Shown here one piece after another: positions 1 to 64,000 of a stretch of 64,000 nt of DNA. A program made the translations under genes and the position numbers. Positions within the stretch are counted from its first letter, which is position 1, and every line of letters starts with the position of its first letter. The notes below the pieces were generated by a model that did not search any database, was not told the origin of the DNA, and saw nothing but the letters and a program-made list of their open reading frames with translations. The stretch is taken from contig JACQVS010000106.1 in assembly GCA_016209605.1 (NCBI GenBank), positions 6,916-70,915 of the forward strand, read 5' to 3'. This DNA is from Planctomycetota bacterium (lineage in GTDB: Bacteria; Planctomycetota; UBA8108; JACQVS01).

Positions 1-469
<469 letters not shown>

Positions 470-483
<14 letters not shown>

Positions 484-1636
484 CTTCTCTCAAGGCTTGC
501 ACCTTGTCGGTACGTTCCCAGGTGTAGTCGGGATGGTTGCGGCCGAAGTGGCCGTGGCGCGCGGTCTCCTTGTAAATCGGCCGGCGCAGGTTGAGGGCTT
601 CGATGATGCCCTTGGGCTTGAGCGGGAAGTGTTTGCGGACCAGCTTCTCGAGGCGCTCGCGCGGCACCCTTCCGGTTCCGAAGGCGTCGACCATCACCGC
701 CACCGGATCGGCGACGCCAATGGCGTAGGACATCTGCACCTCGCACCTTTCCGCCAGGCCGGCGGCGACGATGTTCTTGGCGATGTAGCGGGCCATGTAG
801 CAGGCGCTGCGGTCGACCTTGCTGGGATCCTTGCCGGAGAAGGCGCCGCCACCGTGGCGGCCCATGCCCCCGTAAGTGTCGGCAATGATCTTGCGGCCGG
901 TCAAACCGGTGTCGCCGTGCGGACCGCCGATCACGAAACGGCCGGTGGGGTTGATATGGTAAATGGTTTCCTCATCGAGAAGGTGGGCGGGAATGACCCG
1001 GCGGATGAGCTTTTCGATCAAATCCTCGCGGATCTTCTCGTAGGACACCTCCGGGGTATGCTGGGAGGAGACCACCACCGTGTCGATCCGCGCCGGCTTC
1101 CCCCCTTCGTACTGGACCGTGACTTGCGTCTTGCCGTCCGGCCGAAGGTAGTGAATCTCGCCCGTTTTCCGCAGGCGCGCGAGCTCTTCGACCAGTCGCC
1201 GGGCAAGGGTGATGGGGAGGGGCATCAGCTCCGGCGTCTCGTTGCAGGCGAAGCCGAACATCAGCCCCTGATCGCCGGCCCCCTGCTCCTTGTGCAGGCC
1301 CTGGCCTTCGGTGACGCCGATGGAAATGTCTTCCGACTGCTGCTGGATGCTGGTGACCACGGCGCAGGTTTCATAATCGAAGCCCATGGCGGCATCGGTG
1401 TATCCGACCTCCTGAATGGTCTGGCGGACGACGACCGGGATGTCGACATAGCAGGAGGTGGAAATTTCGCCAGCGACGAAAGCCAGTCCGGTGGTGACCA
1501 GGGCCTCGCAAGCCACCCGCGCGCCGGGATCTTGTGCCAGGATGGCATCGAGGATGGCATCGGAAATTTGATCGGCAATCTTGTCCGGATGGCCCATGGT
1601 GACTGCTTCCGAAGTGAAGAGGGTCTTTTCCCCCAT
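470..1636 (-). CDS. metK: S-adenosylmethionine synthetase
   Basis: 388 aa; [53 protein letters not shown] motifs are diagnostic of MetK. Confidence 0.95.
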
Positions 1637-1764
1637 GTCGTCTCCTTATCGAGAATTGAACGCCATCGAATCCACCGGCAACCACGGAAAACGCCGGATC
1701 ATGGTTTCTTTAAACCCGGAATGATATCAAAATCCGGGCGGGGTACCAAGTTTGAATTGGGCCG

Positions 1765-3084
1765 TCACCGTAATTTTTCCCTGAGCCACTCGACATGCCG
1801 CTCGACCGCCCCCTGAAGCTCTCCCGCTGCTTGAGCAGCCCGCCTCCCGAGGTCTTCGCGCTCCGCGGGGCTGGAGAGCAGATGCTCGACCTCTTGGCGC
1901 AGCCGCTCCTTCCCCTCCACCTGCACCGCGGCCCGGCGTTCCAGGAAGTGCTGGGCGAGGTCGGCGAAGTTGAAGATGAACGGTCCGAAGAGGACCGGCT
2001 TCCCGAAGCGCGCCGGCTCGAGGAGGTTGTGCCCGCCGTACGGGATCAAGCTGCCGCCCACGAAGGCGATGCCGGCGATCTGATAAAACCGGTCGAGCTC
2101 GCCGATCTGGTCGACGACCAGGAACCGCGGCGCGGGAACTGCCCCGCTCGAGGCCGGCGGAGGGGCTCCCGCAAGCTCGCTCCAGCGCCGGGCGAGGCCC
2201 AGCCCGCTGCGCTGGCAGGCCTCCAGGACCTCCCCCGCCCGCTCGATGTGGCGGGGGGCCAGGATCCCCTTCAGGCCGGGAAGCCGCGGCTCCAGATCCC
2301 GGATCAGCTCGATTAGCGCCGCCTCCTCCCCCGGATGAGTGCACCCGCCCATGAGGATGGGACCCGCCTCTCCTCCCCCCCAGCCCAGGCGCCCCAGGGT
2401 CTCGCGAGGGAGGAAGGTCTTTGACCGGACATCGTACTTCAGGTTCCCGAGGATCCGGAGCCGATCCGCCGGCACTCCCAGGGAAGCGAAACGCCCGGCA
2501 TAAGCCTGGTTCTGGGCGGCGTACCCGGCGGGCAGCGAGAAAAGGAGCCGCCCCAGAAAACCGGCGGACCGATACCTCCTCGCCGAGCGCTCGGTCAGGC
2601 GGCCATTGGCCACGAAAACGGGAATGCCGAGGTCCCTCGCGGCGAGGAGGAAATTGGGCCAAAGCTCGAGCTCCACCAAAACCACCGCCTTGGAACGTAC
2701 CGCCCGCAAGGCGCGGCGGACCAGCCAGGAGAGGTCGAGGGGCATGTAAAAGAGCTGCAGGGCAGGCGCCGCCGGCAGAGCGCTTTTAGCGGCCGCCTCG
2801 AAGCCGGTTTCCGTGGAGGTGGAGAGCGCCAGGTCCCATTCCGGAAAGGCTTCCGCGAGCGCCGCGAGGAGCGGCAAGGCGGTGCGCACCTCGCCGACCG
2901 ACACGGCGTGCACCCACAGGCAGGGGCGCTCGGAGACCCGGCGCGGCGCCGGCACCGCCAGCCTCCTCTTCAAGCCGGCAAAATAGCGCTTGCCGGTGAA
3001 GAGCCGGGACTTGAGGAAGAGGGCGGCGAGAATGAAAGGAGCCGCCAGCAGGTAAATGAGGTCGAGAAGGAAGCGCACGGGCAA
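1765..3084 (-). CDS. waaA: 3-deoxy-D-manno-octulosonic acid (Kdo) transferase
   Basis: 439 aa; N-terminal membrane anchor, WVHAVSVGEV motif typical of KdtA/WaaA, glycosyltransferase C-terminal half. Confidence 0.85.
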   Translation of the reverse strand: MPVRFLLDLIYLLAAPFILAALFLKSRLFTGKRYFAGLKRRLAVPAPRRVSERPCLWVHAVSVGEVRTALPLLAALAEAFPEWDLALSTSTETGFEAAAKSALPAAPALQLFYMPLDLSWLVRRALRAVRSKAVVLVELELWPNFLLAARDLGIPVFVANGRLTERSARRYRSAGFLGRLLFSLPAGYAAQNQAYAGRFASLGVPADRLRILGNLKYDVRSKTFLPRETLGRLGWGGGEAGPILMGGCTHPGEEAALIELIRDLEPRLPGLKGILAPRHIERAGEVLEACQRSGLGLARRWSELAGAPPPASSGAVPAPRFLVVDQIGELDRFYQIAGIAFVGGSLIPYGGHNLLEPARFGKPVLFGPFIFNFADLAQHFLERRAAVQVEGKERLRQEVEHLLSSPAEREDLGRRAAQAAGELQGAVERHVEWLREKLR

Positions 3085-3277
3085 TGAGCACCGGTTAGAC
3101 TATTTCATCAAATATTCTATGCAGGCTTCAGAGAAATTTTTGTGACTGCGGACCAAACTCTAATCCGCTTTGCGTCTTATCTTGGCGTCCTTGGCGTCTT
3201 TGCGGTTATTATTGGGTTGCGGGCGGAGCGCCCTCTGCCTTTTGGGTTGGGGGCGCAGCCCGCCTTAGGGCAGCCTT

Positions 3278-5926
<2,649 letters not shown>

Positions 5927-5949
5927 TTGTTATTCTTTTACTTGCCCTG

Positions 5950-5989
5950 TGCAAATTTTGCGAGCTGAAGACAGCTCGCAAAATTTGCA
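5950..5989. repeat. Perfect 18-bp inverted repeat (tgcaaattttgcgagctg / cagctcgcaaaatttgca) with a 4-nt loop, between the pyrD 3' end and the secA start
   Basis: Read directly from the sequence. It lies about 25-65 nt upstream of the secA start codon on the minus strand and has no flanking U-tract on the transcribed strand. Confidence 0.6.
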
Positions 5990-5998
5990 AGGATACAG

Positions 5999-6916
5999 TT
6001 ATTTTATCGTTCCCACGACTTGTTCAATCGAATCCAATCCCTCTTCTTCTAGAAACCGATGCAAATCCTCCAGGATTTCCAGCACCGCCCGCGGCCGGAC
6101 GAACTGCACGGTGCCGATTTGCACGGCCCGCGCCCCGGCCACCAGGAAGTCCATGACGTCGTCGGCATTCATGATGCCGCCGATCCCCATGACCGGGATA
6201 TTGCAGCCGCGGGCCACTTGCCAGACCAGCCGCAAGGACAGCGGCTTGATGGCCGGGCCGCTCAGCCCGCCGGTGCGGGCGGGGAGGATCGCCTGGCGCT
6301 TGCGCCAGTCGATGGCCATGCCGACGAAGGTGTTGGTCAAGGTCAAAACGTCGGCGCCGCCGTCCTCGGCCGCCCTGGCGATCGACACGATGTCGGTGAC
6401 GTTGGGGGTCAGCTTGGCCAGGATCGGCTTCCGGGACGCGGCGCGGACCCGCTCGACCAGGAGCCGCGTGGCCTTCGGATCGATGCCGAACTCCATCCCC
6501 CCCTGCGGGCAGTTGGGGCAGGAGATGTTGAGTTCGAGGGCATCGACAGCCTCGCCGCCCTCCACCTCCTCCAGCCGCCGGGCCATCTCCACGTATTCAT
6601 CGACGGTATCGCCGACCAGATTGACCACCAGCAGGGTCCCGTAACCTCGCATGCGGGGGAGGTAATCGCGGAGGAAAGCGTCAAAGCCGGGATTTTGCAG
6701 GCCGATGGAGTTGAGCATTCCCGAGGCCGTCTCCACCACCCGCGGCGTCGGATTACCGCCCCGCGGCTTGATCGAGATGCTCTTTCCGATAATCCCGCCG
6801 TAGACGCCGGGATTCAGGAAAGGCTCCATTTCCTCCCCGTATCCGAAGGTTCCGGAGGCGCTGAAGACCGGATTCTTGGCTCGAAGCGGGCCGAGGGTGA
6901 CGGCTAGAGAGGGCAA
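5999..6916 (-). CDS. pyrD: Dihydroorotate dehydrogenase, class 1 catalytic subunit
   Basis: 305 aa; TIM-barrel DHOD motifs (NISCPN, GGIMNADDVMDFLVAGA), no N-terminal membrane anchor. Confidence 0.9.
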   Translation of the reverse strand: MPSLAVTLGPLRAKNPVFSASGTFGYGEEMEPFLNPGVYGGIIGKSISIKPRGGNPTPRVVETASGMLNSIGLQNPGFDAFLRDYLPRMRGYGTLLVVNLVGDTVDEYVEMARRLEEVEGGEAVDALELNISCPNCPQGGMEFGIDPKATRLLVERVRAASRKPILAKLTPNVTDIVSIARAAEDGGADVLTLTNTFVGMAIDWRKRQAILPARTGGLSGPAIKPLSLRLVWQVARGCNIPVMGIGGIMNADDVMDFLVAGARAVQIGTVQFVRPRAVLEILEDLHRFLEEEGLDSIEQVVGTIK

Positions 6917-7048
6917 TTTTTGCTCCTGAAAATTACGCTCCTTAAAATGATTTATCGCTTAAGTTTCTCGAATAAGTCATTATATAATCCGGACAGGTGA
7001 AAACAACGTATTCGGCAGAGACAAGTTCTGGGCGATGGGGATCGCCGC

Positions 7049-7963
7049 ATGGCTTCTGAAACCGCTTCCCAGACCGCCAGCTACCTGACCCGGTTCCTCT
7101 CTTACCTGCATCTGGAGCGAGGCTTTTCAACGAACACGGTTGAGGCCTACCGCCGCGACCTGGAGCGCTTTCTGGGCGGACTTGAGGAGGCAGGGGGCGT
7201 CGATCCTCGCAAAATCGGCGAGGAGACCATTTTCAACTTCCTGGTGGCGGAGCGGCGGCGGGGCTTGCACGCCCGCTCCATCCGCCGCAGCCTGGCGGCG
7301 GTGCGGACCTTTTTTCGATACTTGAGCCTGGAAGGGAAGGTGGAGCGCAACCCGGCCCGCCTCCTCGAAACCCCCAAGCTGGGCCGGCGCCTGCCCCCCG
7401 TCCTCTCCGAGAAGGAGATGGAGCGCCTGCTCGATGCCAGCAAGCAGCCCGCCAGCCGCTACCCGCGCCGCGACCGCGCCCTGCTGGAAATTCTCTACGC
7501 TTCGGGGCTGCGGGTCTCCGAGGTCATCGATCTGGCCATGGAGAACATCCACTGGGACCTCGGCATCCTGCGCACCATGGGAAAGGGGTCCAAGGAGCGC
7601 GTCGTCCCCGTGTCGCGGACGGCGCTGGCCGCCCTCAAGGAGTACCTGGAAACGGAGCGGCCACGCCTGGCCGATCGATCGGCCGGCAGCCGGGTCTTCC
7701 TCAGCCGGGGCGGCAAACCGCTGGGAAGGGAGGTGGTGCGCGCGATCTTGCTGCGCCACGCCAAGGCGGCCGGCGTCACCGGAAGGATCTCCCCCCACAC
7801 CCTGCGGCACTCCTTCGCCACCCACCTCCTCCACGGCGGTGCCGACCTGCGCGTCGTTCAGGAGATGCTGGGCCACGCCAAGGTGGACACGACGGAAATT
7901 TACACACACATCGAGCGTTCGCAGCTCAAGGAGCAGCACCGCAAGTACCATCCCCGCGGTTGA
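7049..7963 (+). CDS. Tyrosine recombinase, XerC/XerD family
   Basis: 304 aa; catalytic R...HTLRHSFATHLL...GH...Y tetrad context (HTLRHSFATHLLHGGADLRVVQEMLGHAKVDTTEIYTHI). Confidence 0.85.
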   Translation: MASETASQTASYLTRFLSYLHLERGFSTNTVEAYRRDLERFLGGLEEAGGVDPRKIGEETIFNFLVAERRRGLHARSIRRSLAAVRTFFRYLSLEGKVERNPARLLETPKLGRRLPPVLSEKEMERLLDASKQPASRYPRRDRALLEILYASGLRVSEVIDLAMENIHWDLGILRTMGKGSKERVVPVSRTALAALKEYLETERPRLADRSAGSRVFLSRGGKPLGREVVRAILLRHAKAAGVTGRISPHTLRHSFATHLLHGGADLRVVQEMLGHAKVDTTEIYTHIERSQLKEQHRKYHPRG

Positions 7964-8689
7964 TCACAACCTGACGTTCGTGAACTTCAAAATCGTGAAT
8001 CCCAGCCGGATGTGGTCCCCATCCTTGAGCACCGTCTTCTTGATGCGCTCGCCGTTCACCACCGTGCCGTTGGAGCTTTCCAGATCCACCACCACGAAAT
8101 GGTCGCGCACCTGCTCCACCGAGCTGTGCAGGCGCGACACCTTGCCATCGTGCAAGCGGATGTCGGAGGTGGTCAAGCGGCCGATCTGGAACTTGGTCTT
8201 TCCAACCAGAGGGAAGACCCGTCCTTTTTCCTCCCCCTCGACCACCAGCAAGGCGGGCACGGTGGCCGTTTTGACGGCGACTTCCTGCTCCTCCTCCGCT
8301 TCGTCTTGAACCTCCTCAGCGTCCGGCTCTGGCTGGCCGGTCATGGCCTCCAGATCGGGGGCGCAAGAAGCGGCCTTGCCGGGAGCGTTTTCGTCCACCA
8401 GATCAAACTGGATCTCCAGCTCGCCAGCTTTGATGAGGTCGCCGGGCTGGAGGACAACCCGCTCGATCTCTTGCCCATTTACCAAGGTGCCATGCTTGGA
8501 TCCCTGATCGTAGATGGAGTACTCCTCGTCCTTGCGGCAAATGCGGAAGTGGCTCATGGCCACGGAAGGCTCCTTGAGCAGGATATGATTGCCAGGGGAT
8601 CTCCCCCCTTCAAAGACGCTCAAATCTTTGAGAAGAAACATTTTTCCCGGCTCGCTGCCGTTCAAGAGCTCCAGCCGCCCGACTTTCAT
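7964..8689 (-). CDS. Tandem FHA-domain protein
   Basis: 241 aa; two forkhead-associated modules (GR...SR.H..I..., ...NGT.VNG..I) separated by an acidic linker. Tail-to-tail with the recombinase with zero spacing. Confidence 0.8.
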   Translation of the reverse strand: MKVGRLELLNGSEPGKMFLLKDLSVFEGGRSPGNHILLKEPSVAMSHFRICRKDEEYSIYDQGSKHGTLVNGQEIERVVLQPGDLIKAGELEIQFDLVDENAPGKAASCAPDLEAMTGQPEPDAEEVQDEAEEEQEVAVKTATVPALLVVEGEEKGRVFPLVGKTKFQIGRLTTSDIRLHDGKVSRLHSSVEQVRDHFVVVDLESSNGTVVNGERIKKTVLKDGDHIRLGFTILKFTNVRL

Positions 8690-8903
8690 GACACTTGAAA
8701 ATCCATCTCCACCTTTGAAAACAACGGGATCGACCCCCGGGCTAGATATTGCCAGCGCAGGGACTCCCCCTCAACCGTGTTGGGGTGAGTCTTCATGAGA
8801 AGTTTAAAACAGGATTCCCCCCCGATCAAATCGGCCGCTCGTTCCGCTTCATGAAGAACGCATTACGAGAATCTGAAATTTTACCGGCATTTTCAAGATA
8901 AGA

Positions 8904-10049
8904 TCATCTCGGAGAAACCATCAGCCAGCGGAGGTCGCTGGCATGAGAAAAGGTGATATCCATACCGAGCATATCCCGGGAATATGGCGCCATGGCCTGA
9001 GGCGAGACCACAAAGTTTCGACCCTTGGGATAATTGCTCCGGAATTCTGCCAATCCTTTGACTTCAAAGGAGGCAGCGTCCCATTTGCACTCAAAGGCAT
9101 CGCAAGCCCCGCGGCTTCGAGGGATCACGAAATCCACTTCCCGCTTTTGCTTGTCGCGCCAGAAATGGATAGCTTCCGAGCCTGATAAGGACGACAAAGT
9201 ATCCAGGACCAGATGCTCCCAAAGCAATCCACAATCATCGATCCGCAACTCCCCCCAGCCCCGGTAAAAGGCGGCAAATCCGGTATCGAACCCATAAACC
9301 TTGGGCTGCTGCAAGAGTTCCTGCCGGCCGCCGTGGTGATAAGGACGCAACAGGCGGATCGCATGAGTGACCTGAAGCACTTCGAGATAATTCAAGACGG
9401 TGGGACGGCTCAATCCGCATATTTTGGCCAGATTGGTGGCCTCGATGAGGCCACCGCTCTGGCGTAAGAGGGTTTCCAGCAGTAAAATAAAGCCTTTGCG
9501 TTTCTCGACCCGGAACAATTCCTGAATGTCCCTGGCATAATAAGAGTCGAGCCACTCGGCGTAAAACTCCGAATCCCTCTCCTCGGAAAGCAAAGCCTGC
9601 GGCAGGCCGCCGTGGAAGAGTCGTTTCTTCAGGTCGATCACCCCAAAGGCTGCCAACTCCTCGGCAATAACGGGCAAAAGGTGGACGGTTCTCTTTCTGC
9701 CGGCCAGGCTGTCACGGAACTTCTCCGTCGCGGCCAGCGTCGAAGATCCCGTGGCCAGCAGTTTCAAAGAGGGAAATGCGTCGGCGCCGATCTTCAAAAT
9801 CCTGCTGGGATCGTGGAGCTGGTGAATTTCGTCAAAAATGACGATCGGCTTCGAGACAGAAGCATAAAACCGCTCCGGATCTTTCAAAAGCTCCACCGTG
9901 CTGGGAAGATCGCAGTTGAGATAAGCGGCATCTGCAATGCTCCGGCAGAGGGTCGTTTTACCGACCCGGCGAACGCCAGCCAGCCAAGCAATTGGAGCTT
10001 TGGACCAAACATCATGAATTTTTTTCAGCCAGAGCTCGCGCCGAATCAT
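8904..10049 (-). CDS. AAA_14 / DUF4143-family ATPase
   Basis: 381 aa; Walker A GVRRVGKTT, domain order typical of the AAA_14+DUF4143 family. Confidence 0.8.
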   Translation of the reverse strand: MIRRELWLKKIHDVWSKAPIAWLAGVRRVGKTTLCRSIADAAYLNCDLPSTVELLKDPERFYASVSKPIVIFDEIHQLHDPSRILKIGADAFPSLKLLATGSSTLAATEKFRDSLAGRKRTVHLLPVIAEELAAFGVIDLKKRLFHGGLPQALLSEERDSEFYAEWLDSYYARDIQELFRVEKRKGFILLLETLLRQSGGLIEATNLAKICGLSRPTVLNYLEVLQVTHAIRLLRPYHHGGRQELLQQPKVYGFDTGFAAFYRGWGELRIDDCGLLWEHLVLDTLSSLSGSEAIHFWRDKQKREVDFVIPRSRGACDAFECKWDAASFEVKGLAEFRSNYPKGRNFVVSPQAMAPYSRDMLGMDITFSHASDLRWLMVSPR

Positions 10050-10114
10050 GAATGCCTATTTTACATTTAGCGGGTTAAATGTAAATAGTATTTTTAACGA
10101 TTCCCCTTTGCAAC

Positions 10115-10441
10115 TTACGGCCGCCGCAGTTCCTTGGCTTCCAAGTATCCGTCGCCGTTCCGGTCCAGCCGGTCGAACTCCCCCACTGGCCCCCGCCACT
10201 CCTGCCGCGACACCTTTCCGTCGCCGTCCCCGTCCCAGTCCTTTATCGGATTTCCCCTGGGCGGGCGCTCCGGCCGTCGCCTCTCGCCCGGCGCGCGTCC
10301 CCGCAACGCCTTCCCCTTCGACTTCCCCTCCAACTGGCCCAGGATCGACGCCACCCGGCGCTCGACGAACGGCTTCAGTCCGAACGCCGTCGCGTTCGCC
10401 GGCCCGCCACCGATCTCTACGTCCTCCGAGATCGACTTCAC
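10115..10441 (-). CDS. Small calcium-binding protein with two canonical EF-hand loops (start uncertain; possible GTG at 10441)
   Basis: C-terminus contains DWDGDGDGKVSRQE and DRNGDGYLEAKE, both perfect 12-residue EF-hand loops. The N-terminal 78 aa of the tracked 194-aa ORF overlap the upstream gene in another frame and are low complexity, so the true start is probably just downstream of 10467. Confidence 0.55.
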   Translation of the reverse strand: MKSISEDVEIGGGPANATAFGLKPFVERRVASILGQLEGKSKGKALRGRAPGERRRPERPPRGNPIKDWDGDGDGKVSRQEWRGPVGEFDRLDRNGDGYLEAKELRRP

Positions 10442-10466
10442 AAGCGTCGCCGTCGAATTCCCGGTT

Positions 10467-11777
10467 TTATTTGTTGCAGGGCAAGTCGTCGCGGGTGGGA
10501 TCGACTCCGGGATTGGGGTAGGGCTGGGGCAGGATGGGGCCCCCTTTGAAGAGGTAGTTGAGAATGTAAAAGGCGTCGGAGATGTCGAGGCGGCCATCGT
10601 CGTTGGCATCGGCGGCTTTCTGGCAAACCACCCTCTCGGTCCGGAAAAAGATGAAGTTGAGGACGCGGATGGGATCGGAGATATCGAGGTCCTCATCATC
10701 GTTGGCGTCGCCCCGGATGAACCTCGCCCCCAGCAAGAGCGACAGCCGGCCGTTTTCCTTGCGCGGCTCGACGCTCAGGTTGTTGACGATGAACAGATTG
10801 CGGATGGGCGGCTCACCGGCCCCATCCTGGAAAACGACCTCGGTGAACTCCTGGTCCGGGAGGGCCGACACCACCTGGATCTGCACCTTGGCGATGGCAA
10901 GGTTCAAGCCGCTGGCGGGAATAACCTGGTTTTCAAAAGGAGGCAAGGTGTCGAGGAGGACGCCCAGGATCAAGATCCCTCGATTGTTGTCGATCTTGGG
11001 AGCCACATATTCGGCGCCCACGGCCTCGGTGATGGTGTCTTCCACCCCCGCTCCCAGAACCTGCAGCCGGGCCGGATCAAACTTCACCGCCAGGGAAAAA
11101 CCCTGCAGCGGCTCGATGTTGAAGGCGGCGACTTCCAGCTCGATGGTCTGCCCCACCACCACATCCTCGAGGTCGCGGATCTTGAGATAATTGTCATTGA
11201 TCACCGTCGCCGCGCCGTTTACCAGGGTGACCGGCGGGATGCTCGAGCCGTCCCGATAAATCAACGCCGGCACCGGCGGAATGCCCAGATTGCTTTTGAG
11301 CAGAATGGGAAACTCCGATCCCGGCTTGAGCCCCTGCTCCATCGAGAAATCGAGGCGGACCAGCTTCACGGCCGTCCCGGAAGGAATGTCGTTCTGGAAG
11401 GGGGGCGTGTTGTCCAGGATCGCCTGGATGGTGGCATGCCCGCTGGAGGTGATCACCGGATAAAATACCTCGAGCGGCTTCCGCCCGATCGCCGTGCCGT
11501 CAAAGGAGAACTTGAGGAGCCGCATGGCATACTGAGGGAACTCGATGCCGAACTGGAAGCCGCGGATGGGCAGGTTGAGCTGGGCTTGGACGTAGAGTGA
11601 AAAATTGGACCCGGGAAGCACATCCTGCCGGCCCAAAGTTAGTACGGCATCCTGGGCCAAGATCTCCCCCGCCGCCAGAAAGGACACGAAACCTGCGACC
11701 GCTCTCAACCCGGCGGAGCGGGAGGTCTTCCTGGTGCCGCGTGAAAAAGGTGAACGGGGAGAAAAAGAGGCTTTCAT
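10467..11777 (-). CDS. Secreted protein with a C-terminal pair of dockerin-type calcium-binding repeats
   Basis: 436 aa; N-terminal signal peptide (AVAGFVSFLAAGEILAQ), beta-rich body, C-terminal GDANDDEDLDISDPIRVLNFIF and DANDDGRLDISDAFYILNYLFKG (dockerin type I-like). Confidence 0.7.
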   Translation of the reverse strand: MKASFSPRSPFSRGTRKTSRSAGLRAVAGFVSFLAAGEILAQDAVLTLGRQDVLPGSNFSLYVQAQLNLPIRGFQFGIEFPQYAMRLLKFSFDGTAIGRKPLEVFYPVITSSGHATIQAILDNTPPFQNDIPSGTAVKLVRLDFSMEQGLKPGSEFPILLKSNLGIPPVPALIYRDGSSIPPVTLVNGAATVINDNYLKIRDLEDVVVGQTIELEVAAFNIEPLQGFSLAVKFDPARLQVLGAGVEDTITEAVGAEYVAPKIDNNRGILILGVLLDTLPPFENQVIPASGLNLAIAKVQIQVVSALPDQEFTEVVFQDGAGEPPIRNLFIVNNLSVEPRKENGRLSLLLGARFIRGDANDDEDLDISDPIRVLNFIFFRTERVVCQKAADANDDGRLDISDAFYILNYLFKGGPILPQPYPNPGVDPTRDDLPCNK

Positions 11778-11930
11778 GAAAAATCTCCACGATCAAGCAG
11801 AGGCTGGAATTGATGGAACTGCGGATCAGAGCGTAAACGTCAGCCGTTTATTTCAAGACGTAGCCTCTATTGTAGCCCCTTTCAGCCAAGGGTCAATCGT
11901 GAAAACCCCGCCTTCCCCCCCCGGCTGGAT

Positions 11931-13286
<1,356 letters not shown>

Positions 13287-13298
13287 TCCCCCTTTCTT

Positions 13299-13378
13299 AT
13301 AATGCGGGCTTCGCCCGCAACCGAGCTATCCGCAACTTCTCCGCAAGAAGCGGAGAAGTTGCGGAGGAAAAATCTAAA
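13299..13378. repeat. Intergenic composite palindromic repeat, family A, copy 1 (forward orientation)
   Basis: taatgcgggcttcgcccgcaaccgagctatccgcaacttctccgcaAGAAgcggagaagttgcggaggaaaaat: a 6-bp hairpin plus a 16-bp hairpin. Near-identical copies at 22044, 26790 (reverse) and 43188 (reverse). Confidence 0.8.
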
Positions 13379-13434
13379 AAATCCTCTTCCCGATCCTTCT
13401 CCGGACCTTTTTCTAGACTTTTTTTGGACAGGGC

Positions 13435-15336
13435 TTACCAGCCGCTCTCCCCTACCTCCAGGTTTTTCTCCCAGACCCGATAGCACTCGGCGATTTGCGC
13501 CTCCAGATCGGCGATCTCCTTTTTCAGGCGCCGCATCGCCTCCGGGTTGAGATAGACCTCGGCTCTGGCGGTATCCTGATGCTTCTTCTGCAGCACCGCT
13601 TCCAGGGCCTCAATTTTCTGGAGCCACTTCTCCTCGCGAATCCGCGGCAGCGGGCTGCCTGCAGGCGGCCGGCGCGCCGCCGCCTTGGGCTTCTCGCGCC
13701 TGCTTTCCTCGCTGGCCTGCTTCTCCGCCTCGCGCCGGCGCCGGAGATCCTGGCGGTACTGCTCGAAGCCGCCGGTGAGTTCCCGCAGCCGGCCGTTTTC
13801 AACCACCAGGAAACGATCCGCCAGCCGTTCAATAAAATAACGGTCGTGGGTGACAAACACAACCGTTTCCGTAAAATCCTCCAGGCTGTGCTCCAGAGCT
13901 TCCCGGGAAGGGATGTCGAGATGAGTCGTCGGCTCATCCAGGACCAGGAGGTTGGCGCCGGAGAGCACCAGGCGCAGGAGCGCCAGGCGCGCCTTTTCGC
14001 CGCCGCTCAAGCTCTTCACCGGAAGGCGGATGCGGCTTTCCCGGAACAAGAACGCCGCCAGCAGGTTGCCTACCTGCAAGTGGGTCCATTTCGGAACCAG
14101 ATCGTGGATTTCCTCGAAGACCGGCCGATCGCTGCTCTCCTCCGTGGGCTCTTGCCGGTAATATCCAACCTTGGTTCGCGCTCCCCGGCGTACTCCCCCT
14201 GCCAGCTGGGGCAGCTCGCCGGCCATGGTGCGAAGCAAGGTGGTTTTCCCCGAGCCGTTCGTGCCCAGGATAGCCACCCGCTCCCGGCGCTGGAGGTTCA
14301 ACCAGACGTCCTGAATCACCGGCTGGTTCGCTCTAAAACCGCAGGCCGCTTCTTCCATGCTGATGACCTCGTCGCCGCCCCGCGCCGCCAGGGAAAAGGA
14401 GAACTGCGGGGCGTGGTCCTCCTGCCGCGGCGCCTCCAGAATCTCCATGCGCTCGAGTTTCCGGACCCGGGATTTGGCGCGGCTGGCGTTCTGCCCGTAA
14501 AAATTGCGGCGGATGAACTCCAGCTCGCGGGCAATCTCCTCCTGCTGCTCCTCGTAAAGCTTCTGCTGCAGGGCGATTTCCTCCGAGCGCTGGCGCACGT
14601 AGGCGTCGTAGTTGCCGCGGTAGGTGAATACCCGGCGTTCGCGGACTTCCAGGATGTATTGGGCGGCGCGGTTGAGCAGGTAACGGTCATGGGAGGAGAA
14701 GAGCAGGGTGGCCGGCGACTCGAGGAGGAACTCCTCCAGCCATTCCACCATCTCGATGTCGAGGTAGTTGAGCGGCTCGTCGAGGAGCAGGATGCCGGCA
14801 TCGGCGAAGATGATTTTAGCCAGAGCCACCCGCTTCTTCTCTCCGCCGCTGAGAGTGGCGAGGTCGCGGTCGCTCATCGCCGGCGCGATGCCCAAATGCC
14901 GGAAGATGAGATCGACCCGCCGCTCGCGGTCGCGCCCCCCCTCCTCGTCATACTGTTTGAGCAGCTGCCGGTGCCTCTCCACCAGGCGGTCCAGCCTGTG
15001 GGGATCGCTCTCGGACTCCATCTGGCGCTCGACCTTTTGAATGGCCTCGAGGAGGCTCCAGAGCGTGGGATGGGACTCTAGGACATGAGCGCGCCCCCGG
15101 CTGCCTTCGGGGAACTGCGGCTCTTGCGGCAGGTAAGAGAGGCGGCGCCCACGCGCCACCTGGACCTTCCCCTGGTCGGGGGCGTAGTTTCCCAGGATGA
15201 GGTTGAAGATTGTGGTCTTGCCGCAGCCGTTCGGCCCGATCAAGCCGACCCGCGCCCCTTCCGGGACCAGAAAGGAGGCCCCTTCGAAGAGCGGGTGATC
15301 GCCGATGGAGAAGTGGACGTTGTCGAAGAGGATCAC
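13435..15336 (-). CDS. ABC-F family ATPase (Uup/EttA-like, two ABC domains, C-terminal coiled coil)
   Basis: 633 aa; two Walker A sites (GPNGCGKTT, GTNGSGKTT), two LSGGE signatures, no membrane domain. Confidence 0.9.
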   Translation of the reverse strand: MILFDNVHFSIGDHPLFEGASFLVPEGARVGLIGPNGCGKTTIFNLILGNYAPDQGKVQVARGRRLSYLPQEPQFPEGSRGRAHVLESHPTLWSLLEAIQKVERQMESESDPHRLDRLVERHRQLLKQYDEEGGRDRERRVDLIFRHLGIAPAMSDRDLATLSGGEKKRVALAKIIFADAGILLLDEPLNYLDIEMVEWLEEFLLESPATLLFSSHDRYLLNRAAQYILEVRERRVFTYRGNYDAYVRQRSEEIALQQKLYEEQQEEIARELEFIRRNFYGQNASRAKSRVRKLERMEILEAPRQEDHAPQFSFSLAARGGDEVISMEEAACGFRANQPVIQDVWLNLQRRERVAILGTNGSGKTTLLRTMAGELPQLAGGVRRGARTKVGYYRQEPTEESSDRPVFEEIHDLVPKWTHLQVGNLLAAFLFRESRIRLPVKSLSGGEKARLALLRLVLSGANLLVLDEPTTHLDIPSREALEHSLEDFTETVVFVTHDRYFIERLADRFLVVENGRLRELTGGFEQYRQDLRRRREAEKQASEESRREKPKAAARRPPAGSPLPRIREEKWLQKIEALEAVLQKKHQDTARAEVYLNPEAMRRLKKEIADLEAQIAECYRVWEKNLEVGESGW

Positions 15337-15428
15337 GGGTTCATGAAAAAATTCAAGAGCTGCAGGTGACGAAAATGGAGATTATACTGGCAGGAATTCT
15401 GGGAGGGAATTCTCAATTCAAGGGTCAA

Positions 15429-15476
15429 GCCCATTAAATTTTCTGCGGCGCTGACGCCACAGAAAATTTAATGGGC
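15429..15476. repeat. 22-bp-stem hairpin (gcccattaaattttctgcggcg...cgccacagaaaatttaatgggc) in the 630-nt noncoding region
   Basis: Read directly; one mismatch, 4-nt loop. Confidence 0.7.
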
Positions 15477-15511
15477 AATAACAGGGAGGGAATTGACAAT
15501 CCTGGGATTAA

Positions 15512-15559
15512 GCCCGCTCGATTTTTTGCGGCGCGGACGCTGCAAAAAATCGAGCGGGC
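15512..15559. repeat. Second hairpin of the same architecture (gcccgctcgattttttgcgg...ctgcaaaaaatcgagcgggc), with compensatory base changes relative to the first
   Basis: Read directly. Outer stem cattaaa/tttaatg in copy 1 becomes gctcgat/atcgagc here, preserving pairing. A third GGCCCGT...ACGGGCC hairpin lies at 15580-15607. Confidence 0.7.
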
Positions 15560-15968
15560 AATAAATAAAATAATAAAAAGGCCCGTCACTGTCTCCAGCA
15601 ACGGGCCCATGGAACGTGGGTTGGGGGCGTTCTATAAAGCACTAGATAATGAGGTTGTCGGTAGCTTTTATCCTCGCGCTCCCCAGCGCTTCCGCATCGT
15701 CACCAGCGATCGGGCGCCTATGGCTTTCCCCTCTTTAACTCTTGTGGAGTCGACTGAACGTTTCTTTCAGACTCAAACGACGCGCAGGAGCGTCACTGAA
15801 GAATAGGTTGAAAAAAAAGCTGCGTCAAGAGTCAAAAATTGTCACCGGCGGGCCGCGGCCGCGGGTCAAAATTCGCTTCCAAACCGGGGAGGAAACGGCC
15901 GGGGTGTCTCTGATCTGGATGCTTTTGAAGCGTATGCCAGCACTGGATGACCGGTAATCCCCCCGATC

Positions 15969-17582
15969 TTAGCTGCTCTCCAGAGGAAGCAGCACCAGGC
16001 GCGCCCAGAGGATGCCTTCCTGCTTCTCCAGGTCGTTCACCACCTCCGGCGGCACCGGGTCATCGAGGTTGAGGAGGGCGATGGCGGTGCCGCCGCTGCG
16101 GTCGCGGCCAAGGGACATGTAGGAGATGTTCACCTGATGGGAAGCGAGGACATTGCCGATCACGCCGATCATGCCGGGCTTGTCCTTGTTCTTGACGAGC
16201 AGCAAGCGCCCTTCGAGCACCGCATCGAAATGATAGTCATCGAGAGACACCAACCGCAGCCCTTTCTGGCCGCGGATGGTGCCTCCCAACTCGCGCTTTC
16301 CGGCGGTGTCCTCGACGCCGATCTTCACCAGCTGGTGGAAGTACTTGCTCTTCCCCTCGCTGGCCTCCTCCACCACCAGCCCCATCTCGCTCGCCAGGTG
16401 ATGGGCATTGACGGGATTCACCGGCTGGGCCGAGCGGTCCTTGATGAAGCCGCACAGCGCGGCAGAGGAAAGGTAGCGCTGGATCTTGCTGTCAAAGAGG
16501 TCACCATAAAAGCCAATGCGGATACGCGCCGGATTGCTCTCGAGGATCTGCGCTTGCAGGAGGCCCAGGCCGTAAGCCAGATCGTAGTAGGGCTTCACCT
16601 CATCGCGCAGCTCGGGCTCCAGGGAGAGGGTGTTTACCGGGCTGCTGAGCTTGCCGTGGACGAAGTAGTCGACGATCTGCCGGGCGGCGGCGATGGCGAC
16701 GTTCTTCTGCGCCTCCTTGGTCGAGGCGCCGAGGTGCGGCGTGCAGATCACCTTGGGGTGCTTGATCAAATCGCTCATCTCCGGCGGCTCCTTGGCGAAG
16801 ACGTCGATCGCCGCTCCCCCGATGCTGCCGCTCTCGAGCGCCTCGAGAAGCGCCGCCTCATCGACGATGCCGCCGCGGGCGCAGTTGATGAGCCGCAGGC
16901 CCGGCTTGGCCTTGCTCAACACCTCCTTGGAAAGCAGGTTTCTGGTCTCGGGCACGAGGGGAACGTGGATGGTGACGAAATCCACCATGCTCAGCAGATC
17001 TCCCATGGACGGGGCCATCTGCACCCCCAGATCCTCGGCGACCTTGGGCGAGACGAAAGGATCGAAGCCGATGGCCTTCATGCCCAGGCCGGTGGCCATT
17101 TGAATCACCTGCCGGCCGATCTTGCCGAGGCCCACCACCCCCAGAACCTTGCCTTGCAGCTCGGTCCCGACATACTTGGAGCGCTCCCACTTGCCCTCGC
17201 GCATGGACGTGCAGGCCTGGGGGATATTGCGGGCCAGGGACACCAGCATGCCGATGGTATGCTCGGCGGCGGAGCGGACGTTCCCCTCCGGCACGTTCTG
17301 CACCACCACCCCCTTCCGGGTGGCCGCGGCGACGTCGATATTGTCCACTCCGACTCCCGCCCGGACGATGATCTCCAGGTGGTCGCAGGAAGCCAGGAAC
17401 TTGGCATCGACCTTGGTCTCGCTGCGGACGATCAAGCCGTGGGCCTTCTTGACGTGCTTGAGCTTTTCATCCAGCTCCAGCCCCGGCTGGTTCTCCACTT
17501 GAACCGCCGATTGCTTCTCCAGGATGGCCAGGGCCTCGGGCGAGAGCGGATCGGCGATAAAAAGGCATTTTTTGCGCGTCAT
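15969..17582 (-). CDS. serA: D-3-phosphoglycerate dehydrogenase with C-terminal ACT domain
   Basis: 537 aa; 2-hydroxyacid dehydrogenase NAD-binding GxGxxG (GLGKIGRQV), catalytic R/E/H, ACT regulatory tail. Confidence 0.92.
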   Translation of the reverse strand: MTRKKCLFIADPLSPEALAILEKQSAVQVENQPGLELDEKLKHVKKAHGLIVRSETKVDAKFLASCDHLEIIVRAGVGVDNIDVAAATRKGVVVQNVPEGNVRSAAEHTIGMLVSLARNIPQACTSMREGKWERSKYVGTELQGKVLGVVGLGKIGRQVIQMATGLGMKAIGFDPFVSPKVAEDLGVQMAPSMGDLLSMVDFVTIHVPLVPETRNLLSKEVLSKAKPGLRLINCARGGIVDEAALLEALESGSIGGAAIDVFAKEPPEMSDLIKHPKVICTPHLGASTKEAQKNVAIAAARQIVDYFVHGKLSSPVNTLSLEPELRDEVKPYYDLAYGLGLLQAQILESNPARIRIGFYGDLFDSKIQRYLSSAALCGFIKDRSAQPVNPVNAHHLASEMGLVVEEASEGKSKYFHQLVKIGVEDTAGKRELGGTIRGQKGLRLVSLDDYHFDAVLEGRLLLVKNKDKPGMIGVIGNVLASHQVNISYMSLGRDRSGGTAIALLNLDDPVPPEVVNDLEKQEGILWARLVLLPLESS

Positions 17583-17609
17583 GGTTCTGTTTCCAGGTTC
17601 CGGGCGCCG

Positions 17610-18860
17610 TCACGTGCACCGGCCGAAGAGGATGGAGGCGTTGTGGCCGCCGAAGCCAAAAGAGTTGGAGAGGGCGTAGTCGATGCGCATCTGCCGAGCC
17701 TCGTTGGGCACATAATCCAGATCGCACTGCGGGTCCGGATGGCGGTAGTTGATGGTGGGCGGCGCTACCTGGCGCTCCACGGCCAGGGCCAGCACCGCCC
17801 CCTCCACCGCCCCGGAAGCCCCCAGCAGGTGTCCGATCTGGCTCTTGGTGGAGCTGACCGCCAGCTTGCGGGCGTGGCTGCCGAAGGCGGTGTGAATGGC
17901 GCGGGTCTCCATCACGTCGTTGAGCGGCGTGGAGGTGCCGTGGGCGTTGATGTAGTTGACCTGGTCCGCGGAAATGCCGGCTTCCTTGATGGCCAGCTGC
18001 ATGGCTCGCGCGGCCATCGTCCCCTCCGGCACCGGCGCCGAGATGTGATAGCCGTCGTCGGTCATGCCGAAGCCGAGGACTTCGCCGTAAATGTGGGCGC
18101 CGCGGCTCCGGGCGTGCTCGTGATCCTCGAGAATGAGCGCTCCGCCGCCTTCTCCGACCACGAAGCCATCGCGGTCAAGGTTGAACGGCCGCGAGGCGGT
18201 TCTCGGTTCGTCATTGCGCTCGGACAGCGCCTTGAGGGCGGCGAAGCCGCCGATCCCCAGCATGGTGATGGTGGCCTCGGAGCCGCCGCAAATCATGACG
18301 TCGGCATCGCCGTACTGGACGGTGCGGAAGGCCAGGCCCAGGGCGTGCTTGCCGGACGCGCACGCGGAGGCCACCCCATAGTTGACGCCCTGGAGGCCGA
18401 AGCGGATGGCGATCTGGCCGGCGCCGGCGTTGATCATCAGCTTGGGGATGAAATATGGATTGATCCGGTCGGGCCCTTTCTCCAGGGCGATGCGGTGGGT
18501 CCTTTCAATCTCGATCAAGCCGCCGATCCCCGAGGCCCAGATGCAGCCGGTCCGCTCCAGGGATTCCTGGGACAAGTTCAGCTTCGAGTCATCCACCGCC
18601 TGCTGAGCGCAGCTGATGGCGAAGTGGACGAACCGGTCCAGATGGCGCGCTTCCTTGGGAGACAGGACGGAGTCGGGATTGTAATTTTTCACCTCGCCGG
18701 CGAAGTGAACCGGCAGATTGCTCGAATCGAACGAAGTGATGACATCGATCCCATTTCGAGGCTCCACCAGGCCTTGCCAAAAGTCCTCTTTGCCAATGCC
18801 GATGGAGGAAACTACGCCGATGCCGGTTATGACCACTCGCCGTTTGCTCATGGGATGCAC
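17610..18860 (-). CDS. fabF: 3-oxoacyl-ACP synthase II
   Basis: 416 aa; KAS II active-site Cys context (ACASG), HGTST, NSFGFGGHN. Confidence 0.95.
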   Translation of the reverse strand: MHPMSKRRVVITGIGVVSSIGIGKEDFWQGLVEPRNGIDVITSFDSSNLPVHFAGEVKNYNPDSVLSPKEARHLDRFVHFAISCAQQAVDDSKLNLSQESLERTGCIWASGIGGLIEIERTHRIALEKGPDRINPYFIPKLMINAGAGQIAIRFGLQGVNYGVASACASGKHALGLAFRTVQYGDADVMICGGSEATITMLGIGGFAALKALSERNDEPRTASRPFNLDRDGFVVGEGGGALILEDHEHARSRGAHIYGEVLGFGMTDDGYHISAPVPEGTMAARAMQLAIKEAGISADQVNYINAHGTSTPLNDVMETRAIHTAFGSHARKLAVSSTKSQIGHLLGASGAVEGAVLALAVERQVAPPTINYRHPDPQCDLDYVPNEARQMRIDYALSNSFGFGGHNASILFGRCT

Positions 18861-18878
18861 AATCTGAAAAGGGCAGAG

Positions 18879-19130
18879 CTACTTGACTTGCTTTTGCTGC
18901 TTGATGTAGTTGATCGCGTCGCCGACGGTTTTGATCTTCTCGGCATCCTCGTCGGGGATGTTCAAGTCGAAAGCCTCTTCAAACTCCATCACCAGCTCGA
19001 CAATGTCGAGGGAGTCGGCCCCCAGGTCGGTGACGAAGCTGGTCTCGGGCTTGACCTTTTCCTTGTCCGCATCCAACTGCTGAGCAACAATTTCGATAAC
19101 TTTGTCCTCGATTTTCTTATTGTCCTCCAT
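18879..19130 (-). CDS. acpP: Acyl carrier protein
   Basis: 83 aa; phosphopantetheine attachment LGADSLD motif. Confidence 0.95.
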
Positions 19131-19196
19131 CGATTTGCTCCTTCCAATCTGTTGTTTTTCGATTCAACTCACGTCCACTTCTCGCTAACCTTCCTC

Positions 19197-19970
19197 TCAA
19201 ATGCCCAAACCGCCATCGACGCGGATGACCGTCCCATTAATATAACTCGCCCCGGGTCCTGCTAAAAAGGCCACCACTTGGGCGATCTCCTCCGGCTTGC
19301 CAAACCGGGCCAGAGGAATGGTCCCGAGCGCGGCGGCGCGCGCCGCTTCCGGCAAGGACACGGTCATGGGCGTTTCGATGAAGCCGGGAGCGACCGCATT
19401 GACCAGGATGCCTCGGGAGGAGAGCTCCTTGGCGAGGGTGAAGGTCAAGGCGATCAATCCTCCTTTCGAGGCCGCATAGTTCGCCTGGCCGGGGTTGCCG
19501 ATCAAACCGACGACGCTGGTTATATTAATGATCCGGCCGCCTTTTTGCCTGAGAAAAATGCGGGCCACGGCCTTGGAGAGCAGGTAAGCGCTCTTCAAGT
19601 TGGTGTTCACGACTTCATCCCATTCCTCCTCGCTCATGCGCAGTAGCAGGTTGTCTCGAGTGGTGCCGGCGTTGTTGACCAGCACGTCGATTTTTCCGAA
19701 ATGAGCGGCGACTTGATCGACCGCATTCTTCACGTCCTGGGACCTGGAGACATCAGCAGGGATGGCCAGCACTTTCCTGCCGAACTCCTGAACGGCGGCG
19801 GCGGCGCTATCCAGCTTGTCCTTGCTCCTCGCCAGCAGGGCGACCTCGGCCCCCCGCCGCCCCAGCTCGAGGGCCGTGGCCCGGCCGATGCCGCTCGACG
19901 CCCCCGTGACCAGGCAGACGAGGCCTGACAGTTCTCTCGTGGTCGCTGGACTTTGATCCGGGCCGCTCAT
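19197..19970 (-). CDS. fabG: 3-oxoacyl-ACP reductase
   Basis: 257 aa SDR; TGASSGIG, NNAG, YxxxK. Confidence 0.92.
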   Translation of the reverse strand: MSGPDQSPATTRELSGLVCLVTGASSGIGRATALELGRRGAEVALLARSKDKLDSAAAAVQEFGRKVLAIPADVSRSQDVKNAVDQVAAHFGKIDVLVNNAGTTRDNLLLRMSEEEWDEVVNTNLKSAYLLSKAVARIFLRQKGGRIINITSVVGLIGNPGQANYAASKGGLIALTFTLAKELSSRGILVNAVAPGFIETPMTVSLPEAARAAALGTIPLARFGKPEEIAQVVAFLAGPGASYINGTVIRVDGGLGI

Positions 19971-19973
19971 ACT

Positions 19974-20960
19974 TCAATGTCCTCCGACTTTCAAACCCAA
20001 GAGCGGCTCGAGGCCGCCGGCATCGTCGACGGAAGTGACTTTCAGATGGCGATCGATGTTCTTCACCAGGCCGGCGATCACCTTGCCCGGGCCAACTTCC
20101 AGGCACTCGGCGGCGCCGCCCCCGGCGACCTGCCGGACGATGGAGTCCCAGCGCACCGGACTTTCCACCTGCTGGAGGAGCCCGCGGCGGATCTCCACGG
20201 GATCGTCGACCCGCCGCCCGGCGACGTTGGAGTAGAACGGGCAGCGCGGCGGCCGGACCGGGATTTTTTCCAGGAGCGGCTTCAGCTTCCGCGCCGCCGA
20301 GGCCATGAGCGCCGAGTGGTAGGCGCCGGCCACCCGCAGCGGGATGGCGCGCCGGCACCCCAGCTCCTTGGCGTGCCGGACGGCGGCCGCGACGGCGGCC
20401 GCATCGCCGGAGATCACCGTCTGGTCGGGGGAGTTGTAGTTGGCGATCCCCACCCGGCCGGCGGCCTGGGCCGCCTTGACGGCTTTCTCCACCTGATCGA
20501 CCGGCAGGCCGAGGAGCGAGGTCATGCCGCCCGGCGCTTCATCGCAAGCCTCCTGCATGAACTGCCCGCGCGCCACGACGACGCGCAGGGCATCGCCGAA
20601 CTCCAGGCAGCCCGCGAAGACCAGCGCGGAGTACTCCCCCAGGCTCAAGCCGGCGGCGCCGCGCGCCGGCAGCGCCCTTCCAAACAGTTCGCCGCCGGAG
20701 GGCCTCGAGCCGCCGAGCTTCTCGCCGATCTGATCGAGGAGGGCCAGGGAGTGGAGAAAGATCGCCGGCTGGCTCAAGCGCGTCGAGTTGATTTCCTCCT
20801 CGGGGCCCTGCAGGCATTTTGCCGCCAGATCGACGCCGAGGAGCTCGCTCCCCTGGGCAAAAAGGCTGCGGGCCCGGCTCGACTCGGCGAGCAGGGCCTG
20901 GCCCATGCCGACGAACTGCGCTCCCTGACCGGGAAAGAAATAAACGTAATCTTGAATCAT
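19974..20960 (-). CDS. fabD: Malonyl-CoA:ACP transacylase
   Basis: 328 aa; FPGQGAQ and GLSLGEYSAL active-site motifs. Confidence 0.92.
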   Translation of the reverse strand: MIQDYVYFFPGQGAQFVGMGQALLAESSRARSLFAQGSELLGVDLAAKCLQGPEEEINSTRLSQPAIFLHSLALLDQIGEKLGGSRPSGGELFGRALPARGAAGLSLGEYSALVFAGCLEFGDALRVVVARGQFMQEACDEAPGGMTSLLGLPVDQVEKAVKAAQAAGRVGIANYNSPDQTVISGDAAAVAAAVRHAKELGCRRAIPLRVAGAYHSALMASAARKLKPLLEKIPVRPPRCPFYSNVAGRRVDDPVEIRRGLLQQVESPVRWDSIVRQVAGGGAAECLEVGPGKVIAGLVKNIDRHLKVTSVDDAGGLEPLLGLKVGGH

Positions 20961-21041
20961 GGTTTCAAGCCATGCCAGGTTTCATTCCTTCAGAAGCGAA
21001 CTCGGCGGTGCTGGCCCTCCCAATTCATCGACCGGAAATCC

Positions 21042-22028
21042 TCACCAGCGGACCAGGTTATACCCCCAGGTCATGCCCGCGCCGAAGGCGACCAGGAGCA
21101 CGAGGTCGCCGCGCTTCAGCCGGCCCTCCTGGCAGGCCTCGGAGAGCGCGATGGGCACCGACGCGGCCGAGGTGTTGCCGTAGCGGTCGAGGTTGAGGTA
21201 CAGCCTCTCCTCGGGAAGCTCCAGCTTCTTCAGGGCGGCCTCGATGATGCGGTAGTTGACCTGATGCGGGATGATGAGCTGCAGATCCGCCATGCTCAGG
21301 CGGTTGCGGATCAGCGCCGTCTCGATCAGATCGACCATGGCCTTGGTGGCGAACTTGAACACTTCCTTGCCCTGAAGCTGCAGGAAGTGCTGGCGCTGCT
21401 CCACCGTCTGGTGGCTGGCGGGCAGGCGCGATCCACCGGCCGGAATGGAAATCAGATCGGCGGCCGTCCCGTCGGCGCGCAGCAGGCTGTCGATGATCCT
21501 GGAGGAGCCTCCTTCCCCCACCCGGGAGATGACCGCCGCCCCGGCGCCATCGCCGAACAGGATGCAGGACGAGCGGTCCGTGAAGTCGACGAACCGCGAC
21601 AGCGTCTCGGCTCCGATGAGGAGCACGTTTTGATAGAAGCCGCTTTGCACGAAGCTCGCCGCCACCGCGGTGCCGTAGACGAAGCCGGTGCAGGCGGCGC
21701 TGAGGTCGAAGGCGCAGGAGTTCCTGGCGCCGAGGGCGGCTTGAACGTAAACGGACACGGCCGGGCAGACGGTGTCGCCGGTCACCGTGGCCACGATCAC
21801 GGCGTCGATCTCGCCGGGCGCGACCTTGGCGCTCTCCAGGGCCCGGCGCGCCGCCCCGGCGGCCAGATCGCTGGTGTTCTGGCCCTCGGCGGCGATGCGG
21901 CGCTGCCGGATGCCGGTGCGCTGGAGGATCCATTCATCGCTGGTGTCGACCATTTTTTCGAGATCGGAATTGGTCAACACCCGTTCGGGGAGCGCTGCAC
22001 CGGTGCCGGCAAAGTATGCTGAGTACAT
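21042..22028 (-). CDS. fabH: 3-oxoacyl-ACP synthase III (start moved to the internal Met; the tracked start at 22079 is a spurious extension through the repeat element)
   Basis: KAS III motifs (AACTGF, NLDRYGNTSAASVPIAL). The tracked N-terminal MRIARLRAKPALRNEGF is the translated repeat, which recurs in other frames and ORFs at each repeat copy. Confidence 0.9.
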   Translation of the reverse strand: MYSAYFAGTGAALPERVLTNSDLEKMVDTSDEWILQRTGIRQRRIAAEGQNTSDLAAGAARRALESAKVAPGEIDAVIVATVTGDTVCPAVSVYVQAALGARNSCAFDLSAACTGFVYGTAVAASFVQSGFYQNVLLIGAETLSRFVDFTDRSSCILFGDGAGAAVISRVGEGGSSRIIDSLLRADGTAADLISIPAGGSRLPASHQTVEQRQHFLQLQGKEVFKFATKAMVDLIETALIRNRLSMADLQLIIPHQVNYRIIEAALKKLELPEERLYLNLDRYGNTSAASVPIALSEACQEGRLKRGDLVLLVAFGAGMTWGYNLVRW

Positions 22029-22043
22029 AAAGCCCTCATTCCG

Positions 22044-22123
22044 TAATGCGGGCTTCGCCCGCAACCGAGCTATCCGCAACTTCTCCGCAAGATGCGGAGA
22101 AGTTGCGGATGAAAAATTTAAAT
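22044..22123. repeat. Family A palindromic repeat, copy 2 (forward), inserted between plsX and fabH inside the FAS II cluster
   Basis: Same 80-nt core as 13299-13378, with loop AGAT. Confidence 0.8.
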
Positions 22124-23137
22124 TTTCGACAACGCTTGCAGCTCATGGGTGATTCTCGAGTTCAAGTCCATGGCGGTCATCCGTTCAGCGCAGCGGACGG
22201 CGTTGGAAACCGCCTTGGCATCGGAGCGGCCGTGGGCAATGATGACGTTGCCGTTGACTCCGAGGAGCGGGGCGCCGCCGTACTCCGAGTAGTCGAATCT
22301 CGACTCGAAGGCGCTGAAGGACCTCTTGAACGTCTCCCCGATCCCCGGCGCATTCGGCATGGACTTGATGCCGTCCTTGACCAGGGAGGCGAAGAGCTGG
22401 AACAGGCGCTCGGCCAGCCCTTCGGAGACCTTGAGAACGATATTGCCCACGAAGCCGTCGCAAACCACCACATCGACGTTCCCCTTGAACAAGTCCGCCC
22501 CTTCGACGTTGCCGATGAAATTGAGGCGGGTCTCGTTGAAGAGGGAATGGGTCATCTTGGCGAGGGTATGGCCTTTTTCATCCTCCTCGCCGACGTTCAA
22601 GAGCCCGACTCGTGGGCTCTTGACGTTGAGGATCTCCTCGGCGTAGATGGTCGCCATGAGGCCGTACTGGATCAAGTGCTCCGGCTTGCAGTAAACGTTG
22701 GCCCCCACGTCGATGATGACCACCGGGTTGTGGCCGGTGTGGAAGGCCACGGCAATGCCGGCCTTCTTGACCGCCGGCAGGCGGCCGAGGAGGAGCGAGG
22801 CGGCGGCCACGCACGCGCCGGTGTTGCCCGCGCTCACCATCGCGGCGGCCTTTTGCTCCCGCACCATGCGGATCGAAATTTCGATCGACGAGCCGCGCTT
22901 CTTGGTCAGCGCCTCGACGGGGCTGTCGGACATGGTGATGACGTGGTCCGCCGCCACCACATCGATGTTCGGGCCGTTCCACTCGGCCGCGGCCAGCTCC
23001 CGGCGGACCTCTTCTTCCCGGCCCACCAGGTGGAGGAGCACGTTTTCCATCTTGGCAGCCGCCAGAACCGCGCCCTTGACCACTTCACGGGGGGCCAGGT
23101 CCCCGCCCATTGCATCGACTGCAATTGCTAAGGACAA
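22118..23137 (-). CDS. plsX: Phosphate:acyl-ACP acyltransferase
   Basis: 339 aa; N-terminal IAVDAMGGD motif. Confidence 0.93.
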   Translation of the reverse strand: MSLAIAVDAMGGDLAPREVVKGAVLAAAKMENVLLHLVGREEEVRRELAAAEWNGPNIDVVAADHVITMSDSPVEALTKKRGSSIEISIRMVREQKAAAMVSAGNTGACVAAASLLLGRLPAVKKAGIAVAFHTGHNPVVIIDVGANVYCKPEHLIQYGLMATIYAEEILNVKSPRVGLLNVGEEDEKGHTLAKMTHSLFNETRLNFIGNVEGADLFKGNVDVVVCDGFVGNIVLKVSEGLAERLFQLFASLVKDGIKSMPNAPGIGETFKRSFSAFESRFDYSEYGGAPLLGVNGNVIIAHGRSDAKAVSNAVRCAERMTAMDLNSRITHELQALSKI

Positions 23138-23138
23138 C

Positions 23139-23321
23139 TTAAATTTCCTCTTTTGGAACGACCGATTTGCCCCGGTAAAAGCCGCAGACCTCGCAGATGG
23201 TGTGCGGCAGCTTCGGATTGCCGCAGCGGCTGCACTTGACGAGATCGATCAGCCGCACCCCGTCGTGGGAACGCCGCATCCCCCTGCGAGACTTGGATGT
23301 TTTTCTCTTGGGAACTCCCAT
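23139..23321 (-). CDS. rpmF: 50S ribosomal protein L32 (start at the internal Met MGVPKRKTS...)
   Basis: KRKTSKSRRGMRRSHD N-terminus and CxxC...C zinc ribbon. Conserved position upstream of plsX. Confidence 0.85.
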   Translation of the reverse strand: MGVPKRKTSKSRRGMRRSHDGVRLIDLVKCSRCGNPKLPHTICEVCGFYRGKSVVPKEEI

Positions 23322-23527
23322 AGAGTACCTTTGCATCTGAAATTGAGCGTGCCGGGACCCTGGGTCGGGTCCTGTGGACAGGAAGACGATGAACGCGTTA
23401 AAAAATAAAGGGAGTGATTGTAATGAAGGGGAGGCGGGTCTGTCAAGGCAAACTCGGAGATGGTAAATTTTTCATAAGGCCTTGAAATCAAAGTGGTTAC
23501 AAAAAAATTAATCCTCCCGGATAAAAA

Positions 23528-26170
23528 TTATGCCGGCGCCTTCCCCCGGACCGATGCCACCATGGCCTCCAGGGCCTCCTCGGCCCCTTGCGGTTTGGCG
23601 CCGCCGGCGCGCACCATCTCGGAATTGCCGCCGCCGCGGCCTTCAATGGGCGCGAGCCCGGCCTGGAAGATGTGACGGCAGTCCCAGCCCGCCGCCGTCA
23701 GGTCCCGGGAGACGGCCACGAGGACCTGCACCTTCCCCTCCTGCCGGGCGAGGAAGATGAAAATGCCCCGCCGGGTGCTGTGCTTGAGGCCGTCGTAGGC
23801 CGCCAGGGCGGCGTCGAGACCGCCCCCCTCCAGGATGCCGTAGTGGAGGTCGATGGCCCGCTCGCCGGCGCCGATCTTCTCCGAGCGCAGGCCGAGGGCG
23901 GCCGGGGAGTCCTTCCGGGCGGGTCCGGCCGGCTTCTTCCCCTCTCGCGAACGCAGCTTCTTCAGCTCCTCGAGGTCCTTGCCGAGGCGCTCGAGGATCT
24001 GCTCGGGCGGCACCCGCAGCTGGGCGGCCAGTTCTTCCACCAGGCGGGCGTTGCGGCGGTGGAAGGTGGCCGCCTCCCGGTCGGTCAAGGCCTCGACGCG
24101 GCGCACCCCCGCCGACACCGAGCCTTCCTTCACCAGGGCGAAGGCACCGAGGTCCCCGGTGTGCTGGACATGGGTGCCGCCGCACAGCTCGAGCGAGAAG
24201 TCGCCGATCCTCACCACCCGCACGCGGTCGCCGTACTTTTCGCCGAAGAGCGCCATGGCCCCCTGGCGGACGGCGTCCTGGTAGTCGGTCTCGAAGGTCT
24301 CGACCGGCAGGTTGCGCGAGATCAGGGTCTGGACCAGCTCCTCCACTTGCTGCCGTTCATCGAGGTTGATGCCGCTGAAGTGGGTGAGGTCGAAGCGCAG
24401 CCGCGCCGGCTCGACCAGGGAGCCCTTTTGATGGACGTGCTGGCCGAGGGTCTGGCGCAGGGCGGCATGGAGGAGGTGCGTGGCGGTGTGGTTGCGCTCG
24501 ATGGCCGCCCGGCGCTCGGCATCGATTCTGGCCGTCAGGACCGACCCCGGCTGGACGCGGTCGGGGTTCCCCTCGAGCAGCCGGCCGTAGTGGATCCAGC
24601 GGCCGCGGTCCTTGCGCGTGTCCAGCACCTCGAGCACGAAATCGTCCCCCTCCATGCGGCCGGTGTCCCCCACCTGGCCGCCGCTCTCGGCGTAAAAGGG
24701 GGTTTGCGACAGCACCAGGCGCCAGTCCTCGCCGCGCTGCTGGGCGCCGAGGAGCTCCCCCTCGCAGATGCTCCGGCGGTAGCCGACGAACTCGGTCTCG
24801 GGGAAGCGCTCCAGGTCGAGCGCCTCGCTCGCCTCGCCCTTGACCAGGACCCCGAACCGCGACTCCTTGCGCGAGCGCGCCTTCTGAGCCTCCATCTCGC
24901 GCTCGTAGCCCTCGAGGTCCACCCGCATGCCGATCTCCCCGGCCATCTGCTGGACCAGGTCGACGGGGAAGCCGAAGGTGTCGTAGAGGACGAAGACCTC
25001 CTTCCCGGGGACGGTCTTCTCCCCGCTTTTCCGCAGCCTCGCCGCCATCTCCTCGAAGAGCTGGATGCCCTGGTCGAGGGTGCGGTCAAAGCGCTCCTCC
25101 TCGCTGCGGATCACGCCCTCGAGGTACTTGCGGCGCTCGGCGATCTCCGGGTAGGCGCCGGCCATGGTCTCGATCACCGTCTCCACCAGCCGGCAGAGGA
25201 GCAGCTCGCCGCCGGTCTGGATCTTGCGGCCGTAGCGGGCGGCGCGGCGCAGGATGCGCCGCAGCACGTAGCCGCGCCCTTCGTTGGAGGGCTCGGCGCC
25301 GTCGGCAAAGGCGAAGACCAGGGAACGGATGTGGTCGGCGATGACCCGGTGCGGCGTGCCGGCGGGGCCGCTCTCGTAGCGCTTGCCGGTCAACTTCTCG
25401 AGGCGCGCGATGATGGCCCCCAGGACGTCGGTTTCGAAGACCGAGTCGGCTCCCTGGAGCACCATGGCGATGCGCTCGAGCCCCATGCCGGTGTCGATCG
25501 AGGGGCGGGCGAGGGGGGTCTTCTTGCCGCCTTCGGCCTGGTCGAACTGCATGAACACCAGGTTCCAGATCTCGAAGAAGCGGTCGCAGTCGCACTGGCC
25601 AATGCCGCACCGTGGGCCGCAGGAGTACTTCTCGCCGCGGTCGATGAGGACCTCCGAGCACGGCCCGCAGGGCCCCACCTCGCCCATGCTCCAGTAGTTG
25701 TCCTCCTCTCCCAGGCCGACGATGCGCTGGGCGGGAACGCCCGCCTTGGCCTGCCAGAGCTGGCGGGCCTCCTGGTCATCCTGGTAGACCGTCACCCAGA
25801 GGCGCTTCGGGTCGAGCTTCAAGCGGGCGGTCAGGAGCTCCCAGGCGAACTCGATGGCCTCCTCCTTGAAGTAGTCGCCAAAGGAGAAGTTCCCCAGCAT
25901 CTCGAAGAAGGTGAGGTGGCGGGCGGTGTAGCCGACGTTGTCGAGGTCGTTGTGCTTGCCGCCGGCGCGAATGCACTTCTGCACGGTCGCCGCCCGGCGG
26001 GCGGGCGCCTTCTCCTTGCCGGTGAAAACGTTCTTGAACTGGTTCATGCCGGCGTTGGTGAAGAGCAGGGTGCGGTCGCCGTGGGGGATGACCGGGCTGG
26101 AAGGCAGGACATTATGGCCCTTGCTTTCAAAATAGCTCAAGAAGGACTGGCGGATCTCCGGGGTGTTCAT
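23528..26170 (-). CDS. alaS: Alanine--tRNA ligase
   Basis: 880 aa; class II motifs, FTNAGMNQFK, editing domain HTATHLLH, C-terminal DHHA1. Confidence 0.97.
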   Translation of the reverse strand: MNTPEIRQSFLSYFESKGHNVLPSSPVIPHGDRTLLFTNAGMNQFKNVFTGKEKAPARRAATVQKCIRAGGKHNDLDNVGYTARHLTFFEMLGNFSFGDYFKEEAIEFAWELLTARLKLDPKRLWVTVYQDDQEARQLWQAKAGVPAQRIVGLGEEDNYWSMGEVGPCGPCSEVLIDRGEKYSCGPRCGIGQCDCDRFFEIWNLVFMQFDQAEGGKKTPLARPSIDTGMGLERIAMVLQGADSVFETDVLGAIIARLEKLTGKRYESGPAGTPHRVIADHIRSLVFAFADGAEPSNEGRGYVLRRILRRAARYGRKIQTGGELLLCRLVETVIETMAGAYPEIAERRKYLEGVIRSEEERFDRTLDQGIQLFEEMAARLRKSGEKTVPGKEVFVLYDTFGFPVDLVQQMAGEIGMRVDLEGYEREMEAQKARSRKESRFGVLVKGEASEALDLERFPETEFVGYRRSICEGELLGAQQRGEDWRLVLSQTPFYAESGGQVGDTGRMEGDDFVLEVLDTRKDRGRWIHYGRLLEGNPDRVQPGSVLTARIDAERRAAIERNHTATHLLHAALRQTLGQHVHQKGSLVEPARLRFDLTHFSGINLDERQQVEELVQTLISRNLPVETFETDYQDAVRQGAMALFGEKYGDRVRVVRIGDFSLELCGGTHVQHTGDLGAFALVKEGSVSAGVRRVEALTDREAATFHRRNARLVEELAAQLRVPPEQILERLGKDLEELKKLRSREGKKPAGPARKDSPAALGLRSEKIGAGERAIDLHYGILEGGGLDAALAAYDGLKHSTRRGIFIFLARQEGKVQVLVAVSRDLTAAGWDCRHIFQAGLAPIEGRGGGNSEMVRAGGAKPQGAEEALEAMVASVRGKAPA

Positions 26171-26754
26171 GACTGGAAAAGGCCCTTCCCCAGGGGCCGG
26201 TAAACTGGCCCGGCCGGGGTCAAGGTGCTTGAAAACAGTATCATACCATCCACATCTATCGTTGGCGGGCCGGCGGAAATCATTCCTGGCCGCTCGGTGA
26301 AAACCTTCTCCCAGCCGGCGGCCCTCTCGTGGCGCGGATTGCGGCCGAAGGTCAAGTGGGGAGTCCAGGGGCGGTCCTCCTTGGGAAATCCCAGGCCCGC
26401 CAGCCCTCTTTCCAGCTCCGCCTGGAGGCGGATGACCCGGTCGAGGGCCTCGCCCGGCTGGAGGGCCAGCCAGAAGACCCGGGGGGCGTCGCGGCGGCCA
26501 AAGGATCCCGGCTCGCCGGCCGCGAGCGCAAGCGGCTTCTCCGCCCGAGCCGCCGCCTCGAGGAGCGCGAGGATCGCCGGGACCTGGTCCGGGCGCGTCG
26601 CTCCCAGGAAGCAGAGGGTCAAGTGGATGTTCTCCGGCTTGACCCAGCGGACCTTCGGGTACGCAGCCTTGAGCGCGGCCAGGGCCGGCTCCAGCCAGGC
26701 GCGCAGGGGGGCGCCGATGTCGATGGCAACGAAAGTGCGCAGCTCGTCGGGCAT
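26167..26754 (-). CDS. thpR: RNA 2',3'-cyclic phosphodiesterase (2H family, ThpR/LigT)
   Basis: 195 aa; two H-x-T-x motifs (HLTLCF, HLTFGR). Confidence 0.85.
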   Translation of the reverse strand: MPDELRTFVAIDIGAPLRAWLEPALAALKAAYPKVRWVKPENIHLTLCFLGATRPDQVPAILALLEAAARAEKPLALAAGEPGSFGRRDAPRVFWLALQPGEALDRVIRLQAELERGLAGLGFPKEDRPWTPHLTFGRNPRHERAAGWEKVFTERPGMISAGPPTIDVDGMILFSSTLTPAGPVYRPLGKGLFQS

Positions 26755-26789
26755 GATGATTTTCCCGGAATCCTCGCTCAGGCTGCCAT

Positions 26790-26866
26790 TAGATTTTTCC
26801 TCCGCAACTTCTCCGCATCCTGCGGAGAAGTTGCGGATAGCTCGGTTGCGGGCGAAGCCCGCATTA
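26790..26866. repeat. Family A palindromic repeat, copy 3 (reverse orientation)
   Basis: Reverse complement matches the 13299 core; loop GGAT. Confidence 0.8.
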
Positions 26867-26872
26867 TCAGCT

Positions 26873-27778
26873 TCATTCGATCCTCAGCAACTCGCAAAAC
26901 CTCTGGAAGCGGTGCTCCACCTCCCCCGCCTCGGCCTCGAGCAGCCGGCGGACCCCGAACTCCTCGACGCACAGGGAGGCGACCACCGCTCCGTGGGCGA
27001 GGGCGGCCTTGAAGCCGGCGCCGTCCAGGCGCTTCGAGCGCGCCAGGTAGCCCATGAGGCCGCCGGCGAAGCTGTCGCCGGCGCCGGTGGGGTCCTTGAC
27101 GTCGTGGACGGGGAAGGCGGGCAGGGGGACGACCTGCTCGCGGGTGAAGAGCATCGCCCCGTTCTCCCCCTTCTTGATGATGGCGCGCCCCGGCCCGAGG
27201 TCGAGGATTTCCTTTCCCGCCTCCACCAGGTTGCCGGCGCCGGTGAGGAGCAGGGCTTCCGAGTCGTTGATCACCAGGCCATCGATGCGCTCGAGGAGGT
27301 CGAGCAAGTCCTGGCGCTGGGTCTGGATCCACAGGTCCATGGTGTCGGCCATGACGAAGCGGGGGCTCCTCACCTGCTCGAGGACGCTCATCTGGGTGCG
27401 CGGGGCGCTGTTGGCGAGAAAGACAAACTCGGTGTCGCGGAACGTGGCGGGCAGCTTCGGCTGGAAGTCCTTGAGAACGTTGAGCTCGACGGAGAGGGTC
27501 TCGCGCCGGTTCATGTTGTCGAAGTACTCCCCCGCCCAGCGGAAGGTCTTCCCCCCCGCCACGGTTTCGAGGCCGGCGAGATCGATCCCCCGGCGGGCGA
27601 GCAGGCGGCGGTTCTCCTCCGGAAAGTCGCCCCCCACCACCCCCACGAGGCGCACCGGCCCGTGGAAGCTCGCCGCCAGCGAAAAATAGACGGCGGCGCC
27701 GCCCAGGGTGTCGTGGAGCTGCCCTGCCGGGGTCTTGATGCTGTCAAAGGCAACGGAGCCGGCGACGAGAAGGGACAT
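26873..27778 (-). CDS. PfkB-family carbohydrate/nucleoside kinase
   Basis: 301 aa; ribokinase-fold GG motif near the N-terminus and DPTGAGDSFAGG anion-hole motif. Confidence 0.85.
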   Translation of the reverse strand: MSLLVAGSVAFDSIKTPAGQLHDTLGGAAVYFSLAASFHGPVRLVGVVGGDFPEENRRLLARRGIDLAGLETVAGGKTFRWAGEYFDNMNRRETLSVELNVLKDFQPKLPATFRDTEFVFLANSAPRTQMSVLEQVRSPRFVMADTMDLWIQTQRQDLLDLLERIDGLVINDSEALLLTGAGNLVEAGKEILDLGPGRAIIKKGENGAMLFTREQVVPLPAFPVHDVKDPTGAGDSFAGGLMGYLARSKRLDGAGFKAALAHGAVVASLCVEEFGVRRLLEAEAGEVEHRFQRFCELLRIE

Positions 27779-27910
27779 GAAGCCTCCTGGGGACTGTCCA
27801 TGGGAGCCGATAAACCAGGTAAAACCGTGAAATTATACGGTCCCGCCGCTCTCCGTCAATAAACCCTCAACTTCATTGCGGCCGGACCCCGGCCGTGCTA
27901 TCCTTTTATA

Positions 27911-28094
27911 AGAGCCTGTCCCAAAAATCCATTCGGGCTTCGGCCGGCTGCAAAGGCGCCATGCTGCGTTGGGCCTCCTCGCCTTATTTCTCCGCCTAAT
28001 AAGGCTTCGTCGGTCCGCCTTGCCTGGCGCCTTTTCGCTCGGCCTCGGGCCTCGAAGCGACTTTCGGGACAGGCTCGAAGCGGAAGAAACAGGC
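27911..28094. mobile_element. MITE-like element, family B, copy A (terminal inverted repeats AGAGCCTGTCCC / GGGACAGGCTC, plus a duplicated end fragment gaaacaggc)
   Basis: About 75% identical to the copies at 29761-29966 and 34135-34301. Shared core cttcggccggctgcaa.ggcgcc...gggcctcct.gcc. Confidence 0.65.
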
Positions 28095-28162
28095 CGGCTG
28101 AAGTTTTTATAAAAACAATCATAAATCGAATTTACATCCCCTCCCACTGCATAGAACGCCAG

Positions 28163-29221
28163 GTGCCAGCGCGAATTTTCAAGGTAGATCCCAAGCAGTT
28201 TGACCCGCAGTGCCTGTCCGAGGCCGCCGGGATCCTGCGCTCGGGGGGAATTGTCGCCTTCCCCACCGAGACGGTCTACGGCCTGGGAGCGGCGGCCGAG
28301 AATCCCGAGGCCGTCGCCCGGCTGTGCGAGCTGAAAGGCCGGCCGAAGGACCAGCCCTTGACCCTCCACCTCGCCGACCCGGCGGAGGCGGAGAAGCACG
28401 CCGGCCAGATCCCCCGCCTGGCCCGCTTGCTCATGAACCGCTACTGGCCGGGGCCTCTCACCTTGATCCTGCCGGGGAAGTCGGGCGAGCCGGTGGGCCT
28501 GCGCGCCCCCTCCCATCCGGTGGCGCGGGAGCTGCTGCGCCAGGCGGGAGCGCCGGTCGTGGCGACGAGCGCCAACCCGCACGGCCAGCCGGACGCGACC
28601 GACGCCGAGGCGGTTACCGCCTGTTTCGGCGATCGGATCGAGGCCATGGTCGACGGCGGGCCGGCGATCCTCAAGCAGGCTTCCGCCGTCGTCCGCGTCG
28701 ATGAGCAGGGCTACAAGGTGCTGCGCCAGGGGATCATCACCCACGAGATGGTCCATCAGCTGCTGGTGGGGAAGGACATCCTCTTCGTCTGCACCGGGAA
28801 CAGCTGCCGCAGCCCCATGGCCGAGGCGCTCTTCCGCAAGTATCTCGCCAGGAAGCTGTCCGTGGCCGAGGACGACCTGCGCCAGCTCGGCTACTCGATC
28901 CACTCGGCCGGCATCTCCGCCATTGACGGCGGCGTGGCCAGCTCCCTGGCCGTCAAGGTGATGAAGGACATGGAGTGCGACTTGACCCGCCACACCACCC
29001 GCCAGCTCACCGGCGAGATGGTGGAGGAGGCGGACCGCATCTACACCCTCGGCCTCACCCACTACCAGCAGCTCCTCCAGCGCTACCCGCACCTCGAGGA
29101 GAAGCTGAGCATGCTGGCGGAAGAGAGCGTCGCCGATCCCATCGGCGGCAATATCGACGCCTACTGGCAGTGCGCCCGGGAGATCGAGGAGGGGGTGAGG
29201 AGGGTCCTGGAGAATTTCTAG
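28163..29221 (+). CDS. Fusion protein: L-threonylcarbamoyladenylate synthase (YrdC/Sua5/YwlC domain) + low-molecular-weight protein tyrosine/arginine phosphatase (YwlE-like)
   Basis: 352 aa; the N-terminal half has the YrdC fold signature (VAFPTETVYGLGA...SANPHG). The C-terminal half has the LMW-PTP P-loop VCTGNSCRSPMAEA and the DP loop. Confidence 0.85.
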   Translation: MPARIFKVDPKQFDPQCLSEAAGILRSGGIVAFPTETVYGLGAAAENPEAVARLCELKGRPKDQPLTLHLADPAEAEKHAGQIPRLARLLMNRYWPGPLTLILPGKSGEPVGLRAPSHPVARELLRQAGAPVVATSANPHGQPDATDAEAVTACFGDRIEAMVDGGPAILKQASAVVRVDEQGYKVLRQGIITHEMVHQLLVGKDILFVCTGNSCRSPMAEALFRKYLARKLSVAEDDLRQLGYSIHSAGISAIDGGVASSLAVKVMKDMECDLTRHTTRQLTGEMVEEADRIYTLGLTHYQQLLQRYPHLEEKLSMLAEESVADPIGGNIDAYWQCAREIEEGVRRVLENF

Positions 29222-29250
29222 ATTTATATATTAACGCGAGGACCGGAGCC

Positions 29251-29709
29251 ATGAAAATCGCCATCGCCAGCGACCACGCCGGCAGGAACCTGCGCCGTAA
29301 GATCAAGAGCCATCTCGCCGCCCGGGGCCACGAGGTGGTCGACCTCGGCCCCGAGTCGAGCGATCCCGTCGACTACCCCGACTACGCCGTCCAGGCCGCG
29401 AGACAGGTGGCGGGCGGCAAGGCGGAGCGCGGCGTCCTGGTCTGCGGCTCGGGAATGGGCATGATGCTCAGCGCCAACAAGGTCCCGGGCATCCTGGCGG
29501 TCGTCCCCCACACGGAAGATGAGGCCAGGCTGAGCCGAGCCCACAACAACACCAACGTCGCCTGCTTCGGCGAGCGCACCCAGGACCCCGAGCAGGTCCT
29601 CCAGCTCCTGGACCTCTGGCTCGCCACCCCCTTCGAAGGCGGCCGCCACGCGAGGAGGGTCGAGAAGATCCACAAGATCGAGGAGTCCCGCCAGGGAGGG
29701 GAGAAGTAA
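29251..29709 (+). CDS. rpiB: Ribose-5-phosphate isomerase B (start at MKIAIASDHAG; the tracked 28975 start is an upstream extension)
   Basis: RpiB/LacAB motifs (IASDHAG, VLVCGSGMGM). Confidence 0.9.
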   Translation: MKIAIASDHAGRNLRRKIKSHLAARGHEVVDLGPESSDPVDYPDYAVQAARQVAGGKAERGVLVCGSGMGMMLSANKVPGILAVVPHTEDEARLSRAHNNTNVACFGERTQDPEQVLQLLDLWLATPFEGGRHARRVEKIHKIEESRQGGEK

Positions 29710-29760
29710 ACGATGGGTCCTTGCTCCTCGACAAATCCGATAATGTGGCGCGGTAAAATT

Positions 29761-29966
29761 AGAGCCTGTTTCAGTAGACCATTCGGCCACCTCTGCAAGA
29801 GCACGGGGCCGGCTGCGAAGGCGCCAGCCGGCGTTGGGCCTCCTAGCCTTATTTCTCCGGTTAATAAGGCGGCGTCGGCCCGCCTTGTCTGGCGCCTTCT
29901 CGCCGGGCACCGCCCGGCGAAAGCCGGGTGGTCGCGGGCCTCGAAGCGCCTACCGAAACAGGCTCT
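29761..29966. mobile_element. MITE-like element, family B, copy B (terminal inverted repeats AGAGCCTGTTTC / GAAACAGGCTCT)
   Basis: 206 nt. The ~20-bp terminal inverted repeats match copy C. Internal ccttatt-tctccgg-aataagg hairpin. Confidence 0.7.
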
Positions 29967-29973
29967 TAGTCGA

Positions 29974-30387
29974 CTCCTGGCCCTCGGGATCGTGGGCGCC
30001 GCCCTGATGGCGGGGCCGCCTGGCGGCTCCCTTGCCACGGCCGCGCCGGACCAGGAACCAGGCCGGGAGCAACCTTTGACCATCGGTTTCCACAAGCAGC
30101 TTCTGGTGGATGACGCCATCGTTTCTCAGCGCACCAAAGTCAGCCGTGAGCTGGGACAAGTGACCAAAGCCAACGGCGGCAAACCGCTGATCGTCGCTGA
30201 AAGATCCTGGGAGAACGCCGATCTCATCCGGCTGGGAGCCGTTTTCCGGGACGGCGGGCGATTCCGAATGTGGTATCAGATGAACGACACGCTCTTCGGC
30301 TATGCCGAATCGGAAGACGGACTGCGCTGGACCAAGCCAAACCTGGGCTTTTACGAACATGGGGGGAGCAAGGACAACAACTTGTAG
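29974..30387 (+). CDS. Hypothetical protein (signal-peptide-like N-terminus if a CTG/GTG start just after the MITE is used; possibly a truncated fragment)
   Basis: The tracked ORF 29713..30387 has an N-terminal third that is translated MITE. The remainder (…LALGIVGAALMAGPPGGSLATAAP…WENADLIRLGAVFRDGGRFRMWYQ…) is protein-like but ends abruptly; there is no recognised family. Start not established. Confidence 0.35.
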   Translation, partial: LLALGIVGAALMAGPPGGSLATAAPDQEPGREQPLTIGFHKQLLVDDAIVSQRTKVSRELGQVTKANGGKPLIVAERSWENADLIRLGAVFRDGGRFRMWYQMNDTLFGYAESEDGLRWTKPNLGFYEHGGSKDNNL

Positions 30388-30390
30388 CGC

Positions 30391-32439
30391 TCACCCCTCC
30401 GACTCGCCCGTGAAGAGGAAGTGCTGCACTCCCGCCCTCGCCCACAGCTCCTTGCGGTAGCTCTGGAAGTAGAAGTCCTGGCGCTCGCGGAGGAGATTGG
30501 CGTGGTAGTACTTCTGCCTCTCCTTGAACTCCTCGGGATTGGGATTGAGCTTGCCGTTCAACCGGACGATGTAGAAAGCCCCGTTATCATCGTCGCGCAC
30601 GGCGCGGCCTGTCTTGCCCTCCTCCTCGATGGCGCAGGCCTCTCCGATCAACAGGCTGCTGCCCGGATGGGGCCTGGTGGCGGGCCTGGAAGGCTCGTCG
30701 CCCGGCGCCTCGGTCTTTTTCTTCCTGGCCGCTTTTTCATCCGGAACCTGAATCGAACCGTAGCGCTTCAGGAAGGGGCTGTCCACCACCTTGGCGCCGG
30801 CTTCCTTGGCGGCCTCCTCGAAGGACTTCTTCCCCTCGCGGATCGCCGCGGCCAGCGCCTCGGCCTGGTCGCGCAGCCGGTCCAGCGCCCGCGCCTTGAT
30901 CAGCTCATCGCGGGCCTCATCCTTCACCGGCTCGACACTGGTGGGGAGGCCGGGGTAGCGCACCTTGAGGTCGTGGTAAAGCACCAGGCCGTCCTTGTCC
31001 TGGGTCTCCTGCCAGAATTCCGCCACCTTGATGGCCACCTTCTTGCTCTCGTCCGTCTCCTTGGCGTTCTTGTCGGCGGTGGCGAACCAGCTCGAGACCT
31101 GGAAGGTGTAAAGGTTGCCGAGCTTGTCCAAGGCCTCCGGGCGGGTGAACCACTCCGAGGCGCCGGCCTGGAAATAGGGGTGCTTCTGCGCCACCTCGGC
31201 GGCGGTGGCGGGCTTCGCCGGGGCGGCCGGCGCCGGCTGATTCTCGCCCGAGCCGGCCGGCGGCGCCGCCGGCTTCTCCTCCGGCATCAGCATCTTCCGG
31301 ATCTCGTCGGCGGCCTTCCTCGCCAGCTCCTGGCTTTTCGATCTGGTGAGGTCCTTCACCACCTCGGCGCGCACCGCCTCGAGGGGCTTGTAGAGCTTCT
31401 GCTCGCGGGCCTCTTTATCCTGCGAGGAGAGCAGGTTGAACTCCGACTCGTCGACGTTCAGCCCCACCGAGTACTTCTCCTGCCGGGTGCGCAGGTACTC
31501 GCTTTTGATGTCGTCCTCGGTGAGCTGCGCCTCCTTCTCGAACACCTCGAAAGGAATGAAGTAGTGGCCGACCTGGATCTTGGACTCCTTGAGCTTGAAG
31601 CTGTCGAGGTTGTCCTCGAAGTGTTTTTTGATCTCCGCATCGGTGATCTTGGCGGCCACCTCCTCCTTGAGCTTGGCATCGGGCTTGAGCTCGAAGAAGG
31701 AAAGCTTGCGCAGCTGCTCCCTGCGCTGGTATTCCTGGTAAACCTCATCGGGATTGATTTGCGCCGAGTTGCGGGCATAGTCCACCGCCTTCTCGGCCTT
31801 GAGGTAGTTGGCCAGCATGGTCTCGAATTTCCGCGGGGAGACGCCGCTGATGCGGTGCTCCTGGAACTTCCTGAAGAGGCGCAGCCAGTCGGCGAGGTCC
31901 CAGGCGTTCGCCTTGCGCAGATCCTCCTTGCGCTGGAACCAGGCCATCCGGAGGTTGTCGAGCTTGCCGCCCGGCGCTGCGGCATTGGCGGCGCGGGCAT
32001 CCTCGGCGGCCCTCATGCCCCAGTAAATTTCCCGGATCGCCGCCCCCAATTCATCCTTCGAGATGATGATCCCCAGGCGGTCGGCCTCGTGCTGGAAGAG
32101 GAGATAGTCAACCCAGTCGAGGCGGCCATCCCGGCCCTCGCCGAAGCGGAGCGGGCGGAAGGTGTCGGCCAGGAAGGTATTGATCACCAGGATTTCCGAG
32201 TTCGCCGCGATCTGGTCCCGGTCATAAATCACCTTCCTGTCGATCTTCAGCCGCGGCGATTTGCTTCCCAGTGTGCCGAAGTAAGTCGTCGTGGCCCCGG
32301 TGAAGGCAAAGGAGAAGGAAATCAGCACCAGGAGGACCACCCAGAAGACTTTCTCGTTGACCTTGACCCAGAGCCAGAACCGGTCCCAGGTGGTTTGCTC
32401 CTTGCGGCGCCGGTGCTCCATACGATCGTGCTTGGCCAT
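30391..32439 (-). CDS. Membrane-anchored periplasmic chaperone, PpiD/SurA-like (putative)
   Basis: 682 aa; N-terminal TM helix (VFWVVLLVLISFSFAF), long charged periplasmic domain resembling SurA_N/PpiD chaperone modules. No clear parvulin catalytic motif was seen, hence low confidence. Confidence 0.45.
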   Translation of the reverse strand: MAKHDRMEHRRRKEQTTWDRFWLWVKVNEKVFWVVLLVLISFSFAFTGATTTYFGTLGSKSPRLKIDRKVIYDRDQIAANSEILVINTFLADTFRPLRFGEGRDGRLDWVDYLLFQHEADRLGIIISKDELGAAIREIYWGMRAAEDARAANAAAPGGKLDNLRMAWFQRKEDLRKANAWDLADWLRLFRKFQEHRISGVSPRKFETMLANYLKAEKAVDYARNSAQINPDEVYQEYQRREQLRKLSFFELKPDAKLKEEVAAKITDAEIKKHFEDNLDSFKLKESKIQVGHYFIPFEVFEKEAQLTEDDIKSEYLRTRQEKYSVGLNVDESEFNLLSSQDKEAREQKLYKPLEAVRAEVVKDLTRSKSQELARKAADEIRKMLMPEEKPAAPPAGSGENQPAPAAPAKPATAAEVAQKHPYFQAGASEWFTRPEALDKLGNLYTFQVSSWFATADKNAKETDESKKVAIKVAEFWQETQDKDGLVLYHDLKVRYPGLPTSVEPVKDEARDELIKARALDRLRDQAEALAAAIREGKKSFEEAAKEAGAKVVDSPFLKRYGSIQVPDEKAARKKKTEAPGDEPSRPATRPHPGSSLLIGEACAIEEEGKTGRAVRDDDNGAFYIVRLNGKLNPNPEEFKERQKYYHANLLRERQDFYFQSYRKELWARAGVQHFLFTGESEG

Positions 32440-32576
32440 GTTGAACTCCTTGACGAAGCCTCGCTCCCGGAGCCTTCCGATCCTTCCGGAAGCCGGGGCG
32501 AGGCGCCTGGCTTATTGATCGATCAAATTCCGAGCAAATCAATATAAGCCACGGAGCCGCTCCCCTGCAAATAGTT

Positions 32577-34130
32577 TTACCATGAAATGAGCACCTGCGC
32601 CTTGAGGGCGTGCAGCTCCTTGAAGTCCGGGTTCAAGAAGCGGTAATCTTTCTCGTAATCGTAAGCGATCAAAAAACTCAGTATGCTCATGGGCCGCCAG
32701 CGGACATGGGCCTGAAGCGCCCAGGCGTTCAGGCCGGCGAGGTCCGCGAAGCGGTTTGAGTACTCATAGTTGCGCAGCTCGACCGCCGTTCCCACCGCCA
32801 CCTTGCGAGCCCAGTCCTGCTCGAGCCGCGCCTCGAGGCCGACGAAGCGCGGCTCGCCGTCGCCGGTCACGTCGCTGATAAAGCGAGGATCATCCCGGTC
32901 GTAATACTGCCGCCTCGGGAGGTCGGTATCGAGGTAGCGGATGACGGCGCGGCCGGTCAAGCCCTCCCAGGGGAAGTGCAGCGAGTCAAGGCCGCCCCAG
33001 ACCTCGCGCCAGTCGGAGTTGTAGGCATCGCGGTCCGAGCGGCCGCGCACCCAGTGGCCGGTCCCTCCCAGGAGGAGGCCGAAGGATCCGGTGATCTCCT
33101 GGCGGACCTCGAGGCTCGCTTCATCGTAAGGGTCGATCTCTCCGAGGTTGAAGTGGCGGTCATGGTCGCGGTCCTCGACCGGGGCGCGCTCCGAGAAGGT
33201 GTAGTCGAAGGTGAAGTCGTTCGAGGACCGCCCCAGCCGGCCATAGTAGCTTCCGCGCGCCTCCAGCCCCCAGCCGGACTCCTGGAAGACCGCCTCGAGC
33301 TGCGCCGACTCGGGATGCTCGTTCACCTGGCGGTAGAGGAGCTGCATCGAGGCCAGCGGCCCCAGCCTCTGGAGGAGCGAGGCTTTCAGGGAGTTGTCGA
33401 GGTAATAGACGTCGGCAAACTCGAACTCGGTCCCCTGGGCGGGAAAATACTTGAGCGCGCCGCCGTAAAGGCCGGTCCTGGACACGCTGGGAAAGTAAGT
33501 CGCCCGCGCCCCGGCGAAGGCGTCGATCTCCACCGGCCGGTCAAAGAGCCCCAGCCCGCGGACATGGATCCGGCCGCCGTCGAAGTGGACGTACTCGGCC
33601 CCCTCGAAGTACTGCCGGCCCCCGGTGAACTCGAGATGCCTCTGGAGAAGGAGCGCTTTGAAGTTCAAGGCGCCGAGCTGCGCCTGGTCGCCGCCCGGAA
33701 AGCGGTCGTAAGCGCCGAGCGATTCGTTTCCAGCCGCGGTGCCGTCGAGGTCGGTGAAACCGCGGATGGAAAACTCGGTGTCCAGGCCCTGGCACCAGCC
33801 GCTCTGGGTTGCCGGCACGATCAGGTCATGAGTGCGCACCGCGAAGTACTGGTCGAGGTCGTGGTCTTGGTTGCGGCGGCGGCGGTCCTCCAGCTCGGCG
33901 GCGAACTGCCGGTCGGCGGGGTCGATGTCCGGAAAGTTGAAACGGAAGCGTCCGAAGCGAAAGAACTGCGCCTGATAAGCGGCCCGATAGGTGAGGTGGA
34001 GCTTCCCCTTGAGGGTCGGATCCTTCCACAGCTCCGCCGCCCCGGGCTTCTTCTCCTCCGCCGGGCCCGGCCGGCATGAAAGGAACAGCGCCGCCAGGAA
34101 CGCGAACAGCCCGGCCAGTCGCGCTGCCAG
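32577..34130 (-). CDS. Outer-membrane beta-barrel protein (putative porin partner of the upstream multiheme cytochrome). Start re-placed after the MITE; the tracked start at 34367 reads through the element
   Basis: Lipoprotein-type signal sequence (RLAARLAGLFAFLAALFLSC) immediately after the MITE. Alternating amphipathic beta-strand pattern; C-terminal aromatic residue (…VLISW). Only a CTG is available as a start at 34130, so the start is uncertain. Confidence 0.55.
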   Translation of the reverse strand: MAARLAGLFAFLAALFLSCRPGPAEEKKPGAAELWKDPTLKGKLHLTYRAAYQAQFFRFGRFRFNFPDIDPADRQFAAELEDRRRRNQDHDLDQYFAVRTHDLIVPATQSGWCQGLDTEFSIRGFTDLDGTAAGNESLGAYDRFPGGDQAQLGALNFKALLLQRHLEFTGGRQYFEGAEYVHFDGGRIHVRGLGLFDRPVEIDAFAGARATYFPSVSRTGLYGGALKYFPAQGTEFEFADVYYLDNSLKASLLQRLGPLASMQLLYRQVNEHPESAQLEAVFQESGWGLEARGSYYGRLGRSSNDFTFDYTFSERAPVEDRDHDRHFNLGEIDPYDEASLEVRQEITGSFGLLLGGTGHWVRGRSDRDAYNSDWREVWGGLDSLHFPWEGLTGRAVIRYLDTDLPRRQYYDRDDPRFISDVTGDGEPRFVGLEARLEQDWARKVAVGTAVELRNYEYSNRFADLAGLNAWALQAHVRWRPMSILSFLIAYDYEKDYRFLNPDFKELHALKAQVLISW

Positions 34131-34134
34131 CCTA

Positions 34135-34301
34135 AGAGCCTGTTTCAGTAGCCCTCCTGGCTTCGGCCGGCTGCAAGTGCGCCATACTGCGTTGCGCCTC
34201 CTCGCCGATACTCTCCGACTGTATCGCCTACGTCGGCGCGCCTTGTCTGGCGCGCTTTCGCTCGGCCTCGGGCCGACGGATGACCTACCGAAACAGGCTC
34301 T
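34135..34301. mobile_element. MITE-like element, family B, copy C, inserted between the multiheme cytochrome gene and its downstream beta-barrel gene
   Basis: Terminal inverted repeats ctAAGAGCCTGTTTCAGTAG / CTACCGAAACAGGCTCTaaaa. Internal cgatac-tctccgact-gtatcg hairpin, with a compensatory change relative to copies A and B. Confidence 0.7.
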
Positions 34302-34363
34302 AAAATCCGGCTCCAGCACCGGCCGGGGCGGCCAAAAACACGGTTGAGGAGGGAGGGATCGGC

Positions 34364-35104
34364 TCATGGGGGGCTATGGCAGGGGGCGCAATTGCCCTGG
34401 AAGGAGTGGCAGGTCAAGCAGGCGCGCACCTTGAGCCGCGCCACTTGCTTGTGGCCGCCCGCCCGGAAGGTCGGCGTATGATCGGGCGGCGGCTGGCGGT
34501 GGCAGTTCTCGCAGAAATCGGAGCTGTGGCAGGTGGCGCAGGAGCGGCGGTCCTGGATGGCATACCGGCCGTGGGTGGAGCGCAGGAAGCGGAGGTTGTG
34601 GGACTGCGGCTTCCAGGTGCTGTGGCACTGCTGGCACTCGGACTCGAGGTGGCACAGAGAGCACTTGTAGGCCTCGCGGCGGGCCATGTCCTTGTGATGG
34701 CCGGTCCACGCCGCGGTGTGGAAGCGCGGCTTGCGCTCGCGGCGGTTCTCCACATGGCAGGTCTCGCAGGCCTGCGATTTCTCCACCCCGTTGTGGCACT
34801 GGAAGCAGGTCTTCATCGGCGGCAGGCCTCCGGCGAGCACTTCCTCCCGAGAGGCGCTCTGGCCGTGGCAGGTCGAGCAGTCGAGCTTGCGGTGCAGCTC
34901 GTGGGAGAAGATGATCTCTTGATGAGAATAGGGGGGGTGGTTCTGAGAGAAGGAAAGCGGCGCCAGGGAACCTTCCTCGAGTTGATCGATGTCGATGATG
35001 GTGCAGCCCAGGACGAGAACTGCCGCCACGAGGACGCAGGCGAAGGGAACCCGGAAACTTGACAAATTCCGAGAGAAAAGTAAAGGCAACACCATCTCCT
35101 TCAC
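34364..35104 (-). CDS. Periplasmic or lipid-anchored multiheme c-type cytochrome (9 CxxCH sites)
   Basis: 246 aa; CSTCH, CFQCH, CETCH, CSLCH, CQQCH, CATCH, CENCH, CLTCH, CAPCH. N-terminal signal with a possible lipobox (VLGC). Its stop overlaps the ATG of the downstream ORF (ATGA). Confidence 0.85.
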   Translation of the reverse strand: MKEMVLPLLFSRNLSSFRVPFACVLVAAVLVLGCTIIDIDQLEEGSLAPLSFSQNHPPYSHQEIIFSHELHRKLDCSTCHGQSASREEVLAGGLPPMKTCFQCHNGVEKSQACETCHVENRRERKPRFHTAAWTGHHKDMARREAYKCSLCHLESECQQCHSTWKPQSHNLRFLRSTHGRYAIQDRRSCATCHSSDFCENCHRQPPPDHTPTFRAGGHKQVARLKVRACLTCHSFQGNCAPCHSPP

Positions 35105-35234
35105 ATGCGGCCGTAACGACAGCCAGGGTTTACATGAGTTGACAGAATCGCTTCAGACCCCCCATTCCACCCGGCCTCAAGACCGGGCACCGGCAGTTCC
35201 GATGGAGACAATTCCGATGATGAAATTTTATCGC

Positions 35235-35714
35235 TTATCGGCCGACAGGGCTACCCCCAAGGCCATCGGTATGCCGGTCCATGGCCTCGTTGACCAGCCG
35301 GTCGCAGCGCTCGTTCTCCCGGTCCCCGGAGTGCCCCTCGACCCACCTCCACTCCATCTGGTGGCGGCGGGTCAGCTCCAGGATGCGCTCCCAGAGGTCC
35401 CGGTTGAGGACGGGCTTCTTGCTGGCGGTCCTCCACCCCCTCTCCACCCACCGCGGCAGCCATTCCGTGATGCCGCGCCGCAGGTACTGGGAGTCGGTGG
35501 TCAAGATGACCTGGCAAGGCCTCTTGAGCTGCTCCAGCGCCCGGATGGCGGCAGTCAGCTCCATGCGGTTGTTGGTGGTGTGAGGCTCGACGCCCGAGAT
35601 CTCCTTGCGGAGCGCCCCCGAGACGAGCACGGCCGCCCAGGCCCCCAGCCCCGGATTGCCCCGGCAACCGCCGTCGGTGTAAATCAGGACTTTCTTATTA
35701 CCCCGTTTCATCAC
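35235..35714 (-). CDS. rnhA: Ribonuclease HI
   Basis: 159 aa; [23 protein letters not shown] catalytic motifs. Confidence 0.9.
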
Positions 35715-35803
35715 AACTCCCGCATTTAAACAACAAGCCTCAGTTCAGAAAAACAATCACCTGGCCGTTTGAGAAGATCTAGCGTTTGAGAAGATTTAGC
35801 ATA

Positions 35804-38065
35804 TTACTCGATGATGCCCAGAAAATGGAAGCGGATTTCCCGCATATCCGCATCCAGCTCGGACAGGACCACCCGGACGCGCTGGCCGAGGCGGATGGCG
35901 CGGCGGCGGCGGCAGCCCTTCAGGCAGAAGTCCTCCGGATCGTATTCGTAATAGTCATCCACCAGGGTCGACAAGTGGACCAGCCCATCGATGAGCAGCC
36001 CCTCCACCTGCACGAAAAAGCCGAAAGGGTGGATGCCGGTCACCATGCCCGCCATCTCCTCGCCGACGCGGCTCTTCAAGTGGCGGATGATCCGCAGGCG
36101 GGTCATCTCGCGCTCCGCCTCCTCGGCGCGGCGCTCGGCGTGGGAGGACTCGACGGCGCAGCGCGGCAGATCCTCCGCCCACTCGATCTTCCTTCGAGCG
36201 CCTTTCAACCGGCCCCCCCAGTGCTCATCCAGCACCTGATGCACCAGCAGGTCCGGATAGCGGCGGATGGGGGAGGTGAAGTGGCAGTAGGTGCTGGTCG
36301 CCAGGGCGAAGTGCAGTCCAGCCTCGGCGGCGTACTCGGCGTGCGGCAGGCTGCGCAAGAGCTCGAGGTGGACGATGGGGGCGTACGGCGCTCCCCGCAC
36401 CCCGGCCGCGATCGCCTGCAGGCCGGTCGAGCCCTTCTTCCTTGACCTTCCGACGAGCTTCGGCTCGATCTTCTCGAGGAAGTAAAAGAACTCCTCCAGG
36501 CTCTCTTCATCCGGCTCGTTGTGGACGCGCGAGATGAGCGGCAGCCCGTGACTGCCGAAAAAAGCGGCCACGGCCTCGTTGGCCGCGAGCATGAACTCCT
36601 CGATGAGGTGATGGGAGGGATCGCGGCGGTCCTGGGCGATCTTGACCACCTCGCCGGCCCCATCGACGGTCAAGCGCGCTCGCGCGATATCGAGTTCGAG
36701 CGCTCCCCGCTCGAGCCGCCTCCGGTGCAGGAGGTCCCGCAGCTCGGCCATTTGATTCAGGACCTCCAGGTAGTCGCGGTAGTCGCCGGGCGGCAGCCGC
36801 GGGCTTTCGCCGGCCGTCCCTGAACGCGCCGCGCCGCCCCGTCGATCCACCTCCTCGAGTATGGCCAGCACCTCCTCGTAAGTGAAGCGCCGGCGGTTGT
36901 GGATGAGGCTGCGGAAGAGGCGGTAGTTGACCAGGCGGCCGGCGGCGTCGAAGTCCATGAGCGCGGTCTTGGTCAAACGGTCCTGATCGGGCCGCAGGCT
37001 GGCGAGGTCGTTGGCCAGGCGTTCGGGCAGCATCGGCACCACCCGCCCCGGCAGGTAAATCGAGGTCCCCCGCTCCCGCGCCGAGCGGTCCAGGGCCGAG
37101 CCGGAGGGGACGTAATGGGAGACATCGGCAATGTGCACCCCGAGGCGGTAACCTCCTCCCTCAAGGCGCTCGAGCGACACCGCGTCGTCGAAATCCCTGG
37201 CGTCTTCAGGATCGATGGTGATGGCGAGGAGATGGCGGAGATCCTCCCGTCCCTCCCGGGCCTTTTCCCTGGAAAGGTCCGGCAGTCGGGCCGCCTCCTC
37301 GAGGGCGGATTCCGGCTGCTCCACCGGGAAGCCGAATTCGGCGGCGATCTCCTGGAAATCGGCTTCCAGGCTCCCCTCCTCGCCGCTCGTGTGGACCACC
37401 TCCCCCACCGGATAAATCCCGTAGCCCCGTCCCTCCACCAGGCGCACCAGCACTCTCTGGCCATCCTGGGCCTCGGCCTCGCTGCCGGGGGGGATGTAAA
37501 TTTTCGCCGTGGGATTCTTGAAGGGGATGACGAAGCCCGGCTCCTTCTCCCTGCCCTTCTTGTTGCATCGGGCTCTGGCAGCCTGGTACTGGCCGCGGAT
37601 GAGGCCCCTCGAGCGCCGGACGATATCGACCACCCGCCCTTCCCGCAGCCGGGCCTCCACCCGGGGCGCCTTGCCGGCGCGCCCGCGGCGCTCCGGGCGG
37701 CGCGCCCCCCGGTGGCGGCGCCTTTCGATCTCCACCAGCACCAGGTCCCCATCGAAGCCGCCGGCGATCGCCTTCGGCGGGATGAAGATGTCGCCGGCGT
37801 GCTCGGGGCGGAGCAGCTCGACGAATCCGTGGCCGCGGCGGGTGACCTTGAGGAGCCCGACGCGGTAAGGGGCGCGCTCGGGAAGCACCCAGCCGCTTTC
37901 GGGAACGCGGACCAGCTGCCCGCTCTCCTGGAAATCGGAGAGCAGCGTCACCAGATCATCGAATTCGGAGTCCTGGACTTCGAAGATTTTGGCCAGGTCG
38001 CGGGTTTTCACGCCCTCATGGCGGCGGATTTCCTGGAGGAGCCGTTCGGAGGATGGAAGCATCAA
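35804..38065 (-). CDS. rnr: Ribonuclease R (RNB family exoribonuclease with C-terminal S1 domain)
   Basis: 753 aa; RNB motif LAITIDPEDARDFDDAVS, cold-shock-like N-terminal domains, S1 tail. Confidence 0.92.
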   Translation of the reverse strand: MMLPSSERLLQEIRRHEGVKTRDLAKIFEVQDSEFDDLVTLLSDFQESGQLVRVPESGWVLPERAPYRVGLLKVTRRGHGFVELLRPEHAGDIFIPPKAIAGGFDGDLVLVEIERRRHRGARRPERRGRAGKAPRVEARLREGRVVDIVRRSRGLIRGQYQAARARCNKKGREKEPGFVIPFKNPTAKIYIPPGSEAEAQDGQRVLVRLVEGRGYGIYPVGEVVHTSGEEGSLEADFQEIAAEFGFPVEQPESALEEAARLPDLSREKAREGREDLRHLLAITIDPEDARDFDDAVSLERLEGGGYRLGVHIADVSHYVPSGSALDRSARERGTSIYLPGRVVPMLPERLANDLASLRPDQDRLTKTALMDFDAAGRLVNYRLFRSLIHNRRRFTYEEVLAILEEVDRRGGAARSGTAGESPRLPPGDYRDYLEVLNQMAELRDLLHRRRLERGALELDIARARLTVDGAGEVVKIAQDRRDPSHHLIEEFMLAANEAVAAFFGSHGLPLISRVHNEPDEESLEEFFYFLEKIEPKLVGRSRKKGSTGLQAIAAGVRGAPYAPIVHLELLRSLPHAEYAAEAGLHFALATSTYCHFTSPIRRYPDLLVHQVLDEHWGGRLKGARRKIEWAEDLPRCAVESSHAERRAEEAEREMTRLRIIRHLKSRVGEEMAGMVTGIHPFGFFVQVEGLLIDGLVHLSTLVDDYYEYDPEDFCLKGCRRRRAIRLGQRVRVVLSELDADMREIRFHFLGIIE

Positions 38066-39300
38066 TGGATGGTCTTGATGATTTCAATCAGCGGCAGGAA
38101 CAGGGCCACGACGATGAAGCCGACGGCGACACCCATGCCGACGATGAGGATGGGCTCGATCAGGCTCGACATTCCTTCCACCGCCACGTCGACGTCGTTT
38201 TCGTAGTTGTCGGCGATCTTGATGAGCATCTTGTCCAGCTCGCCGGTCTCCTCGCCGACGTCGATCATGTTCACCACCAGCTCGTCGAACACTCCCGAGG
38301 CGCGCAGCGGGTCGGCCACGGTTTCACCCTCGCGGATGCTGCCGTGCACCTGCTCGATGGCGCCCTGGATGACGGTGTTGCCAATGGCGTCCTTGACGAT
38401 CCTCAAGGCCTCGAGGATCGGCACGCCGGAGGCGATGAGCGTTCCCAGCGTCCGGGTGAAACGGGAGATGGCGGACTTCTTGACGATGATCCCGAAGCCC
38501 GGGACGCTGAGCTTGAACTTGTCGATCATGAAGCGGCCCTTGTCGCTCCTCGAGATGGCGTTCCAGCTGATGATGAAGACAAAGGGAACGCCCAGGAAGA
38601 GGTACCAGAACTCCTTGATGGTGCGGCTGACCGAGAGGAGCATTTGCGTCATCGCCGGCAAGTTCCGCCCGATGTCCTTGAACATGCTTTCAAAGCTCGG
38701 CACCACGACCACCATGATCAAAGTCAGGATGGCGGTCGCCACCAGGGTGACGGCGATAGGATAGATCATGGCCCCCTGGATCTTCTTCTTCAGCTTCTGG
38801 GACTTTTCCATGAAGCCGGCCAGACGGTTGAGGATGACGTCCAGGACGCCGCCGGCCTCGCCGGCCTTCACCATGCTCTGATACAGCTTGTCGAAGGTGC
38901 GGGGATGTTTGGAAAGGGCTTCCGAGAGCGTGCTGCCGCCTTCCACCTCCTCGGCCACCATGGCGAGCTGGTCTTTGAACTTGCCCGGCCTCTGCTGCGT
39001 CTCGAGGATCTTGATGCTGCGGACGATGGGGAGGCCCGCGTCTTGGAGGATGGCGAACTGCGTGGTGAAGGTGGTCACCTGAGCGTTCGAAACGCGGTCG
39101 AAGAGGACGAACTTCTTCTTGCCTTTTTTCTCGCCGGCGGCCCTGGGCTTGGCAGGCGCGCCGGCCTTCAAGGCAATCTTGGTCGGGCGGAAGCCCTGGG
39201 ACTTGAGCCGCTTGATAGCTTCGTCCTTCGAGGGCGCCTCCACTTCCTGGCGAATCTTTTGCCCGTTGACGTCGACTGCTTCATAAGCGAAGACCGGCAT
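38062..39300 (-). CDS. Type II secretion / type IV pilus platform protein (GspF/PilC family)
   Basis: 412 aa; two T2SSF repeats, three TM segments. Overlaps rnr by 4 nt. Confidence 0.9.
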   Translation of the reverse strand: MPVFAYEAVDVNGQKIRQEVEAPSKDEAIKRLKSQGFRPTKIALKAGAPAKPRAAGEKKGKKKFVLFDRVSNAQVTTFTTQFAILQDAGLPIVRSIKILETQQRPGKFKDQLAMVAEEVEGGSTLSEALSKHPRTFDKLYQSMVKAGEAGGVLDVILNRLAGFMEKSQKLKKKIQGAMIYPIAVTLVATAILTLIMVVVVPSFESMFKDIGRNLPAMTQMLLSVSRTIKEFWYLFLGVPFVFIISWNAISRSDKGRFMIDKFKLSVPGFGIIVKKSAISRFTRTLGTLIASGVPILEALRIVKDAIGNTVIQGAIEQVHGSIREGETVADPLRASGVFDELVVNMIDVGEETGELDKMLIKIADNYENDVDVAVEGMSSLIEPILIVGMGVAVGFIVVALFLPLIEIIKTIH

Positions 39301-39437
39301 GGATCCTCTCCTGTCACATTCCGTAACCCTTTTCTCTTAATCCAAAACCACTTATACCTTTTACTTGCTTATTTTACAGTTTACACCTTTTCTGGACTTT
39401 TGAGGAGGTAAAATCCGGCAAAAAGCCGGAGCTCACA

Positions 39438-41141
39438 TTAGATGCTCGCAATCGTCTCCTTCACGACTTCCTCGATGGTGGTGATCCCGTCATAAATGTG
39501 CAGGAGGCCGCTTTCGCGGAGGGTGCGCATGCCTTCTTCCTTGGCCACTTGCCGGAGCTCGGCCGTTGAGCCGCTCTTCATGATGGTCTCCTTGATGCGG
39601 TCGCTTGCCAGCATGATCTCGAGAACGGCGATACGGCCCTTGTAGCCGCTGCCGTTGCAGCGCTTGCAGCCTTTGCCGTAGTAGAACTGCTTCCCCTCGA
39701 CATCGGAGGGGGTCAGCTCCAGCTCGTAAAGCTCCTTGTCGGAGGGGTCGTACGGCATCTTGCACTCGGCGCAGATGCGCCGCACCAGCCGCTGGGCCAG
39801 GATGCCTTCCAGGGTGGCGGTGATCAAGAAAGGCTCCAGGCCAAGGTCGACGAGGCGGGTCACCGCTGAAGGCGCATCGTTGGTGTGCAGGGTGGTGAAA
39901 ACGATGTGTCCCGTCAAGGAAGCCTCCACGGAGATCTGCGCGGTCTCCAGGTCGCGCACCTCGCCGACCAGGATGATGTCCGGGTCCTGGCGCAGGATGG
40001 AGCGCAGGCAGTTCGCGAAGGTGACGCCGATTTCCTCGTTGATCTGCACCTGGACAATGCCCTCGAGGTCGTACTCCACCGGGTCCTCCGTGGTGATGAT
40101 CTTGACATCGATGGTATTGGCCTCATTGAGGGCTGAATAGAGGGTGGTGGTCTTGCCGGAGCCGGTTGGGCCGGTCACCAGGATGATGCCGTCGGGCTTG
40201 GCGATGAGGTTGCGGAAGATGCGCAGCTCATCTGACCTGAAGCCGAGCTGGTCGAGGTTGAGGCTGACGTTGGCGCGGTCGAGAACACGCAGCACCACGC
40301 TCTCGCCGAACATGGTCGGCAGGGTCGAGACGCGCAAGTCGACGGGATTGCCGCCGATATTGAGCTCGATGCGCCCATCCTGCGGCAGGCGGGTTTCGGC
40401 GATGTCCAGGTTGGAGAGCACCTTGACGCGGGAGATGAGCGCCCGGGCCAGCTGGATGGGGGGCGGCATCATTTCGTAAAGCACGCCGTCGACGCGGTAC
40501 CGCACCTTGAACTCGTGCTCGAAGGGCTCGAGGTGGATGTCGGAGCCGCGGTCGCGCACCGCCTGGAGGAGGACCATGTTGAGGAGCTTCACGACCGGGG
40601 CGGCGTTCACATCCTTCTCCAGCTGCTCGATGTTGATGTCTTCCCGCTTCGAGGTGATATCCAGCTTCCCATCGCCCATTTGACTGAGGTAATCACTGAC
40701 GCCGCTGCTCTTGTTATAATAGCGCTCGATGCATTGATGGATCGCCTCCTTGCCGCCGACCAGGGCCTTGAAGGCCGGGATCTTGGGCAGGGAGAAGCGC
40801 AAGTCCTCGAGGACGTTCAGGTTGGTCGGGTCGGCAATGGCCACCGTCAGGGTGTGGCCGTCGTAAAGCAAGGGCATGACCTCGAGGGTCTCGGCAGTGT
40901 TCTGATCCACCAGGTCCAGGACCTCGGGTGCGATCTCCGCCTTGGAGAGGTCGGCGAACTCCATGCCCGCCTGCTTGGCCAGGGCGCGGGTCAGATCGGC
41001 ATCGGTGATGGCGCCGCTCTCCATCAGGATCTGTCCGATAGCTCCGCCACTGTCCTTCTGCTTCTTGAGAGCTTGCTGGATATCAAACTCTTTCAAGATG
41101 TTCATTTCCTTGAGGATTTGACCGATAAAGTGTCGAGCCAT
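39438..41141 (-). CDS. GspE/PilB-family secretion ATPase (paralog 1) with N-terminal GspE_N/MshEN-like domain
   Basis: 567 aa; Walker A GPTGSGKTT, Asp and His boxes, tetracysteine CAEC…CKRC zinc motif. Confidence 0.9.
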   Translation of the reverse strand: MARHFIGQILKEMNILKEFDIQQALKKQKDSGGAIGQILMESGAITDADLTRALAKQAGMEFADLSKAEIAPEVLDLVDQNTAETLEVMPLLYDGHTLTVAIADPTNLNVLEDLRFSLPKIPAFKALVGGKEAIHQCIERYYNKSSGVSDYLSQMGDGKLDITSKREDINIEQLEKDVNAAPVVKLLNMVLLQAVRDRGSDIHLEPFEHEFKVRYRVDGVLYEMMPPPIQLARALISRVKVLSNLDIAETRLPQDGRIELNIGGNPVDLRVSTLPTMFGESVVLRVLDRANVSLNLDQLGFRSDELRIFRNLIAKPDGIILVTGPTGSGKTTTLYSALNEANTIDVKIITTEDPVEYDLEGIVQVQINEEIGVTFANCLRSILRQDPDIILVGEVRDLETAQISVEASLTGHIVFTTLHTNDAPSAVTRLVDLGLEPFLITATLEGILAQRLVRRICAECKMPYDPSDKELYELELTPSDVEGKQFYYGKGCKRCNGSGYKGRIAVLEIMLASDRIKETIMKSGSTAELRQVAKEEGMRTLRESGLLHIYDGITTIEEVVKETIASI

Positions 41142-41236
41142 GGGCGATTTCTCTTGAGCGGTTTAAGTTTCACAAGCAACTTCGAGTTGACGGAAACGCG
41201 GGCCATCTTCCTGCGGAACGCTGGCCAGATAAAAGT

Positions 41237-42925
41237 TCAGATCTCCATTTCGGCGCGATGGGTGATGCGCAGAACCTCCTCGATGGTGGTCATGCCGGCA
41301 AGCACCTTGCGGGCCGCATCCTCCTGCAGGGTAACCATGCCCTCGGAGCGGGCCTTGGCGCGGATCTCCTGGGTCGGCTTCTTCTTGAAGGACATATCCC
41401 GGAGGTCAGGGCTCATTTCCATGAGCTCGTAGACGCCTTTCCGCCCCTTGTATCCCTGATTGCTGCAGTTGGGGCAGCCGACCGGCTTGTACAGGGTCAG
41501 GCCCTCGAGCTTGTCGCGGGTCAAACCGATGGAGCGCATCTCCACATCGCTCGGCTCGTAGGGGGCCTTGCAGTGGGGGCAGAGGATGCGCACCAGGCGC
41601 TGGCCCATGATCGCCATGATCGCCGACGCCACCAGGAAGGGCTTCACGCCCATATCGATCAGGCGGGTGATGGCCGATGGGGCGTCGTTGGTGTGCAAGG
41701 TGCTGAACACCAGGTGACCGGTGAGCGCCGCTTGAATGGCGATGTCGGCCGTCTCGCGGTCGCGGACCTCGCCCACCAGGATGATGTTGGGGGCCTGGCG
41801 CATCATGGCGCGAAGGATGCGCTGAAAGGTCAAGCCGATCTCGTGGCGCACCTCCGACTGGTTGATGCCCGGCAAGTTGTACTCGATGGGATTTTCCGCG
41901 GTGATGATCTTGACATCGGGCCGGTTGAGTTTCTTGAGGGCGGCGTACAGGGTCGTGGTCTTGCCGGAGCCGGTCGGCCCGGTGACCAGGAAGATGCCGT
42001 TCGGGCGCTTGATGATCTTCTGAAACCGCTGGTAGTCGCTCTCGTGGAAGCCCAGCTCTTCCAAATCCACCAGCCCTTTCTCCTTGTCGAGGATGCGCAT
42101 GACGACGCTCTCGCCGTGGCGGCCCGGCAGCGCGGAGACGCGCAAGTCGATCTCGCGCCCCATGACGTTGATCTTGATGCGTCCGTCTTGAGGCCGCCGC
42201 TTCTCGGCCATGTCCATCCTGGACATGATCTTGATGCGCGAGAGGATGGGGCCCTGCAGCTTCTTGGGCGGATTCTCCTTCTCCAGGCAGACGCCGTCGA
42301 TGCGGTAGCGGATGCGCACGCGGTTCTCGAAGGGCTCGACGTGGATGTCGCTGGCCCGCTCTTTCAGGGCGTTGGAAATGAGCTGGGTCACGTACTTGAT
42401 GACGGGGGCGTCGTTGGCCTCGGCATCCTCGCCGGCGTACTCGCCGCGCCCCACCACCACCTGCTCGCCATCGGCCCCCAGGACGTCCTTCAAGTTGCCG
42501 GTCAAGCGGTAGTACTGGTCGAGGGCCTCTTCAATCGCCTCCGGCGTGGCGATGGCGCAGTCAACTTGCTGATTGAGCAGGAAGCGCAGGTCATCCAGGG
42601 TGGCCAGATCGAAGTCCGACATGGCGACGATCAGCTTGCCGTTTTGCTTGACCACCGGAATCACCTTGTGCTCGATGGCCACTTCCTTGGGTACCAGGCC
42701 GATCACCGGCTGCTTGATTTCGGCCTTGCTCAAGTCGGCGAATGGCAGCCCGTAATGGCGGGCCAGGGCGCGGCTCACCGATTTCTGGTCGCAGGCGTTG
42801 ATCTTGACCAGGGCTTCGCCGATGCGGCAGCTGTTTGCTCTAGAGTACTCAAGCGCCTTGGTGATCTGGTCATCGTTGACGGCGCCCATGGCCTTCAAAA
42901 TCTGTCCAATCGATTTTTTGTTCAA
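41237..42925 (-). CDS. GspE/PilB-family secretion ATPase (paralog 2)
   Basis: 562 aa; same architecture as paralog 1 (GPTGSGKTT, CPHC…CPNC). A divergent tandem duplicate. Confidence 0.9.
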   Translation of the reverse strand: MNKKSIGQILKAMGAVNDDQITKALEYSRANSCRIGEALVKINACDQKSVSRALARHYGLPFADLSKAEIKQPVIGLVPKEVAIEHKVIPVVKQNGKLIVAMSDFDLATLDDLRFLLNQQVDCAIATPEAIEEALDQYYRLTGNLKDVLGADGEQVVVGRGEYAGEDAEANDAPVIKYVTQLISNALKERASDIHVEPFENRVRIRYRIDGVCLEKENPPKKLQGPILSRIKIMSRMDMAEKRRPQDGRIKINVMGREIDLRVSALPGRHGESVVMRILDKEKGLVDLEELGFHESDYQRFQKIIKRPNGIFLVTGPTGSGKTTTLYAALKKLNRPDVKIITAENPIEYNLPGINQSEVRHEIGLTFQRILRAMMRQAPNIILVGEVRDRETADIAIQAALTGHLVFSTLHTNDAPSAITRLIDMGVKPFLVASAIMAIMGQRLVRILCPHCKAPYEPSDVEMRSIGLTRDKLEGLTLYKPVGCPNCSNQGYKGRKGVYELMEMSPDLRDMSFKKKPTQEIRAKARSEGMVTLQEDAARKVLAGMTTIEEVLRITHRAEMEI

Positions 42926-43187
42926 GGGGATCTCCTCAACTCAAATCCCATGAGAAGATGGCTCGAAATATTCAGAGAGGGAGTCCGCCCGCCGGCAAAC
43001 CTCTCTCGCAGTCACTTGCTCCAAAGATTACGGCGAACACGAATGGCGAAAATTTCATGCCGAGATCGAGCTCGCTAAGTGAATAACATCTTTTTTCTGC
43101 TACTTATCGAGGTGCAGGGAGGCCTCGGTAAACGGTCGGCCATAACAAGTAGTATACCGCCGCCACCCCCGCGGTCAATAGTTCAAA

Positions 43188-43264
43188 TAGATTCTTCCTC
43201 CGCAACTTCTCCGCAGCCTGCGGAGAAGTTGCGGATAGCTCGGTTGCGGGCGGAGCCCGCATTA
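43188..43264. repeat. Family A palindromic repeat, copy 4 (reverse orientation)
   Basis: Reverse complement matches the 13299 core; loop GGCT. Confidence 0.8.
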
Positions 43265-43289
43265 TGAGAAAAACCGTTCCGGCGGCCGC

Positions 43290-44030
43290 TCAAAAGGAAC
43301 GGATTTTCTGGGGCGGCCAGAACAGCAGGATGACTTTCCCCTTGATGAGGGCGCGGTCGACGCCGTGGAAGACGCGGCTGTCCTGGCTGTGCTGGCGGTT
43401 GTCGCCGAGCACATAATAGGTGTCGGGGGGGATCACTTCCGCGTGGTTTTCGTAAGGCGCCGGGTCCTTTTTGTTGATATAGTCCTCCTCCAGCTCCCGG
43501 CCGTTGATGAAGACCCGGCCGTTTCGGATCTGGATCCTCTCCCCCGGCAAGCCGATGACCCGCTTGATCAGGTCCTTGTTGAGGTCGAGCTTGGAGGCGA
43601 AGATGATGATATCGCCGCGTTCGATTTCGTAAAAAACCTTCTGCACCATGACCCGCTGCCCGTCCAGGAAGGTAGGCCTCATGCTCTCGCCGCGGACCAT
43701 GTAGGCCTCGGCGACATAGCTCTTGAGAATGAACGCCAGGAGCAGGGCCGCTCCCACGATCACCGCGATCTCAAGGAGCGGATCCTTCCGGGCCGGCTGG
43801 GAATTGGCCGCCGGGTCGTTCGCCGGGCTTGCCGCCGCAGGGCCTTGGGGGGCTAGCGGATCCTCCTGGGGCAAGAGGGGTAAATAGGGCTCCGAGGGCA
43901 TGTTGGAATCAGGGTATTCTGGGGGACTATGCATGAGTCTCTTCAGAGCAGTTGGTAGCTGTTTCGGGACCTGTTTCCAACAGTCCCGTCTTGTCCTTAT
44001 CATTTTACTGCTCGAGCCCGGCGGGCACAA
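43290..44030 (-). CDS. lepB: Signal peptidase I (start uncertain; several in-frame Met codons precede the TM helix)
   Basis: S26 motifs GESMRPT, catalytic Lys box KRVIGLPGE, GDNRQHSQDSR. Confidence 0.85.
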   Translation of the reverse strand: MCPPGSSSKMIRTRRDCWKQVPKQLPTALKRLMHSPPEYPDSNMPSEPYLPLLPQEDPLAPQGPAAASPANDPAANSQPARKDPLLEIAVIVGAALLLAFILKSYVAEAYMVRGESMRPTFLDGQRVMVQKVFYEIERGDIIIFASKLDLNKDLIKRVIGLPGERIQIRNGRVFINGRELEEDYINKKDPAPYENHAEVIPPDTYYVLGDNRQHSQDSRVFHGVDRALIKGKVILLFWPPQKIRSF

Positions 44031-44063
44031 GGTGGGAGATTCGGCCTACAAAAACGTGGGGAT

Positions 44064-45848
44064 TTAGCTCACCCGCTTGATGGCCACCATGGTCAGGTCG
44101 TCGTGGAACTTGCTCCCATCGACGTACTGGATGACCTCTTGATGGATGGCTGTGAGCAGATGCTCCGGCGACAAGCTGGCGTGCTGCTTGAAGGTTTCCC
44201 GCAAGCGCTCCTTGCCGAAGCGCTGCTTGGAAGCGTTGCTGCCTTCCCAAACCCCATCGGTGGTCAGGAGGAGGACATCCCCCACCCCCAAGGGTCCGGC
44301 CTTGAGCAGGTCATAGCCCGCCTCCGGAAAAAGCCCCAATGGGAAGCCGGTCGAGTCCAGATCGGTGATGATCTGCCGGTCTGCAGAATAGACGAGCGGG
44401 GTGTCGTGGCCGGCGTTGACGAACTCGAGGCAGTGGTCTTCCAGGCTCAAGCGGCTGAGAAAGAAGGTCATGAACTTGTCTTCATCCAGGTCGCTTTCCA
44501 GGAGGGTGTTGAGGCTGGCCACAATGTCCCCGACATCCTTCTTCACCGAGCAGAGGGCGCGGAGATTGGCGCGGCCGGTGGCCATGAGCAGAGCGGCTCC
44601 AATGCCGTGTCCGGAAACGTCGCCGATGGTGATGAACAATTCCTTGGGATTAGGCAGGATGAAGTCGAAATAATCGCCGCCCGTCTCCTCGCAGCTGGAG
44701 TTGATCCAGGCGATCTGATATCCCGGAACCCGAGGCGGCTCCTTGGGATACATCCCCTTTTGAATGCTCTGGGCGATCTTCAAACTGGCCGAAATGCGCT
44801 CGCGGTCCAGGGCCACCTTGTACAGGATGGCGTTTTCGATGGCGGTAGCCGCCAGACCGGACATGGTGAGGATGGAGTCCTGGTCGGTTTTGGTGAATCG
44901 CCCATCGTTGTTGGCCGAGTTGATGAGGAAGACCGCCCCCAGCAATTTCCCCTTGGAAACCAGGGGGATGCACATGCACGATTGGACGTGAATTCCATCG
45001 GCAGGCTGAAACTGATCCGGATCCTGATAGTTGGAAATGAGCTGCGGCTCCCCCCTCGCGATGGTGCGCTCGAGGATGGAATCGCCGTTCACGAAGCGGA
45101 GCTTGAGGGCGTTCTCGAGATTCAATCCCCACTCCACCCTTGAGACCAGGCGGTCCTCCTCTTTGAGGATGACGGACCCCACCTGGGCCGAGGAAATGAA
45201 CAGAGAAATCTCCATCAGCCTGGCGAGCAGCACCTCCAGTTCCAGGCTGCCTATCAACCCTCCAATGCAGTTGATGGCTTCGAGCTTGGCAAGGCTGTGG
45301 TCCAGCTGAGTCTGAATGGACTCCCGGTCATACAGCCGGAAAAGAGCCACCGCCACATGATCGAAGATGAACGCCTCCAGCTCCTGGCGATCGGCCTCCA
45401 GGCCGGTGAAGGGCGAATGAAAGGCGATCCACCCGAATTTCTTGCCCGCCACCTCGATGAGCTTGGCCCAGGAAATAGGGATCATCCGGTCGCCCAGCTG
45501 CAGCTGGGCCTCCGGCCTCGCCCGCCCGACCGGACCACCGCCGGCATGCTGAAAGGCCTCCTTAAAATTCAGGATCTGGGCCGGCTGTTCGCAATCCCCC
45601 CCTCGAGGCAAGCCGGAAAAATTCGAAAATTCGAGCTGCATAGGGCCTTGACCATCGCCTTTCTGCCCATCGAAAGCGGCCTGCCCATCGAAAGCGGCCT
45701 GCCCATCGAAGGCGATGAAAGAGAAGAGAACTTCCCCGAAAGCCTCCTGAAACAGCTCTTCCAGATGGGAGAAGAAGTCGAACTTGGAGAACGCCCCAAA
45801 AAGATAGACGATCTTGCTCAGAAGCCGCGCCGTTTTCGTTTCAGTCAT
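44064..45848 (-). CDS. GAF-domain-containing PP2C-type serine phosphatase (SpoIIE/RsbU family)
   Basis: 594 aa; N-terminal GAF-like sensor domain(s). C-terminal PP2C motifs (GGDYFDF, GDVSGHG, TDGVWE). Contains an in-frame 3x tandem (AFDGQA) repeat. Confidence 0.8.
   Translation of the reverse strand: MTETKTARLLSKIVYLFGAFSKFDFFSHLEELFQEAFGEVLFSFIAFDGQAAFDGQAAFDGQKGDGQGPMQLEFSNFSGLPRGGDCEQPAQILNFKEAFQHAGGGPVGRARPEAQLQLGDRMIPISWAKLIEVAGKKFGWIAFHSPFTGLEADRQELEAFIFDHVAVALFRLYDRESIQTQLDHSLAKLEAINCIGGLIGSLELEVLLARLMEISLFISSAQVGSVILKEEDRLVSRVEWGLNLENALKLRFVNGDSILERTIARGEPQLISNYQDPDQFQPADGIHVQSCMCIPLVSKGKLLGAVFLINSANNDGRFTKTDQDSILTMSGLAATAIENAILYKVALDRERISASLKIAQSIQKGMYPKEPPRVPGYQIAWINSSCEETGGDYFDFILPNPKELFITIGDVSGHGIGAALLMATGRANLRALCSVKKDVGDIVASLNTLLESDLDEDKFMTFFLSRLSLEDHCLEFVNAGHDTPLVYSADRQIITDLDSTGFPLGLFPEAGYDLLKAGPLGVGDVLLLTTDGVWEGSNASKQRFGKERLRETFKQHASLSPEHLLTAIHQEVIQYVDGSKFHDDLTMVAIKRVS
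45663..45716. repeat. In-frame 18-nt tandem repeat x3 (ctgcccatcgaaagcggc) inside the GAF-PP2C gene
   Basis: Read directly; encodes AFDGQA AFDGQA AFDGQK on the minus strand. Confidence 0.8.
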
Positions 45849-46031
45849 TCATTCCTCTCTGACCAGGGCGGATCATCCAATCCTGGGAATTCATTTCAAG
45901 TGTGACACACCGGAGGATTTTGTGCAAAAAAACCGTAAAGATATTCCCTCTCCGTTACCGGAATTTGCTCGATCTCTCTCGCTTCCCTATACTTCAAAGG
46001 GAATATCTACCATTCCAAAAATAGTACTGCA

Positions 46032-47315
46032 GTGACAACAAAACCGCTCAATCCAGAAATATCCTCGACGGAAGCTGGTGATGATCAAATTCGCACCACG
46101 GTCTTCGAATACGACAGCTTCACCATCAAGAAGTCGATGCATCGCAACATCACCATCCTGGAGGCTGCCGGGAGCTTCACTCCCCAGCTTGGAAAAGAGC
46201 TGGAGCGCCAGGCCGGCCAGGTCCGCAATAACCTCGGGCTGGATCTTTCCGGGGTTATCGGCATCCAGCCGACCATTCTTTCCAGCTTGCAGTACATCCA
46301 CAAAAAAATCACTTCGCGCAGCAAATGCTTCCTGCTCTGCAATCCTCCTGACAAGCTGCTGGACATCTTGAAACTCAGCAACTTGACCGGCCAGTTCCAG
46401 ATCACCAACGGCCTCAGGGATTTCGATGCGATACCAGCTTCTTCTCCGGCGCCGCCGCAGGAGGTTCCGGTGGTAAAACCAGTCGCGGAGCAGGGGATCA
46501 AAGGCTTCGAACCGGTCCAGAAAGAAATCACCCAGTTGACTCAGACGCTCAAACGGACCGAAAAACTGGAAAAGGGATTGGACTCCGCCTGCAAATGCGT
46601 GCGCAAGATTCTTCCGGCCCAGCCGCCCAAGGTCTCTGGTTACGAGTTCGCCTTCTTCTTCTCCCCCTGCGACAAGGTCGGCGGCGATTTCTTCGATTTC
46701 ACCTTTGGCGATGACAATTTTCTGGATATTGCCATTGGAGATGTCTCCGGCCACGGCCTGGATTCGGCCATCATCATGGCCATGGCCAAGAAGGTCCTTC
46801 GCCTCCGCGCCAAGGATTTTCCCAGCCGCAACAGCAAGGAAATTCTCTGCCAGGTTAACAGGGATCTTTATGAAGACCTGGGCCAGCGCATTTTCATCAC
46901 GGTTTTGTTCGTGCGTATGAACCTCCGTTCCGGCCTCGTGCATTTCGCTCGCGCCGGACATGAGCCACCCATCCGATTTCAGCCGGGCGCCAAGGAGGCT
47001 CCAGTTTTTTGCAACTCGACGGGAATCGCCATCGGCATGGATTCCGGACCGCGTTTCACTCCGATTCTTGAGGAAAGGAGCATCCAGCTCTTGCCTGGGG
47101 AAGGGCTTCTTCTGTACACCGATGGGATCGTTGAAAGCTTGAACTCGAGGCGTGACCTGTTCTCCCGCCAGCGCCTGGCGTACACCCTGGAACACCTGCA
47201 GGAGCCGGTCACCGCCCAGTCCGTCATCGAAACCATCGGCGCGGCGGTTGATCAGTTCTCGCAAGGATTCCCCCAGGAAGATGACATGACTGCTATTGCA
47301 ATTCTGAGGAAATGA
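46032..47315 (+). CDS. STAS-domain (anti-sigma-antagonist-like) fused to a PP2C-type serine phosphatase
   Basis: 427 aa; N-terminal STAS fold signature (…ITILEAAGSF…LDLSGVIGIQPTILSSL…FLLCNPPDKLLDILKLSNL). C-terminal PP2C motifs (GGDFFDF, GDVSGHG, TDGIVE). Divergent from the GAF-PP2C gene. Confidence 0.8.
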   Translation: MTTKPLNPEISSTEAGDDQIRTTVFEYDSFTIKKSMHRNITILEAAGSFTPQLGKELERQAGQVRNNLGLDLSGVIGIQPTILSSLQYIHKKITSRSKCFLLCNPPDKLLDILKLSNLTGQFQITNGLRDFDAIPASSPAPPQEVPVVKPVAEQGIKGFEPVQKEITQLTQTLKRTEKLEKGLDSACKCVRKILPAQPPKVSGYEFAFFFSPCDKVGGDFFDFTFGDDNFLDIAIGDVSGHGLDSAIIMAMAKKVLRLRAKDFPSRNSKEILCQVNRDLYEDLGQRIFITVLFVRMNLRSGLVHFARAGHEPPIRFQPGAKEAPVFCNSTGIAIGMDSGPRFTPILEERSIQLLPGEGLLLYTDGIVESLNSRRDLFSRQRLAYTLEHLQEPVTAQSVIETIGAAVDQFSQGFPQEDDMTAIAILRK

Positions 47316-47319
47316 TTCT

Positions 47320-50300
47320 GTGGCATTCAAAGGTGATGTTGGCCAACTTTCACTGCTGAACATTTATCAGGCGTTGAACCTGAACCGGCAGTCGGGGATT
47401 CTGGTCATCAGTTCCGGTAAGGTGAAGAGGAAAGTCCGTTTCCTGCCCAACGGTATCCGCCTGCTCACGAACTATCCTGGCGATTATAAAGGCCTCAAGC
47501 AAATCCTGGCCAAGCTCAAGATCCTCACCGAGTCGCAATTCCAGAACGTCATCTCGACGAAAAACGACGATAAGATGCCGCTGGGCGATTTTCTGTTCCA
47601 CCGGAGGATCATCGACCAGGATCTGATCGAGGGGCCGATCAGCAAGCACATTCTGGAGCTGATTTATGAAACCTTCTCCTGGAAGTCGGCAAAGTACGAA
47701 TTTCACGCCGGCGGAGATACGGATGACCTCGAACTGTTCAGTCTGGATGGTCCTGGAAAATCCCTGACCTTCAAAGTTCCAAACGTCCTCATGGAGGTGG
47801 CGCGGCGCGAGGATGAGTGGAACCGCATCCTGGCTGAAATTCCCAGTGAAAAAGAAATCTTCGTTCCGGTCAATCGCGGCGAATTTCTCAAACGCAAGGA
47901 ATACGACGCCGAAGCCCCAACGGAGTCGATCCTCGAAATCAAGCAATTGATTGACGGGGAGAGGTCGATCGAGTCGATCTGCCAGGAGACGACTCTTTCA
48001 AACTACGAGACCTACATCGTTCTCAAGTTGCTCATGGCGGAGGGCGAAATCCGCGCCTTCACCATCGAAGAGAAGAAAGAGCTCGCTGAAAAGCTCCGCA
48101 AGAAAGGGAAGCTCCGGGAGCTGATCGACGTCTACAATTATCTTCTCACCCTGGAACCCGATGATCTGCAGACGCGGCTGAGCCTGGTGAGCCTATTAGA
48201 AAAGAAGAAAGACTTCTGCTCCTTCCTGGTCGAGCACTACCAGTATCTGGCCGAGCATTCCATCGCCAGCGGCGAGTTGAGTCAGGCCAAAAATTATCTC
48301 GCGCGCATGCTGGAAATCGAACCCACCTCCCCCGCAGCCCAGGAGTGGCTGTTTGAGGTGCACTGCAACCTCGGGGAGAACCGAGAAGCCCTGGAAGCAG
48401 GAAGGCAAATCGTCGAATCTGCCAAGCAAGCCAAGGAGTATTCGCGCGGAACCTCGATCCTGGAAAGGATGATCAAGGTCTTCCCCGAGGATCCTTCCCT
48501 CTACCATGAAGCCGCCGACTTGTATCAGCTCAACGGCAACACGGCGGAGGCGGTTCGCTGCCTGAAGGCGGCCGCCTCCATTTACGAAAGCAGAAGGGAT
48601 CTCACTCGCCTTCGCAAAACCTACGAGAGGATCGCCGGCCTGGACTCATCCGAGGGCTCCACCCTGCGGAAAATCCTGGACCTGGAAAAGAAGAAGAACA
48701 AGCGGGGATTGAACACCTTTTCAGTGGCCTTCGCCGGTCTGGCCGCCGCTCTGATCGCGTTCACGGTCTACTGGATCACCATGGAAGTCTTCTGCCGCCG
48801 TGCCTTTGCGGCAGTGGACCGGGATGTCCAGACCCTCGCTGAAAACGGCCGTTTCAAAGACGCCCAGATGATCTTGAACTCCCTGGTCCGGGATTTCCCT
48901 TTGAGCGCCAAGCGCTGGGAAATCTCCAATCGCTTGAACTCCATTGCCACCGACCAGTGGAAAATGGTTTCCAAGATCCGCCAGGATGCCGAAAAAGAAA
49001 ACCTGCTCTTCGGCTCCTTCCTGGCGCAGGTCGAGAAGCTGCGCCGCGAGCGGAAATATGTGGAGGCTCTCAACCAGATTCAAGGGATCCGCCGGGTGGG
49101 CCTGTCCCCTGCCAACCTCAACATCCTGAAGAAAATCGAAACGGAAATCATCGCCATCTTCAACGAAGCGCAAGCGACCTTGAAAAAAGCCCAGGCGCTG
49201 ACCCAAAGCGGCAAGCTTCAGGAAGCACACCCCCTCTACATCCAGCTGCTCATGGAGTATTCGAGCACCCCGGTCGCGCAAAATTTGAAAATTCCCATGC
49301 AGCTGAAGACGGTCCCCGCCGGCGCGGAAGTGTTCGTCAACGAACAGATGGTTGGCAAGTCGCCATTGACTTTTTATTACCATCCCTTTGAAAAGTTCCG
49401 CCTGAAAATCGTCAAGGAGGGATTCCAGGAATTCCTTTGCGGAGATCCCGCCACGGAGCAACCATGCTTCGATTTCACCAAGGACTGGACCCTGTCGGCT
49501 TACCTGAAGCGCCTGCCGGCGTGGACGGTCAGCGCGCTCGATCCCTTGGGGGGCGCATACCTCTTCGATGGGAAGAACTTGTACTACTCCACTCAGAACG
49601 GCAAGGTCCTTGGTCATAGAATCGATTCGCGGGAAACCGCCTGGACCTATACCACCCCCAAGAACCTGCCGATCAAAAGCGAGCTGCGGCTCTGGAAGAA
49701 CTTGATTTATTTTGGAGCCATGGATGGCTTGTTCATTGCCATCGACAAGGACAGCGGCCAAAGCCGCCTGGAGCTGGTCCCCTTGAAGAACAGCCATCCC
49801 TACCGGCTGGTTCCCTCTCCGGCTTCCGAAAACGGCACCGTGGCGGTGGTCGCCAAGCCTTATGTCCTGGGCTTGAATTTGCAATCCGGGACCCTGGTGT
49901 GGACCTATCCCTGTGATAATCTGGTGGAAGCCCCGCCGCAGCCCTTGAAAGGCTCCATCGTGTGCGTCACCACGGCAGGGGAGATCCTGTTCCTGGACGA
50001 GGGCCTTGGCAGTCTCAAACAGGCGATCGACCTCAAAACTGCACTTACTTCGGCGGGAGTCGAGTACGGCGGCGCTTATTTCATCACGGACAGTCAAGGG
50101 ACCATATACCGGATCCAGCTGTCCACTGCAGAAATACAATGGAGCTTCCGGTCCGAAATCACCGGTCTCTCGCCTCCAAGCGTGAAGAACGATCAGGTCA
50201 TTGTCAGCTCGAGCCACGGCAATATCCTGGCTCTCGACATCAACAAGGGAAGTCGCAAGTGGGACGTCAAGGTGCAAGACAGTTTCCCCGCTCCCGGCAT

Positions 50301-50487
50301 CATTGCCAACAACCAGTACTATATCGGCTCTCAAAAAGGCGTATTGTTCTGTTTTGACATGCAAACTGGGCATTATTACTGGACCTTCCAGGCGGATGGG
50401 CCCTTTATCGCTCCACCCAGGCTCGAATCGGGGCTGGTCATCATCGGAAGCGAGAAAAATACGTTATACTCCTTTAGGGAGAAGTAA
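47320..50487 (+). CDS. Large multidomain protein: N-terminal DUF4388 (PATAN) domain, TPR repeats, one TM helix, PEGA domain, C-terminal PQQ/BamB-like beta-propeller repeats
   Basis: 1055 aa. N-terminus GDVGQLSLLNIYQALNLNRQSGILVI is characteristic of DUF4388. There is a TM helix at about residue 470 (FSVAFAGLAAALIAFTVYWI). PEGA-like VPAGAEVFVNEQMVGKSP…KIVKEGF. The C-terminal repeats have spaced W/G/Y patterns typical of PQQ propellers. Confidence 0.7.
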   Translation: MAFKGDVGQLSLLNIYQALNLNRQSGILVISSGKVKRKVRFLPNGIRLLTNYPGDYKGLKQILAKLKILTESQFQNVISTKNDDKMPLGDFLFHRRIIDQDLIEGPISKHILELIYETFSWKSAKYEFHAGGDTDDLELFSLDGPGKSLTFKVPNVLMEVARREDEWNRILAEIPSEKEIFVPVNRGEFLKRKEYDAEAPTESILEIKQLIDGERSIESICQETTLSNYETYIVLKLLMAEGEIRAFTIEEKKELAEKLRKKGKLRELIDVYNYLLTLEPDDLQTRLSLVSLLEKKKDFCSFLVEHYQYLAEHSIASGELSQAKNYLARMLEIEPTSPAAQEWLFEVHCNLGENREALEAGRQIVESAKQAKEYSRGTSILERMIKVFPEDPSLYHEAADLYQLNGNTAEAVRCLKAAASIYESRRDLTRLRKTYERIAGLDSSEGSTLRKILDLEKKKNKRGLNTFSVAFAGLAAALIAFTVYWITMEVFCRRAFAAVDRDVQTLAENGRFKDAQMILNSLVRDFPLSAKRWEISNRLNSIATDQWKMVSKIRQDAEKENLLFGSFLAQVEKLRRERKYVEALNQIQGIRRVGLSPANLNILKKIETEIIAIFNEAQATLKKAQALTQSGKLQEAHPLYIQLLMEYSSTPVAQNLKIPMQLKTVPAGAEVFVNEQMVGKSPLTFYYHPFEKFRLKIVKEGFQEFLCGDPATEQPCFDFTKDWTLSAYLKRLPAWTVSALDPLGGAYLFDGKNLYYSTQNGKVLGHRIDSRETAWTYTTPKNLPIKSELRLWKNLIYFGAMDGLFIAIDKDSGQSRLELVPLKNSHPYRLVPSPASENGTVAVVAKPYVLGLNLQSGTLVWTYPCDNLVEAPPQPLKGSIVCVTTAGEILFLDEGLGSLKQAIDLKTALTSAGVEYGGAYFITDSQGTIYRIQLSTAEIQWSFRSEITGLSPPSVKNDQVIVSSSHGNILALDINKGSRKWDVKVQDSFPAPGIIANNQYYIGSQKGVLFCFDMQTGHYYWTFQADGPFIAPPRLESGLVIIGSEKNTLYSFREK

Positions 50488-50490
50488 CCC

Positions 50491-51585
50491 GTGAGCTTAA
50501 TCATTTTCAATCCATTCAAGTTTTTCAAAGCGCGGCAGCTCAAAAAAGCACTCGCCGACTACGAAAAAAATCCTGGTCTGGAAGAAACCGTCAGCGTGGT
50601 TCAGCTTTTCCTCAAGTGCGGGCGATGCACCGAAGCATTCCAGCACGCCGAGGCCGGGCGGCAGAAATTTCCAGCTTCCAGCGAGCTGAACATTCTGCGC
50701 CAGCTGGCCTACAATAAACTGGGAGCTTTGGAGTGCAGGGCGCTGGCAAAGCAGATCGCCGCCCACCCCCGCCCTGAGACCATCGCCAAGGCTGTCGAGA
50801 TCTGGCGCTCGTGCGAGAACTACCGCCAATGTGAGCGACTGAGGCATAAATGGAGAGATCGTTTTCCCGACAGCTGGATTCTCCAGTTTGCCATTGGAAA
50901 ATACCTTTTCCATCGCTCCCTGGACAAAAAGATCAAAGATCAAAGCTCTGAAATAAAAGTCCAGTGCCTGGAGCAGCTGAAGAGAGCCGCAGCTCTCAAT
51001 CCAGACAACTATAAATCTTTGCTTTATCTGGCCACCATCCTTTCGGGCACGGGATCGGTCTCGGATGCTCTGAAAACTCTGGATCGTTTGCTGAAGCTGT
51101 ATCCTGGCGACCAGAGGGCGGTGGCGCTGCGAGAGCGGATCCAGCGGTCCCAAAGAGGCCGCCAGGCGCCCCCGGGGCCCTTTGCCGCCGAGGCCTTCAA
51201 GGCGCCGCGGGAGGCCAAAGCAGGCCAGGAAGGCTCTGACGACATCTTCAACGACTTGCGGGAATCACCTTCCATTTTCGCCGCCGTGATTGAAGAAGGC
51301 CCAAAGGACAATCTTCAGGCGCAATGTTATTTCGCCGAAAACAGCTGTTTCAACTTCGAACAAGGGGAGGCGGCCTTCCGAGACCTCATGCACGCCCTGC
51401 GAGCGGCTTCCAAGCGCATGGGCCTCGGGGAGCTGAAGACCTGCATCCTGGAAGGCGGATCCTGGCGGATCTTTCTGGGCAACCACCCTGTCAAATCACT
51501 GTTGATTTGCACCGACAAGAATTTTCAGGAGACCAGATTTGAAACGGCGATCCGCCGGATCATTCAAGAGAAGGTCCTGGCGTGA
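50491..51585 (+). CDS. TPR-repeat protein with a probable C-terminal Roadblock/LC7-like domain
   Basis: 364 aa; helical TPR-like N-terminal two thirds. The C-terminal ~100 aa have a Roadblock-like strand/helix pattern (…TCILEGGSWRIFLG…SLLICTDKN…). Moderate confidence. Confidence 0.5.
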   Translation: MSLIIFNPFKFFKARQLKKALADYEKNPGLEETVSVVQLFLKCGRCTEAFQHAEAGRQKFPASSELNILRQLAYNKLGALECRALAKQIAAHPRPETIAKAVEIWRSCENYRQCERLRHKWRDRFPDSWILQFAIGKYLFHRSLDKKIKDQSSEIKVQCLEQLKRAAALNPDNYKSLLYLATILSGTGSVSDALKTLDRLLKLYPGDQRAVALRERIQRSQRGRQAPPGPFAAEAFKAPREAKAGQEGSDDIFNDLRESPSIFAAVIEEGPKDNLQAQCYFAENSCFNFEQGEAAFRDLMHALRAASKRMGLGELKTCILEGGSWRIFLGNHPVKSLLICTDKNFQETRFETAIRRIIQEKVLA

Positions 51586-51610
51586 GGATTTTTGAAACTG
51601 GGAGCTTCAG

Positions 51611-51961
51611 ATGAAGAATATTCTGAAGGATTTGAATCAAGAAGCCGGCATCAAGGGGAGCATGGTGATAACGCCGGATGGCATCATGGTCGCCTCCGCC
51701 CTCGGAGCGAATTTCGAGGAGGATGTGGTCGCCGCCATTGTCTCTTCATTGCTCGTGGCCGTGAGGAGAACACTCGCTCGTATCAAGGCTCCCGATGGAC
51801 TCAATTCCTGCATCTTGTATGCCAATAACGGCAAGATCATGTTTTATGACATGGGCAAAGCCTTTCTGGTGGTCGTTGCCGATATGAATCTGAAGATGGA
51901 CAGCAGCATCATCGCCATCAAGAGCGCGATCTATCGCATCCAGAACCGGCGGGTCGCATGA
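51611..51961 (+). CDS. Roadblock/LC7-domain protein (MglB-like paralog)
   Basis: 116 aa; GIKGSMVITPDGIMVAS…FLVVVADMNL pattern typical of Roadblock/LC7. Confidence 0.8.
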   Translation: MKNILKDLNQEAGIKGSMVITPDGIMVASALGANFEEDVVAAIVSSLLVAVRRTLARIKAPDGLNSCILYANNGKIMFYDMGKAFLVVVADMNLKMDSSIIAIKSAIYRIQNRRVA

Positions 51962-52098
51962 AAGCAGGTGGAGGGGGGCTACCTAGGAGGAAGGCAGAAG
52001 GATCGAGGTCTAAAAATTCCGAAAACATTCAACGATTCGACGATTTGAAATCCAGCATGCTATCATCCACTGAGTAGTCATCCTGTTGGAGAAGAGGA

Positions 52099-53115
52099 AT
52101 GGTCCAAATCAATTTCGCTCTAAAAGAAGTCAATTGCAAAATCGTCTTCTATGGCCCCGGCCTTAGTGGCAAAACCACCAACTTGGAGGTCATTCACAGC
52201 AAAGCTCCCAAGTCCAATGTGGGAGAACTCACCTCCATTGCAACGGAAGGAGACCGGACTCTTTTCTTCGACTTTCTCCCTTTGAACCTTGGGCAGGTTG
52301 CAGGGATGACCACCAAATTCCAGATCTACACGGTCCCCGGCCAGGTCTACTACAACTCCACCAGAAAACTGGTGCTCCAGGGGGCTGACGGAATCGTTTT
52401 CGTCGCCGACTCGCGGCGGGGCAAGATTGAAGAAAACCTCGAGTCCTTCAAGAATCTTGAAGATAACATGAAGGAGTACGGGATGGATCTTCACACCATC
52501 CCCCTGGTTTTCCAGTACAACAAGCGGGATCTCCAGGACATTTACACCATTGAAGAGCTGGAAAAGGCTCTCAACCACTTTGGAGCGCCTTACTTCGAAG
52601 CCGTCGCCGTCAACGGCGATGGAGTCTTCCCGACGTTGAAAAAAGTCTCCAGCATGGTCCTGGAGAACCTGAACAAGCAGCAGAGCCCGACCAAGGTCAA
52701 GGCCAAAAAGCCTCAAGCCGCCAAGGAGCCGGAGCTGGTTCCGGCCGGCAATGTTTCGAAAGAAGAGGCTGCCGCAGCCGCTTCAGGACCGGTTCGGGGC
52801 CCCGCGCCTCGCGGCGCTCCGGTCAGACCGCAAGCGGCGGCGCCAGTCCGGCATCAAAGTCCGGGCGCCGTCGTGGTCAAGGAAAAGGTCACCAGCGCGC
52901 CCGGCGTCAAGCCGATAGAGCGGAAAGTTCCGGCCGGCGGCTCCGTGGTCAAGCGTAGGCCGATGGCCGAGCCCGTGGCGGCGCCAGCGATATCGGCTGC
53001 CGCCAAGGGAGGTTCCGGTGGAGGCAAGCCGATCTTCTGGATCGTCATTCTGGTGGTCCTCGCAGGCGCTGCAGCGGCCATTTTCTTCAGTGGAATTTGG
53101 GAAAAATTCATTTAG
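52099..53115 (+). CDS. mglA: MglA-family Ras-like GTPase with a ~140-aa C-terminal extension ending in a transmembrane helix
   Basis: The first ~195 aa are closely similar to Myxococcus MglA (INCKIVFYGPGLSGKTTNL, DRTLFFDFLPL, YTVPGQVYY, QYNKRDL). A Pro/Ala/Lys-rich linker follows, then IFWIVILVVLAGAAAAIFFSGIW at the extreme C-terminus. Confidence 0.9.
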   Translation: MVQINFALKEVNCKIVFYGPGLSGKTTNLEVIHSKAPKSNVGELTSIATEGDRTLFFDFLPLNLGQVAGMTTKFQIYTVPGQVYYNSTRKLVLQGADGIVFVADSRRGKIEENLESFKNLEDNMKEYGMDLHTIPLVFQYNKRDLQDIYTIEELEKALNHFGAPYFEAVAVNGDGVFPTLKKVSSMVLENLNKQQSPTKVKAKKPQAAKEPELVPAGNVSKEEAAAAASGPVRGPAPRGAPVRPQAAAPVRHQSPGAVVVKEKVTSAPGVKPIERKVPAGGSVVKRRPMAEPVAAPAISAAAKGGSGGGKPIFWIVILVVLAGAAAAIFFSGIWEKFI

Positions 53116-53227
53116 GAGTTCAAACCCCTGAGCCAATTCGGTGCCATCGGGTTCTGGCCGTTCGGCTGGATGAGACGGAAGGAGGTCAGCCATTATAACC
53201 GACAGTGATAAAATCCGTGAAAGCCGT

Positions 53228-53701
53228 TTGGTTTTCTACAAGGATGATATTGACAAGATCAATACCGTCCTCAAGGAGTTCTTGAGCCTTTCCGATTCAA
53301 AATGCAACATGCTGATTGACAAGGAAGGCCATATGGTGACCAAGGCCGGGCACACGGAGGACTTCGACATGCAAGCGGTGGCCGCCCTGGTCGCCGGCAG
53401 CTACGCGGCAACGAGGGAAATGGCCCGCCTGCTCGGAGAAGAGGAGTTTTCCGTGCTCTTCCATCAAGGCAAGAAGGACAACATCCAGTTGACCTTGATC
53501 GGAGACCGGACCATTCTCGCGACCGTCTTCGATGAACGGACCACCATCGGCATGGTCCGCCTCTATGCCAAAGAAGCCTCGGAAAAGCTCACCAAGATTT
53601 TCGCGGAAATCGGAACCCGCCGCGTCGATGGGGAAAACCTCCTCGGCTCGGAATTTTCGGAGTCCGCCCGGAATCAGCTGGACAGTTTCTTCGCCGAGTG
53701 A
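53228..53701 (+). CDS. mglB: MglB-like Roadblock/LC7 GTPase-activating protein
   Basis: 157 aa; closely parallels Myxococcus MglB (…EEFSVLFHQGKKDNIQLTLIGDRTILATVFDERTTIGMVRLYAKEASEKLTKIF…). Confidence 0.85.
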   Translation: MVFYKDDIDKINTVLKEFLSLSDSKCNMLIDKEGHMVTKAGHTEDFDMQAVAALVAGSYAATREMARLLGEEEFSVLFHQGKKDNIQLTLIGDRTILATVFDERTTIGMVRLYAKEASEKLTKIFAEIGTRRVDGENLLGSEFSESARNQLDSFFAE

Positions 53702-53765
53702 AATCGCCAAGATCTGAAGGGATCAAGGAATTATTACCCTTGCTCCCTTCCGTGCTTGCGGAGCC

Positions 53766-54371
53766 CTACTCCCCTTCCTTGGGCCTGTCGGTGTTCTCCC
53801 GAATGTCCAGGAGGAGCTGAACCAGGTCATTTTGCTGGTCTCCGACATCCGAGAGCAGGAACGCCAGCTCCCCCAGAAACTTGAATCCCAGATAAAGCGC
53901 TGCCCCCAAGATCGCCCAGCCGATCAAGCACAGCATCATCACGGCAATGCTTTCGATCGCCCCCTCGATTTTCAAGTAAACCGTGATCCCCATGCCCCCC
54001 AGCACCAGGAAAGCTTGCAGGTAGGCGAAAAAAAGGAGCAGCTCGGACAGCGCGCGCAATCTCAAAAAGCGGGATGGGGCATTGGGGTTGAAGTATCGGA
54101 CGGCGCTTTGTCCCGTGCCAAAAGTTTCGTAATAGGGCCGGGCCGAGCGCCGCCGGCGCCGGCTCATCTTTTCAATCAGCGCCAGCCGCTTCCAATCCTC
54201 CTCGAGACCCGCTTGCCTCGAGGCTTGCAGCTCTTCCAGCTGCTGGATCTCTTCCTGGGTCCGGAGAACGGTCTTGGCGCCGCAGCGCGGGCATTCGATC
54301 TTCTTGCCGAGGGATTCCTCGGGCGCTGAAAACTTGCTTTTGCAGTTCGGGCAGATGCTTTTTATGGCCAT
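53766..54371 (-). CDS. Membrane protein with an N-terminal MJ0042-type zinc ribbon
   Basis: 201 aa; CPNC…CPRC ribbon followed by three predicted TM helices. Confidence 0.55.
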   Translation of the reverse strand: MAIKSICPNCKSKFSAPEESLGKKIECPRCGAKTVLRTQEEIQQLEELQASRQAGLEEDWKRLALIEKMSRRRRRSARPYYETFGTGQSAVRYFNPNAPSRFLRLRALSELLLFFAYLQAFLVLGGMGITVYLKIEGAIESIAVMMLCLIGWAILGAALYLGFKFLGELAFLLSDVGDQQNDLVQLLLDIRENTDRPKEGE

Positions 54372-54435
54372 AGGGTATCAACAAAGTCTACTCCATGGCG
54401 CCCCGGAAAGCCACGAGGGGGGCCGAGACTGGCTC

Positions 54436-56838
54436 TTACTGGTTCGTGGCCGCTTCCTTTTCCTTCGCCTCCTCGGCGGGCTTGGCCTCTTCTTTCTTCT
54501 CCTCTTTCAGCTCTGCCTTTTCAGCGGCCGGCGCTTCCACGGCCGGCGGGGCGGTTTCAAAGAGAAGCTGGATTTGATCGGCCATGGAGCCCTGCGCGGC
54601 GGAATAGGCGAAATAGCTGGCCTGGCGCAGCTTGAGGTTGGTATCGTTCATTCCATCGAGGATGATCTTCAAGAGGGAGGCATCGGCGCCGGCCGGAGCT
54701 CCATCCAGGATTTTACCGACCGCCCACATCGCCGCCTCGCGGACTTCCGGAGAGTTTTCCTTGGATTCGAACACCTTGGCTATGGAGCCAACCATACCTT
54801 GAGCCTGCCCCCGGAGATTCCCCAGCGCTCCCAAGCAGGGGATGCGGATGGAGTCCGGACGGTTGACCAGCACCGGCTCCAGGGCTCCGGCCACCTTGTC
54901 GAGGGTGAACCGGGTGGACCCGGCCGTCAGCCGCTCCAGGCTCCTGGCCGCGAGGCTGGCCAGGGCGATATCCTTCGCTCTGGCCGCATCCTCTTTCTCG
55001 AAGAGGGGCGCGAGGACGGTTTCCTTGAAATTCACGGCATCGACATCTTCGGGGATGACCAGCACCTTGTTCTCCTCGCTTTGGTAACGCTCTGATTCCT
55101 TCTGCAGATGGGCGGGATCCACCACCACCACGATCGGAACGGAGGCGGTCCGCTGGTTGCGCCGGAGCTGGCTCACCAGGAAATTGATGGGGGCGGCCTG
55201 TCGTTGAGCGGATGAGGAGGCGCCGAGAGCGGTGTCGACCACGATCAGGTCGGGCGGAATTTGCGAGGCGCGGACGATCCCCATTTCCGCGTTGGGCGAA
55301 TTGGAGAGCGACTCCAGGTTCAGCTCCTGGAACAGGCCGTCAAAGCGGCGGACGTGCTCGGGATTGCCCATCATCTTGTGCACCGTCCGGATGCCGCTGT
55401 TGACGATGGCTTCGGCCAGAGCGTTGACCACGGCCTCTCCTGTTTTTCCGGCGGCTTCATCGGCATTCCAATCGGCCAGGACCATGGCGGCATGAACCCG
55501 CACGGTCTTGGAGTTGCTCTCCCGGAGGGCCGCTAGCAGCGCTGCGGGCATAGCCCCGCGCCGCTGCGTTTGCCCGGCGACTTCCAGCAGCTTCTCGGCG
55601 ACCTCGTTCATGCGGTCATCCAAGGCCTGGCCGATCGCCCCGAAAAGGAAATCTTTGGGCGCGGCCAGGAGCCGCGGCTGGCGGAGGTAATCCATCGTGG
55701 CCTTCTGGGCATTGAGGGCGGACTTGACATCCTTCTGGCCGCTTTCCGGCGCCCCTTCCTTGGAGTAGAATTCCAGCCCCATTTGATATTCCACGAGCTG
55801 CAGGGCGTCATTGCACAGGGCCATCTCGCGGGCCGCCCGGAAGCCCGGATCCAGCTTGAGGGCCTGAACCAGCATCTGCTCCGCCATGCGCTCGTTGACC
55901 TGAAAGTCCGCCACCGCCTCCTCCACCACCTGATTGTCCTTCAAGTGATAGATGGTCGGCTGGTAGTACGGCTTGTTGAAGTCGTTCTTGTGAGGATTGA
56001 GATACAAGAAGCGGGCGATGTCGAGGTAGTAGAGCTTGGCATCCTTCAAGACGACTTCCGAAGTCTGGCCGCGGCCCAGAATCGCGATCAGGGACTCCTT
56101 GGCCACCGCTTTGACGCCGGCATCCTTGTCGGTCTGATAAAGCAGGGCCAGAGGGGCGACCGAAAATTCGTGCCGCATCGGCTTGGCCCCCAGAAGCCGG
56201 GCGACCGAGTTCCGCACCAGTGGCTCCGGATGGCCGGCGGCGGCGGCCAGCACCGGAACGGCATCGACGCCGATGTAGTGGGCGATCCACAATTCCGCGC
56301 GGGTGCGCGTCTCGATTTCCGAGTCCCCCAGCTTGGCAATGAGCTGCGGCACCAGATTGCGCCCGAACTCGGTGGCATGCTGGATCATCAGACGGAGCTG
56401 ATCCTGCGGCGAGGCGGCGAAAGTCTCATCGATCGCCGCCTTGATCTTCTCGGGATCATGGATGCGGCCCTTGATCCCGGTGCGCCGGGCATCGAGCAGT
56501 TTCAGCCCGGCTCCGGAAATGCGCGGATCCTTGTCCCGCACCAGGCGCAGGATTTCCGCCGCCATCACCTGGTCCATGGCGGTGGCAATAGCTTCTCCGG
56601 TGGGATCCAGGGCGAACACCTTTTCCAGAAGGGCCAGGGCCTCGGCGGCATTGCCTTCCTTGTACTTGGTGATCCCCTCATTGAGCAGGGCGGGAATGTC
56701 GGCCTCCCCCTCCGCTTGAGAGCGCTTACCGGAGAGCCAGGAGAGAGCGGTCAACACGACCAGAACAACTGCAAAAGTTGCACTCCAGGTTGAAAATTTT
56801 CGCAATGATTTACCGGCCATTTTTACTTGCTCCATCAC
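54436..56838 (-). CDS. HEAT/Armadillo-repeat protein with an N-terminal membrane anchor and an internal receiver-like (probably pseudo-receiver) domain
   Basis: 800 aa; N-terminal TM (ATFAVVLVVLTALSWL), repeated helical HEAT-like units (PEPLVRNSVARLLG, SPEVREAAMWAVGKIL). A central LIVVDTALG…VPIVVVVD segment resembles a CheY-like fold. C-terminal K/E-rich tail. Confidence 0.6.
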   Translation of the reverse strand: MMEQVKMAGKSLRKFSTWSATFAVVLVVLTALSWLSGKRSQAEGEADIPALLNEGITKYKEGNAAEALALLEKVFALDPTGEAIATAMDQVMAAEILRLVRDKDPRISGAGLKLLDARRTGIKGRIHDPEKIKAAIDETFAASPQDQLRLMIQHATEFGRNLVPQLIAKLGDSEIETRTRAELWIAHYIGVDAVPVLAAAAGHPEPLVRNSVARLLGAKPMRHEFSVAPLALLYQTDKDAGVKAVAKESLIAILGRGQTSEVVLKDAKLYYLDIARFLYLNPHKNDFNKPYYQPTIYHLKDNQVVEEAVADFQVNERMAEQMLVQALKLDPGFRAAREMALCNDALQLVEYQMGLEFYSKEGAPESGQKDVKSALNAQKATMDYLRQPRLLAAPKDFLFGAIGQALDDRMNEVAEKLLEVAGQTQRRGAMPAALLAALRESNSKTVRVHAAMVLADWNADEAAGKTGEAVVNALAEAIVNSGIRTVHKMMGNPEHVRRFDGLFQELNLESLSNSPNAEMGIVRASQIPPDLIVVDTALGASSSAQRQAAPINFLVSQLRRNQRTASVPIVVVVDPAHLQKESERYQSEENKVLVIPEDVDAVNFKETVLAPLFEKEDAARAKDIALASLAARSLERLTAGSTRFTLDKVAGALEPVLVNRPDSIRIPCLGALGNLRGQAQGMVGSIAKVFESKENSPEVREAAMWAVGKILDGAPAGADASLLKIILDGMNDTNLKLRQASYFAYSAAQGSMADQIQLLFETAPPAVEAPAAEKAELKEEKKEEAKPAEEAKEKEAATNQ

Positions 56839-57001
56839 TTTGTAGATCTGTATGTAGATCTAAACCTAGAATATTGAGAGGTAAGGCTTTATCGGAATTC
56901 CAATTATAGTGGAGGGGGGATCTAGGGTCAAGGGGGCTGGATTAATTCCTTTTCAGCCGGCCCCCCTTGCCATAAACTCCCCCTTGCCATAAACTCCCCG
57001 C

Positions 57002-58297
57002 ATGAAGCGAATCCTTTACTTAGACGCTTTTTCGGGCATCAGCGGCGACATGTTCCTGGGGGCCTTGGTGGATGCCGGCCTTCCCCTGGAGCCGCTCCTC
57101 AAGGGTCTCAAGGCCCTGGCGGTGGAAGGCTATCAAATTTCCGCCCAGAAGGTGTATCGGGGGCCGTTTCACGCCACCCGGCTGAAGGTGCATGTGAACA
57201 GCGGCACGGGAAATCGCTCGCCCGGCAACCAGCACGACCATTCGCACGGCCACGGGCACTCCCATTCGCACGATCACGGCCACTCGCCGCCGAAATCCGC
57301 ACCCGAAGCGGTCAATCCGGCCACCGAGCGGAGCTATCGGACCATCGTTCAGCTCATCCGCTCCAGCTCCCTGCCGGAGCGGGTTCAGGGGCTGGCCATC
57401 CGGGTTTTTACCCGCTTGGGCGAGGCGGAAGCCAGGGTGCACGGCGTACCGCTGGATGAAGTCCACTTCCATGAGGTGGGGGCAGTCGACTCCATCGTCG
57501 ACATCGTCGGCGCCTGCTTCGGGCTCTACTATCTCGATATCGAGACGGTCTGGTGCTCCCCCATCACCTTGGGAACCGGCTTGGCGAAGGGAGCCCATGG
57601 CACCTTCCCCCTGCCGGCCCCCGCCGCCCTGGAAGTGCTGAAGGGAGTTCCGGTGCGCCAGCGCGACACCGGTTTCGAGCTCTGCACCCCCACGGGCGCG
57701 GCGCTGGCCGCTTCCCTGGCCAGCGGCTTCGGCACCTTCCCGCCCCTGCGAGTCTCTTCGATCGGCTACGGCGCCGGCGACGATCGTCCCGGCGAGGTGC
57801 CCAACGTCCTGCGCGTCGTGATCGGGGAGAGCGGCGAGGCGCGGGAGCGCGACCGGGTGGTTCAGATCGAGGCCAACCTTGACGACGCCAGCCCCCAGTG
57901 GCTCGGCTACCTGCAAGAGCAGCTCCTCGCCGCCGGGGCTCTCGACGTCGCCATCACGCCGGTCTTGATGAAGAAGTCGCGGCCGGGGCACCTCCTCACG
58001 GTGCTGGCGACGCCAGGGAAAGAAGCGGTCCTCGAGGATTTGATCTTCCAGGAGACCCCCACCTTCGGCCTGAGGAAGCAGGAGGTGGAGAGGGTGATCC
58101 TGGCCCGCGATCTGGTCCCGGTCGCCACGCCGTGGGGGGAAGTGAGGGTCAAGGTCGGCCGGCGCGGCGGCGCCGTCGTCACCGCCGCGCCGGAGTATGA
58201 AGATCTGAAGAAGCTTGCCCAGAGCACCGGCCAGCCGATCAAGGAGCTGTCGAGGCGGGTGATGGAGGAGTTTCACCGGGGCGTCAAGTCCGGCTGA
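57002..58297 (+). CDS. larC: LarC-family nickel-pincer cofactor nickel insertase (DUF111)
   Basis: 431 aa; N-terminus MKRILYLDAFSGISGDMFLGAL. A His-rich insert HDHSHGHGHSHSHDHGH. C-terminal LarC_C domain. Confidence 0.88.
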   Translation: MKRILYLDAFSGISGDMFLGALVDAGLPLEPLLKGLKALAVEGYQISAQKVYRGPFHATRLKVHVNSGTGNRSPGNQHDHSHGHGHSHSHDHGHSPPKSAPEAVNPATERSYRTIVQLIRSSSLPERVQGLAIRVFTRLGEAEARVHGVPLDEVHFHEVGAVDSIVDIVGACFGLYYLDIETVWCSPITLGTGLAKGAHGTFPLPAPAALEVLKGVPVRQRDTGFELCTPTGAALAASLASGFGTFPPLRVSSIGYGAGDDRPGEVPNVLRVVIGESGEARERDRVVQIEANLDDASPQWLGYLQEQLLAAGALDVAITPVLMKKSRPGHLLTVLATPGKEAVLEDLIFQETPTFGLRKQEVERVILARDLVPVATPWGEVRVKVGRRGGAVVTAAPEYEDLKKLAQSTGQPIKELSRRVMEEFHRGVKSG

Positions 58298-58645
58298 TCC
58301 GCGCCATGGAGATGACACGGTTCCCGGAGCACTCGATCCCACTTCTTGGGAGACGCATCACCGCGAGGGTTCCGGGCTCTGCATGCGAGCCCGCAGCGCA
58401 TCCTCCACCTTTGCGGCGGCATCCTGTTTTCTTACAGTCAAGCTTTCACTGATACTGCAAACGAGCCGAAGGATCAATGGGAAATCGTGGCGCTTATCCG
58501 TATTTTGTGGACATCCAAACCGGCATGGCGTATATTTTCCTTCAGGGTTTTCCTTAATATCTGCGAGCGCTGGTCCGACCCTTTTACCTGATGACATGGG
58601 CCTCTGTGGGCTTCCAAAAGGCCCCGTGTCAGGGAGGAGTTTTCC

Positions 58646-61600
58646 ATGAGGACAAGGACTCGTTCTCGAGGTTCGATGGCCATCATCCTGATCCCCTTGT
58701 GGCTTGGCCCGGCTTCCCCGGTCTTCGGCGAGGAGACTTTCTTCAAGCGCGGCGATTCCAACTCCGACGGGACCCTGGACATCTCGGACCCCATCCATTC
58801 GCTGGAATTTCTCTACATCGGAAAGCCGGGGCCGACCTGCATGGACGCCGCTGACGCGAACGATGACGGGGGTTTGGACCAGAGTGACGCCATCTACTCT
58901 CTCGAGTTCAAGTTCCTCGGGGGACCTCCCCCGCCGCCGCCGTTCCTCGAGTGCGGCGCGGATCTTACCTCGGATGATGAGCTCGGCTGCGGCAGCTTCG
59001 CCCCCTGCCAACCGCCGGTCGAGCCTCCGCTTCCGACCTTCAGCGAGGCGGAGGCGCGCGGCTCCGGGCCGGGCCACCCCTGGCAAGGCGGGCCCTGGTT
59101 GGGCGCTCTCAACGCCTGGCTGCTACGCGACCTGGTCAACCTGGCCTCGCTCAGCCTCCAGGCAAGGGCGTTCCTGGTGGCCCTGCGGACGCCAAGCGGC
59201 CTCACCGTGCCCGTTTCCCTCTACCACAACTCCCAGGCCGCGTACTCCAACCCCGTTCTCCCGAAAAAATGGAACCACTCGCTCTGGGTCTTCCTGCTGC
59301 CGTACGTCGAGCAAGACAACATCCAGCGGATGGGCCTTTACTGGGGCAATCACACCGAGCAGCGGTTCAAGCTCCAGGGCGGCCAGTGGACGCCGCTCGA
59401 CGGCTACCGCGACGGCCTCCAAACCACCCCGACCGGCGCCACGCTGACGCTCCACGACCAGACGAGGCTGGAGTTCTTCGCCGGGTACCTCGCTGGCAAG
59501 CGGGCGTACCTGCTGGACCGGATCGTCGATACGAGCGGCCAGGCGATCGACCTGGACTACGACATGTCCGGCCGCGTCGCCTCGGCCACGGACCCCGCGG
59601 GTCGGACCCTCGCCCTGACGTACAACCCCGACGGGCGGCTCGCGCAAGTCACCTTCGCCTACGGGGCCTTCTCGCGCTCCTGGGAGATGCGCTACGAGAA
59701 CGATACGCTCGCGCAGATCGTGTACCCGCCGGTCACCACCGACGCCGGGCCCCAGGTTTACACGGCCTCGTTCGCGTACGACCCCCGGGGCAACATCGTC
59801 AAGACCACCGATCGCGAAAGGAACGAGTGGCTCTACGGCTACGACTTCACCCCCGTGCCCGACCGGCTGCGCTGGGTCCAGCCGCCGGGGAACACGCCCG
59901 CGCAGCGCTTCGAGTACAAGTGGCTCGATCCGGTGACGAGGGAGTTCGTCGATCCGGTGGGCGCCACGTCGCGGATCACCTATGACGCCTTCAACCGCGT
60001 GGTCTCGTGGTCTCAGGTGACTACGACGCAGGGCTTCACGTGGGCCCTGCAATACACCGACGGCGATTACCCCTGGGCGCCTTCGATCGTCAGGGCGCCG
60101 TCGGGCACGAGCTGGCAGTACGACTATGACCCGGCGGGCAATCCGATCGGCGCGATCGACCCCGCCGGCAACCGCTGGGACTACACCTACGACGCGTTCA
60201 ACAACCTGGTCCAGGTCCTCCAGCCGCTGATCAGGGACGTCTGGGGGAACACCGAGCCGGGCCGGCGCCGGATGGATCTGGACTACGACTCCAACCACCG
60301 CCTGATCCTCCGCCGGCGCCTGGCCCGGTTCGCGAGCCCGCTCAACGAGTCCCACGAGTGGTCATACCTTTACAACCCTTTCGGCCAGGTGACCCATGCG
60401 ACTGATCCCCTGGGGCGCACCACGGTGTACACCTACGACCCCCTGGGCAACCTCATCGAGGTCAGGTCGCCCGAGGGGCGCACGTTCGAGTGGAAGCACT
60501 TCGACCCCGAGGGCACATTCGGCTTCACCCTTCCCGACGCGGTGGTCAACGGCCTGGGGCAGTTGACCAAGCTGGCCCGCGACGAGTGGGGCCGGCTGCG
60601 CATGAAGGACTATCCCGCGAGCCCGGACGAGAAGTACTCCTACGACGGGCTGTCGCGCCTGGTCCGCGCCGAGGACGCCTTCACCCCGCCGACCGTGTAC
60701 ACGTACTACGCCTCCGGCCCCCTGTTGGCGCAGGAGCGCGGGCCGCAACGCCTCCAGATCGCCCGCCTGCCCAACGGCCGGCGCGCCAGCGTGGTCGAGT
60801 CGGGCGTCCCCCTGCCGCGGAACCTCCAGTACCAGTACGACCAACGCAACCTGCTCAAGACTTTGATCGACGGCGGGGCCCAGATCGGCTTCGCCTATGA
60901 CGAGGACGGGAGGCTGATCCAGCGGACCCTGCCCAACGGCGTCTCGGCGGAGTACGCGTACAACTTCGGCAAGCTGACGTCGATCGGCCACCGCCAGCCC
61001 GGCGGCCCCCTGTTCGCGGTGTTCGACTACGGGTACCAGGCCAACGGGCAGCGGATGCAGGTGGTCGAGATGGGCGGCGCGGCCACGGTCCGCTACGGCT
61101 ACGATCTGCTCGACCGGCTGGCGCGCGAGGAGCGGAGCGGCGCCGTCCCCTACGAGTTCCGGTGGATTTACGACGCGGCGGGCCATCGGCTCAGTCAGCT
61201 CCAGGACGGCCTGCTCACGGAATACAGCCATGACCAGGACGGCCTGCTCACCCAGATGACCGGCCCGCCGGGCGCGCGGACGTACGCCTGGGACGCCGCC
61301 GGGCGGCTCGTCCAGCGCACCTTCTCCCGGATCACCGAGACCTTCGCGTATGACGACGCGGGCCGCCTGATCCACGCCGACCAAGTCCAGCAGGGCATGC
61401 TTCCGCTGCCCTGGCGCGATTACCTTTACAACGCCCTGGGCAGGAGGATCCTGCGCCTGGCGTTCGCCGCCCTCGGCCAGCCGGAGAGCCAGACGGCGTT
61501 CTCAGACGCCGCGGGGGCGCCGTTCCGCGAGGAGCGGATCTCGCTCCAGGGGGGAGGGCAGACCTCCTTCCGGCCGACCTTCGCGGGCGGGCTGGTGCGC

Positions 61601-62275
61601 TGGCTGGACGTGAACACCGGCCAGTGCATGTACCCCGCCACCGACGCCGACGGCTCGATCCGAGCCTGGACCGACAACTCCGGGGCCGTGGGCCCCTACG
61701 CGGCGGTCTACAACGCCTTCGGCCAGGCCATCCTCGACCAGGGCCCGCGCCCGCCTTACGCCTTCGCCGCGGACTCAGGCGCGCGCAACGATGGCGACTT
61801 CGGGTGGCTCGCGCTCCCCGGCGGCGGCTTCTACAGCCCGGTGGAGCAGATTCTTGTAGGGCAAGCGGTCGGGGGGCACAACCCGCAGAGGGGGATTCCC
61901 TGGGAGCCCGGGTTACCTCAGCTCAGCGGCCTCCTCTCGATCGCAACCGGAGGTACCGGGTTCTCCTGGGGCTCGGCCACCCAGGATGAAGACCCAGCGG
62001 ACCGGGCCCTTCGCGAGATGGAAGAGGCCGCGGCGGGGGCAAGGCTGGGGGAGTTTCACTTCCACTACCAGGTTCCCCGGAGCTCTTTTGGTCATTTCTG
62101 TGCCTGCCATCTTGTAGGCGGCGGGGGTTGCAGTTCTTGCCTCGCGGAGGTCGAGAAAGAATATGAGGAATGGAACGATCCGAAACGCAACCCGTGCCCC
62201 AAGTGCCCGCCCCCACCGCCCCCTCCGGTGATCCGGATCTACCCCGAGTTGTGGGCGCGCGGGGAGAGCATCTAG
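58646..62275 (+). CDS. YD/RHS-repeat protein with an N-terminal signal peptide plus two dockerin-like Ca-binding repeats and a Cys-rich C-terminal domain
   Basis: 1209 aa. N-terminus: GDSNSDGTLDISDPIHSLEFLY and ADANDDGGLDQSDAIYSLEFKFLGG. Many YD repeats (YDAFNRVV, YDPAGNPIG, YTYDPLGNLIEV, YAYDDAGRLI…). C-terminal ~100 aa carry HFHYQ…CACH…CSSC…CPKCPPPPPPP. The canonical RHS DPxGL core boundary is not evident. Confidence 0.85.
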   Translation: MRTRTRSRGSMAIILIPLWLGPASPVFGEETFFKRGDSNSDGTLDISDPIHSLEFLYIGKPGPTCMDAADANDDGGLDQSDAIYSLEFKFLGGPPPPPPFLECGADLTSDDELGCGSFAPCQPPVEPPLPTFSEAEARGSGPGHPWQGGPWLGALNAWLLRDLVNLASLSLQARAFLVALRTPSGLTVPVSLYHNSQAAYSNPVLPKKWNHSLWVFLLPYVEQDNIQRMGLYWGNHTEQRFKLQGGQWTPLDGYRDGLQTTPTGATLTLHDQTRLEFFAGYLAGKRAYLLDRIVDTSGQAIDLDYDMSGRVASATDPAGRTLALTYNPDGRLAQVTFAYGAFSRSWEMRYENDTLAQIVYPPVTTDAGPQVYTASFAYDPRGNIVKTTDRERNEWLYGYDFTPVPDRLRWVQPPGNTPAQRFEYKWLDPVTREFVDPVGATSRITYDAFNRVVSWSQVTTTQGFTWALQYTDGDYPWAPSIVRAPSGTSWQYDYDPAGNPIGAIDPAGNRWDYTYDAFNNLVQVLQPLIRDVWGNTEPGRRRMDLDYDSNHRLILRRRLARFASPLNESHEWSYLYNPFGQVTHATDPLGRTTVYTYDPLGNLIEVRSPEGRTFEWKHFDPEGTFGFTLPDAVVNGLGQLTKLARDEWGRLRMKDYPASPDEKYSYDGLSRLVRAEDAFTPPTVYTYYASGPLLAQERGPQRLQIARLPNGRRASVVESGVPLPRNLQYQYDQRNLLKTLIDGGAQIGFAYDEDGRLIQRTLPNGVSAEYAYNFGKLTSIGHRQPGGPLFAVFDYGYQANGQRMQVVEMGGAATVRYGYDLLDRLAREERSGAVPYEFRWIYDAAGHRLSQLQDGLLTEYSHDQDGLLTQMTGPPGARTYAWDAAGRLVQRTFSRITETFAYDDAGRLIHADQVQQGMLPLPWRDYLYNALGRRILRLAFAALGQPESQTAFSDAAGAPFREERISLQGGGQTSFRPTFAGGLVRWLDVNTGQCMYPATDADGSIRAWTDNSGAVGPYAAVYNAFGQAILDQGPRPPYAFAADSGARNDGDFGWLALPGGGFYSPVEQILVGQAVGGHNPQRGIPWEPGLPQLSGLLSIATGGTGFSWGSATQDEDPADRALREMEEAAAGARLGEFHFHYQVPRSSFGHFCACHLVGGGGCSSCLAEVEKEYEEWNDPKRNPCPKCPPPPPPPVIRIYPELWARGESI

Positions 62276-62639
62276 CCCCTTTGGACGACGCTCCTCCCTT
62301 GCCGTCCTGTTCGCGCACGAGGCGCGTGAACCGGCCCCGGCGGTCCTTGAAGTTCCTCGAGGATTTCGTCGAGAGGACCTACTTCTTCGTGGCTCGAAAG
62401 AAGAGGCGGACGGCGGCTCAGCCGCGATAGGCCGAGCCGGATCAACGGAGCCGACCTACTTCTCCTCGCCTGCCTCTTTCTTCTCGGGCGCCGGTTTTTC
62501 CGGAGGCGCCGGCGCTCCCGCCTCCGGCCGCCGGTCCGCTCTCCACTTCTGGATCTGCGGCGTCTTCTCCTCGAACTCGCGCATGAGGCGCCCGACCTCG
62601 GCGGGCGGCTGCCCCTTGGCGGGGGAGCGCTGCTGAGCT

Positions 62640-62956
62640 GGACCGGCCAGAGCCCCTGGGAGCGAGACTGGTACGATTGGCGTCGCCCGGACTGGTACGG
62701 TAACTTCGAGATCATCAGAGGCCCCGAGGACCCCCGCTGGCAGGACCCGATGCTCTGGGGAAACCGCTCGTGGTACGAGGACCCAAGTTCCCCCGGGTAC
62801 AGGCCATAGCCTCTCCAGGTCGGTTTTGCGACGGCGGACCGGAAGGCTTTCGAAGTCGACGTCTCCGGTCCGTTTCTCGAGATCGATTTTGCCCGTAAGG
62901 TCGAGAATCCGAAGATCTCCGCCATCGAGATCGAGCGGCTGGAGCGGGAGAAGTGA
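62640..62956 (+). pseudogene. Coding-like open frame downstream of the RHS gene with an in-frame TAG (62807) and no canonical start; possibly a degraded small gene
   Basis: Frame 2 reads …TGQSPWERDWYDWRRPDWYGNFEIIRGPEDPRWQDPMLWGNRSWYEDPSSPGYRP*PLQVGFATADRKAFEVDVSGPFLEIDFARKVENPKISAIEIERLEREK* with GC3-rich codon pattern. Speculative. Confidence 0.2.
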
Positions 62957-63191
62957 AATCCGGGCACAGCCGCGCGATCCGACTTGGGCGGTTACCGTGG
63001 TCGTTGGCGGCTAGCGTTGCGGCGAGCCCTCGAGCTATCACATCTCGCTTCCTGCCGTCGACTACCGCGTCCCCCTGCACTTTGCTGAGACCTGTTTCAA
63101 AATTGTCGTTCGTCCATTGCTCGATTCTGTCCCGGGCCGCCATTGTAGAATCAATGTCCCGCGGCCAGAAGGAGGAGCACGATAAATCTGA

Positions 63192-63992
63192 TCACGATAG
63201 CAGCTCCGTCTGGAACTTCTTGAGCTGGTTCTTGAGCCTGAGGAGGATGCGGGAGTGGAGCTGGCAGACGCGCGATTCGGAGAGGTTCAAGGTGGCGCCG
63301 ATCTCTCGCATGGTGAGGTCCTCGTAATAGTAGAGGAGGAGGATCAGCCGCTCTTTCCGGTTCAAGCCCTTGGTGATGAACTCGGTGATCTCCTTGCGCT
63401 TGAGCTCCGACTCCGGATCGACCCCCTTCTTGTCCTCGAGGATGTCGATCTTGCGGAGGACCTTGGAGCCCTGCTCCTCCTTGCTCTTCTCGTTCAAGCT
63501 GACGATCGAGATGGCGCTCGCCTCGCAAAGGAGCTCCTCGTACTCGCACATGCTCATGCTCAAGCGCTCGGCCATTTCCGGATCGGTGGGAGCGCGTCCG
63601 AGTTCCGCCTCGAGTTCCCGCCAGGCGGTTTCTACTCGGTTGGCCTTGTTCCGCACGATGCGGGGCACCCAGTCCAGCGAGCGGAGTTCATCGAGGATGG
63701 CGCCGCGGATGCGAGTGGTGCAGTAAGTCTCGAATTTCACTCCGCGGCTGAGGTCGAATCCATTGACCGCATCCATGAGGCCGAAGATGCCGGCGCTGGT
63801 CAAGTCATCCAGCTCGATGTTGTGGGGCAACTTCGCGAGCAGCCTTTCCGCAATGTACTTGACCAGAGGCAAGTAGCGCTCGATCAGAAGATTGCGGAGG
63901 CTCTCATCGCCGGTTGCCTTGAACTCTTTCCAGACTTTTTCAATGTCGAAGGCCTCTTCCTTCTTTTTTTTCCTCTTGCGGGTTGCAACCAC
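63192..63992 (-). CDS. fliA: RNA polymerase sigma factor, FliA/WhiG (sigma-28) family
   Basis: 266 aa; region 2 (…YLPLVKYIAERL…DLTSAGIFGLMDAVNGFD…FETYCTTRIRGAILDELR), region 3, region 4 HTH (LTMREIGATLNLSESRVCQLH). Confidence 0.85.
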   Translation of the reverse strand: MVATRKRKKKKEEAFDIEKVWKEFKATGDESLRNLLIERYLPLVKYIAERLLAKLPHNIELDDLTSAGIFGLMDAVNGFDLSRGVKFETYCTTRIRGAILDELRSLDWVPRIVRNKANRVETAWRELEAELGRAPTDPEMAERLSMSMCEYEELLCEASAISIVSLNEKSKEEQGSKVLRKIDILEDKKGVDPESELKRKEITEFITKGLNRKERLILLLYYYEDLTMREIGATLNLSESRVCQLHSRILLRLKNQLKKFQTELLS

Positions 63993-64000
63993 GTTTTTGA

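Follow-up and report, generated by a model that had tools for sequence, protein, structure and literature searches.

Four intergenic spacers of an uncultured Planctomycetota metagenome-assembled genome (MAG) share a 77-nt palindromic repeat, which raises the question of whether this repeat is a mobile element or a fixed part of host gene expression and, if mobile, how it moves. The window analysed here, meaning the whole 64-kb stretch of DNA, contains the 16-mer GCGGAGAAGTTGCGGA eight times, as four inverted pairs, against 0.15 occurrences expected, and the 29-nt left module four times against an expectation of 0. Repeat search and MAFFT alignment delimited four copies of 77–84 nt with 92–96% identity, in agreement with the initial annotation, which had noted two forward copies at 13299 and 22044 and two reverse copies at 26790 and 43188. 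Strands in the following list refer to the reference form of the element, except for the last entry:

13300–13376, minus strand: copy 1 (covariance model, 108 bits); big hairpin 13329–13365, small hairpin 13303–13319; neighbours, an ABC-F ATPase (stop at 13435) and an NtrC-type sigma-54 activator (start at 13286).
22044–22120, minus strand: copy 2, between plsX and fabH; big hairpin 22073–22109, small hairpin 22047–22063; the plsX stop codon (TAA, 22118–22120) overlaps the element end, and the true fabH ATG is at 22028.
26790–26866, plus strand, i.e. opposite to transcription: copy 3; big hairpin 26801–26837, small hairpin 26847–26863; neighbours, a pfkB-family kinase (stop at 26873) and a ligT/2',3'-cyclic phosphodiesterase (start at 26754).
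43188–43264, plus strand: copy 4; big hairpin 43199–43235 (18 bp can pair), small hairpin 43245–43261; neighbours, signal peptidase I (stop at 43290) and a GspE/PilB-type ATPase ORF (start at 42925).
22029–22079, minus strand: false FabH N-terminal extension of 17 codons (LRIARLRAKPALRNEGF), an open frame of the element.

The reference form runs, in order, through TAGATTTTTCC, the big hairpin, TAGCTCGGT, the small hairpin and TTA. The big hairpin begins 11 nt from one end, the small hairpin stops 3 nt from the other, and a 9-nt linker separates them. RNA folding returned both hairpins on either strand (−45 to −50 kcal/mol, z −5.7 to −7.3), and DNA folding of the hairpins gave z of about −9.5. 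The two-hairpin core proposed previously therefore folds as predicted, with corrected dimensions: the 37-nt big hairpin has a perfect 16–17-bp stem and a loop of 5 nt, which shrinks to 3 nt where the loop end bases pair to give the 17-bp stem, rather than a loop of 4 nt, and the small hairpin has a GC stem of 7 bp, counting a T-A pair. As had also been stated, all flanking genes lie on the minus strand according to their Pfam annotation, giving a 2:2 orientation relative to transcription. The window as a whole also carries plus-strand genes. The insertion spots are A/T-rich and lie within short intergenic spacers, and the copies are scattered rather than arrayed.

Mobility had first been proposed from orientation alone, and can now be shown directly because a relative that shares about 90% identity in coding sequence (GCA_040961615.1) has empty sites. 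Between plsX and fabH of this genome (L082), the stop-to-start distance is 11 nt, compared with 89 nt in the window, where, as noted before, copy 2 sits inside this junction; without the element the junction reads ...AAAACATAAGAGAGGGCTTTATG. Between pfkB and ligT (L085), 13 nt replace window positions 26785–26872, and BLAST alignments break exactly at the element. The empty sites read ...ACATAA|GAGAGG and ...GAATT|TCAGGG, with boundaries known to ±2–3 nt given the 15–20% divergence of the flanks; these sequences would be compatible with insertion behind a T-rich motif. Since a close relative lacks copies at corresponding positions, we regard the 77-nt repeat as a small mobile element.

The same genome carries a 98–99% identical copy at a non-orthologous locus (L084, 1514–1590, between a flgJ-like ORF and flgN), and the family therefore extends beyond the window. 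The roughly 7 kb of contigs sampled from the relative contained one copy, and the 64 kb of the window four; extrapolated to a genome of a few Mb, such densities might amount to hundreds of copies. All five full copies, i.e. the four of the window and that of the relative, are 77 nt long and share one pair of sharp boundaries. A diverged variant of the same architecture, with leader, big hairpin and a small hairpin of GC pairs, was found on an unrelated, lower-GC metagenome contig (L001), where it has a stop codon on one side and a canonical terminator on the other. The exact hairpin had a single match in the JGI metagenomes, and no copy was found in the more distant relatives, plasmids, phages and viral contigs searched, nor a longer version of the 77-nt unit in any collection searched. 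An Rfam scan of the whole window gave no match at gathering score and only generic miRNA-model hairpin matches of ≤20 bits.

Conservation within the family is uneven. Stems and linker showed no substitutions in 275 sites across the five copies, as opposed to 7 substitutions in 25 sites of the big loop (Fisher p of about 1e−6 for the big loop versus all non-loop sites). Variation among the window copies is nevertheless broader than the loop-only pattern initially described, occurring in the big loop, in the small loop of copy 4 (GGA, where the reference has GAA) and in the A/T-rich leader of copies 2 and 4. The copy in the relative differs from the window copies at 1–3 of 72 non-loop positions, while 13–21% of four-fold degenerate sites in the flanking genes differ (P of about 9e−4 for ≤2 differences in the repeat). 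Asymmetric parts (leader, linker, small hairpin) are kept equally well in both orientations.

The element ends (TAGATTTTTCC... and ...GCCCGCATTA) form no terminal inverted repeats (TIRs), TGCGGGCTTCG and GATTTTTCCTC having no complementarity beyond TA. The left flank with the first bases reads TTTAG, TTTAA, ATTAG, AATAG, ATTAG and ATTAG in the six copies. Neither hairpin carries a GT[AG]G or CGTC tag within 0–2 nt of its foot, the nearest match being ATAG: next to the big hairpin lie GCTA or TTCC on the 5' side, depending on the strand, and TAGC on the 3' side, and (N)TAA or CGGT comes before the small hairpin. No U-tract follows either hairpin in either orientation; the transcript continues as UAGCUCGG or GGAAAAAU after the big hairpin and as AUUA or AACC after the small one. 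Terminator and promoter scans of the window made no call at any copy. An intrinsic terminator was rejected given the missing U-tract, the lack of a scan call and the copy inside the plsX–fabH junction.

We consider it probable (roughly 0.8) that the 77-nt repeat is a non-autonomous mobile family, functionally of the REP/REPIN/PATE class, that has spread in a narrow uncultured Planctomycetota lineage. The empty sites, the additional copy in the relative and the missing U-tract all support the earlier proposal of a REP/MITE-like mobile element over a terminator. Judging from the sequence features, the element most plausibly undergoes HUH/Y1-type single-strand transposition, because it has two hairpins near its ends, no TIRs and no clear target duplication. 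An HUH/Y1-type enzyme, whose gene would lie elsewhere in the genome, would act on its single-stranded form in trans, recognising its hairpins and invariant linker; candidates are a RAYT, an IS200/IS605 TnpA and the Planctomycetes-enriched 'class 3' TnpA-Y1. The invariance of stems and linker may thus reflect the need to remain transposition-competent, leaving loop bases free to drift. Once inserted, the element would be co-transcribed with its neighbours, and its very stable hairpin might, as a by-product, influence how the mRNA is processed or how stable it is; expression of downstream genes is presumed to be preserved, as surviving copies lie upstream of intact ribosome-binding sites.

Several observations count against single-strand transposition. 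The two hairpins are dissimilar in sequence, TA(A) begins and ends every copy as a possible target-site duplication, and the 2:2 orientation within one co-oriented gene stretch does not display the bias that lagging-strand insertion would predict (n = 4, with a flat GC skew that is uninformative on the replication direction). Among about 50 window ORFs, Pfam annotation identified no RAYT/IS200-like (Y1/HUH, PF01797-type) transposase; the only recombinase-type protein is an XerC/D-type integrase (7001–7963).

REP and REPIN elements are mobilised by RAYT (TnpA-REP) in Pseudomonas, Enterobacteria and Stenotrophomonas, and have also been reported in Rhodopirellula baltica; canonical REPs number tens to hundreds per genome, with copies flanking a cognate single-copy RAYT gene (REPtron). 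We know of no RAYT gene for the 77-nt element. Like REPs, the element is short, intergenic, palindromic and non-autonomous, is found in both orientations and mostly in transcribed spacers, shows presence/absence between relatives and has a lineage-conserved sequence. REP-like hairpins are mobilised by Y1 enzymes, and a 16–17-bp stem with a 3–5-nt loop falls inside published REP search rules (PMC6006769). The big hairpin alone thus has the dimensions of a canonical REP (about 20–65 nt, a basal stem paired throughout over 7–20 bp, a loop of 2–5 nt); the conserved unit is nonetheless 77 nt, longer than REPs (20–40 nt, or an inverted doublet), and also comprises the invariant linker and the small hairpin, which is unrelated to the first. 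Other departures are the absence of the tag at the hairpin foot and a perfect stem, where many REPs have bulged ones. Nor is the element a REPIN: its 16-nt arms are not palindromic REPs, the spacer between them is 3–5 nt, and the second hairpin is unrelated in sequence.

Left- and right-end hairpins of IS200/IS605 elements usually resemble each other, and we know of no parental IS200/IS605 for the 77-nt element. IS200/IS605 elements and the PATEs derived from them have hairpins near both ends, no TIRs and no target-site duplication (PMC10055086). The 77-nt element resembles PATEs in its lack of TIRs, possible lack of target duplication, hairpin close to each end and candidate A/T-rich adjacent motif (T-TAG or T-TAA, reminiscent of a transposon-adjacent motif, precedes the reference-form left end in five of the six copies), and is unlike them in that its hairpins differ in sequence and size, its length falls below that of described PATEs, and no strand bias is seen among the four window copies (2:2). 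Class 3 TnpA-Y1 genes are found mainly in Planctomycetes and are flanked by atypical hairpins; the corresponding repeats, in Planctomycetes and Acidobacteria, can reach high copy number and are marked by CnGA at the 5' foot and by weaker structures (Quentin et al. 2018, PMC6006769). The phylum and the non-canonical hairpins without GTAG are shared with the 77-nt element, whose hairpin is, unlike those repeats, very strong, with CCGA located 4 nt away from the foot rather than at it.

An improbable alternative is that the repeat is a MITE moved by a TA/TAA-duplicating DDE transposase (IS630/Tc1-like or IS5/Harbinger-like), with TAA as the duplication and a core of about 70 nt. On the complement of the reference form, TAA-[core]-TAA is indeed read in five of six copies (copy 4 has TAA...TAT), and the heptamer CCGCAAC, inverted near both ends (16–22 nt and 13–19 nt in), could be a putative transposase-binding site. 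The window also holds a true, unrelated TIR-MITE family with the TIR GAGCCTGTTTC, flanked by TAA/TTA, and a TWA-duplicating transposase is therefore probably active in this genome; the ends of the 77-nt element are, however, unlike this TIR, and no TIRs extend past TA. TAA is missing from both empty junctions (CTGA|AATTC; CTC-TTA-TG), an objection that is weak at 15–20% neutral divergence. Correia/NEMIS, ERIC/IRU, RUP and BOX elements are TIR-type MITEs inside operons, with TIRs recognised by DDE transposases; they can alter mRNA processing, and Correia elements are TA-flanked. The 77-nt element is similar to them in size (about 70–150 nt), intergenic position, co-transcription, stable hairpins and annotation artefacts, and differs in having no TIRs.

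Very unlikely, in our view, is a non-mobile host regulatory module under selection, whose copies the relative lost by deletion. Such a module might terminate or attenuate transcription in both directions without a U-tract, serve as a hairpin for RNase III or for mRNA stability, or bind a protein through CCGCAAC, which it contains three times. Invariant stems and linker with variable loops form a pattern of functional constraint, every copy lies in a transcribed spacer between co-directional genes, a palindromic hairpin would work either way round, and the diverged variant is bordered by a stop codon and a canonical terminator. However, mobility accounts more simply for a relative with two precise absences plus one extra copy at a non-orthologous site, and a function at the RNA level would not require equal conservation of asymmetric parts in both orientations. 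The neighbours, moreover, have unrelated functions (fatty-acid synthesis, RNA repair, sigma-54 regulator, pilus ATPase, flagellum), the element breaks a tightly coupled plsX–fabH junction, and it has neither a U-tract nor a promoter match.

That the copies are solo remnants (single ends, attachment or recombination sites) of a larger lost IS, integrative element or cassette system is scarcely tenable: many IS families leave solo ends, the hairpin-rich structure is loosely like attC and dif-like sites, and the window encodes a tyrosine recombinase, but five full copies have identical sharp boundaries and 77 nt, the collections searched hold no longer version, the copies are dispersed, and the recombinase has ordinary XerC/D architecture and lies at least 5 kb from any copy.

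The repeat also distorts gene prediction. It is open in four frames, one of which begins with ATG, and so creates phantom ORFs and false N-terminal and C-terminal extensions. The recurrent peptides reported initially were recovered, RASPATELSATSPQ[DE]AEKLR in three mechanical ORFs and AEKLRIARLRA[KE]PAL in two, in addition to the start of the FabH ORF. There, the predicted 17-residue extension was confirmed as false by the FabH starts of relatives, MYSAYFAG (L082) and MYRAWFSG (L002); the true Met is the ATG at 22028, preceded by a GAGGG ribosome-binding site. In the public assembly of the relative, the called flgJ-like gene (P0121) is likewise extended C-terminally by about 30 false codons. 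MAGs from this lineage would be annotated better with the element masked, and repeats of this type tend to break short-read assemblies.

For the most part, these findings describe a familiar class of small mobile element, mainly relevant to annotation, and challenge no current concept. They provide clean pairs of empty and filled sites, one of them at plsX–fabH, a junction that is normally tightly coupled. A third empty site in GCA_040961615.1 belongs to the TIR-MITE family. The comparison shows that two small-element families have moved recently, after the two lineages split (about 15% synonymous divergence). In a search for the transposase involved, the 77-nt element can serve as a defined candidate substrate. 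There is a small chance that it is the substrate of an uncharacterised hairpin-recognising single-strand transposase (candidate class 3 TnpA-Y1), or else a TIR-less TAA-duplicating element. In the former case, the recognised parts would be the perfect 16-bp stem and the invariant linker rather than a GTAG-type guide tetranucleotide, and a class 3 substrate would be the first repeat of that type for which both empty and filled sites are on record; in the latter, the family would represent an undescribed insertion mechanism.

Alignment and repeat finding in the window recovered four copies of a 77-nt intergenic element (92-96% identity over 77-84 nt), two in each orientation, in agreement with the ~80-nt repeat described in the initial annotation. 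Its 29-nt left module occurred four times where no occurrence was expected, and one hairpin arm, GCGGAGAAGTTGCGGA, occurred eight times against 0.15 expected, as four inverted pairs 5 nt apart. The cores of the copies and their Pfam-assigned neighbouring genes, all on the minus strand, are as follows:

13300-13376, reference form on the minus strand: copy 1; neighbours ABC-F ATPase and NtrC-type activator
22044-22120, reference form on the minus strand: copy 2; neighbours plsX and fabH
26790-26866, reference form on the plus strand: copy 3; neighbours pfkB-family kinase and ligT-type phosphodiesterase
43188-43264, reference form on the plus strand: copy 4; neighbours signal peptidase I and GspE/PilB-type ATPase

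Read in the reference form, the element consists of these parts:

First part: A/T-rich leader, (T)TAGATT(T/C)TTCC
After the leader: big hairpin, TCCGCAACTTCTCCGC-N5-GCGGAGAAGTTGCGGA
After the big hairpin: invariant linker, TAGCTCGGT
After the linker: small hairpin, TGCGGGC-G(A/G)A-GCCCGCA
After the small hairpin: element end, TTA

The perfect 16-bp stem was as first described, while the small stem, counting its T-A pair, proved to have 7 rather than 6 bp and the big loop five rather than four nucleotides. Both hairpins fold from either strand (z -5.7 to -7.3 as RNA, about -9.5 as DNA), and each element contains the heptamer CCGCAAC three times: both arms of the big hairpin include it, and a further occurrence adjoins the small hairpin. 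At its left end (reference form) the element is preceded by T-rich sequence and starts with TAG, or at plsX with TAA, which doubles as the plsX stop codon.

With all flanking genes on the minus strand, transcripts hold copies 1 and 2 in the opposite orientation to copies 3 and 4. The Pfam neighbours thus bear out the independence of orientation and transcription claimed from the sequence, and likewise place copy 2 inside plsX-fabH. The insertion targets are intergenic and A/T-rich, and the downstream ribosome-binding site was kept intact at all insertions. Copies 1 and 3 adjoin lineage-specific genes, as a syntenic JGI contig (L083) lacks both the ABC-F gene (13435-15336, between serA and the NtrC-type regulator) and the pfkB-family kinase that separates sua5 from ligT. 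Readings of the element as a terminator, a promoter or a member of an Rfam family were ruled out: no U-tract follows any hairpin in either orientation, terminator and promoter scans of the window reported no copy, and the Rfam scan proposed in the initial annotation matched no family at gathering score, with permissive thresholds returning only generic hairpin noise.

We then compared orthologous intergenic regions with those of GCA_040961615.1, the nearest relative accessible for comparison (protein identity 90% for PlsX, MBI4584243.1, and 84% for LigT, MBI4584246.1, the accessions being those of proteins identical to the window's; coding DNA 88-93% identical, with 13-21% of four-fold degenerate sites differing). 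Two window sites were element-free in this genome. The plsX-fabH junction of the relative (contig L082) reads ...GAAAACATAAGAGAGGGCTTTATGTACTCAGC, with 11 nt from stop to start, as against ...GAAAATTTAA, the element and CGGAATGAGGGCTTTATGTACTCAGC in the window. At pfkB-ligT (contig L085) the relative reads TGAGCCCTGAAATTCAAGCCTGAGGG..., as against TGAAGCTGA, the element and ATGGCAGCCTGAGCG... in the window; BLAST alignments end exactly at the element, and 88 nt in the window correspond to 13 nt in the relative. A search with the translated frames of the element led to a called flgJ-like protein of the relative (P0121) with the C-terminus ...SSATSPQNAEKLRIARLRAKPAL, and hence to a complete copy at 1514-1590 of contig L084, between the flgJ-like ORF and flgN. 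Over 72 non-loop positions this copy shows 1-3 differences from the window copies; neutral divergence would have given ~11 (P ~9e-4). The element is therefore polymorphic in its insertions and not confined to the window; the two empty sites and the extra copy, together with the missing U-tract and terminator call, uphold its initial description as a REP/MITE-like mobile repeat rather than a terminator. Two more distant syntenic contigs, L002 and L083 (66-68% protein identity), held an unrelated plsX-fabH spacer of ~75-90 nt, from which insertion and deletion cannot be polarised, and no comparable repeats in 21 kb around plsX.

Beyond these genomes, the exact hairpin pattern had no match in 185,579 GTDB species genomes (a set without the source genome) or in IMG/VR, and one in JGI metagenomes. 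This was a diverged variant on a 1.5-kb contig of lower GC (L001), with the same leader, 14 bp of the same stem and a different small GC hairpin; its start coincides with a small ORF's stop codon, and a canonical terminator follows. The element had no blastn match among plasmids and phages, and the phantom peptides had P0121 as their single true match among 5.8 billion proteins. A covariance model returned the known copies and no degenerate ones, both in the window (filters off) and in 1.3 Mb of fetched loci (default filters).

Across the five full copies we found no substitution in 275 sites (in each copy, 32 positions of the big stem, 14 of the small stem and 9 of the linker), while the 5-nt big loop was unique to each copy (TTCTT, ATCTT, ATCCT, AGCCT and AGAAT; 7 differences in 25 sites; big loop versus all non-loop sites, Fisher p ~1e-6). 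The loop thus differs in every copy as first noted, though variation is not confined to it, with one change in the small loop and four in the leader. On this comparison of copies, the constraint on stems and linker is consistent with their sequence-specific recognition, and the pattern fits neither neutral decay nor constraint on structure alone.

The element is open in four frames, one starting with ATG, and the recurrent peptides and false FabH start reported initially were both recovered. Mechanical ORFs that run across the copies and reach at least 60 aa include five with the peptides, besides the FabH ORF:

13107-13550 (+): ORF with RASPATELSATSPQ[DE]AEKLR
22046-23131 (+): ORF with RASPATELSATSPQ[DE]AEKLR
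26778-27332 (-): ORF with RASPATELSATSPQ[DE]AEKLR
26225-27862 (+): ORF with AEKLRIARLRA[KE]PAL
43079-43267 (+): ORF with AEKLRIARLRA[KE]PAL
21042-22079: FabH ORF with 17 false N-terminal residues

In the public annotation of the relative, the flgJ-like gene (L084 1216-1605) is called through the copy and has ~30 element-derived C-terminal codons.

An unrelated family of MITEs with terminal inverted repeats is also present in the window (165-204 nt; 27912-28076, 29762-29965 and 34136-34300). Its inverted repeats span 11-16 nt, GAGCCTGTTTC(A/G)GTAG, with flanking TAA/TTA resembling a 3-bp duplication, and its full length forms a long, imperfect palindrome in which the copies differ by compensatory changes (e.g. 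CCTTATT/AATAAGG versus CGATAC/GTATCG). The copy at 27912-28076 is missing in the pfkB-sua5 spacer of the relative (L085, about 375-385), a third empty site, and this family too yields false N-terminal extensions (e.g. ORF 32577-34367).

Several other long perfect intergenic hairpins occur in the window, and weak covariance-model matches at 15478-15569, 5936-6002 and 3095-3173 were rejected as other, unrelated hairpins. The spacer from serA to the ABC-F gene contains a putative small-RNA gene of ~220 nt (about 15575-15830, minus strand). Its promoter is sigma-70-like (TTGACG-17-TATTCT, 15828-15800), and its intrinsic terminator (15608-15579) is strong, with compensatory changes in the stem. This putative gene is conserved in the corresponding place after serA in L002 (17396-17700), whose PlsX is only 68% identical, in its promoter, internal GGAGGGGAAAGCC box and 3' segment GAACGCCCCCAACCCACGTTCCA with terminator; Rfam gave no family, the best match being sub-threshold SdsR (24 bits, cut-off 38). 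Just downstream, two tandem related hairpin units (15505-15562 and 15430-15472, minus) consist of TTATTGCCC, a 13-14-nt arm, the loop GCGTC(C/A)GCGCC, the complementary arm and GGGCTT; bases and loops are kept, while the inner stems are wholly different and still perfectly paired (17-18 bp). The pyrD-secA spacer holds a single-copy perfect 18-bp hairpin (5949-5988; TGCAAATTTTGCGAGCTG-AAGA-CAGCTCGCAAAATTTGCA) without a U-tract, in the style of the big hairpin with another sequence; it may be one member of a different family whose other copies lie outside the window. In the waaA-secA spacer, 15 nt (3215-3229, GGTTGCGGGCGGAGC) are identical to the copy-4 version of the linker/small-hairpin segment. 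They fall within two tandem units, each opening TTGGGTTG before turning GC-rich, and may represent a piece of the small-hairpin module or something related to it. Elsewhere, the window encodes tandem paralogous GspE/PilB-type ATPases (39438-41162 and 41237-42925; 71-87% identical over stretches, 1808-nt spacing), a plus-strand cluster (45939-53701) of SpoIIE-type phosphatases, a DUF4388/TPR/PQQ protein and two Roadblock/LC7 (MglB-like) proteins, and a 1,226-aa RHS-repeat protein (58595-62275).

As to mechanism, we suggest that the element would have moved as a single strand, 'peel-and-paste' style, by the action of a Y1/HUH enzyme, as underlies IS200/IS605, PATEs and REP/RAYT (PMC10055086; PMC6006769; PMC3733652). 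This logic fits because the element lacks terminal inverted repeats, has a hairpin near each end and has a T-rich/TAG left end. Several features argue against a straightforward assignment: the element has none of the tags of REP and class 3 Y1 hairpins (GT[AG]G, CGTC, CnGA at the foot), the two hairpins are dissimilar, the copies are oriented 2:2 in the window (its GC skew is too flat for replication direction), and Pfam found no Y1/HUH transposase among ~50 likely genes of the window, the sole recombinase being an ordinary XerC/D-type integrase (7001-7963). An improbable alternative is that TA/TAA at the element ends is a target duplication, pointing to a DDE enzyme despite the absent inverted repeats; TAA does bracket five of six copies, but both empty sites are without TAA at the junction, which is weak evidence because the flanks diverge by 15-20%. 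That the element is purely regulatory in origin and non-mobile is unlikely given the sites empty in the relative, neighbouring genes unrelated in function and the equal conservation of its asymmetric parts in both orientations. Helitron/IS91-like ends (A|T target, 5'-TC, 3'-CTRR) were rejected, as the flanks misfit at copies 1 and 2. Regarding movement by a Y1/HUH enzyme, Planctomycetes are described as the main hosts of an atypical 'class 3' group of Y1 enzymes whose hairpins are non-GTAG (PMC6006769), and no repeat sequence matching the element was found in the supplements of that study. The element represents a new family of small mobile repeats of a type already known.

What the first reader, a model, noticed from the sequence alone, without database searches (positions are those of the whole stretch)
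27911..34301. A ~170-205-nt MITE-like element family (3 copies) with terminal inverted repeats and a structurally conserved internal hairpin
The copies at 27911-28094, 29761-29966 and 34135-34301 begin with AGAGCCTGT(TTC/CCC) and end with the reverse complement (GAAACAGGCTCT / GGGACAGGCTC). They share an internal core (cttcggccggctgcaa.ggcgcc … gggcctcct.gcc) at about 75% identity, and all lie in intergenic DNA. Two copies (29761 and 34135) translate in-frame into the N-terminus of the gene that follows, and the third sits upstream of tsaC, so all distort gene-start prediction. Each copy contains a hairpin with the conserved loop tctccg(g/c/a)(t/c)t. The stem differs between copies by compensatory changes (ccttatt/aataagg against cgatac/gtatcg). 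That is the signature of selection on RNA structure. So the family could equally be a small-RNA gene family or a MITE that is transcribed.
Basis: seen in the sequence. Interest (0 to 1): 0.65.

Follow-up and report, generated by a model that had tools for sequence, protein, structure and literature searches.

The report
Correia-like palindromic mobile element family
The three repeats are copies of a small, non-coding "jumping" DNA palindrome (a MITE) that has landed inside and next to genes of a groundwater planctomycete; its central hairpin resembles the Correia element of Neisseria, which the literature I could search reports only from Neisseria.

Summary
Three same-strand copies (27912-28076, 29762-29965, 34136-34300) each fold into one long rod hairpin, with terminal inverted repeats GAGCCTGT(TTC/CCC). 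They are flanked by TTA/TTA and TAA/TAA, and by TAA/GAA at c1.

It is a mobile, non-autonomous element, not a small-RNA gene.
- A 90%-identical orthologue in another assembly lacks copy c3.
- c2 and c3 sit in frame inside the 5' coding ends of two secreted-protein genes.
- A fourth copy on the same contig is translated in frame inside a Ser/Thr kinase.
- There is no Rfam match and no promoter or terminator tied to the copies.
- G-U and A-C mismatches are balanced between the strands.

Six relatives (five in Gemmatimonadota MAGs, one on a soil contig) keep the central ~70-100 nt but have unrelated outer arms that still pair. The same core hairpin occurs in Burkholderiales elements and in the Neisseria Correia element (about 72% identity over ~65 nt). 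The Correia terminal repeat, IHF site and promoter elements are absent.

The compensatory changes are genuine, but a DNA palindrome produces them too, so they do not show RNA-level selection.

Verdict: a new variant of a known kind. The mobilising enzyme is unknown here, as it is for Correia elements.

The parts
27912..28076 (+). Copy c1 (165 nt). TIR variant GAGCCTGTCCC / GGGACAGGCTC. It lies between the pfkB promoter region and tsaC. Flanks are TAA (27909-27911) and GAA (28077-28079).
   Evidence: Rod hairpin of -89 kcal/mol, z -6.1.
28086..28095 (+). Solitary TIR-like fragment GAAACAGGCC, 9 nt beyond the right end of c1. Possibly a remnant of another insertion.
   Evidence: Read directly. 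It matches the c2/c3 right TIR at 9 of 10 positions.
29762..29965 (+). Copy c2 (204 nt; two extra side hairpins). Flanked by TTA (29759-29761) and TTA (29966-29968). It lies in frame inside the 5' end of ORF 29713/29743-30387.
   Evidence: Removing the element and one TTA gives MWRGKISRLLALGIVGAALMAG..., a signal-peptide-like N-terminus.
34136..34300 (+). Copy c3 (165 nt). Flanked by TAA (34133-34135) and TAA (34301-34303). It lies in frame, in reverse orientation, inside the 5' end of the minus-strand lipoprotein/outer-membrane gene 32577-34367.
   Evidence: The 90%-identical orthologue P0002 (locus L020) lacks it.
27958..28028 (+). Conserved core hairpin of c1: GCCATGCTGCGTTGGGCCTCCTCG - apical hairpin - CGTCGGTCCGCCTTGCCTGGC.
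   Evidence: Alignments A3 and A5; pair counts.
29823..29893 (+). Conserved core hairpin of c2.
34181..34251 (+). Conserved core hairpin of c3. This is the part that aligns with the Neisseria Correia element and the Burkholderiales elements.
27981..28005 (+). Apical hairpin of c1 (GCCTTATT / loop TCTCCGCCT / AATAAGGC).
29846..29870 (+). Apical hairpin of c2 (GCCTTATT / loop TCTCCGGTT / AATAAGGC).
34206..34226 (+). Apical hairpin of c3 (CGATAC / loop TCTCCGACT / GTATCG). It resembles CCGTAC...GTAC of Correia-type elements.
32577..34367 (-). Host gene of c3: a 596-aa predicted lipoprotein/outer-membrane protein (public protein P0001, tag HY717_09555). Its ATG overlaps the stop codon of the upstream cytochrome-c7-like gene (ATGA), as in the orthologue.
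29713..30387 (+). Host ORF of c2: a short secreted-protein-like gene downstream of rpiB. In-frame ATGs at 29713 and 29743.

Best explanation
The three repeats are copies of a non-autonomous, palindromic transposable element (a MITE) of 165-204 bp that encodes no enzyme of its own.

Shown:
- Each copy is one long imperfect palindrome, with 11-12-bp terminal inverted repeats beginning GAGCC.
- c2 and c3 are flanked by a duplicated TTA or TAA (equally readable as 4-bp TTAG/CTAA); c1 has TAA/GAA.
- The element is present or absent between closely related genomes.
- Because these copies are multiples of 3 nt and lack stop codons in the host frame, copies that landed in coding DNA are read through as 55-68 extra residues. 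Two sit just ahead of the hydrophobic part of a signal peptide. One sits in the linker of a Ser/Thr kinase.
- The central ~70-nt hairpin of the element is shared with elements in Gemmatimonadota, in Burkholderiales chromids, in two IMG/VR contigs, and with the Neisseria Correia element (CREE/NEMIS). The outer arms differ between lineages but still pair.

Inferred:
- It is moved in trans by a DDE transposase that cuts at the inverted ends and inserts at T(A/T)A or YTAR sites. In a GC-rich genome such sites occur mainly at stop codons and gene starts. The IS5 family is the best guess.
- The conserved core is kept because something recognises it. Candidates are the mobilising enzyme, or a host factor such as RNase III acting on read-through transcripts, as shown for Correia elements.
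For: Copies, repeats and fold.

Flanking direct repeats:
- c2 TTA/TTA, c3 TAA/TAA, L001 TTA/TTA, L006 TAA/TAA.
- L010 and L013 have (C)TAG on both sides.
- These occur in genomes of 62-70% G+C.

Insertion polymorphism:
- The orthologue P0002 (90% identical protein, assembly GCA_040961615.1) lacks c3. Its N-terminus is MSRSLLPQPRFWPPEPVRARLAGLLAFLAALLLPC.
- The window has 189 extra nt at that point.
- More distant syntenic relatives carry no copy.

Fourth copy: Ser/Thr kinase MBI4584316.1, whose only contig on record has the same length (138,761 bp) as the contig of P0001 and P0012, carries the element in frame at residues 400-465. That is after the kinase domain (98-356) and before a stretch I read as a membrane helix.

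Relatives with the same core and different, still-pairing arms: five Gemmatimonadota MAG loci and one soil contig.

Link to Correia:
- An IMG/VR hairpin (L033) that carries the window family's core pattern hits Neisseria gonorrhoeae at 40 or more places per record. It also hits Cupriavidus, Eleftheria and Ralstonia at E 3e-9 to 4e-7.
- The Neisseria element, the Eleftheria element and the Cupriavidus element each find c3, on the + strand, as their best local alignment in the whole 64-kb window.
- The Neisseria score (32) exceeds the best score of all 60 dinucleotide shuffles (maximum 29).
- A 14-sequence core alignment has 72% mean column identity. It pairs at 82% of cells, against 28-51% when partners are slid.

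Literature:
- MITE features and in-frame RPE insertions (PMC10969869).
- Correia structure, target duplication and unknown mobilising mechanism (PMC2649163).
- Open frames of the 107-bp Correia form fused to other ORFs (PMC2229807).
- The YTAR duplication of IS5 (PMC10359306).
- The AYTAG target with TA duplication of IS1301 (PMC2193550).
Against: - No transposase or full-length IS with matching ends was found. The rest of the source genome could not be read, so genome-wide copy number is unknown.
- The empty site is not clean. The window has 189 extra nt, not the 168 expected for element plus duplication.
- Two relatives (L004, L009), c1 (TAA/GAA) and, judging from its protein sequence, the kinase copy lack a clean duplication.
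- The terminal repeats, which a transposase should recognise, are the least conserved part across lineages, and the centre is the most conserved. This is the reverse of the usual MITE pattern and is unexplained.
- The path to Correia began from loci fished with a pattern derived from the window family, so part of the similarity is by construction.
- The family profile scores the Neisseria element at only 2 bits. The Ralstonia query was no better than its shuffles, 17 of 60 reaching its score.
Confidence: 0.75

Rival explanations
1. A family of small-RNA genes. Each copy is an independent transcription unit producing a ~170-nt rod-shaped regulatory RNA. The conserved unpaired CCUCCUC (anti-Shine-Dalgarno-like) stretch next to the apical hairpin pairs with ribosome-binding sites.
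For: - Very stable folds.
- Conserved unpaired nucleotides in internal loops, and covarying stems across phyla.
- A conserved U-G pair in 13 of 14 cores.
- A CCTCCTC stretch that is unpaired in the predicted fold.
Against: - No Rfam match, even at E up to 10.
- No promoter-like or terminator-like site tied to the copies.
- c2 lies in the sense orientation of its host gene and c3 in the antisense orientation, and both are inside coding sequence.
- A fourth copy is translated inside a kinase.
- G-U and A-C mismatches are balanced between the strands.
- Flanking duplications and an orthologue without the element point to transposition.
Confidence: 0.06
2. A lineage-specific MITE with no evolutionary link to Correia elements. 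On this reading the resemblance of the core is a chance or convergent match between short GC-rich palindromes, inflated by the way the intermediates were found.
For: - The intermediates L021 and L033 were fished with a 20-nt pattern taken from the window family.
- The family profile scores Neisseria, Cupriavidus and Eleftheria at only 2-9 bits.
- The Ralstonia query scored no better than its shuffles (17 of 60).
- The terminal repeats are unrelated.
Against: - The Neisseria element, a fixed known sequence, finds c3 as its best match in 128 kb of searched sequence. The score exceeds all 60 shuffles, and the alignment is collinear at about 72% identity through both halves and the apical hairpin.
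- L021 and L033 also match at positions outside the pattern, and have the same architecture: two half-motifs on opposite arms around an apical hairpin.
- Burkholderiales members begin GAGC(C/G), and several are flanked by TTA or TAA, like the window copies.
- The 14-sequence alignment has 17 invariant columns.
Confidence: 0.17
3. A REP/REPIN-like or other hairpin element moved as single-stranded DNA by a HUH (RAYT or IS200/IS605-type) enzyme. This would explain why the structure and the centre, rather than the ends, are conserved.
For: - The whole element is a hairpin whose arms co-vary, while the internal loops are conserved.
- Within one genome the end variants TTC/GAA and CCC/GGG are matched on both arms.
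Against: - Flanking 3-4-bp direct repeats are present at most copies. HUH-mediated insertion does not make them (my own knowledge).
- The elements are 5-6 times longer than REPs.
- I saw no RAYT or TnpA gene near the copies in the window; not all window ORFs were scanned.
- All-same-strand orientation rests on only three copies.
Confidence: 0.05

Closest known systems
Correia repeat-enclosed element (CREE / NEMIS) of Neisseria, short 104-108-bp form
   Same: - A small non-coding palindromic MITE with TA-containing flanking duplications.
- A shared central core...ACGGCGTTGC(C/G)CC(G/T)CCT(T/C)GCCG(A)TAC - loop - GTA(C/T)... CGCCTTGTC. Identity is about 72% over ~65 nt between the gonococcal element and c3.
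- Both form a long hairpin in transcripts.
- Both are found in coding sequences and are open in some frames (PMC2229807).
- The mobilising enzyme is unknown for both (PMC2649163).
   Different: - The defining 26-bp Correia repeat (TATAGTGGATTAACAAAAACC...) is absent. The ends here are GAGCCTGTTTC....
- The window family has about 25 extra base pairs per arm (GGCCGGCTGC..GGCGCCA / TGGCGCC..CGCTCGGCC).
- No IHF consensus and no TATAAT-type promoter elements at the ends.
- The duplication is TTA/TAA rather than TA.
- Hosts are Planctomycetota and Gemmatimonadota, not Neisseria.
~112-bp palindromic elements on Burkholderiales chromids and megaplasmids (Eleftheria, Cupriavidus, Ralstonia, Paraburkholderia, Massilia); I found no published name for them
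   Same: - The same core hairpin.
- Ends beginning GAGC(C/G).
- TTA or TAA flanks in several copies.
   Different: - The outer arm is GCTAACAAAA-type, closer to the Neisseria repeat.
- They are shorter.
- They carry an unpaired ACCGCTGCGCTG stretch on the 3' arm.
- The family profile scores them only weakly.
Rickettsia palindromic elements (RPE)
   Same: Palindromic repeats of 100-150 bp inserted in frame into unrelated protein-coding genes, adding a peptide segment (PMC10969869). Here three of four copies do this.
   Different: No sequence relationship was examined. RPEs occur in AT-rich obligate intracellular bacteria. Enrichment of open frames here is weak.
MITEs mobilised by IS5-family transposases, and the eukaryotic Tourist / PIF-Harbinger type
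   Same: Short inverted ends and 3-4-bp duplications of TWA/YTAR type. IS5 duplicates YTAR (PMC10359306). IS1301 targets AYTAG (PMC2193550).
   Different: No IS with matching ends was found. The assignment rests on the duplication alone, plus my recollection that IS1031/IS427-group ends begin GAG.

Membership tests
MITE (non-autonomous DNA transposon) | Small size (<~300 bp) with no transposase gene | tested here: met
   165-204 nt. Any open frames give low-complexity peptides with no homologues apart from other copies.
MITE (non-autonomous DNA transposon) | Terminal inverted repeats | tested here: met
   GAGCCTGTTTC/GAAACAGGCTC (c2, c3) and GAGCCTGTCCC/GGGACAGGCTC (c1).
MITE (non-autonomous DNA transposon) | Target-site duplication | tested here: met
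   TTA or TAA on both sides in c2, c3, L001 and L006, and (C)TAG in L010 and L013. c1 is imperfect (TAA/GAA). L004 and L009 have none.
MITE (non-autonomous DNA transposon) | Multiple dispersed copies in one genome | tested here: met
   Three in the window, plus one inferred from protein MBI4584316.1, whose only recorded contig has the same length (138,761 bp). The genome-wide number is not obtainable.
MITE (non-autonomous DNA transposon) | Presence/absence polymorphism at orthologous sites | tested here: met
   c3 is absent from the 90%-identical orthologue locus L020. The difference is 189 nt, not exactly 168.
MITE (non-autonomous DNA transposon) | A cognate autonomous element or transposase with the same ends | not testable with these tools
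   No further TIR matches in the window. The source genome is not on record. No ISfinder access.
Correia element / CREE (strict sense) | 26-bp Correia repeat as the inverted ends | tested here: not met
   The ends are GAGCCTGTTTC.... Compare TATAGTGGATTAACAAAAACC in the gonococcal copy L055.
Correia element / CREE (strict sense) | Characteristic conserved core between the repeats | tested here: met
   About 72% identity over ~65 nt, collinear. c3 is the best hit in the window, above 60 of 60 shuffles. Alignment A5. Caveat: the route to this comparison was partly pattern-guided.
Correia element / CREE (strict sense) | TA target duplication | tested here: inconclusive
   The flanks contain TA but fit TTA/TAA or YTAR better.
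Correia element / CREE (strict sense) | IHF-binding site (long form) and sigma-70 promoter elements at the ends | tested here: not met
   No WATCAANNNNTTR in any of the nine copies. No promoter-like site at the copies.
Correia element / CREE (strict sense) | RNase III processing of the hairpin in transcripts | not testable with these tools
   Only the predicted hairpin is available.
Small-RNA gene family | Own promoter and terminator, with consistent orientation relative to neighbouring genes | tested here: not met
   c2 lies sense and c3 antisense to their host genes.
Small-RNA gene family | Match to a curated RNA family | tested here: not met
   No Rfam match at gathering score or at E up to 10.
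Small-RNA gene family | Strand-specific structural signal (G-U pairs on one strand only) | tested here: not met
   2-5 G-U pairs on the forward strand against 2-4 on the reverse strand per copy.
REP / REPIN (RAYT-mobilised) | Short (20-40 nt) palindromes, an associated RAYT gene, no target duplication | tested here: not met
   The elements are 156-204 nt with flanking duplications. I saw no RAYT-like ORF near the copies; not every window ORF was scanned.

The most novel reading that the evidence does not exclude
The ~70-nt core hairpin has conserved internal loops (UGC/CUU, a U bulge, UCCUCG/CGUC) between free-to-vary outer arms and a free-to-vary tip. On this reading it is the functional module of one ancient, cross-phylum superfamily of palindromic mobile elements, of which the Neisseria Correia element is only the best-known branch. 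The core, not the terminal repeats, would be what the still-unidentified mobilising enzyme or an essential host factor recognises. Comparing which enzyme families co-occur with the core in Neisseria, Burkholderiales, Gemmatimonadota and Planctomycetota could then identify the mobiliser of Correia elements.
Probability: 0.3. Interest if true: 0.7.

Novelty: new variant of a known kind. Interest (0 to 1): 0.5.

Why it matters
Correia elements were the first bacterial MITEs described and are known regulators in pathogenic Neisseria, through promoters, IHF binding and RNase III cleavage. [quoted passage not shown]

- A recognisable Correia-type core in planctomycete, Gemmatimonadota and Burkholderiales elements, with different ends, would make the family much older and wider than thought.
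- It would point to the core rather than the ends as the constrained part.
- It would open a comparative route to the mobilising enzyme.

Locally, the element matters for annotation and protein evolution. It adds 55-68 arginine-rich residues to a kinase linker. It also adds them ahead of the hydrophobic region of two signal peptides, which either inactivates export or shows that such insertions are tolerated.

Tried and rejected
- **Rfam.** Nothing at gathering score over the whole window, nor at E up to 10 over 27850-34400 and the two IMG/VR loci.
- **Plasmid and phage BLAST.** Queries c3 and the Gemmatimonadota copy L010 gave only chance-level hits, because shared exact words are shorter than 11 nt. 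L033 against phages gave nothing.
- **Six-frame protein trick.** A concatenated six-frame translation of four copies was used as a protein query to fish ORFs that overlap copies. Low-complexity candidates crowded out the true hits and nothing scored.
- **Reading beyond the window.** The source contig is not in the gene-position index, so the flanks and the DNA of the kinase copy could not be fetched.
- **Two further IMG/VR pattern scans** returned only coding-sequence chance hits.
- **More distant syntenic planctomycete loci** carry no copy.
- **Integron attC site.** Considered because c1 and c2 contain GTTGGGC, which fits GTTRRRY. Rejected: the pairing partner is not RYYYAAC, the elements are too long, and the genes between copies are housekeeping genes on both strands.
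- **A small ORF in the reverse strand** (AGGAGG ... ATG). Rejected: the ATG is not conserved, being CAGG or CTGG in other copies.
- **Intrinsic terminator.** Rejected: no U-run follows the hairpin on either strand.
- **Strand assignment by folding energy.** The reverse strand folds 5-14 kcal/mol better in all nine copies, but counting G-U against A-C gave no bias. I draw no conclusion from it.
- **Enrichment of open reading frames.** Weak (22 open frames against 15 expected, P about 0.02), and the copies are not independent.
- **Literature searches** for the sequences themselves and for 'Correia-like' found nothing relevant.

Full report
**1. The observation**

The window holds exactly three copies, all on the + strand: c1 27912-28076, c2 29762-29965 and c3 34136-34300.
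- Two core patterns taken from the copies occur three times each. Chance expectation is 0.07 and 0.56, and there are no weaker copies.
- The copies share a 123-nt core at 75-80% identity.
- The ends are inverted repeats: GAGCCTGTTTC/GAAACAGGCTC in c2 and c3, GAGCCTGTCCC/GGGACAGGCTC in c1.
The loop TCTCCGNYT is conserved, on stems CCTTATT/AATAAGG (c1, c2) or CGATAC/GTATCG (c3).
They fold as single rods of -82 to -123 kcal/mol, z about -6, and no shuffle out of 200 folds as well.
- c2 is longer because of two extra side hairpins placed symmetrically on the two arms.
- c1 ends at 28076.

**2. Where the copies sit**

The source is a 'MAG: Planctomycetes bacterium' (tag HY717_09555 for ORF 32577-34367; the protein's only recorded contig is 138,761 bp). 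Gene order is pfkB(-) | c1 | tsaC-LMW phosphatase fusion, rpiB | c2 + short secreted-protein ORF | 682-aa gene(-), 596-aa lipoprotein-like gene(-) carrying c3 | cytochrome c7-like gene(-). A relative with about 54% protein identity keeps this order.

- *c3.* It lies inside the 5' end of the 596-aa gene, in frame and in reverse orientation: MSRSLPPQPCFWPPRPVLEPDF-[56 residues]-RLAARLAGLFAFLAALFLSC.
- *Orthologue of the c3 host gene.* The 90%-identical orthologue P0002 (GCA_040961615.1) starts MSRSLLPQPRFWPPEPVRARLAGLLAFLAALLLPC.
  - At the DNA level it lacks the element. The window has 189 extra nt there.
  - In both genomes the ATG overlaps the stop of the upstream gene (ATGA). So c3 probably lies inside the coding sequence, in the N-terminal region of a lipoprotein-type signal peptide. 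An in-frame GTG further downstream could instead be the real start, which would put c3 just after the start codon.
  - More distant homologues have no such segment, so this is an insertion in the window lineage.
- *c2.* It lies in frame in the ORF that follows rpiB. Removing the element and one TTA gives MWRGKISRLLALGIVGAALMAGPPGGSLATAAP, again signal-peptide-like.
- *c1.* It lies upstream of the pfkB promoter-like site (27859-27832) and of tsaC. The public tsaC protein begins at 28163, so c1 does not affect it.

**3. A fourth copy**

A profile of the three copies translated in one frame was searched against 1.84 billion representative proteins and found one strong hit (4e-21). It is Ser/Thr kinase MBI4584316.1 from 'Planctomycetes bacterium'. 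Its only recorded contig is 138,761 bp long, the same length as the contig of P0001 and P0012, so I take it to be the same contig.
- The element-encoded 66 residues (400-465) lie between the kinase domain (98-356) and a hydrophobic stretch that I read as a membrane helix. The ORF continues for 540 more residues.
- So three of four known copies are read through as protein.
- This copy combines c1-type ends (EPVPKIH... / ...SDFRDGL) with the c2-type side hairpins.
- The end variants TTC/GAA and CCC/GGG are therefore each matched on both arms, in two copies each.

**4. Mobility signatures**

- *Window copies.* Immediately outside the palindrome, c2 has TTA|...|TTA, c3 has TAA|...|TAA and c1 has TAA|...|GAA.
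- *Relatives.* L001 has TTA/TTA, L006 has TAA/TAA, and L010 and L013 have (C)TAG on both sides. L004 and L009 show nothing.
- *Alternative reading.* Allowing one or two bases of slack at the boundary, six of the nine fit a 4-bp YTAR duplication (TTAG, CTAA, TTAG, CTAA, CTAG, CTAG).
- *Significance.* In genomes of 62-70% G+C, a TA at both boundaries is very unlikely by chance.
- *Gemmatimonadota loci.* There the boundary CTA often doubles as the stop codon (TAG) of the neighbouring gene. This is what a preference for TA-containing targets would give in GC-rich DNA. It also explains landings in AT-richer gene starts.
- *Known precedents.* IS5 duplicates YTAR (PMC10359306). IS1301 of Neisseria targets AYTAG and duplicates TA (PMC2193550).

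I therefore infer, but have not shown, a DDE transposase of the IS5 family acting in trans. No such gene or matching full-length IS could be looked for outside the window, because the source contig is not in the index.

**5. Relatives elsewhere**

- An exact-pattern scan of one genome per species found five true relatives, all in Gemmatimonadota MAGs. The other hits were lpdA coding sequence.
- The metagenome scan added one soil contig.
- In these six, the central ~100 nt is conserved: GCTGC..GCCA.GC.GCGTTG..CCTCCTCG - hairpin - CGTCGG..CGCCTTGCCTGGCGC.
- The outer 20-30 nt of each arm and the apical stem are different sequences that still pair.
- On the nine-sequence alignment, a rod structure taken from c1 pairs in 82.7% of cells, against 38-44% with slid partners. 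In 38 of 60 pairs both sides change, and 0 of 500 shuffles reach these values.

**6. What the covariation does and does not show**

An element whose two arms are inverted repeats in the DNA shows the same covariation as a selected RNA helix.
- It can arise from selection on a hairpin (DNA or RNA), from the need for two equivalent ends, or without selection by arm-to-arm template switching in quasi-palindromes. The last point is my own knowledge.
- A strand-specific signal would argue for RNA. There is none: per copy, 2-5 G-U pairs on the forward strand against 2-4 on the reverse.
- The reverse strand folds somewhat better in all copies, but I could not tie that to any specific feature.
- No Rfam family matches.
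- No promoter or terminator is associated with the copies.
- Orientation relative to host genes differs between c2 and c3.

The small-RNA gene reading is therefore unlikely. Read-through transcripts will of course contain a very stable hairpin.

**7. The link to Correia elements**

- *Intermediates.* A looser pattern scan of IMG/VR gave 16 loci. Two related ones (L021; and L033, between P2-like gpM and gpL) contain a ~100-nt palindrome with the same inner core and other outer arms. They also match at positions outside the pattern.
- *BLAST from L033.* Searching that hairpin against the plasmid collection, which includes chromids and some mislabelled chromosomes, hit Neisseria gonorrhoeae at 40 or more places per record. 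It also hit Eleftheria, Cupriavidus, Ralstonia and Undibacterium (E 3e-9 to 4e-7).
- *The Neisseria hit.* It is the short-form Correia element: TATAGTGGATTAACAAAAACCAGTACGGCGTTGCCCCGCCTTGCCGTAC-TATGTT-GTACTGTCTGCGGCTTCGTCGCCTTGTCCTGATTTTTGTTAATCCACTATA.
- *Burkholderiales members.* They are ~112 bp, begin GAGC(C/G)GCTAACAAAA, and several are flanked by TTA or TAA. The Eleftheria-type query matches 105 records, mostly Ralstonia megaplasmids, with 14 places on one Cupriavidus chromid.
- *Check for circularity.* Because the route started from a pattern derived from the window, I tested the link directly. The gonococcal element, the Eleftheria element and the Cupriavidus element each have c3, on the + strand, as their best local alignment in the whole window.
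  - The gonococcal score (32) exceeds the best of 60 dinucleotide shuffles (29).
  - The Eleftheria score is reached by 2 of 60 shuffles, and the Ralstonia score by 17 of 60.
  - The gonococcal alignment runs collinearly through both halves and the apical hairpin, at about 72% identity over ~65 nt.
- *Combined alignment.* Fourteen cores from five lineages give 72% mean column identity and 17 invariant columns. They pair at 82% of cells against 28-51% when slid, and 13 of 19 pairs change on both sides.
- *My estimate.* I put the homology at about 0.8. The family profile alone sees Neisseria at only 2 bits.

**8. Comparison with the known family**

According to PMC2649163:
- CREE are 153-157 or 104-108 bp, with the inverted repeat and a characteristic core.
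- They duplicate their target.
- They can carry promoters, an IHF site and RNase III substrates.
- Their mobilising mechanism has not been determined.

The window family shares the core, the MITE anatomy, the TA-containing duplication and occurrence within coding sequences (PMC2229807 for the 107-bp form). It lacks the Correia repeat, any IHF consensus and end promoters. It has about 25 extra base pairs per arm. It is therefore not a Correia element in the strict sense. It is a divergent branch of what looks like a wider superfamily. The phrase 'Correia-like' occurs in no paper of the searchable library, which is weak evidence that this has not been described.

The in-frame insertions work like Rickettsia palindromic elements (PMC10969869). 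The planctomycete copies are all multiples of 3 nt (165, 204, 165). Enrichment of open frames is only weak.

**9. Unexplained**

- The centre is conserved and the ends are not, which is the reverse of what transposase recognition of the ends predicts.
- The 189-nt rather than 168-nt difference at the c3 site.
- The extra TIR-like fragment next to c1.
- Whether proteins carrying 55-68 arginine-rich residues ahead of a signal-peptide hydrophobic core are still exported.

**10. Verdict**

- The MITE reading is supported. The RNA-selection and sRNA readings are not.
- It is a new variant of a known kind.
- Interest is moderate (0.5). This comes mainly from the probable kinship with Correia elements across phyla and the handle that gives on their unknown mobiliser.

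Noticed in passing
window 13296-13378(-), 22044-22122(-), 26789-26870(+), 43188-43268(+): A second, unrelated repeat family of ~80 nt: four intergenic copies 92-96% identical. Each has two hairpins, TCCGCAACTTCTCCGCA-loop-TGCGGAGAAGTTGCGGA and then TTGCGGGCGAAGCCCGCA. The near-identity suggests a recently active REP- or MITE-like element.
   Followed up: partly
window 15401-15481 and 15484-15564: Two tandem 81-nt units (75% identical). Each is GGGAGGGAATT... followed by a near-perfect 17-22-bp hairpin (AAATTTTCTGCGGCG..CGCCACAGAAAATTT). The hairpin stems differ between the units by compensatory changes.
   Followed up: partly
window 27877-27897 (+) and 27859-27832 (-): A terminator-like GC hairpin with a T-run lies just left of c1, on a strand with no upstream gene. 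A strong sigma-70-like site (TTGACG-16-TATAAT, 11 of 12 matches) faces pfkB.
   Followed up: no
L033 5677-5783 (-) and L021 1833-1932 (+) (IMG/VR contigs): Correia-type palindromic elements inside viral contigs. In L033 the element sits between P2-like terminase gpM and head-completion gpL. L033 also has a nearby direct repeat of GCGCCTTGTCTCAG(G/C)CT.
   Followed up: partly
L006 4829-4831, L009 5840-5842, L010 358-360: In the Gemmatimonadota loci the element boundary CTA coincides with the TAG stop codon of the adjacent gene. So these elements sit exactly at gene ends.
   Followed up: partly
protein P0133 (Microterricola viridarii, SDS45677.1; not in the window): A 368-aa 'hypothetical protein' made of five tandem repeats containing ...EPVEVIASLAPCQGFGRWRSLQPAC.... 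It weakly matches the translated left arm of the element (E 3e-7). It is probably the translation of some other tandem DNA repeat in an actinobacterium.
   Followed up: no
window 58646-62275 (+); 39438-41141 and 41237-42925 (-): A 1209-aa ORF with periodic repeats that I read as YD/RHS-type (units around 59975-60670). Also two adjacent paralogous genes, about 71% identical over 286 nt, sharing a Walker-A-like GGTCTTGCCGGAGCC stretch.
   Followed up: no
window 29968-30387 (+): The ORF that carries c2 is short (139 residues after the element) and stops right at the convergent 682-aa gene. It has no Pfam match and may be a truncated remnant.
   Followed up: no

What the first reader, a model, noticed from the sequence alone, without database searches (positions are those of the whole stretch)
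32577..35104. Candidate porin-cytochrome electron conduit: 9-heme cytochrome translationally coupled to an outer-membrane beta-barrel gene, now split by a MITE
The 246-aa protein has nine CxxCH motifs in ~200 residues after a signal peptide. That is the density of MtrA/PioA/OmaB-type periplasmic multiheme cytochromes. Its stop overlaps (ATGA) the start of an ORF that leads, after a 167-nt inserted element, into a gene for a protein with a lipoprotein-type signal peptide. That protein has beta-strand-rich sequence and a C-terminal aromatic residue, consistent with an outer-membrane beta-barrel. Cytochrome-then-porin gene order is the hallmark of the MtrAB/PioAB/MtoAB and Geobacter Pcc conduits. 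A PpiD/SurA-like chaperone gene is the next gene downstream. The beta-barrel is shorter (about 515 aa) than MtrB, so it may be a distinct family. The MITE separates the two genes and leaves the barrel gene without a canonical ATG. This raises the question of whether the conduit is still expressed.
Basis: partly seen in the sequence, partly recalled or inferred. Interest (0 to 1): 0.7.

Follow-up and report, generated by a model that had tools for sequence, protein, structure and literature searches.

The report
Porin-cytochrome pair carrying an in-frame MITE

Summary

The porin-cytochrome reading is well supported:
- The cytochrome-barrel pair is present in all 8 orthologous loci.
- In 9 of 9 distant loci (Planctomycetota, Omnitrophota, Schekmanbacteria, an uncultured Desulfuromonas and others) a homologous barrel lies next to a homologue of this cytochrome. 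Giant multiheme cytochromes often lie nearby, and quinol-dehydrogenase-type genes in two loci.
- Two distant relatives are cytochrome-barrel fusions.

- The gene is not split. The 167-nt element is an in-frame insertion in codons 22-79, upstream of the signal peptide's hydrophobic core. A 90%-identical orthologue has the same start and an empty site.
- The cytochrome is a conserved lipoprotein of the c7/c3 type, not detectably related to MtrA or DmsE.
- The barrel is not in the MtrB_PioB family and matches no Pfam or NCBIfam model.

Homology to the Geobacter Pcc porins could not be tested. Whether the longer signal peptide still works is unknown.

The parts
34364..35104 (-). Nine-heme c-type cytochrome gene. 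The product is 246 aa from the GTG start, or 243 aa from the ATG at codon 4. It is predicted to be a lipoprotein (lipobox ...VLGC, Cys34).
   Evidence: It has nine CxxCH motifs. Pfam Cytochrome_C7 scores 31.9 bits and Cytochrom_CIII 27.7 bits, both above threshold. All nine motifs, nine further His residues and the G33-C34 lipobox are conserved across 57 homologues.
32577..34367 (-). Outer-membrane beta-barrel gene of about 22 strands. It is one continuous 596-aa ORF that includes the MITE-derived codons. The barrel belongs to an unmodelled protein family.
34364..34367 (-). ATGA overlap between the cytochrome stop and the barrel start. The arrangement fits translational coupling.
   Evidence: Read directly from the sequence. 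The same 4-nt overlap occurs in L003 and L016, and there is a 1-nt overlap in the reversed gene order of L013.
34135..34301 (.). MITE-like element, copy C: 167 nt from terminal repeat to terminal repeat. It is inserted in frame in codons 22-79 of the barrel gene, in the n-region of the signal peptide.
   Evidence: Repeat family D2. Terminal repeats. The site is empty in orthologue L016, and the window has a net +189 nt (63 codons) there. As RNA the element folds into a hairpin of -99 kcal/mol, z-score -6.8. There is no Rfam match.
34146..34158 (-). AGGAGG followed 4 nt later by an in-frame CTG (codon 74), inside the 3' end of the MITE. This is a possible non-canonical restart that would give MKQALRLAARLAG...
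   Evidence: Read directly from the sequence. Use of this site as a start is inference only.
34074..34130 (-). Hydrophobic core of the barrel's signal peptide (LAARLAGLFAFLAALFLSC), immediately after the MITE.
   Evidence: Translation. The orthologues have ordinary N-terminal signal peptides at this position.
30391..32439 (-). Neighbouring 682-aa membrane-anchored protein with a weak SurA_N-like region. It is a conserved neighbour within this lineage only and is probably not part of the module.
   Evidence: Pfam SurA_N_2 and SurA_N_3 hits are below threshold. It is syntenic in L001, L002 and L003. It is absent from the distant clusters.
27911..28077 (.). MITE copy A, in the intergenic region between the PfkB-family kinase gene and the Sua5 gene.
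29761..29966 (.). MITE copy B, 206 nt with an internal extra segment. It lies in a roughly 1.1-kb stretch that the orthologous loci lack.
   Evidence: For comparison, the intergenic gaps in L001 and L003 are 72 nt and 41 nt.

Best explanation
The two genes encode a minimal porin-cytochrome module. One part is a 9-heme c-type cytochrome, lipid-anchored and probably bis-His ligated throughout. The other is a roughly 22-stranded outer-membrane barrel.

Mechanism (inferred). After Sec export and heme attachment, the elongated heme chain sits in or against the barrel lumen. Nine hemes is enough length to cross a membrane. Electrons could then pass between periplasmic carriers and an extracellular donor or acceptor such as Fe, Mn or humic substances. 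The direction of flow is unknown. The overlapping stop and start fit matched synthesis of the two parts.

Status in this genome. A 167-nt MITE has landed in the barrel gene, 63 nt downstream of its ATG. It keeps the frame open and adds a net 63 codons relative to the MITE-free orthologue; the stretch translated from the element itself is about 56 arginine-rich residues. It also places a very stable hairpin ahead of the hydrophobic core of the signal peptide. The gene is therefore intact on paper, but its export efficiency is uncertain.

Shown here: the anatomy, the barrel fold, the conservation and co-occurrence, the fusions, and the in-frame insertion with an empty site in an orthologue.
Inferred: physical insertion of the cytochrome in the barrel, electron transfer, and expression.

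For: 2. Cytochrome. The nine CxxCH motifs are invariant, nine further His residues are conserved, and the lipobox G-C is present in at least 90% of 57 homologues. There are about 27 residues per heme.

3. Orthologous loci. All eight (L001-L008, 39-51% barrel identity) have an 8- or 9-heme ORF directly upstream of the barrel.

4. Distant loci. A profile search of 1.84 billion representative proteins found 178 relatives. In 9 of 9 distant loci examined, the barrel lies next to a homologue of this cytochrome. These homologues score 40-143 bits, have 11-15 hemes where the gene is complete, and are mostly lipoproteins. The loci are L009, L011, L012, L013, L014, L015, L017, L045 and L046.

5. Cluster content. 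The distant clusters also hold multiheme cytochromes of roughly 940-1590 aa (L015, L017, L045, L046). One has a molybdopterin oxidoreductase, FeS and NrfD set (L014). One has a NapC/NirT-type cytochrome (L045).

6. Fusions. P0154 (870 aa) and P0164 (982 aa, 11 CxxCH) join a multiheme domain to the N-terminus of a barrel of this family.

7. Literature. Pcc systems are described as having porins with 18-22 predicted strands and partner cytochromes with 5-14 hemes. They include two-gene clusters without an outer cytochrome (PMC4245776).
Against: - No experiment exists for any member. All sampled relatives are 'hypothetical protein' from uncultured genomes.
- This locus has no outer-surface cytochrome and no inner-membrane quinol dehydrogenase. 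No other multiheme ORF exists in the 64 kb. The neighbours are housekeeping genes: fab genes, alaS, Sua5, RNase H, RNase R and PilB/PilC.
- The cytochrome is lipidated, unlike the soluble barrel-inserted MtrA and OmaB, so its topology is open.
- The heme-free cytochrome model has pTM 0.40 and gave no usable structural match. An elongated wire shape is therefore not shown.
- No complex prediction was possible.
- The MITE may impair export or translation of the barrel in this strain.
Confidence: 0.68

Rival explanations
1. The module is real in the lineage but dead in this strain. The MITE lengthens the part of the signal peptide ahead of the hydrophobic core (the n-region) to about 80 residues and adds a hairpin of -99 kcal/mol. 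As a result the barrel is not made or not exported, and the locus is an incipient pseudogene.
For: - The insertion is absent from the 90%-identical orthologue and from all other orthologues.
- No canonical start codon lies between the element and the hydrophobic core.
- The hairpin is strong, with z-score -6.8.
Against: - The frame is open across the element, and no frameshift or stop occurs anywhere in 596 codons.
- The rest of the protein keeps all family-invariant residues.
- The inserted residues are Arg-rich, which is compatible with an n-region.
- An AGGAGG-CTG pair inside the element could give a normal-length signal peptide.
Confidence: 0.3
2. The barrel is an ordinary solute porin or transporter and the cytochrome is an unrelated periplasmic or membrane-anchored electron carrier. 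On this view their adjacency is only inherited gene order.
For: - Within the Planctomycetota lineage the pair sits in a block of conserved housekeeping synteny.
Against: - The adjacency holds in 9 of 9 distant loci from several other phyla, with no other shared neighbours and with the gene order reversed.
- Two independent cytochrome-barrel fusions exist.
- Overlapping stop and start codons recur.
Confidence: 0.07
3. The pair works in assimilation or protection rather than respiration. Examples are an outer-membrane ferric reductase or ferrous oxidase coupled to iron uptake through the barrel, or detoxification of extracellular oxidants.
For: - The context is housekeeping, constitutive-looking, and contains no respiratory partner.
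- The pair is vertically conserved across a Planctomycetota clade not known for metal respiration.
Against: - Distant family members sit in clusters typical of extracellular respiration, with giant multiheme cytochromes, NrfD complexes and NapC/NirT.
- Nothing in the window points to iron transport.
Confidence: 0.15

Closest known systems
Geobacter-type porin-cytochrome (Pcc) clusters, including OmbB-OmaB-OmcB and ExtABCD/EFG/HIJKL, and the two-gene pcc clusters of Anaeromyxobacter and Candidatus Kuenenia (PMC4245776, PMC6148476)
   Same: - The barrel size class matches: 18-22 predicted strands in Pcc porins, about 22 here.
- The barrel gene is adjacent to a compact multiheme cytochrome (5-14 hemes in Pcc, 9 here and 11-15 in complete relatives).
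- Two-gene versions without an outer cytochrome exist.
- In distant relatives the gene order is barrel, then cytochrome, then a large outer cytochrome.
- One relative comes from an uncultured Desulfuromonas, the order that contains Geobacter.
   Different: - Sequence homology to OmbB, ExtB, ExtE, ExtI or the Kuenenia porin could not be tested.
- None of 30 sampled family clusters came from a cultured Geobacter or Anaeromyxobacter.
- The partner cytochrome here is a lipoprotein, whereas OmaB, ExtA and ExtG are predicted to be soluble periplasmic proteins.
- The gene order is reversed in this lineage (cytochrome, then barrel).
- The context is housekeeping genes.
MtrAB, MtoAB and PioAB (the MtrCAB complex, PDB 6R2Q)
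   Same: - The working principle is the same: a multiheme cytochrome paired with an outer-membrane barrel.
- The gene order is cytochrome then barrel.
- Two-gene forms without an outer cytochrome occur (MtoAB, PioAB).
   Different: - There was no Pfam MtrB_PioB hit.
- The cytochrome has no hit to DmsE/MtrA decaheme models or to the solved MtrA. It has 9 hemes rather than 10, is built from c7-like and paired-CxxCH units, and is lipidated.
Cyc2, and fused porin-cytochromes such as GM18_3465 (PMC4245776, PMC5566968)
   Same: Distant members of this barrel family (P0154, P0164) are single polypeptides in which the cytochrome is fused to the barrel.
   Different: - The window locus has two separate genes.
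- Cyc2 has a single heme.
- GM18_3465 carries its hemes in loops, not in an N-terminal domain.
MITEs, the short non-autonomous elements with terminal inverted repeats
   Same: - It has 12-14-nt terminal inverted repeats, is about 165 nt long and has no coding capacity.
- There are three copies in 64 kb, and an orthologue has an empty site.
- In metagenomes, copies that are 99-100% identical occur at different sites.
   Different: - The target-site duplication could not be defined.
- No parent transposase was identified.
- This copy is translated as part of a signal peptide.

Membership tests
MtrB/PioB outer-membrane barrel family (Pfam PF11854) | Significant match to the MtrB_PioB profile | tested here: not met
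   The Pfam scan of the 596-aa ORF returned no family at E<=0.1. A profile search against solved-structure sequences gave no MtrB hit at E<=10.
MtrB/PioB outer-membrane barrel family (Pfam PF11854) | Large barrel: 26 strands in the solved MtrB, 28 predicted | tested here: not met
MtrA/DmsE/PioA decaheme cytochromes | Match to the decaheme models, with ten CxxCH motifs in a soluble periplasmic protein | tested here: not met
   The protein has nine CxxCH motifs. There was no TIGR03508 hit at E<=0.1 and no match to the solved MtrA at E<=1. It has a conserved lipobox.
Geobacter-type Pcc (porin-cytochrome) clusters as defined by Shi et al. 2014 | [quoted passage not shown] | tested here: met
Geobacter-type Pcc (porin-cytochrome) clusters as defined by Shi et al. 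2014 | Porin gene adjacent to a gene for a multiheme cytochrome with 5-14 hemes | tested here: met
   A 9-heme gene overlaps the barrel start. The arrangement is conserved in 8 of 8 orthologous loci and 9 of 9 distant loci.
Geobacter-type Pcc (porin-cytochrome) clusters as defined by Shi et al. 2014 | BLAST-level similarity (E<0.01) to OmbB/OmbC or OmaB/OmaC | not testable with these tools
   No Geobacter sequences could be retrieved. NCBIfam gave only weak sub-threshold hits of the cytochrome to ExtN and ExtO models (22 and 17 bits against a 200-bit cut-off). Sampling 30 family clusters found no Geobacter member.
Geobacter-type Pcc (porin-cytochrome) clusters as defined by Shi et al. 2014 | Outer-membrane (extracellular) cytochrome gene in the cluster. 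This feature is present in most known clusters but not all. | tested here: not met
   There is no second multiheme ORF in the 64-kb window. Distant relatives do have one.
   The only Pfam hits above threshold are Cytochrome_C7 and Cytochrom_CIII. There were no Cytochrom_NNT or NrfB-like hits.
Bacterial lipoprotein (for the cytochrome) | Signal peptide ending in a lipobox with an invariant Cys | tested here: met
   The sequence reads ...AAVLVLGC at Cys34. G33 and C34 are present in at least 90% of 57 homologues. The adjacent homologues in L009, L011, L013, L014, L017, L045 and L046 also have a lipobox.
MITE | Terminal inverted repeats, small size, no ORF, several copies | tested here: met
   It has 12-nt perfect terminal repeats and is 167 nt long. 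There are three copies in the window. Elements with the same ends occur in 27 metagenome contigs, with near-identical copies at different sites.
MITE | Empty site in a related genome | tested here: met
   L016, whose barrel is 90% identical at the protein level, lacks the element at the same position.
MITE | Target-site duplication | tested here: inconclusive
   The flanks are often TA...AA(G), but this is not consistent between copies. About 22 nt next to the insertion cannot be aligned with the empty site.

The most novel reading that the evidence does not exclude
The barrel and its lipoprotein multiheme partner form a cross-phylum outer-membrane electron-conduit family of their own. The family has no database model and is evolutionarily separate from both the Mtr and the Geobacter Pcc families. 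In it, a lipid-anchored cytochrome with 9-15 hemes is the constant barrel partner. A whole Planctomycetota clade keeps a stripped-down one-cytochrome version as a vertically inherited core gene pair. The in-frame MITE copy would then show that a mobile element can be absorbed into a working signal peptide.
Probability: 0.3. Interest if true: 0.65.

Novelty: new member of a known kind. Interest (0 to 1): 0.5.

Why it matters
Outer-membrane electron conduits are recognised mostly by homology to a few Shewanella and Geobacter proteins. This barrel family matches no Pfam or NCBIfam model, and every sampled member is annotated 'hypothetical'. Profile-based annotation with these libraries therefore probably misses it.

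The evidence here gives a testable handle on extracellular electron exchange in uncultured Planctomycetota, Omnitrophota, Schekmanbacteria and other lineages. That evidence is:
- co-occurrence with a homologous lipoprotein cytochrome in every locus examined;
- cytochrome-barrel fusions;
- full extracellular-electron-transfer-like clusters in distant relatives.

The family has a simple signature, GRQ-x5-AE-x4-DG, plus a terminal aromatic residue. This signature could seed an HMM.

The MITE adds a small separate point. It is an in-frame insertion translated within a signal peptide, not a gene disruption.

Tried and rejected
- The afdb50 fold library was not available. I could not look for annotated AlphaFold-database relatives of the barrel.
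- I tried three routes to link the barrel family to Geobacter OmbB or the Ext porins. These were an NCBIfam scan of 10 family members, a third homologue search with a Desulfuromonas-centred profile, and sampling of 30 clusters for source names. Only hypothetical proteins from uncultured genomes turned up.
- A search of solved-structure sequences with the barrel profile gave nothing significant. The same search with the chaperone-like neighbour gave nothing.
- The promoter and terminator scan of 30200-35900 was no better than shuffled sequence and gave no operon boundaries.
- An Rfam search of 27500-35500 found no family for the repeat.
- I rejected the 'gene split, no start' reading.
- I rejected the barrel as a lipoprotein, because its Cys is not conserved.
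- I rejected the chaperone-like gene as a module component, because it is absent from all distant clusters.
- P0172 and P0195 look like barrel fusions to ferredoxin-like and ResB-like parts. Each has an internal signal peptide, so I treated them as probable merged gene calls, not evidence.
Full report
**What is in the sequence**

The genes of the finding lie on the minus strand.
- ORF 34364-35104 encodes a 246-aa protein with nine CxxCH motifs, at residues 76, 100, 113, 148, 157, 189, 198, 229 and 239. It is the only ORF in the 64-kb window with two or more such motifs.
- Its TGA overlaps the ATG of ORF 32577-34367 (596 aa) in the sequence ATGA.
- The next gene downstream is 30391-32439 (682 aa).
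- The window has 62% G+C. The 596-aa protein is identical to GenBank 'hypothetical protein HY717_09555 [Planctomycetes bacterium]', which is annotated as one protein.

**The inserted element**

A repeat family has three copies in the window. Alignment and a pattern search define perfect 12-nt terminal inverted repeats, AGAGCCTGTTTC...GAAACAGGCTCT. They lie at 27911-28077, 29761-29966 and 34135-34301, and the last copy is 167 nt long. There are 10 matches to the terminal repeat against 1.55 expected by chance.

As RNA, the copy in the barrel gene folds into one long hairpin of -99 kcal/mol, with z-score -6.8. It matches no Rfam family.

Elements of 155-177 nt with the same ends occur in 27 metagenome contigs whose G+C ranges from 40% to 75%. 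Within them are subfamilies that are 99-100% identical but sit in different flanking sequence. This is the behaviour of a mobile MITE family. A target-site duplication could not be defined.

**The gene is not split**

The orthologue P0002 is 90% identical and 540 aa long. It starts with the same MSRSL..PQP.FWPP peptide, and its start overlaps the stop of a partial upstream gene on a short contig whose 3' end aligns with the 3' end of the window's cytochrome gene. It lacks the insert. Compared with that empty site, the window has a net +189 nt, or 63 codons. The element occupies codons 22-79 of the ORF and has no stop codon in that frame.

The only in-frame ATG, GTG or TTG codons ahead of the hydrophobic core LAARLAGLFAFLAALFLSC are ATG 34367 and GTG 34319. 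Both lie upstream of the element. But the ORF is continuous, and the coupled ATG is the ancestral start.

The consequence is a signal peptide whose segment ahead of the hydrophobic core (the n-region) is about 80 residues long, with an added Arg-rich stretch. Inside the element's 3' end, AGGAGG (34158-34153) precedes an in-frame CTG (34148-34146). A start there would give a normal-looking MKQALRLAAR-LAGLFAFLAALFL signal peptide. This is an observation from the sequence only. Whether that site is used is unknown.

**The downstream protein is an outer-membrane barrel**

Pfam and NCBIfam give no hit, so it is not in the MtrB_PioB family. An AlphaFold2 model built on 11 sequences has pLDDT 75, pTM 0.71 and about 22 beta-strands.

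The C-terminal residue is W or F in all 11 orthologues and follows an alternating hydrophobic strand. This is the usual signal for barrel assembly.

The Cys after the hydrophobic core is present only in this protein and in P0002. The barrel is therefore probably not a lipoprotein.

**The cytochrome**

Pfam places it in the c7/c3 class, with Cytochrome_C7 at 31.9 bits and Cytochrom_CIII at 27.7 bits, both above threshold. NCBIfam gives only weak sub-threshold hits to ExtO, ExtN and QrcA, and none to the DmsE/MtrA, NrfB or NapC models. The best hits among solved structures are c7-like domains, such as the heme subunit of alternative complex III. MtrA does not appear.

Across 57 homologues the following are conserved:
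- All nine CxxCH motifs are invariant.
- Nine further His residues are conserved, enough for bis-His ligation of every heme.
- G33-C34 of a lipobox is present in at least 90% of the sequences.

The protein is therefore a lipoprotein. It is built from an N-terminal three-heme c7-like unit followed by three repeats of a two-heme unit (CxxCH-x4/5-CxxCH). Its heme-free AlphaFold2 model has pTM 0.40 and gave no usable structural neighbour.

**Evidence that the two proteins work together**

- *Orthologues.* In all eight orthologous loci, with barrels 39-51% identical, an 8- or 9-heme ORF lies directly upstream of the barrel. Four-nucleotide overlaps recur.
- *Distant relatives.* A profile search of 1.84 billion representative proteins found 178 relatives at E<1e-3. 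None has a Pfam or NCBIfam model for the barrel part. I examined nine distant loci. They include Planctomycetota, Schekmanbacteria, an uncultured Desulfuromonas and a relative of an Omnitrophota protein. In every one, the barrel lies next to a homologue of the window's cytochrome, and in eight of them that homologue is the gene immediately downstream of the barrel. These homologues score 40-143 bits, have 11-15 hemes where the gene is complete, and are mostly lipoproteins.
- *Cluster content.* The distant clusters add what this locus lacks. Four hold multiheme cytochromes of roughly 940-1590 aa (L015, L017, L045, L046). L014 has a molybdopterin oxidoreductase, FeS and NrfD set. L045 has a NapC/NirT-type cytochrome.
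- *Fusions.* Two relatives are fusion proteins, with a multiheme domain joined to the N-terminus of the barrel: P0154, and P0164 with 11 CxxCH motifs. In L009 the P0164 fusion is followed by a 12-heme lipoprotein homologue of the window's cytochrome.

Taken together, these results make chance adjacency very unlikely.

**Comparison with known systems**

The pair works like a porin-cytochrome conduit. It fails the membership tests for MtrAB/PioAB on both proteins.

It fits the descriptive definition of Geobacter-type Pcc clusters. That definition covers porins with 18-22 predicted strands, an adjacent cytochrome with 5-14 hemes, and two-gene forms such as those in Anaeromyxobacter and Kuenenia (PMC4245776; see also PMC6148476). 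I could not obtain those sequences, so homology is untested.

Differences from the known conduits:
- The constant partner cytochrome is lipidated.
- In this Planctomycetota lineage the gene order is cytochrome then barrel.
- The cytochrome is shortened to 9 hemes.
- There is no second cytochrome.
- The pair sits in conserved housekeeping synteny: PilB/PilC, RNase R, RNase H, cytochrome, barrel, SurA_N-like gene, Sua5, alaS, fab genes.

The SurA_N-like neighbour is conserved only within this lineage. Its chaperone assignment is weak.

**Verdict**

The 'split gene' reading, the 'MtrA-type periplasmic cytochrome' reading and the lipoprotein barrel are not supported.

I rate it a new member of a known kind. 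The open possibility is that it represents a separate, so far unmodelled conduit family.

What remains unknown: the direction of electron flow, the physiological partner, the physical complex, and whether the version carrying the MITE is expressed and exported.

Noticed in passing
window 13293-13378, 22044-22122, 26789-26870, 43188-43271: A second repeat family of about 80 nt is present in four copies, 92-96% identical, in both orientations. All copies sit at or just beyond gene ends in intergenic gaps. Each copy holds two adjacent hairpins (GCGGGCTTCGCCCGC and CCGCAACTTCTCCGC...GCGGAGAAGTTGCGG). It looks like a REP-like or terminator-like element.
   Followed up: no
window 29761-29966 (copy B), 34135-34301 (copy C); L042 417-580: In three separate places, an element with these terminal repeats is open in the same frame relative to its end (AGA GCC TGT TTC = RACF ... 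KQAL). In each case a signal-peptide-like hydrophobic core follows at once: SRLLALGIVGAALMAG, RLAARLAGLFAFLAALFL and IACLLLLALPAAAHA. Most of the other 27 copies are not inside ORFs. This could be chance, a preference for inserting at gene 5' ends, or selection for tolerated in-frame insertions.
   Followed up: partly
window 29222-30390: The window has about 1.1 kb between the Sua5 gene and the SurA_N-like gene, where orthologous loci L001 and L003 have gaps of only 72 and 41 nt. The stretch holds MITE copy B and a 224-aa ORF (29713-30387, + strand) with no Pfam hit, which reads through the MITE. It may be a remnant of an inserted gene for a secreted protein.
   Followed up: partly
27 metagenome contigs L018-L044: Elements of about 160 nt with the same 12-nt ends occur in contigs with G+C from 40% to 75%. 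Their internal sequences differ between subfamilies, but some copies at different sites are 99-100% identical (L020, L024, L028 and L036; L035, L037 and L043). This suggests one transposase specificity serving many MITE lineages across distant hosts.
   Followed up: partly
window 39438-41141 and 41237-42925: Two tandem paralogous PilB/GspE-type secretion ATPase genes lie next to a PilC/GspF gene (38062-39300). They account for direct repeats D1, D5 and D6.
   Followed up: no
P0195 (1123 aa) and P0172 (773 aa), distant barrel relatives: In these gene calls the barrel is joined to a ResB-like cytochrome c biogenesis protein and to a 4Fe-4S ferredoxin-like region. Each has an internal signal peptide before the barrel part, so they are probably merged neighbouring genes. 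If so, their neighbours are still redox or cytochrome-maturation genes.
   Followed up: no
window 35095-35104: The cytochrome's start is ambiguous. One option is GTG at 35104 (246 aa). The other is ATG at codon 4, directly preceded by AAGGAG (243 aa). A database entry with the identical sequence uses the 243-aa form.
   Followed up: no
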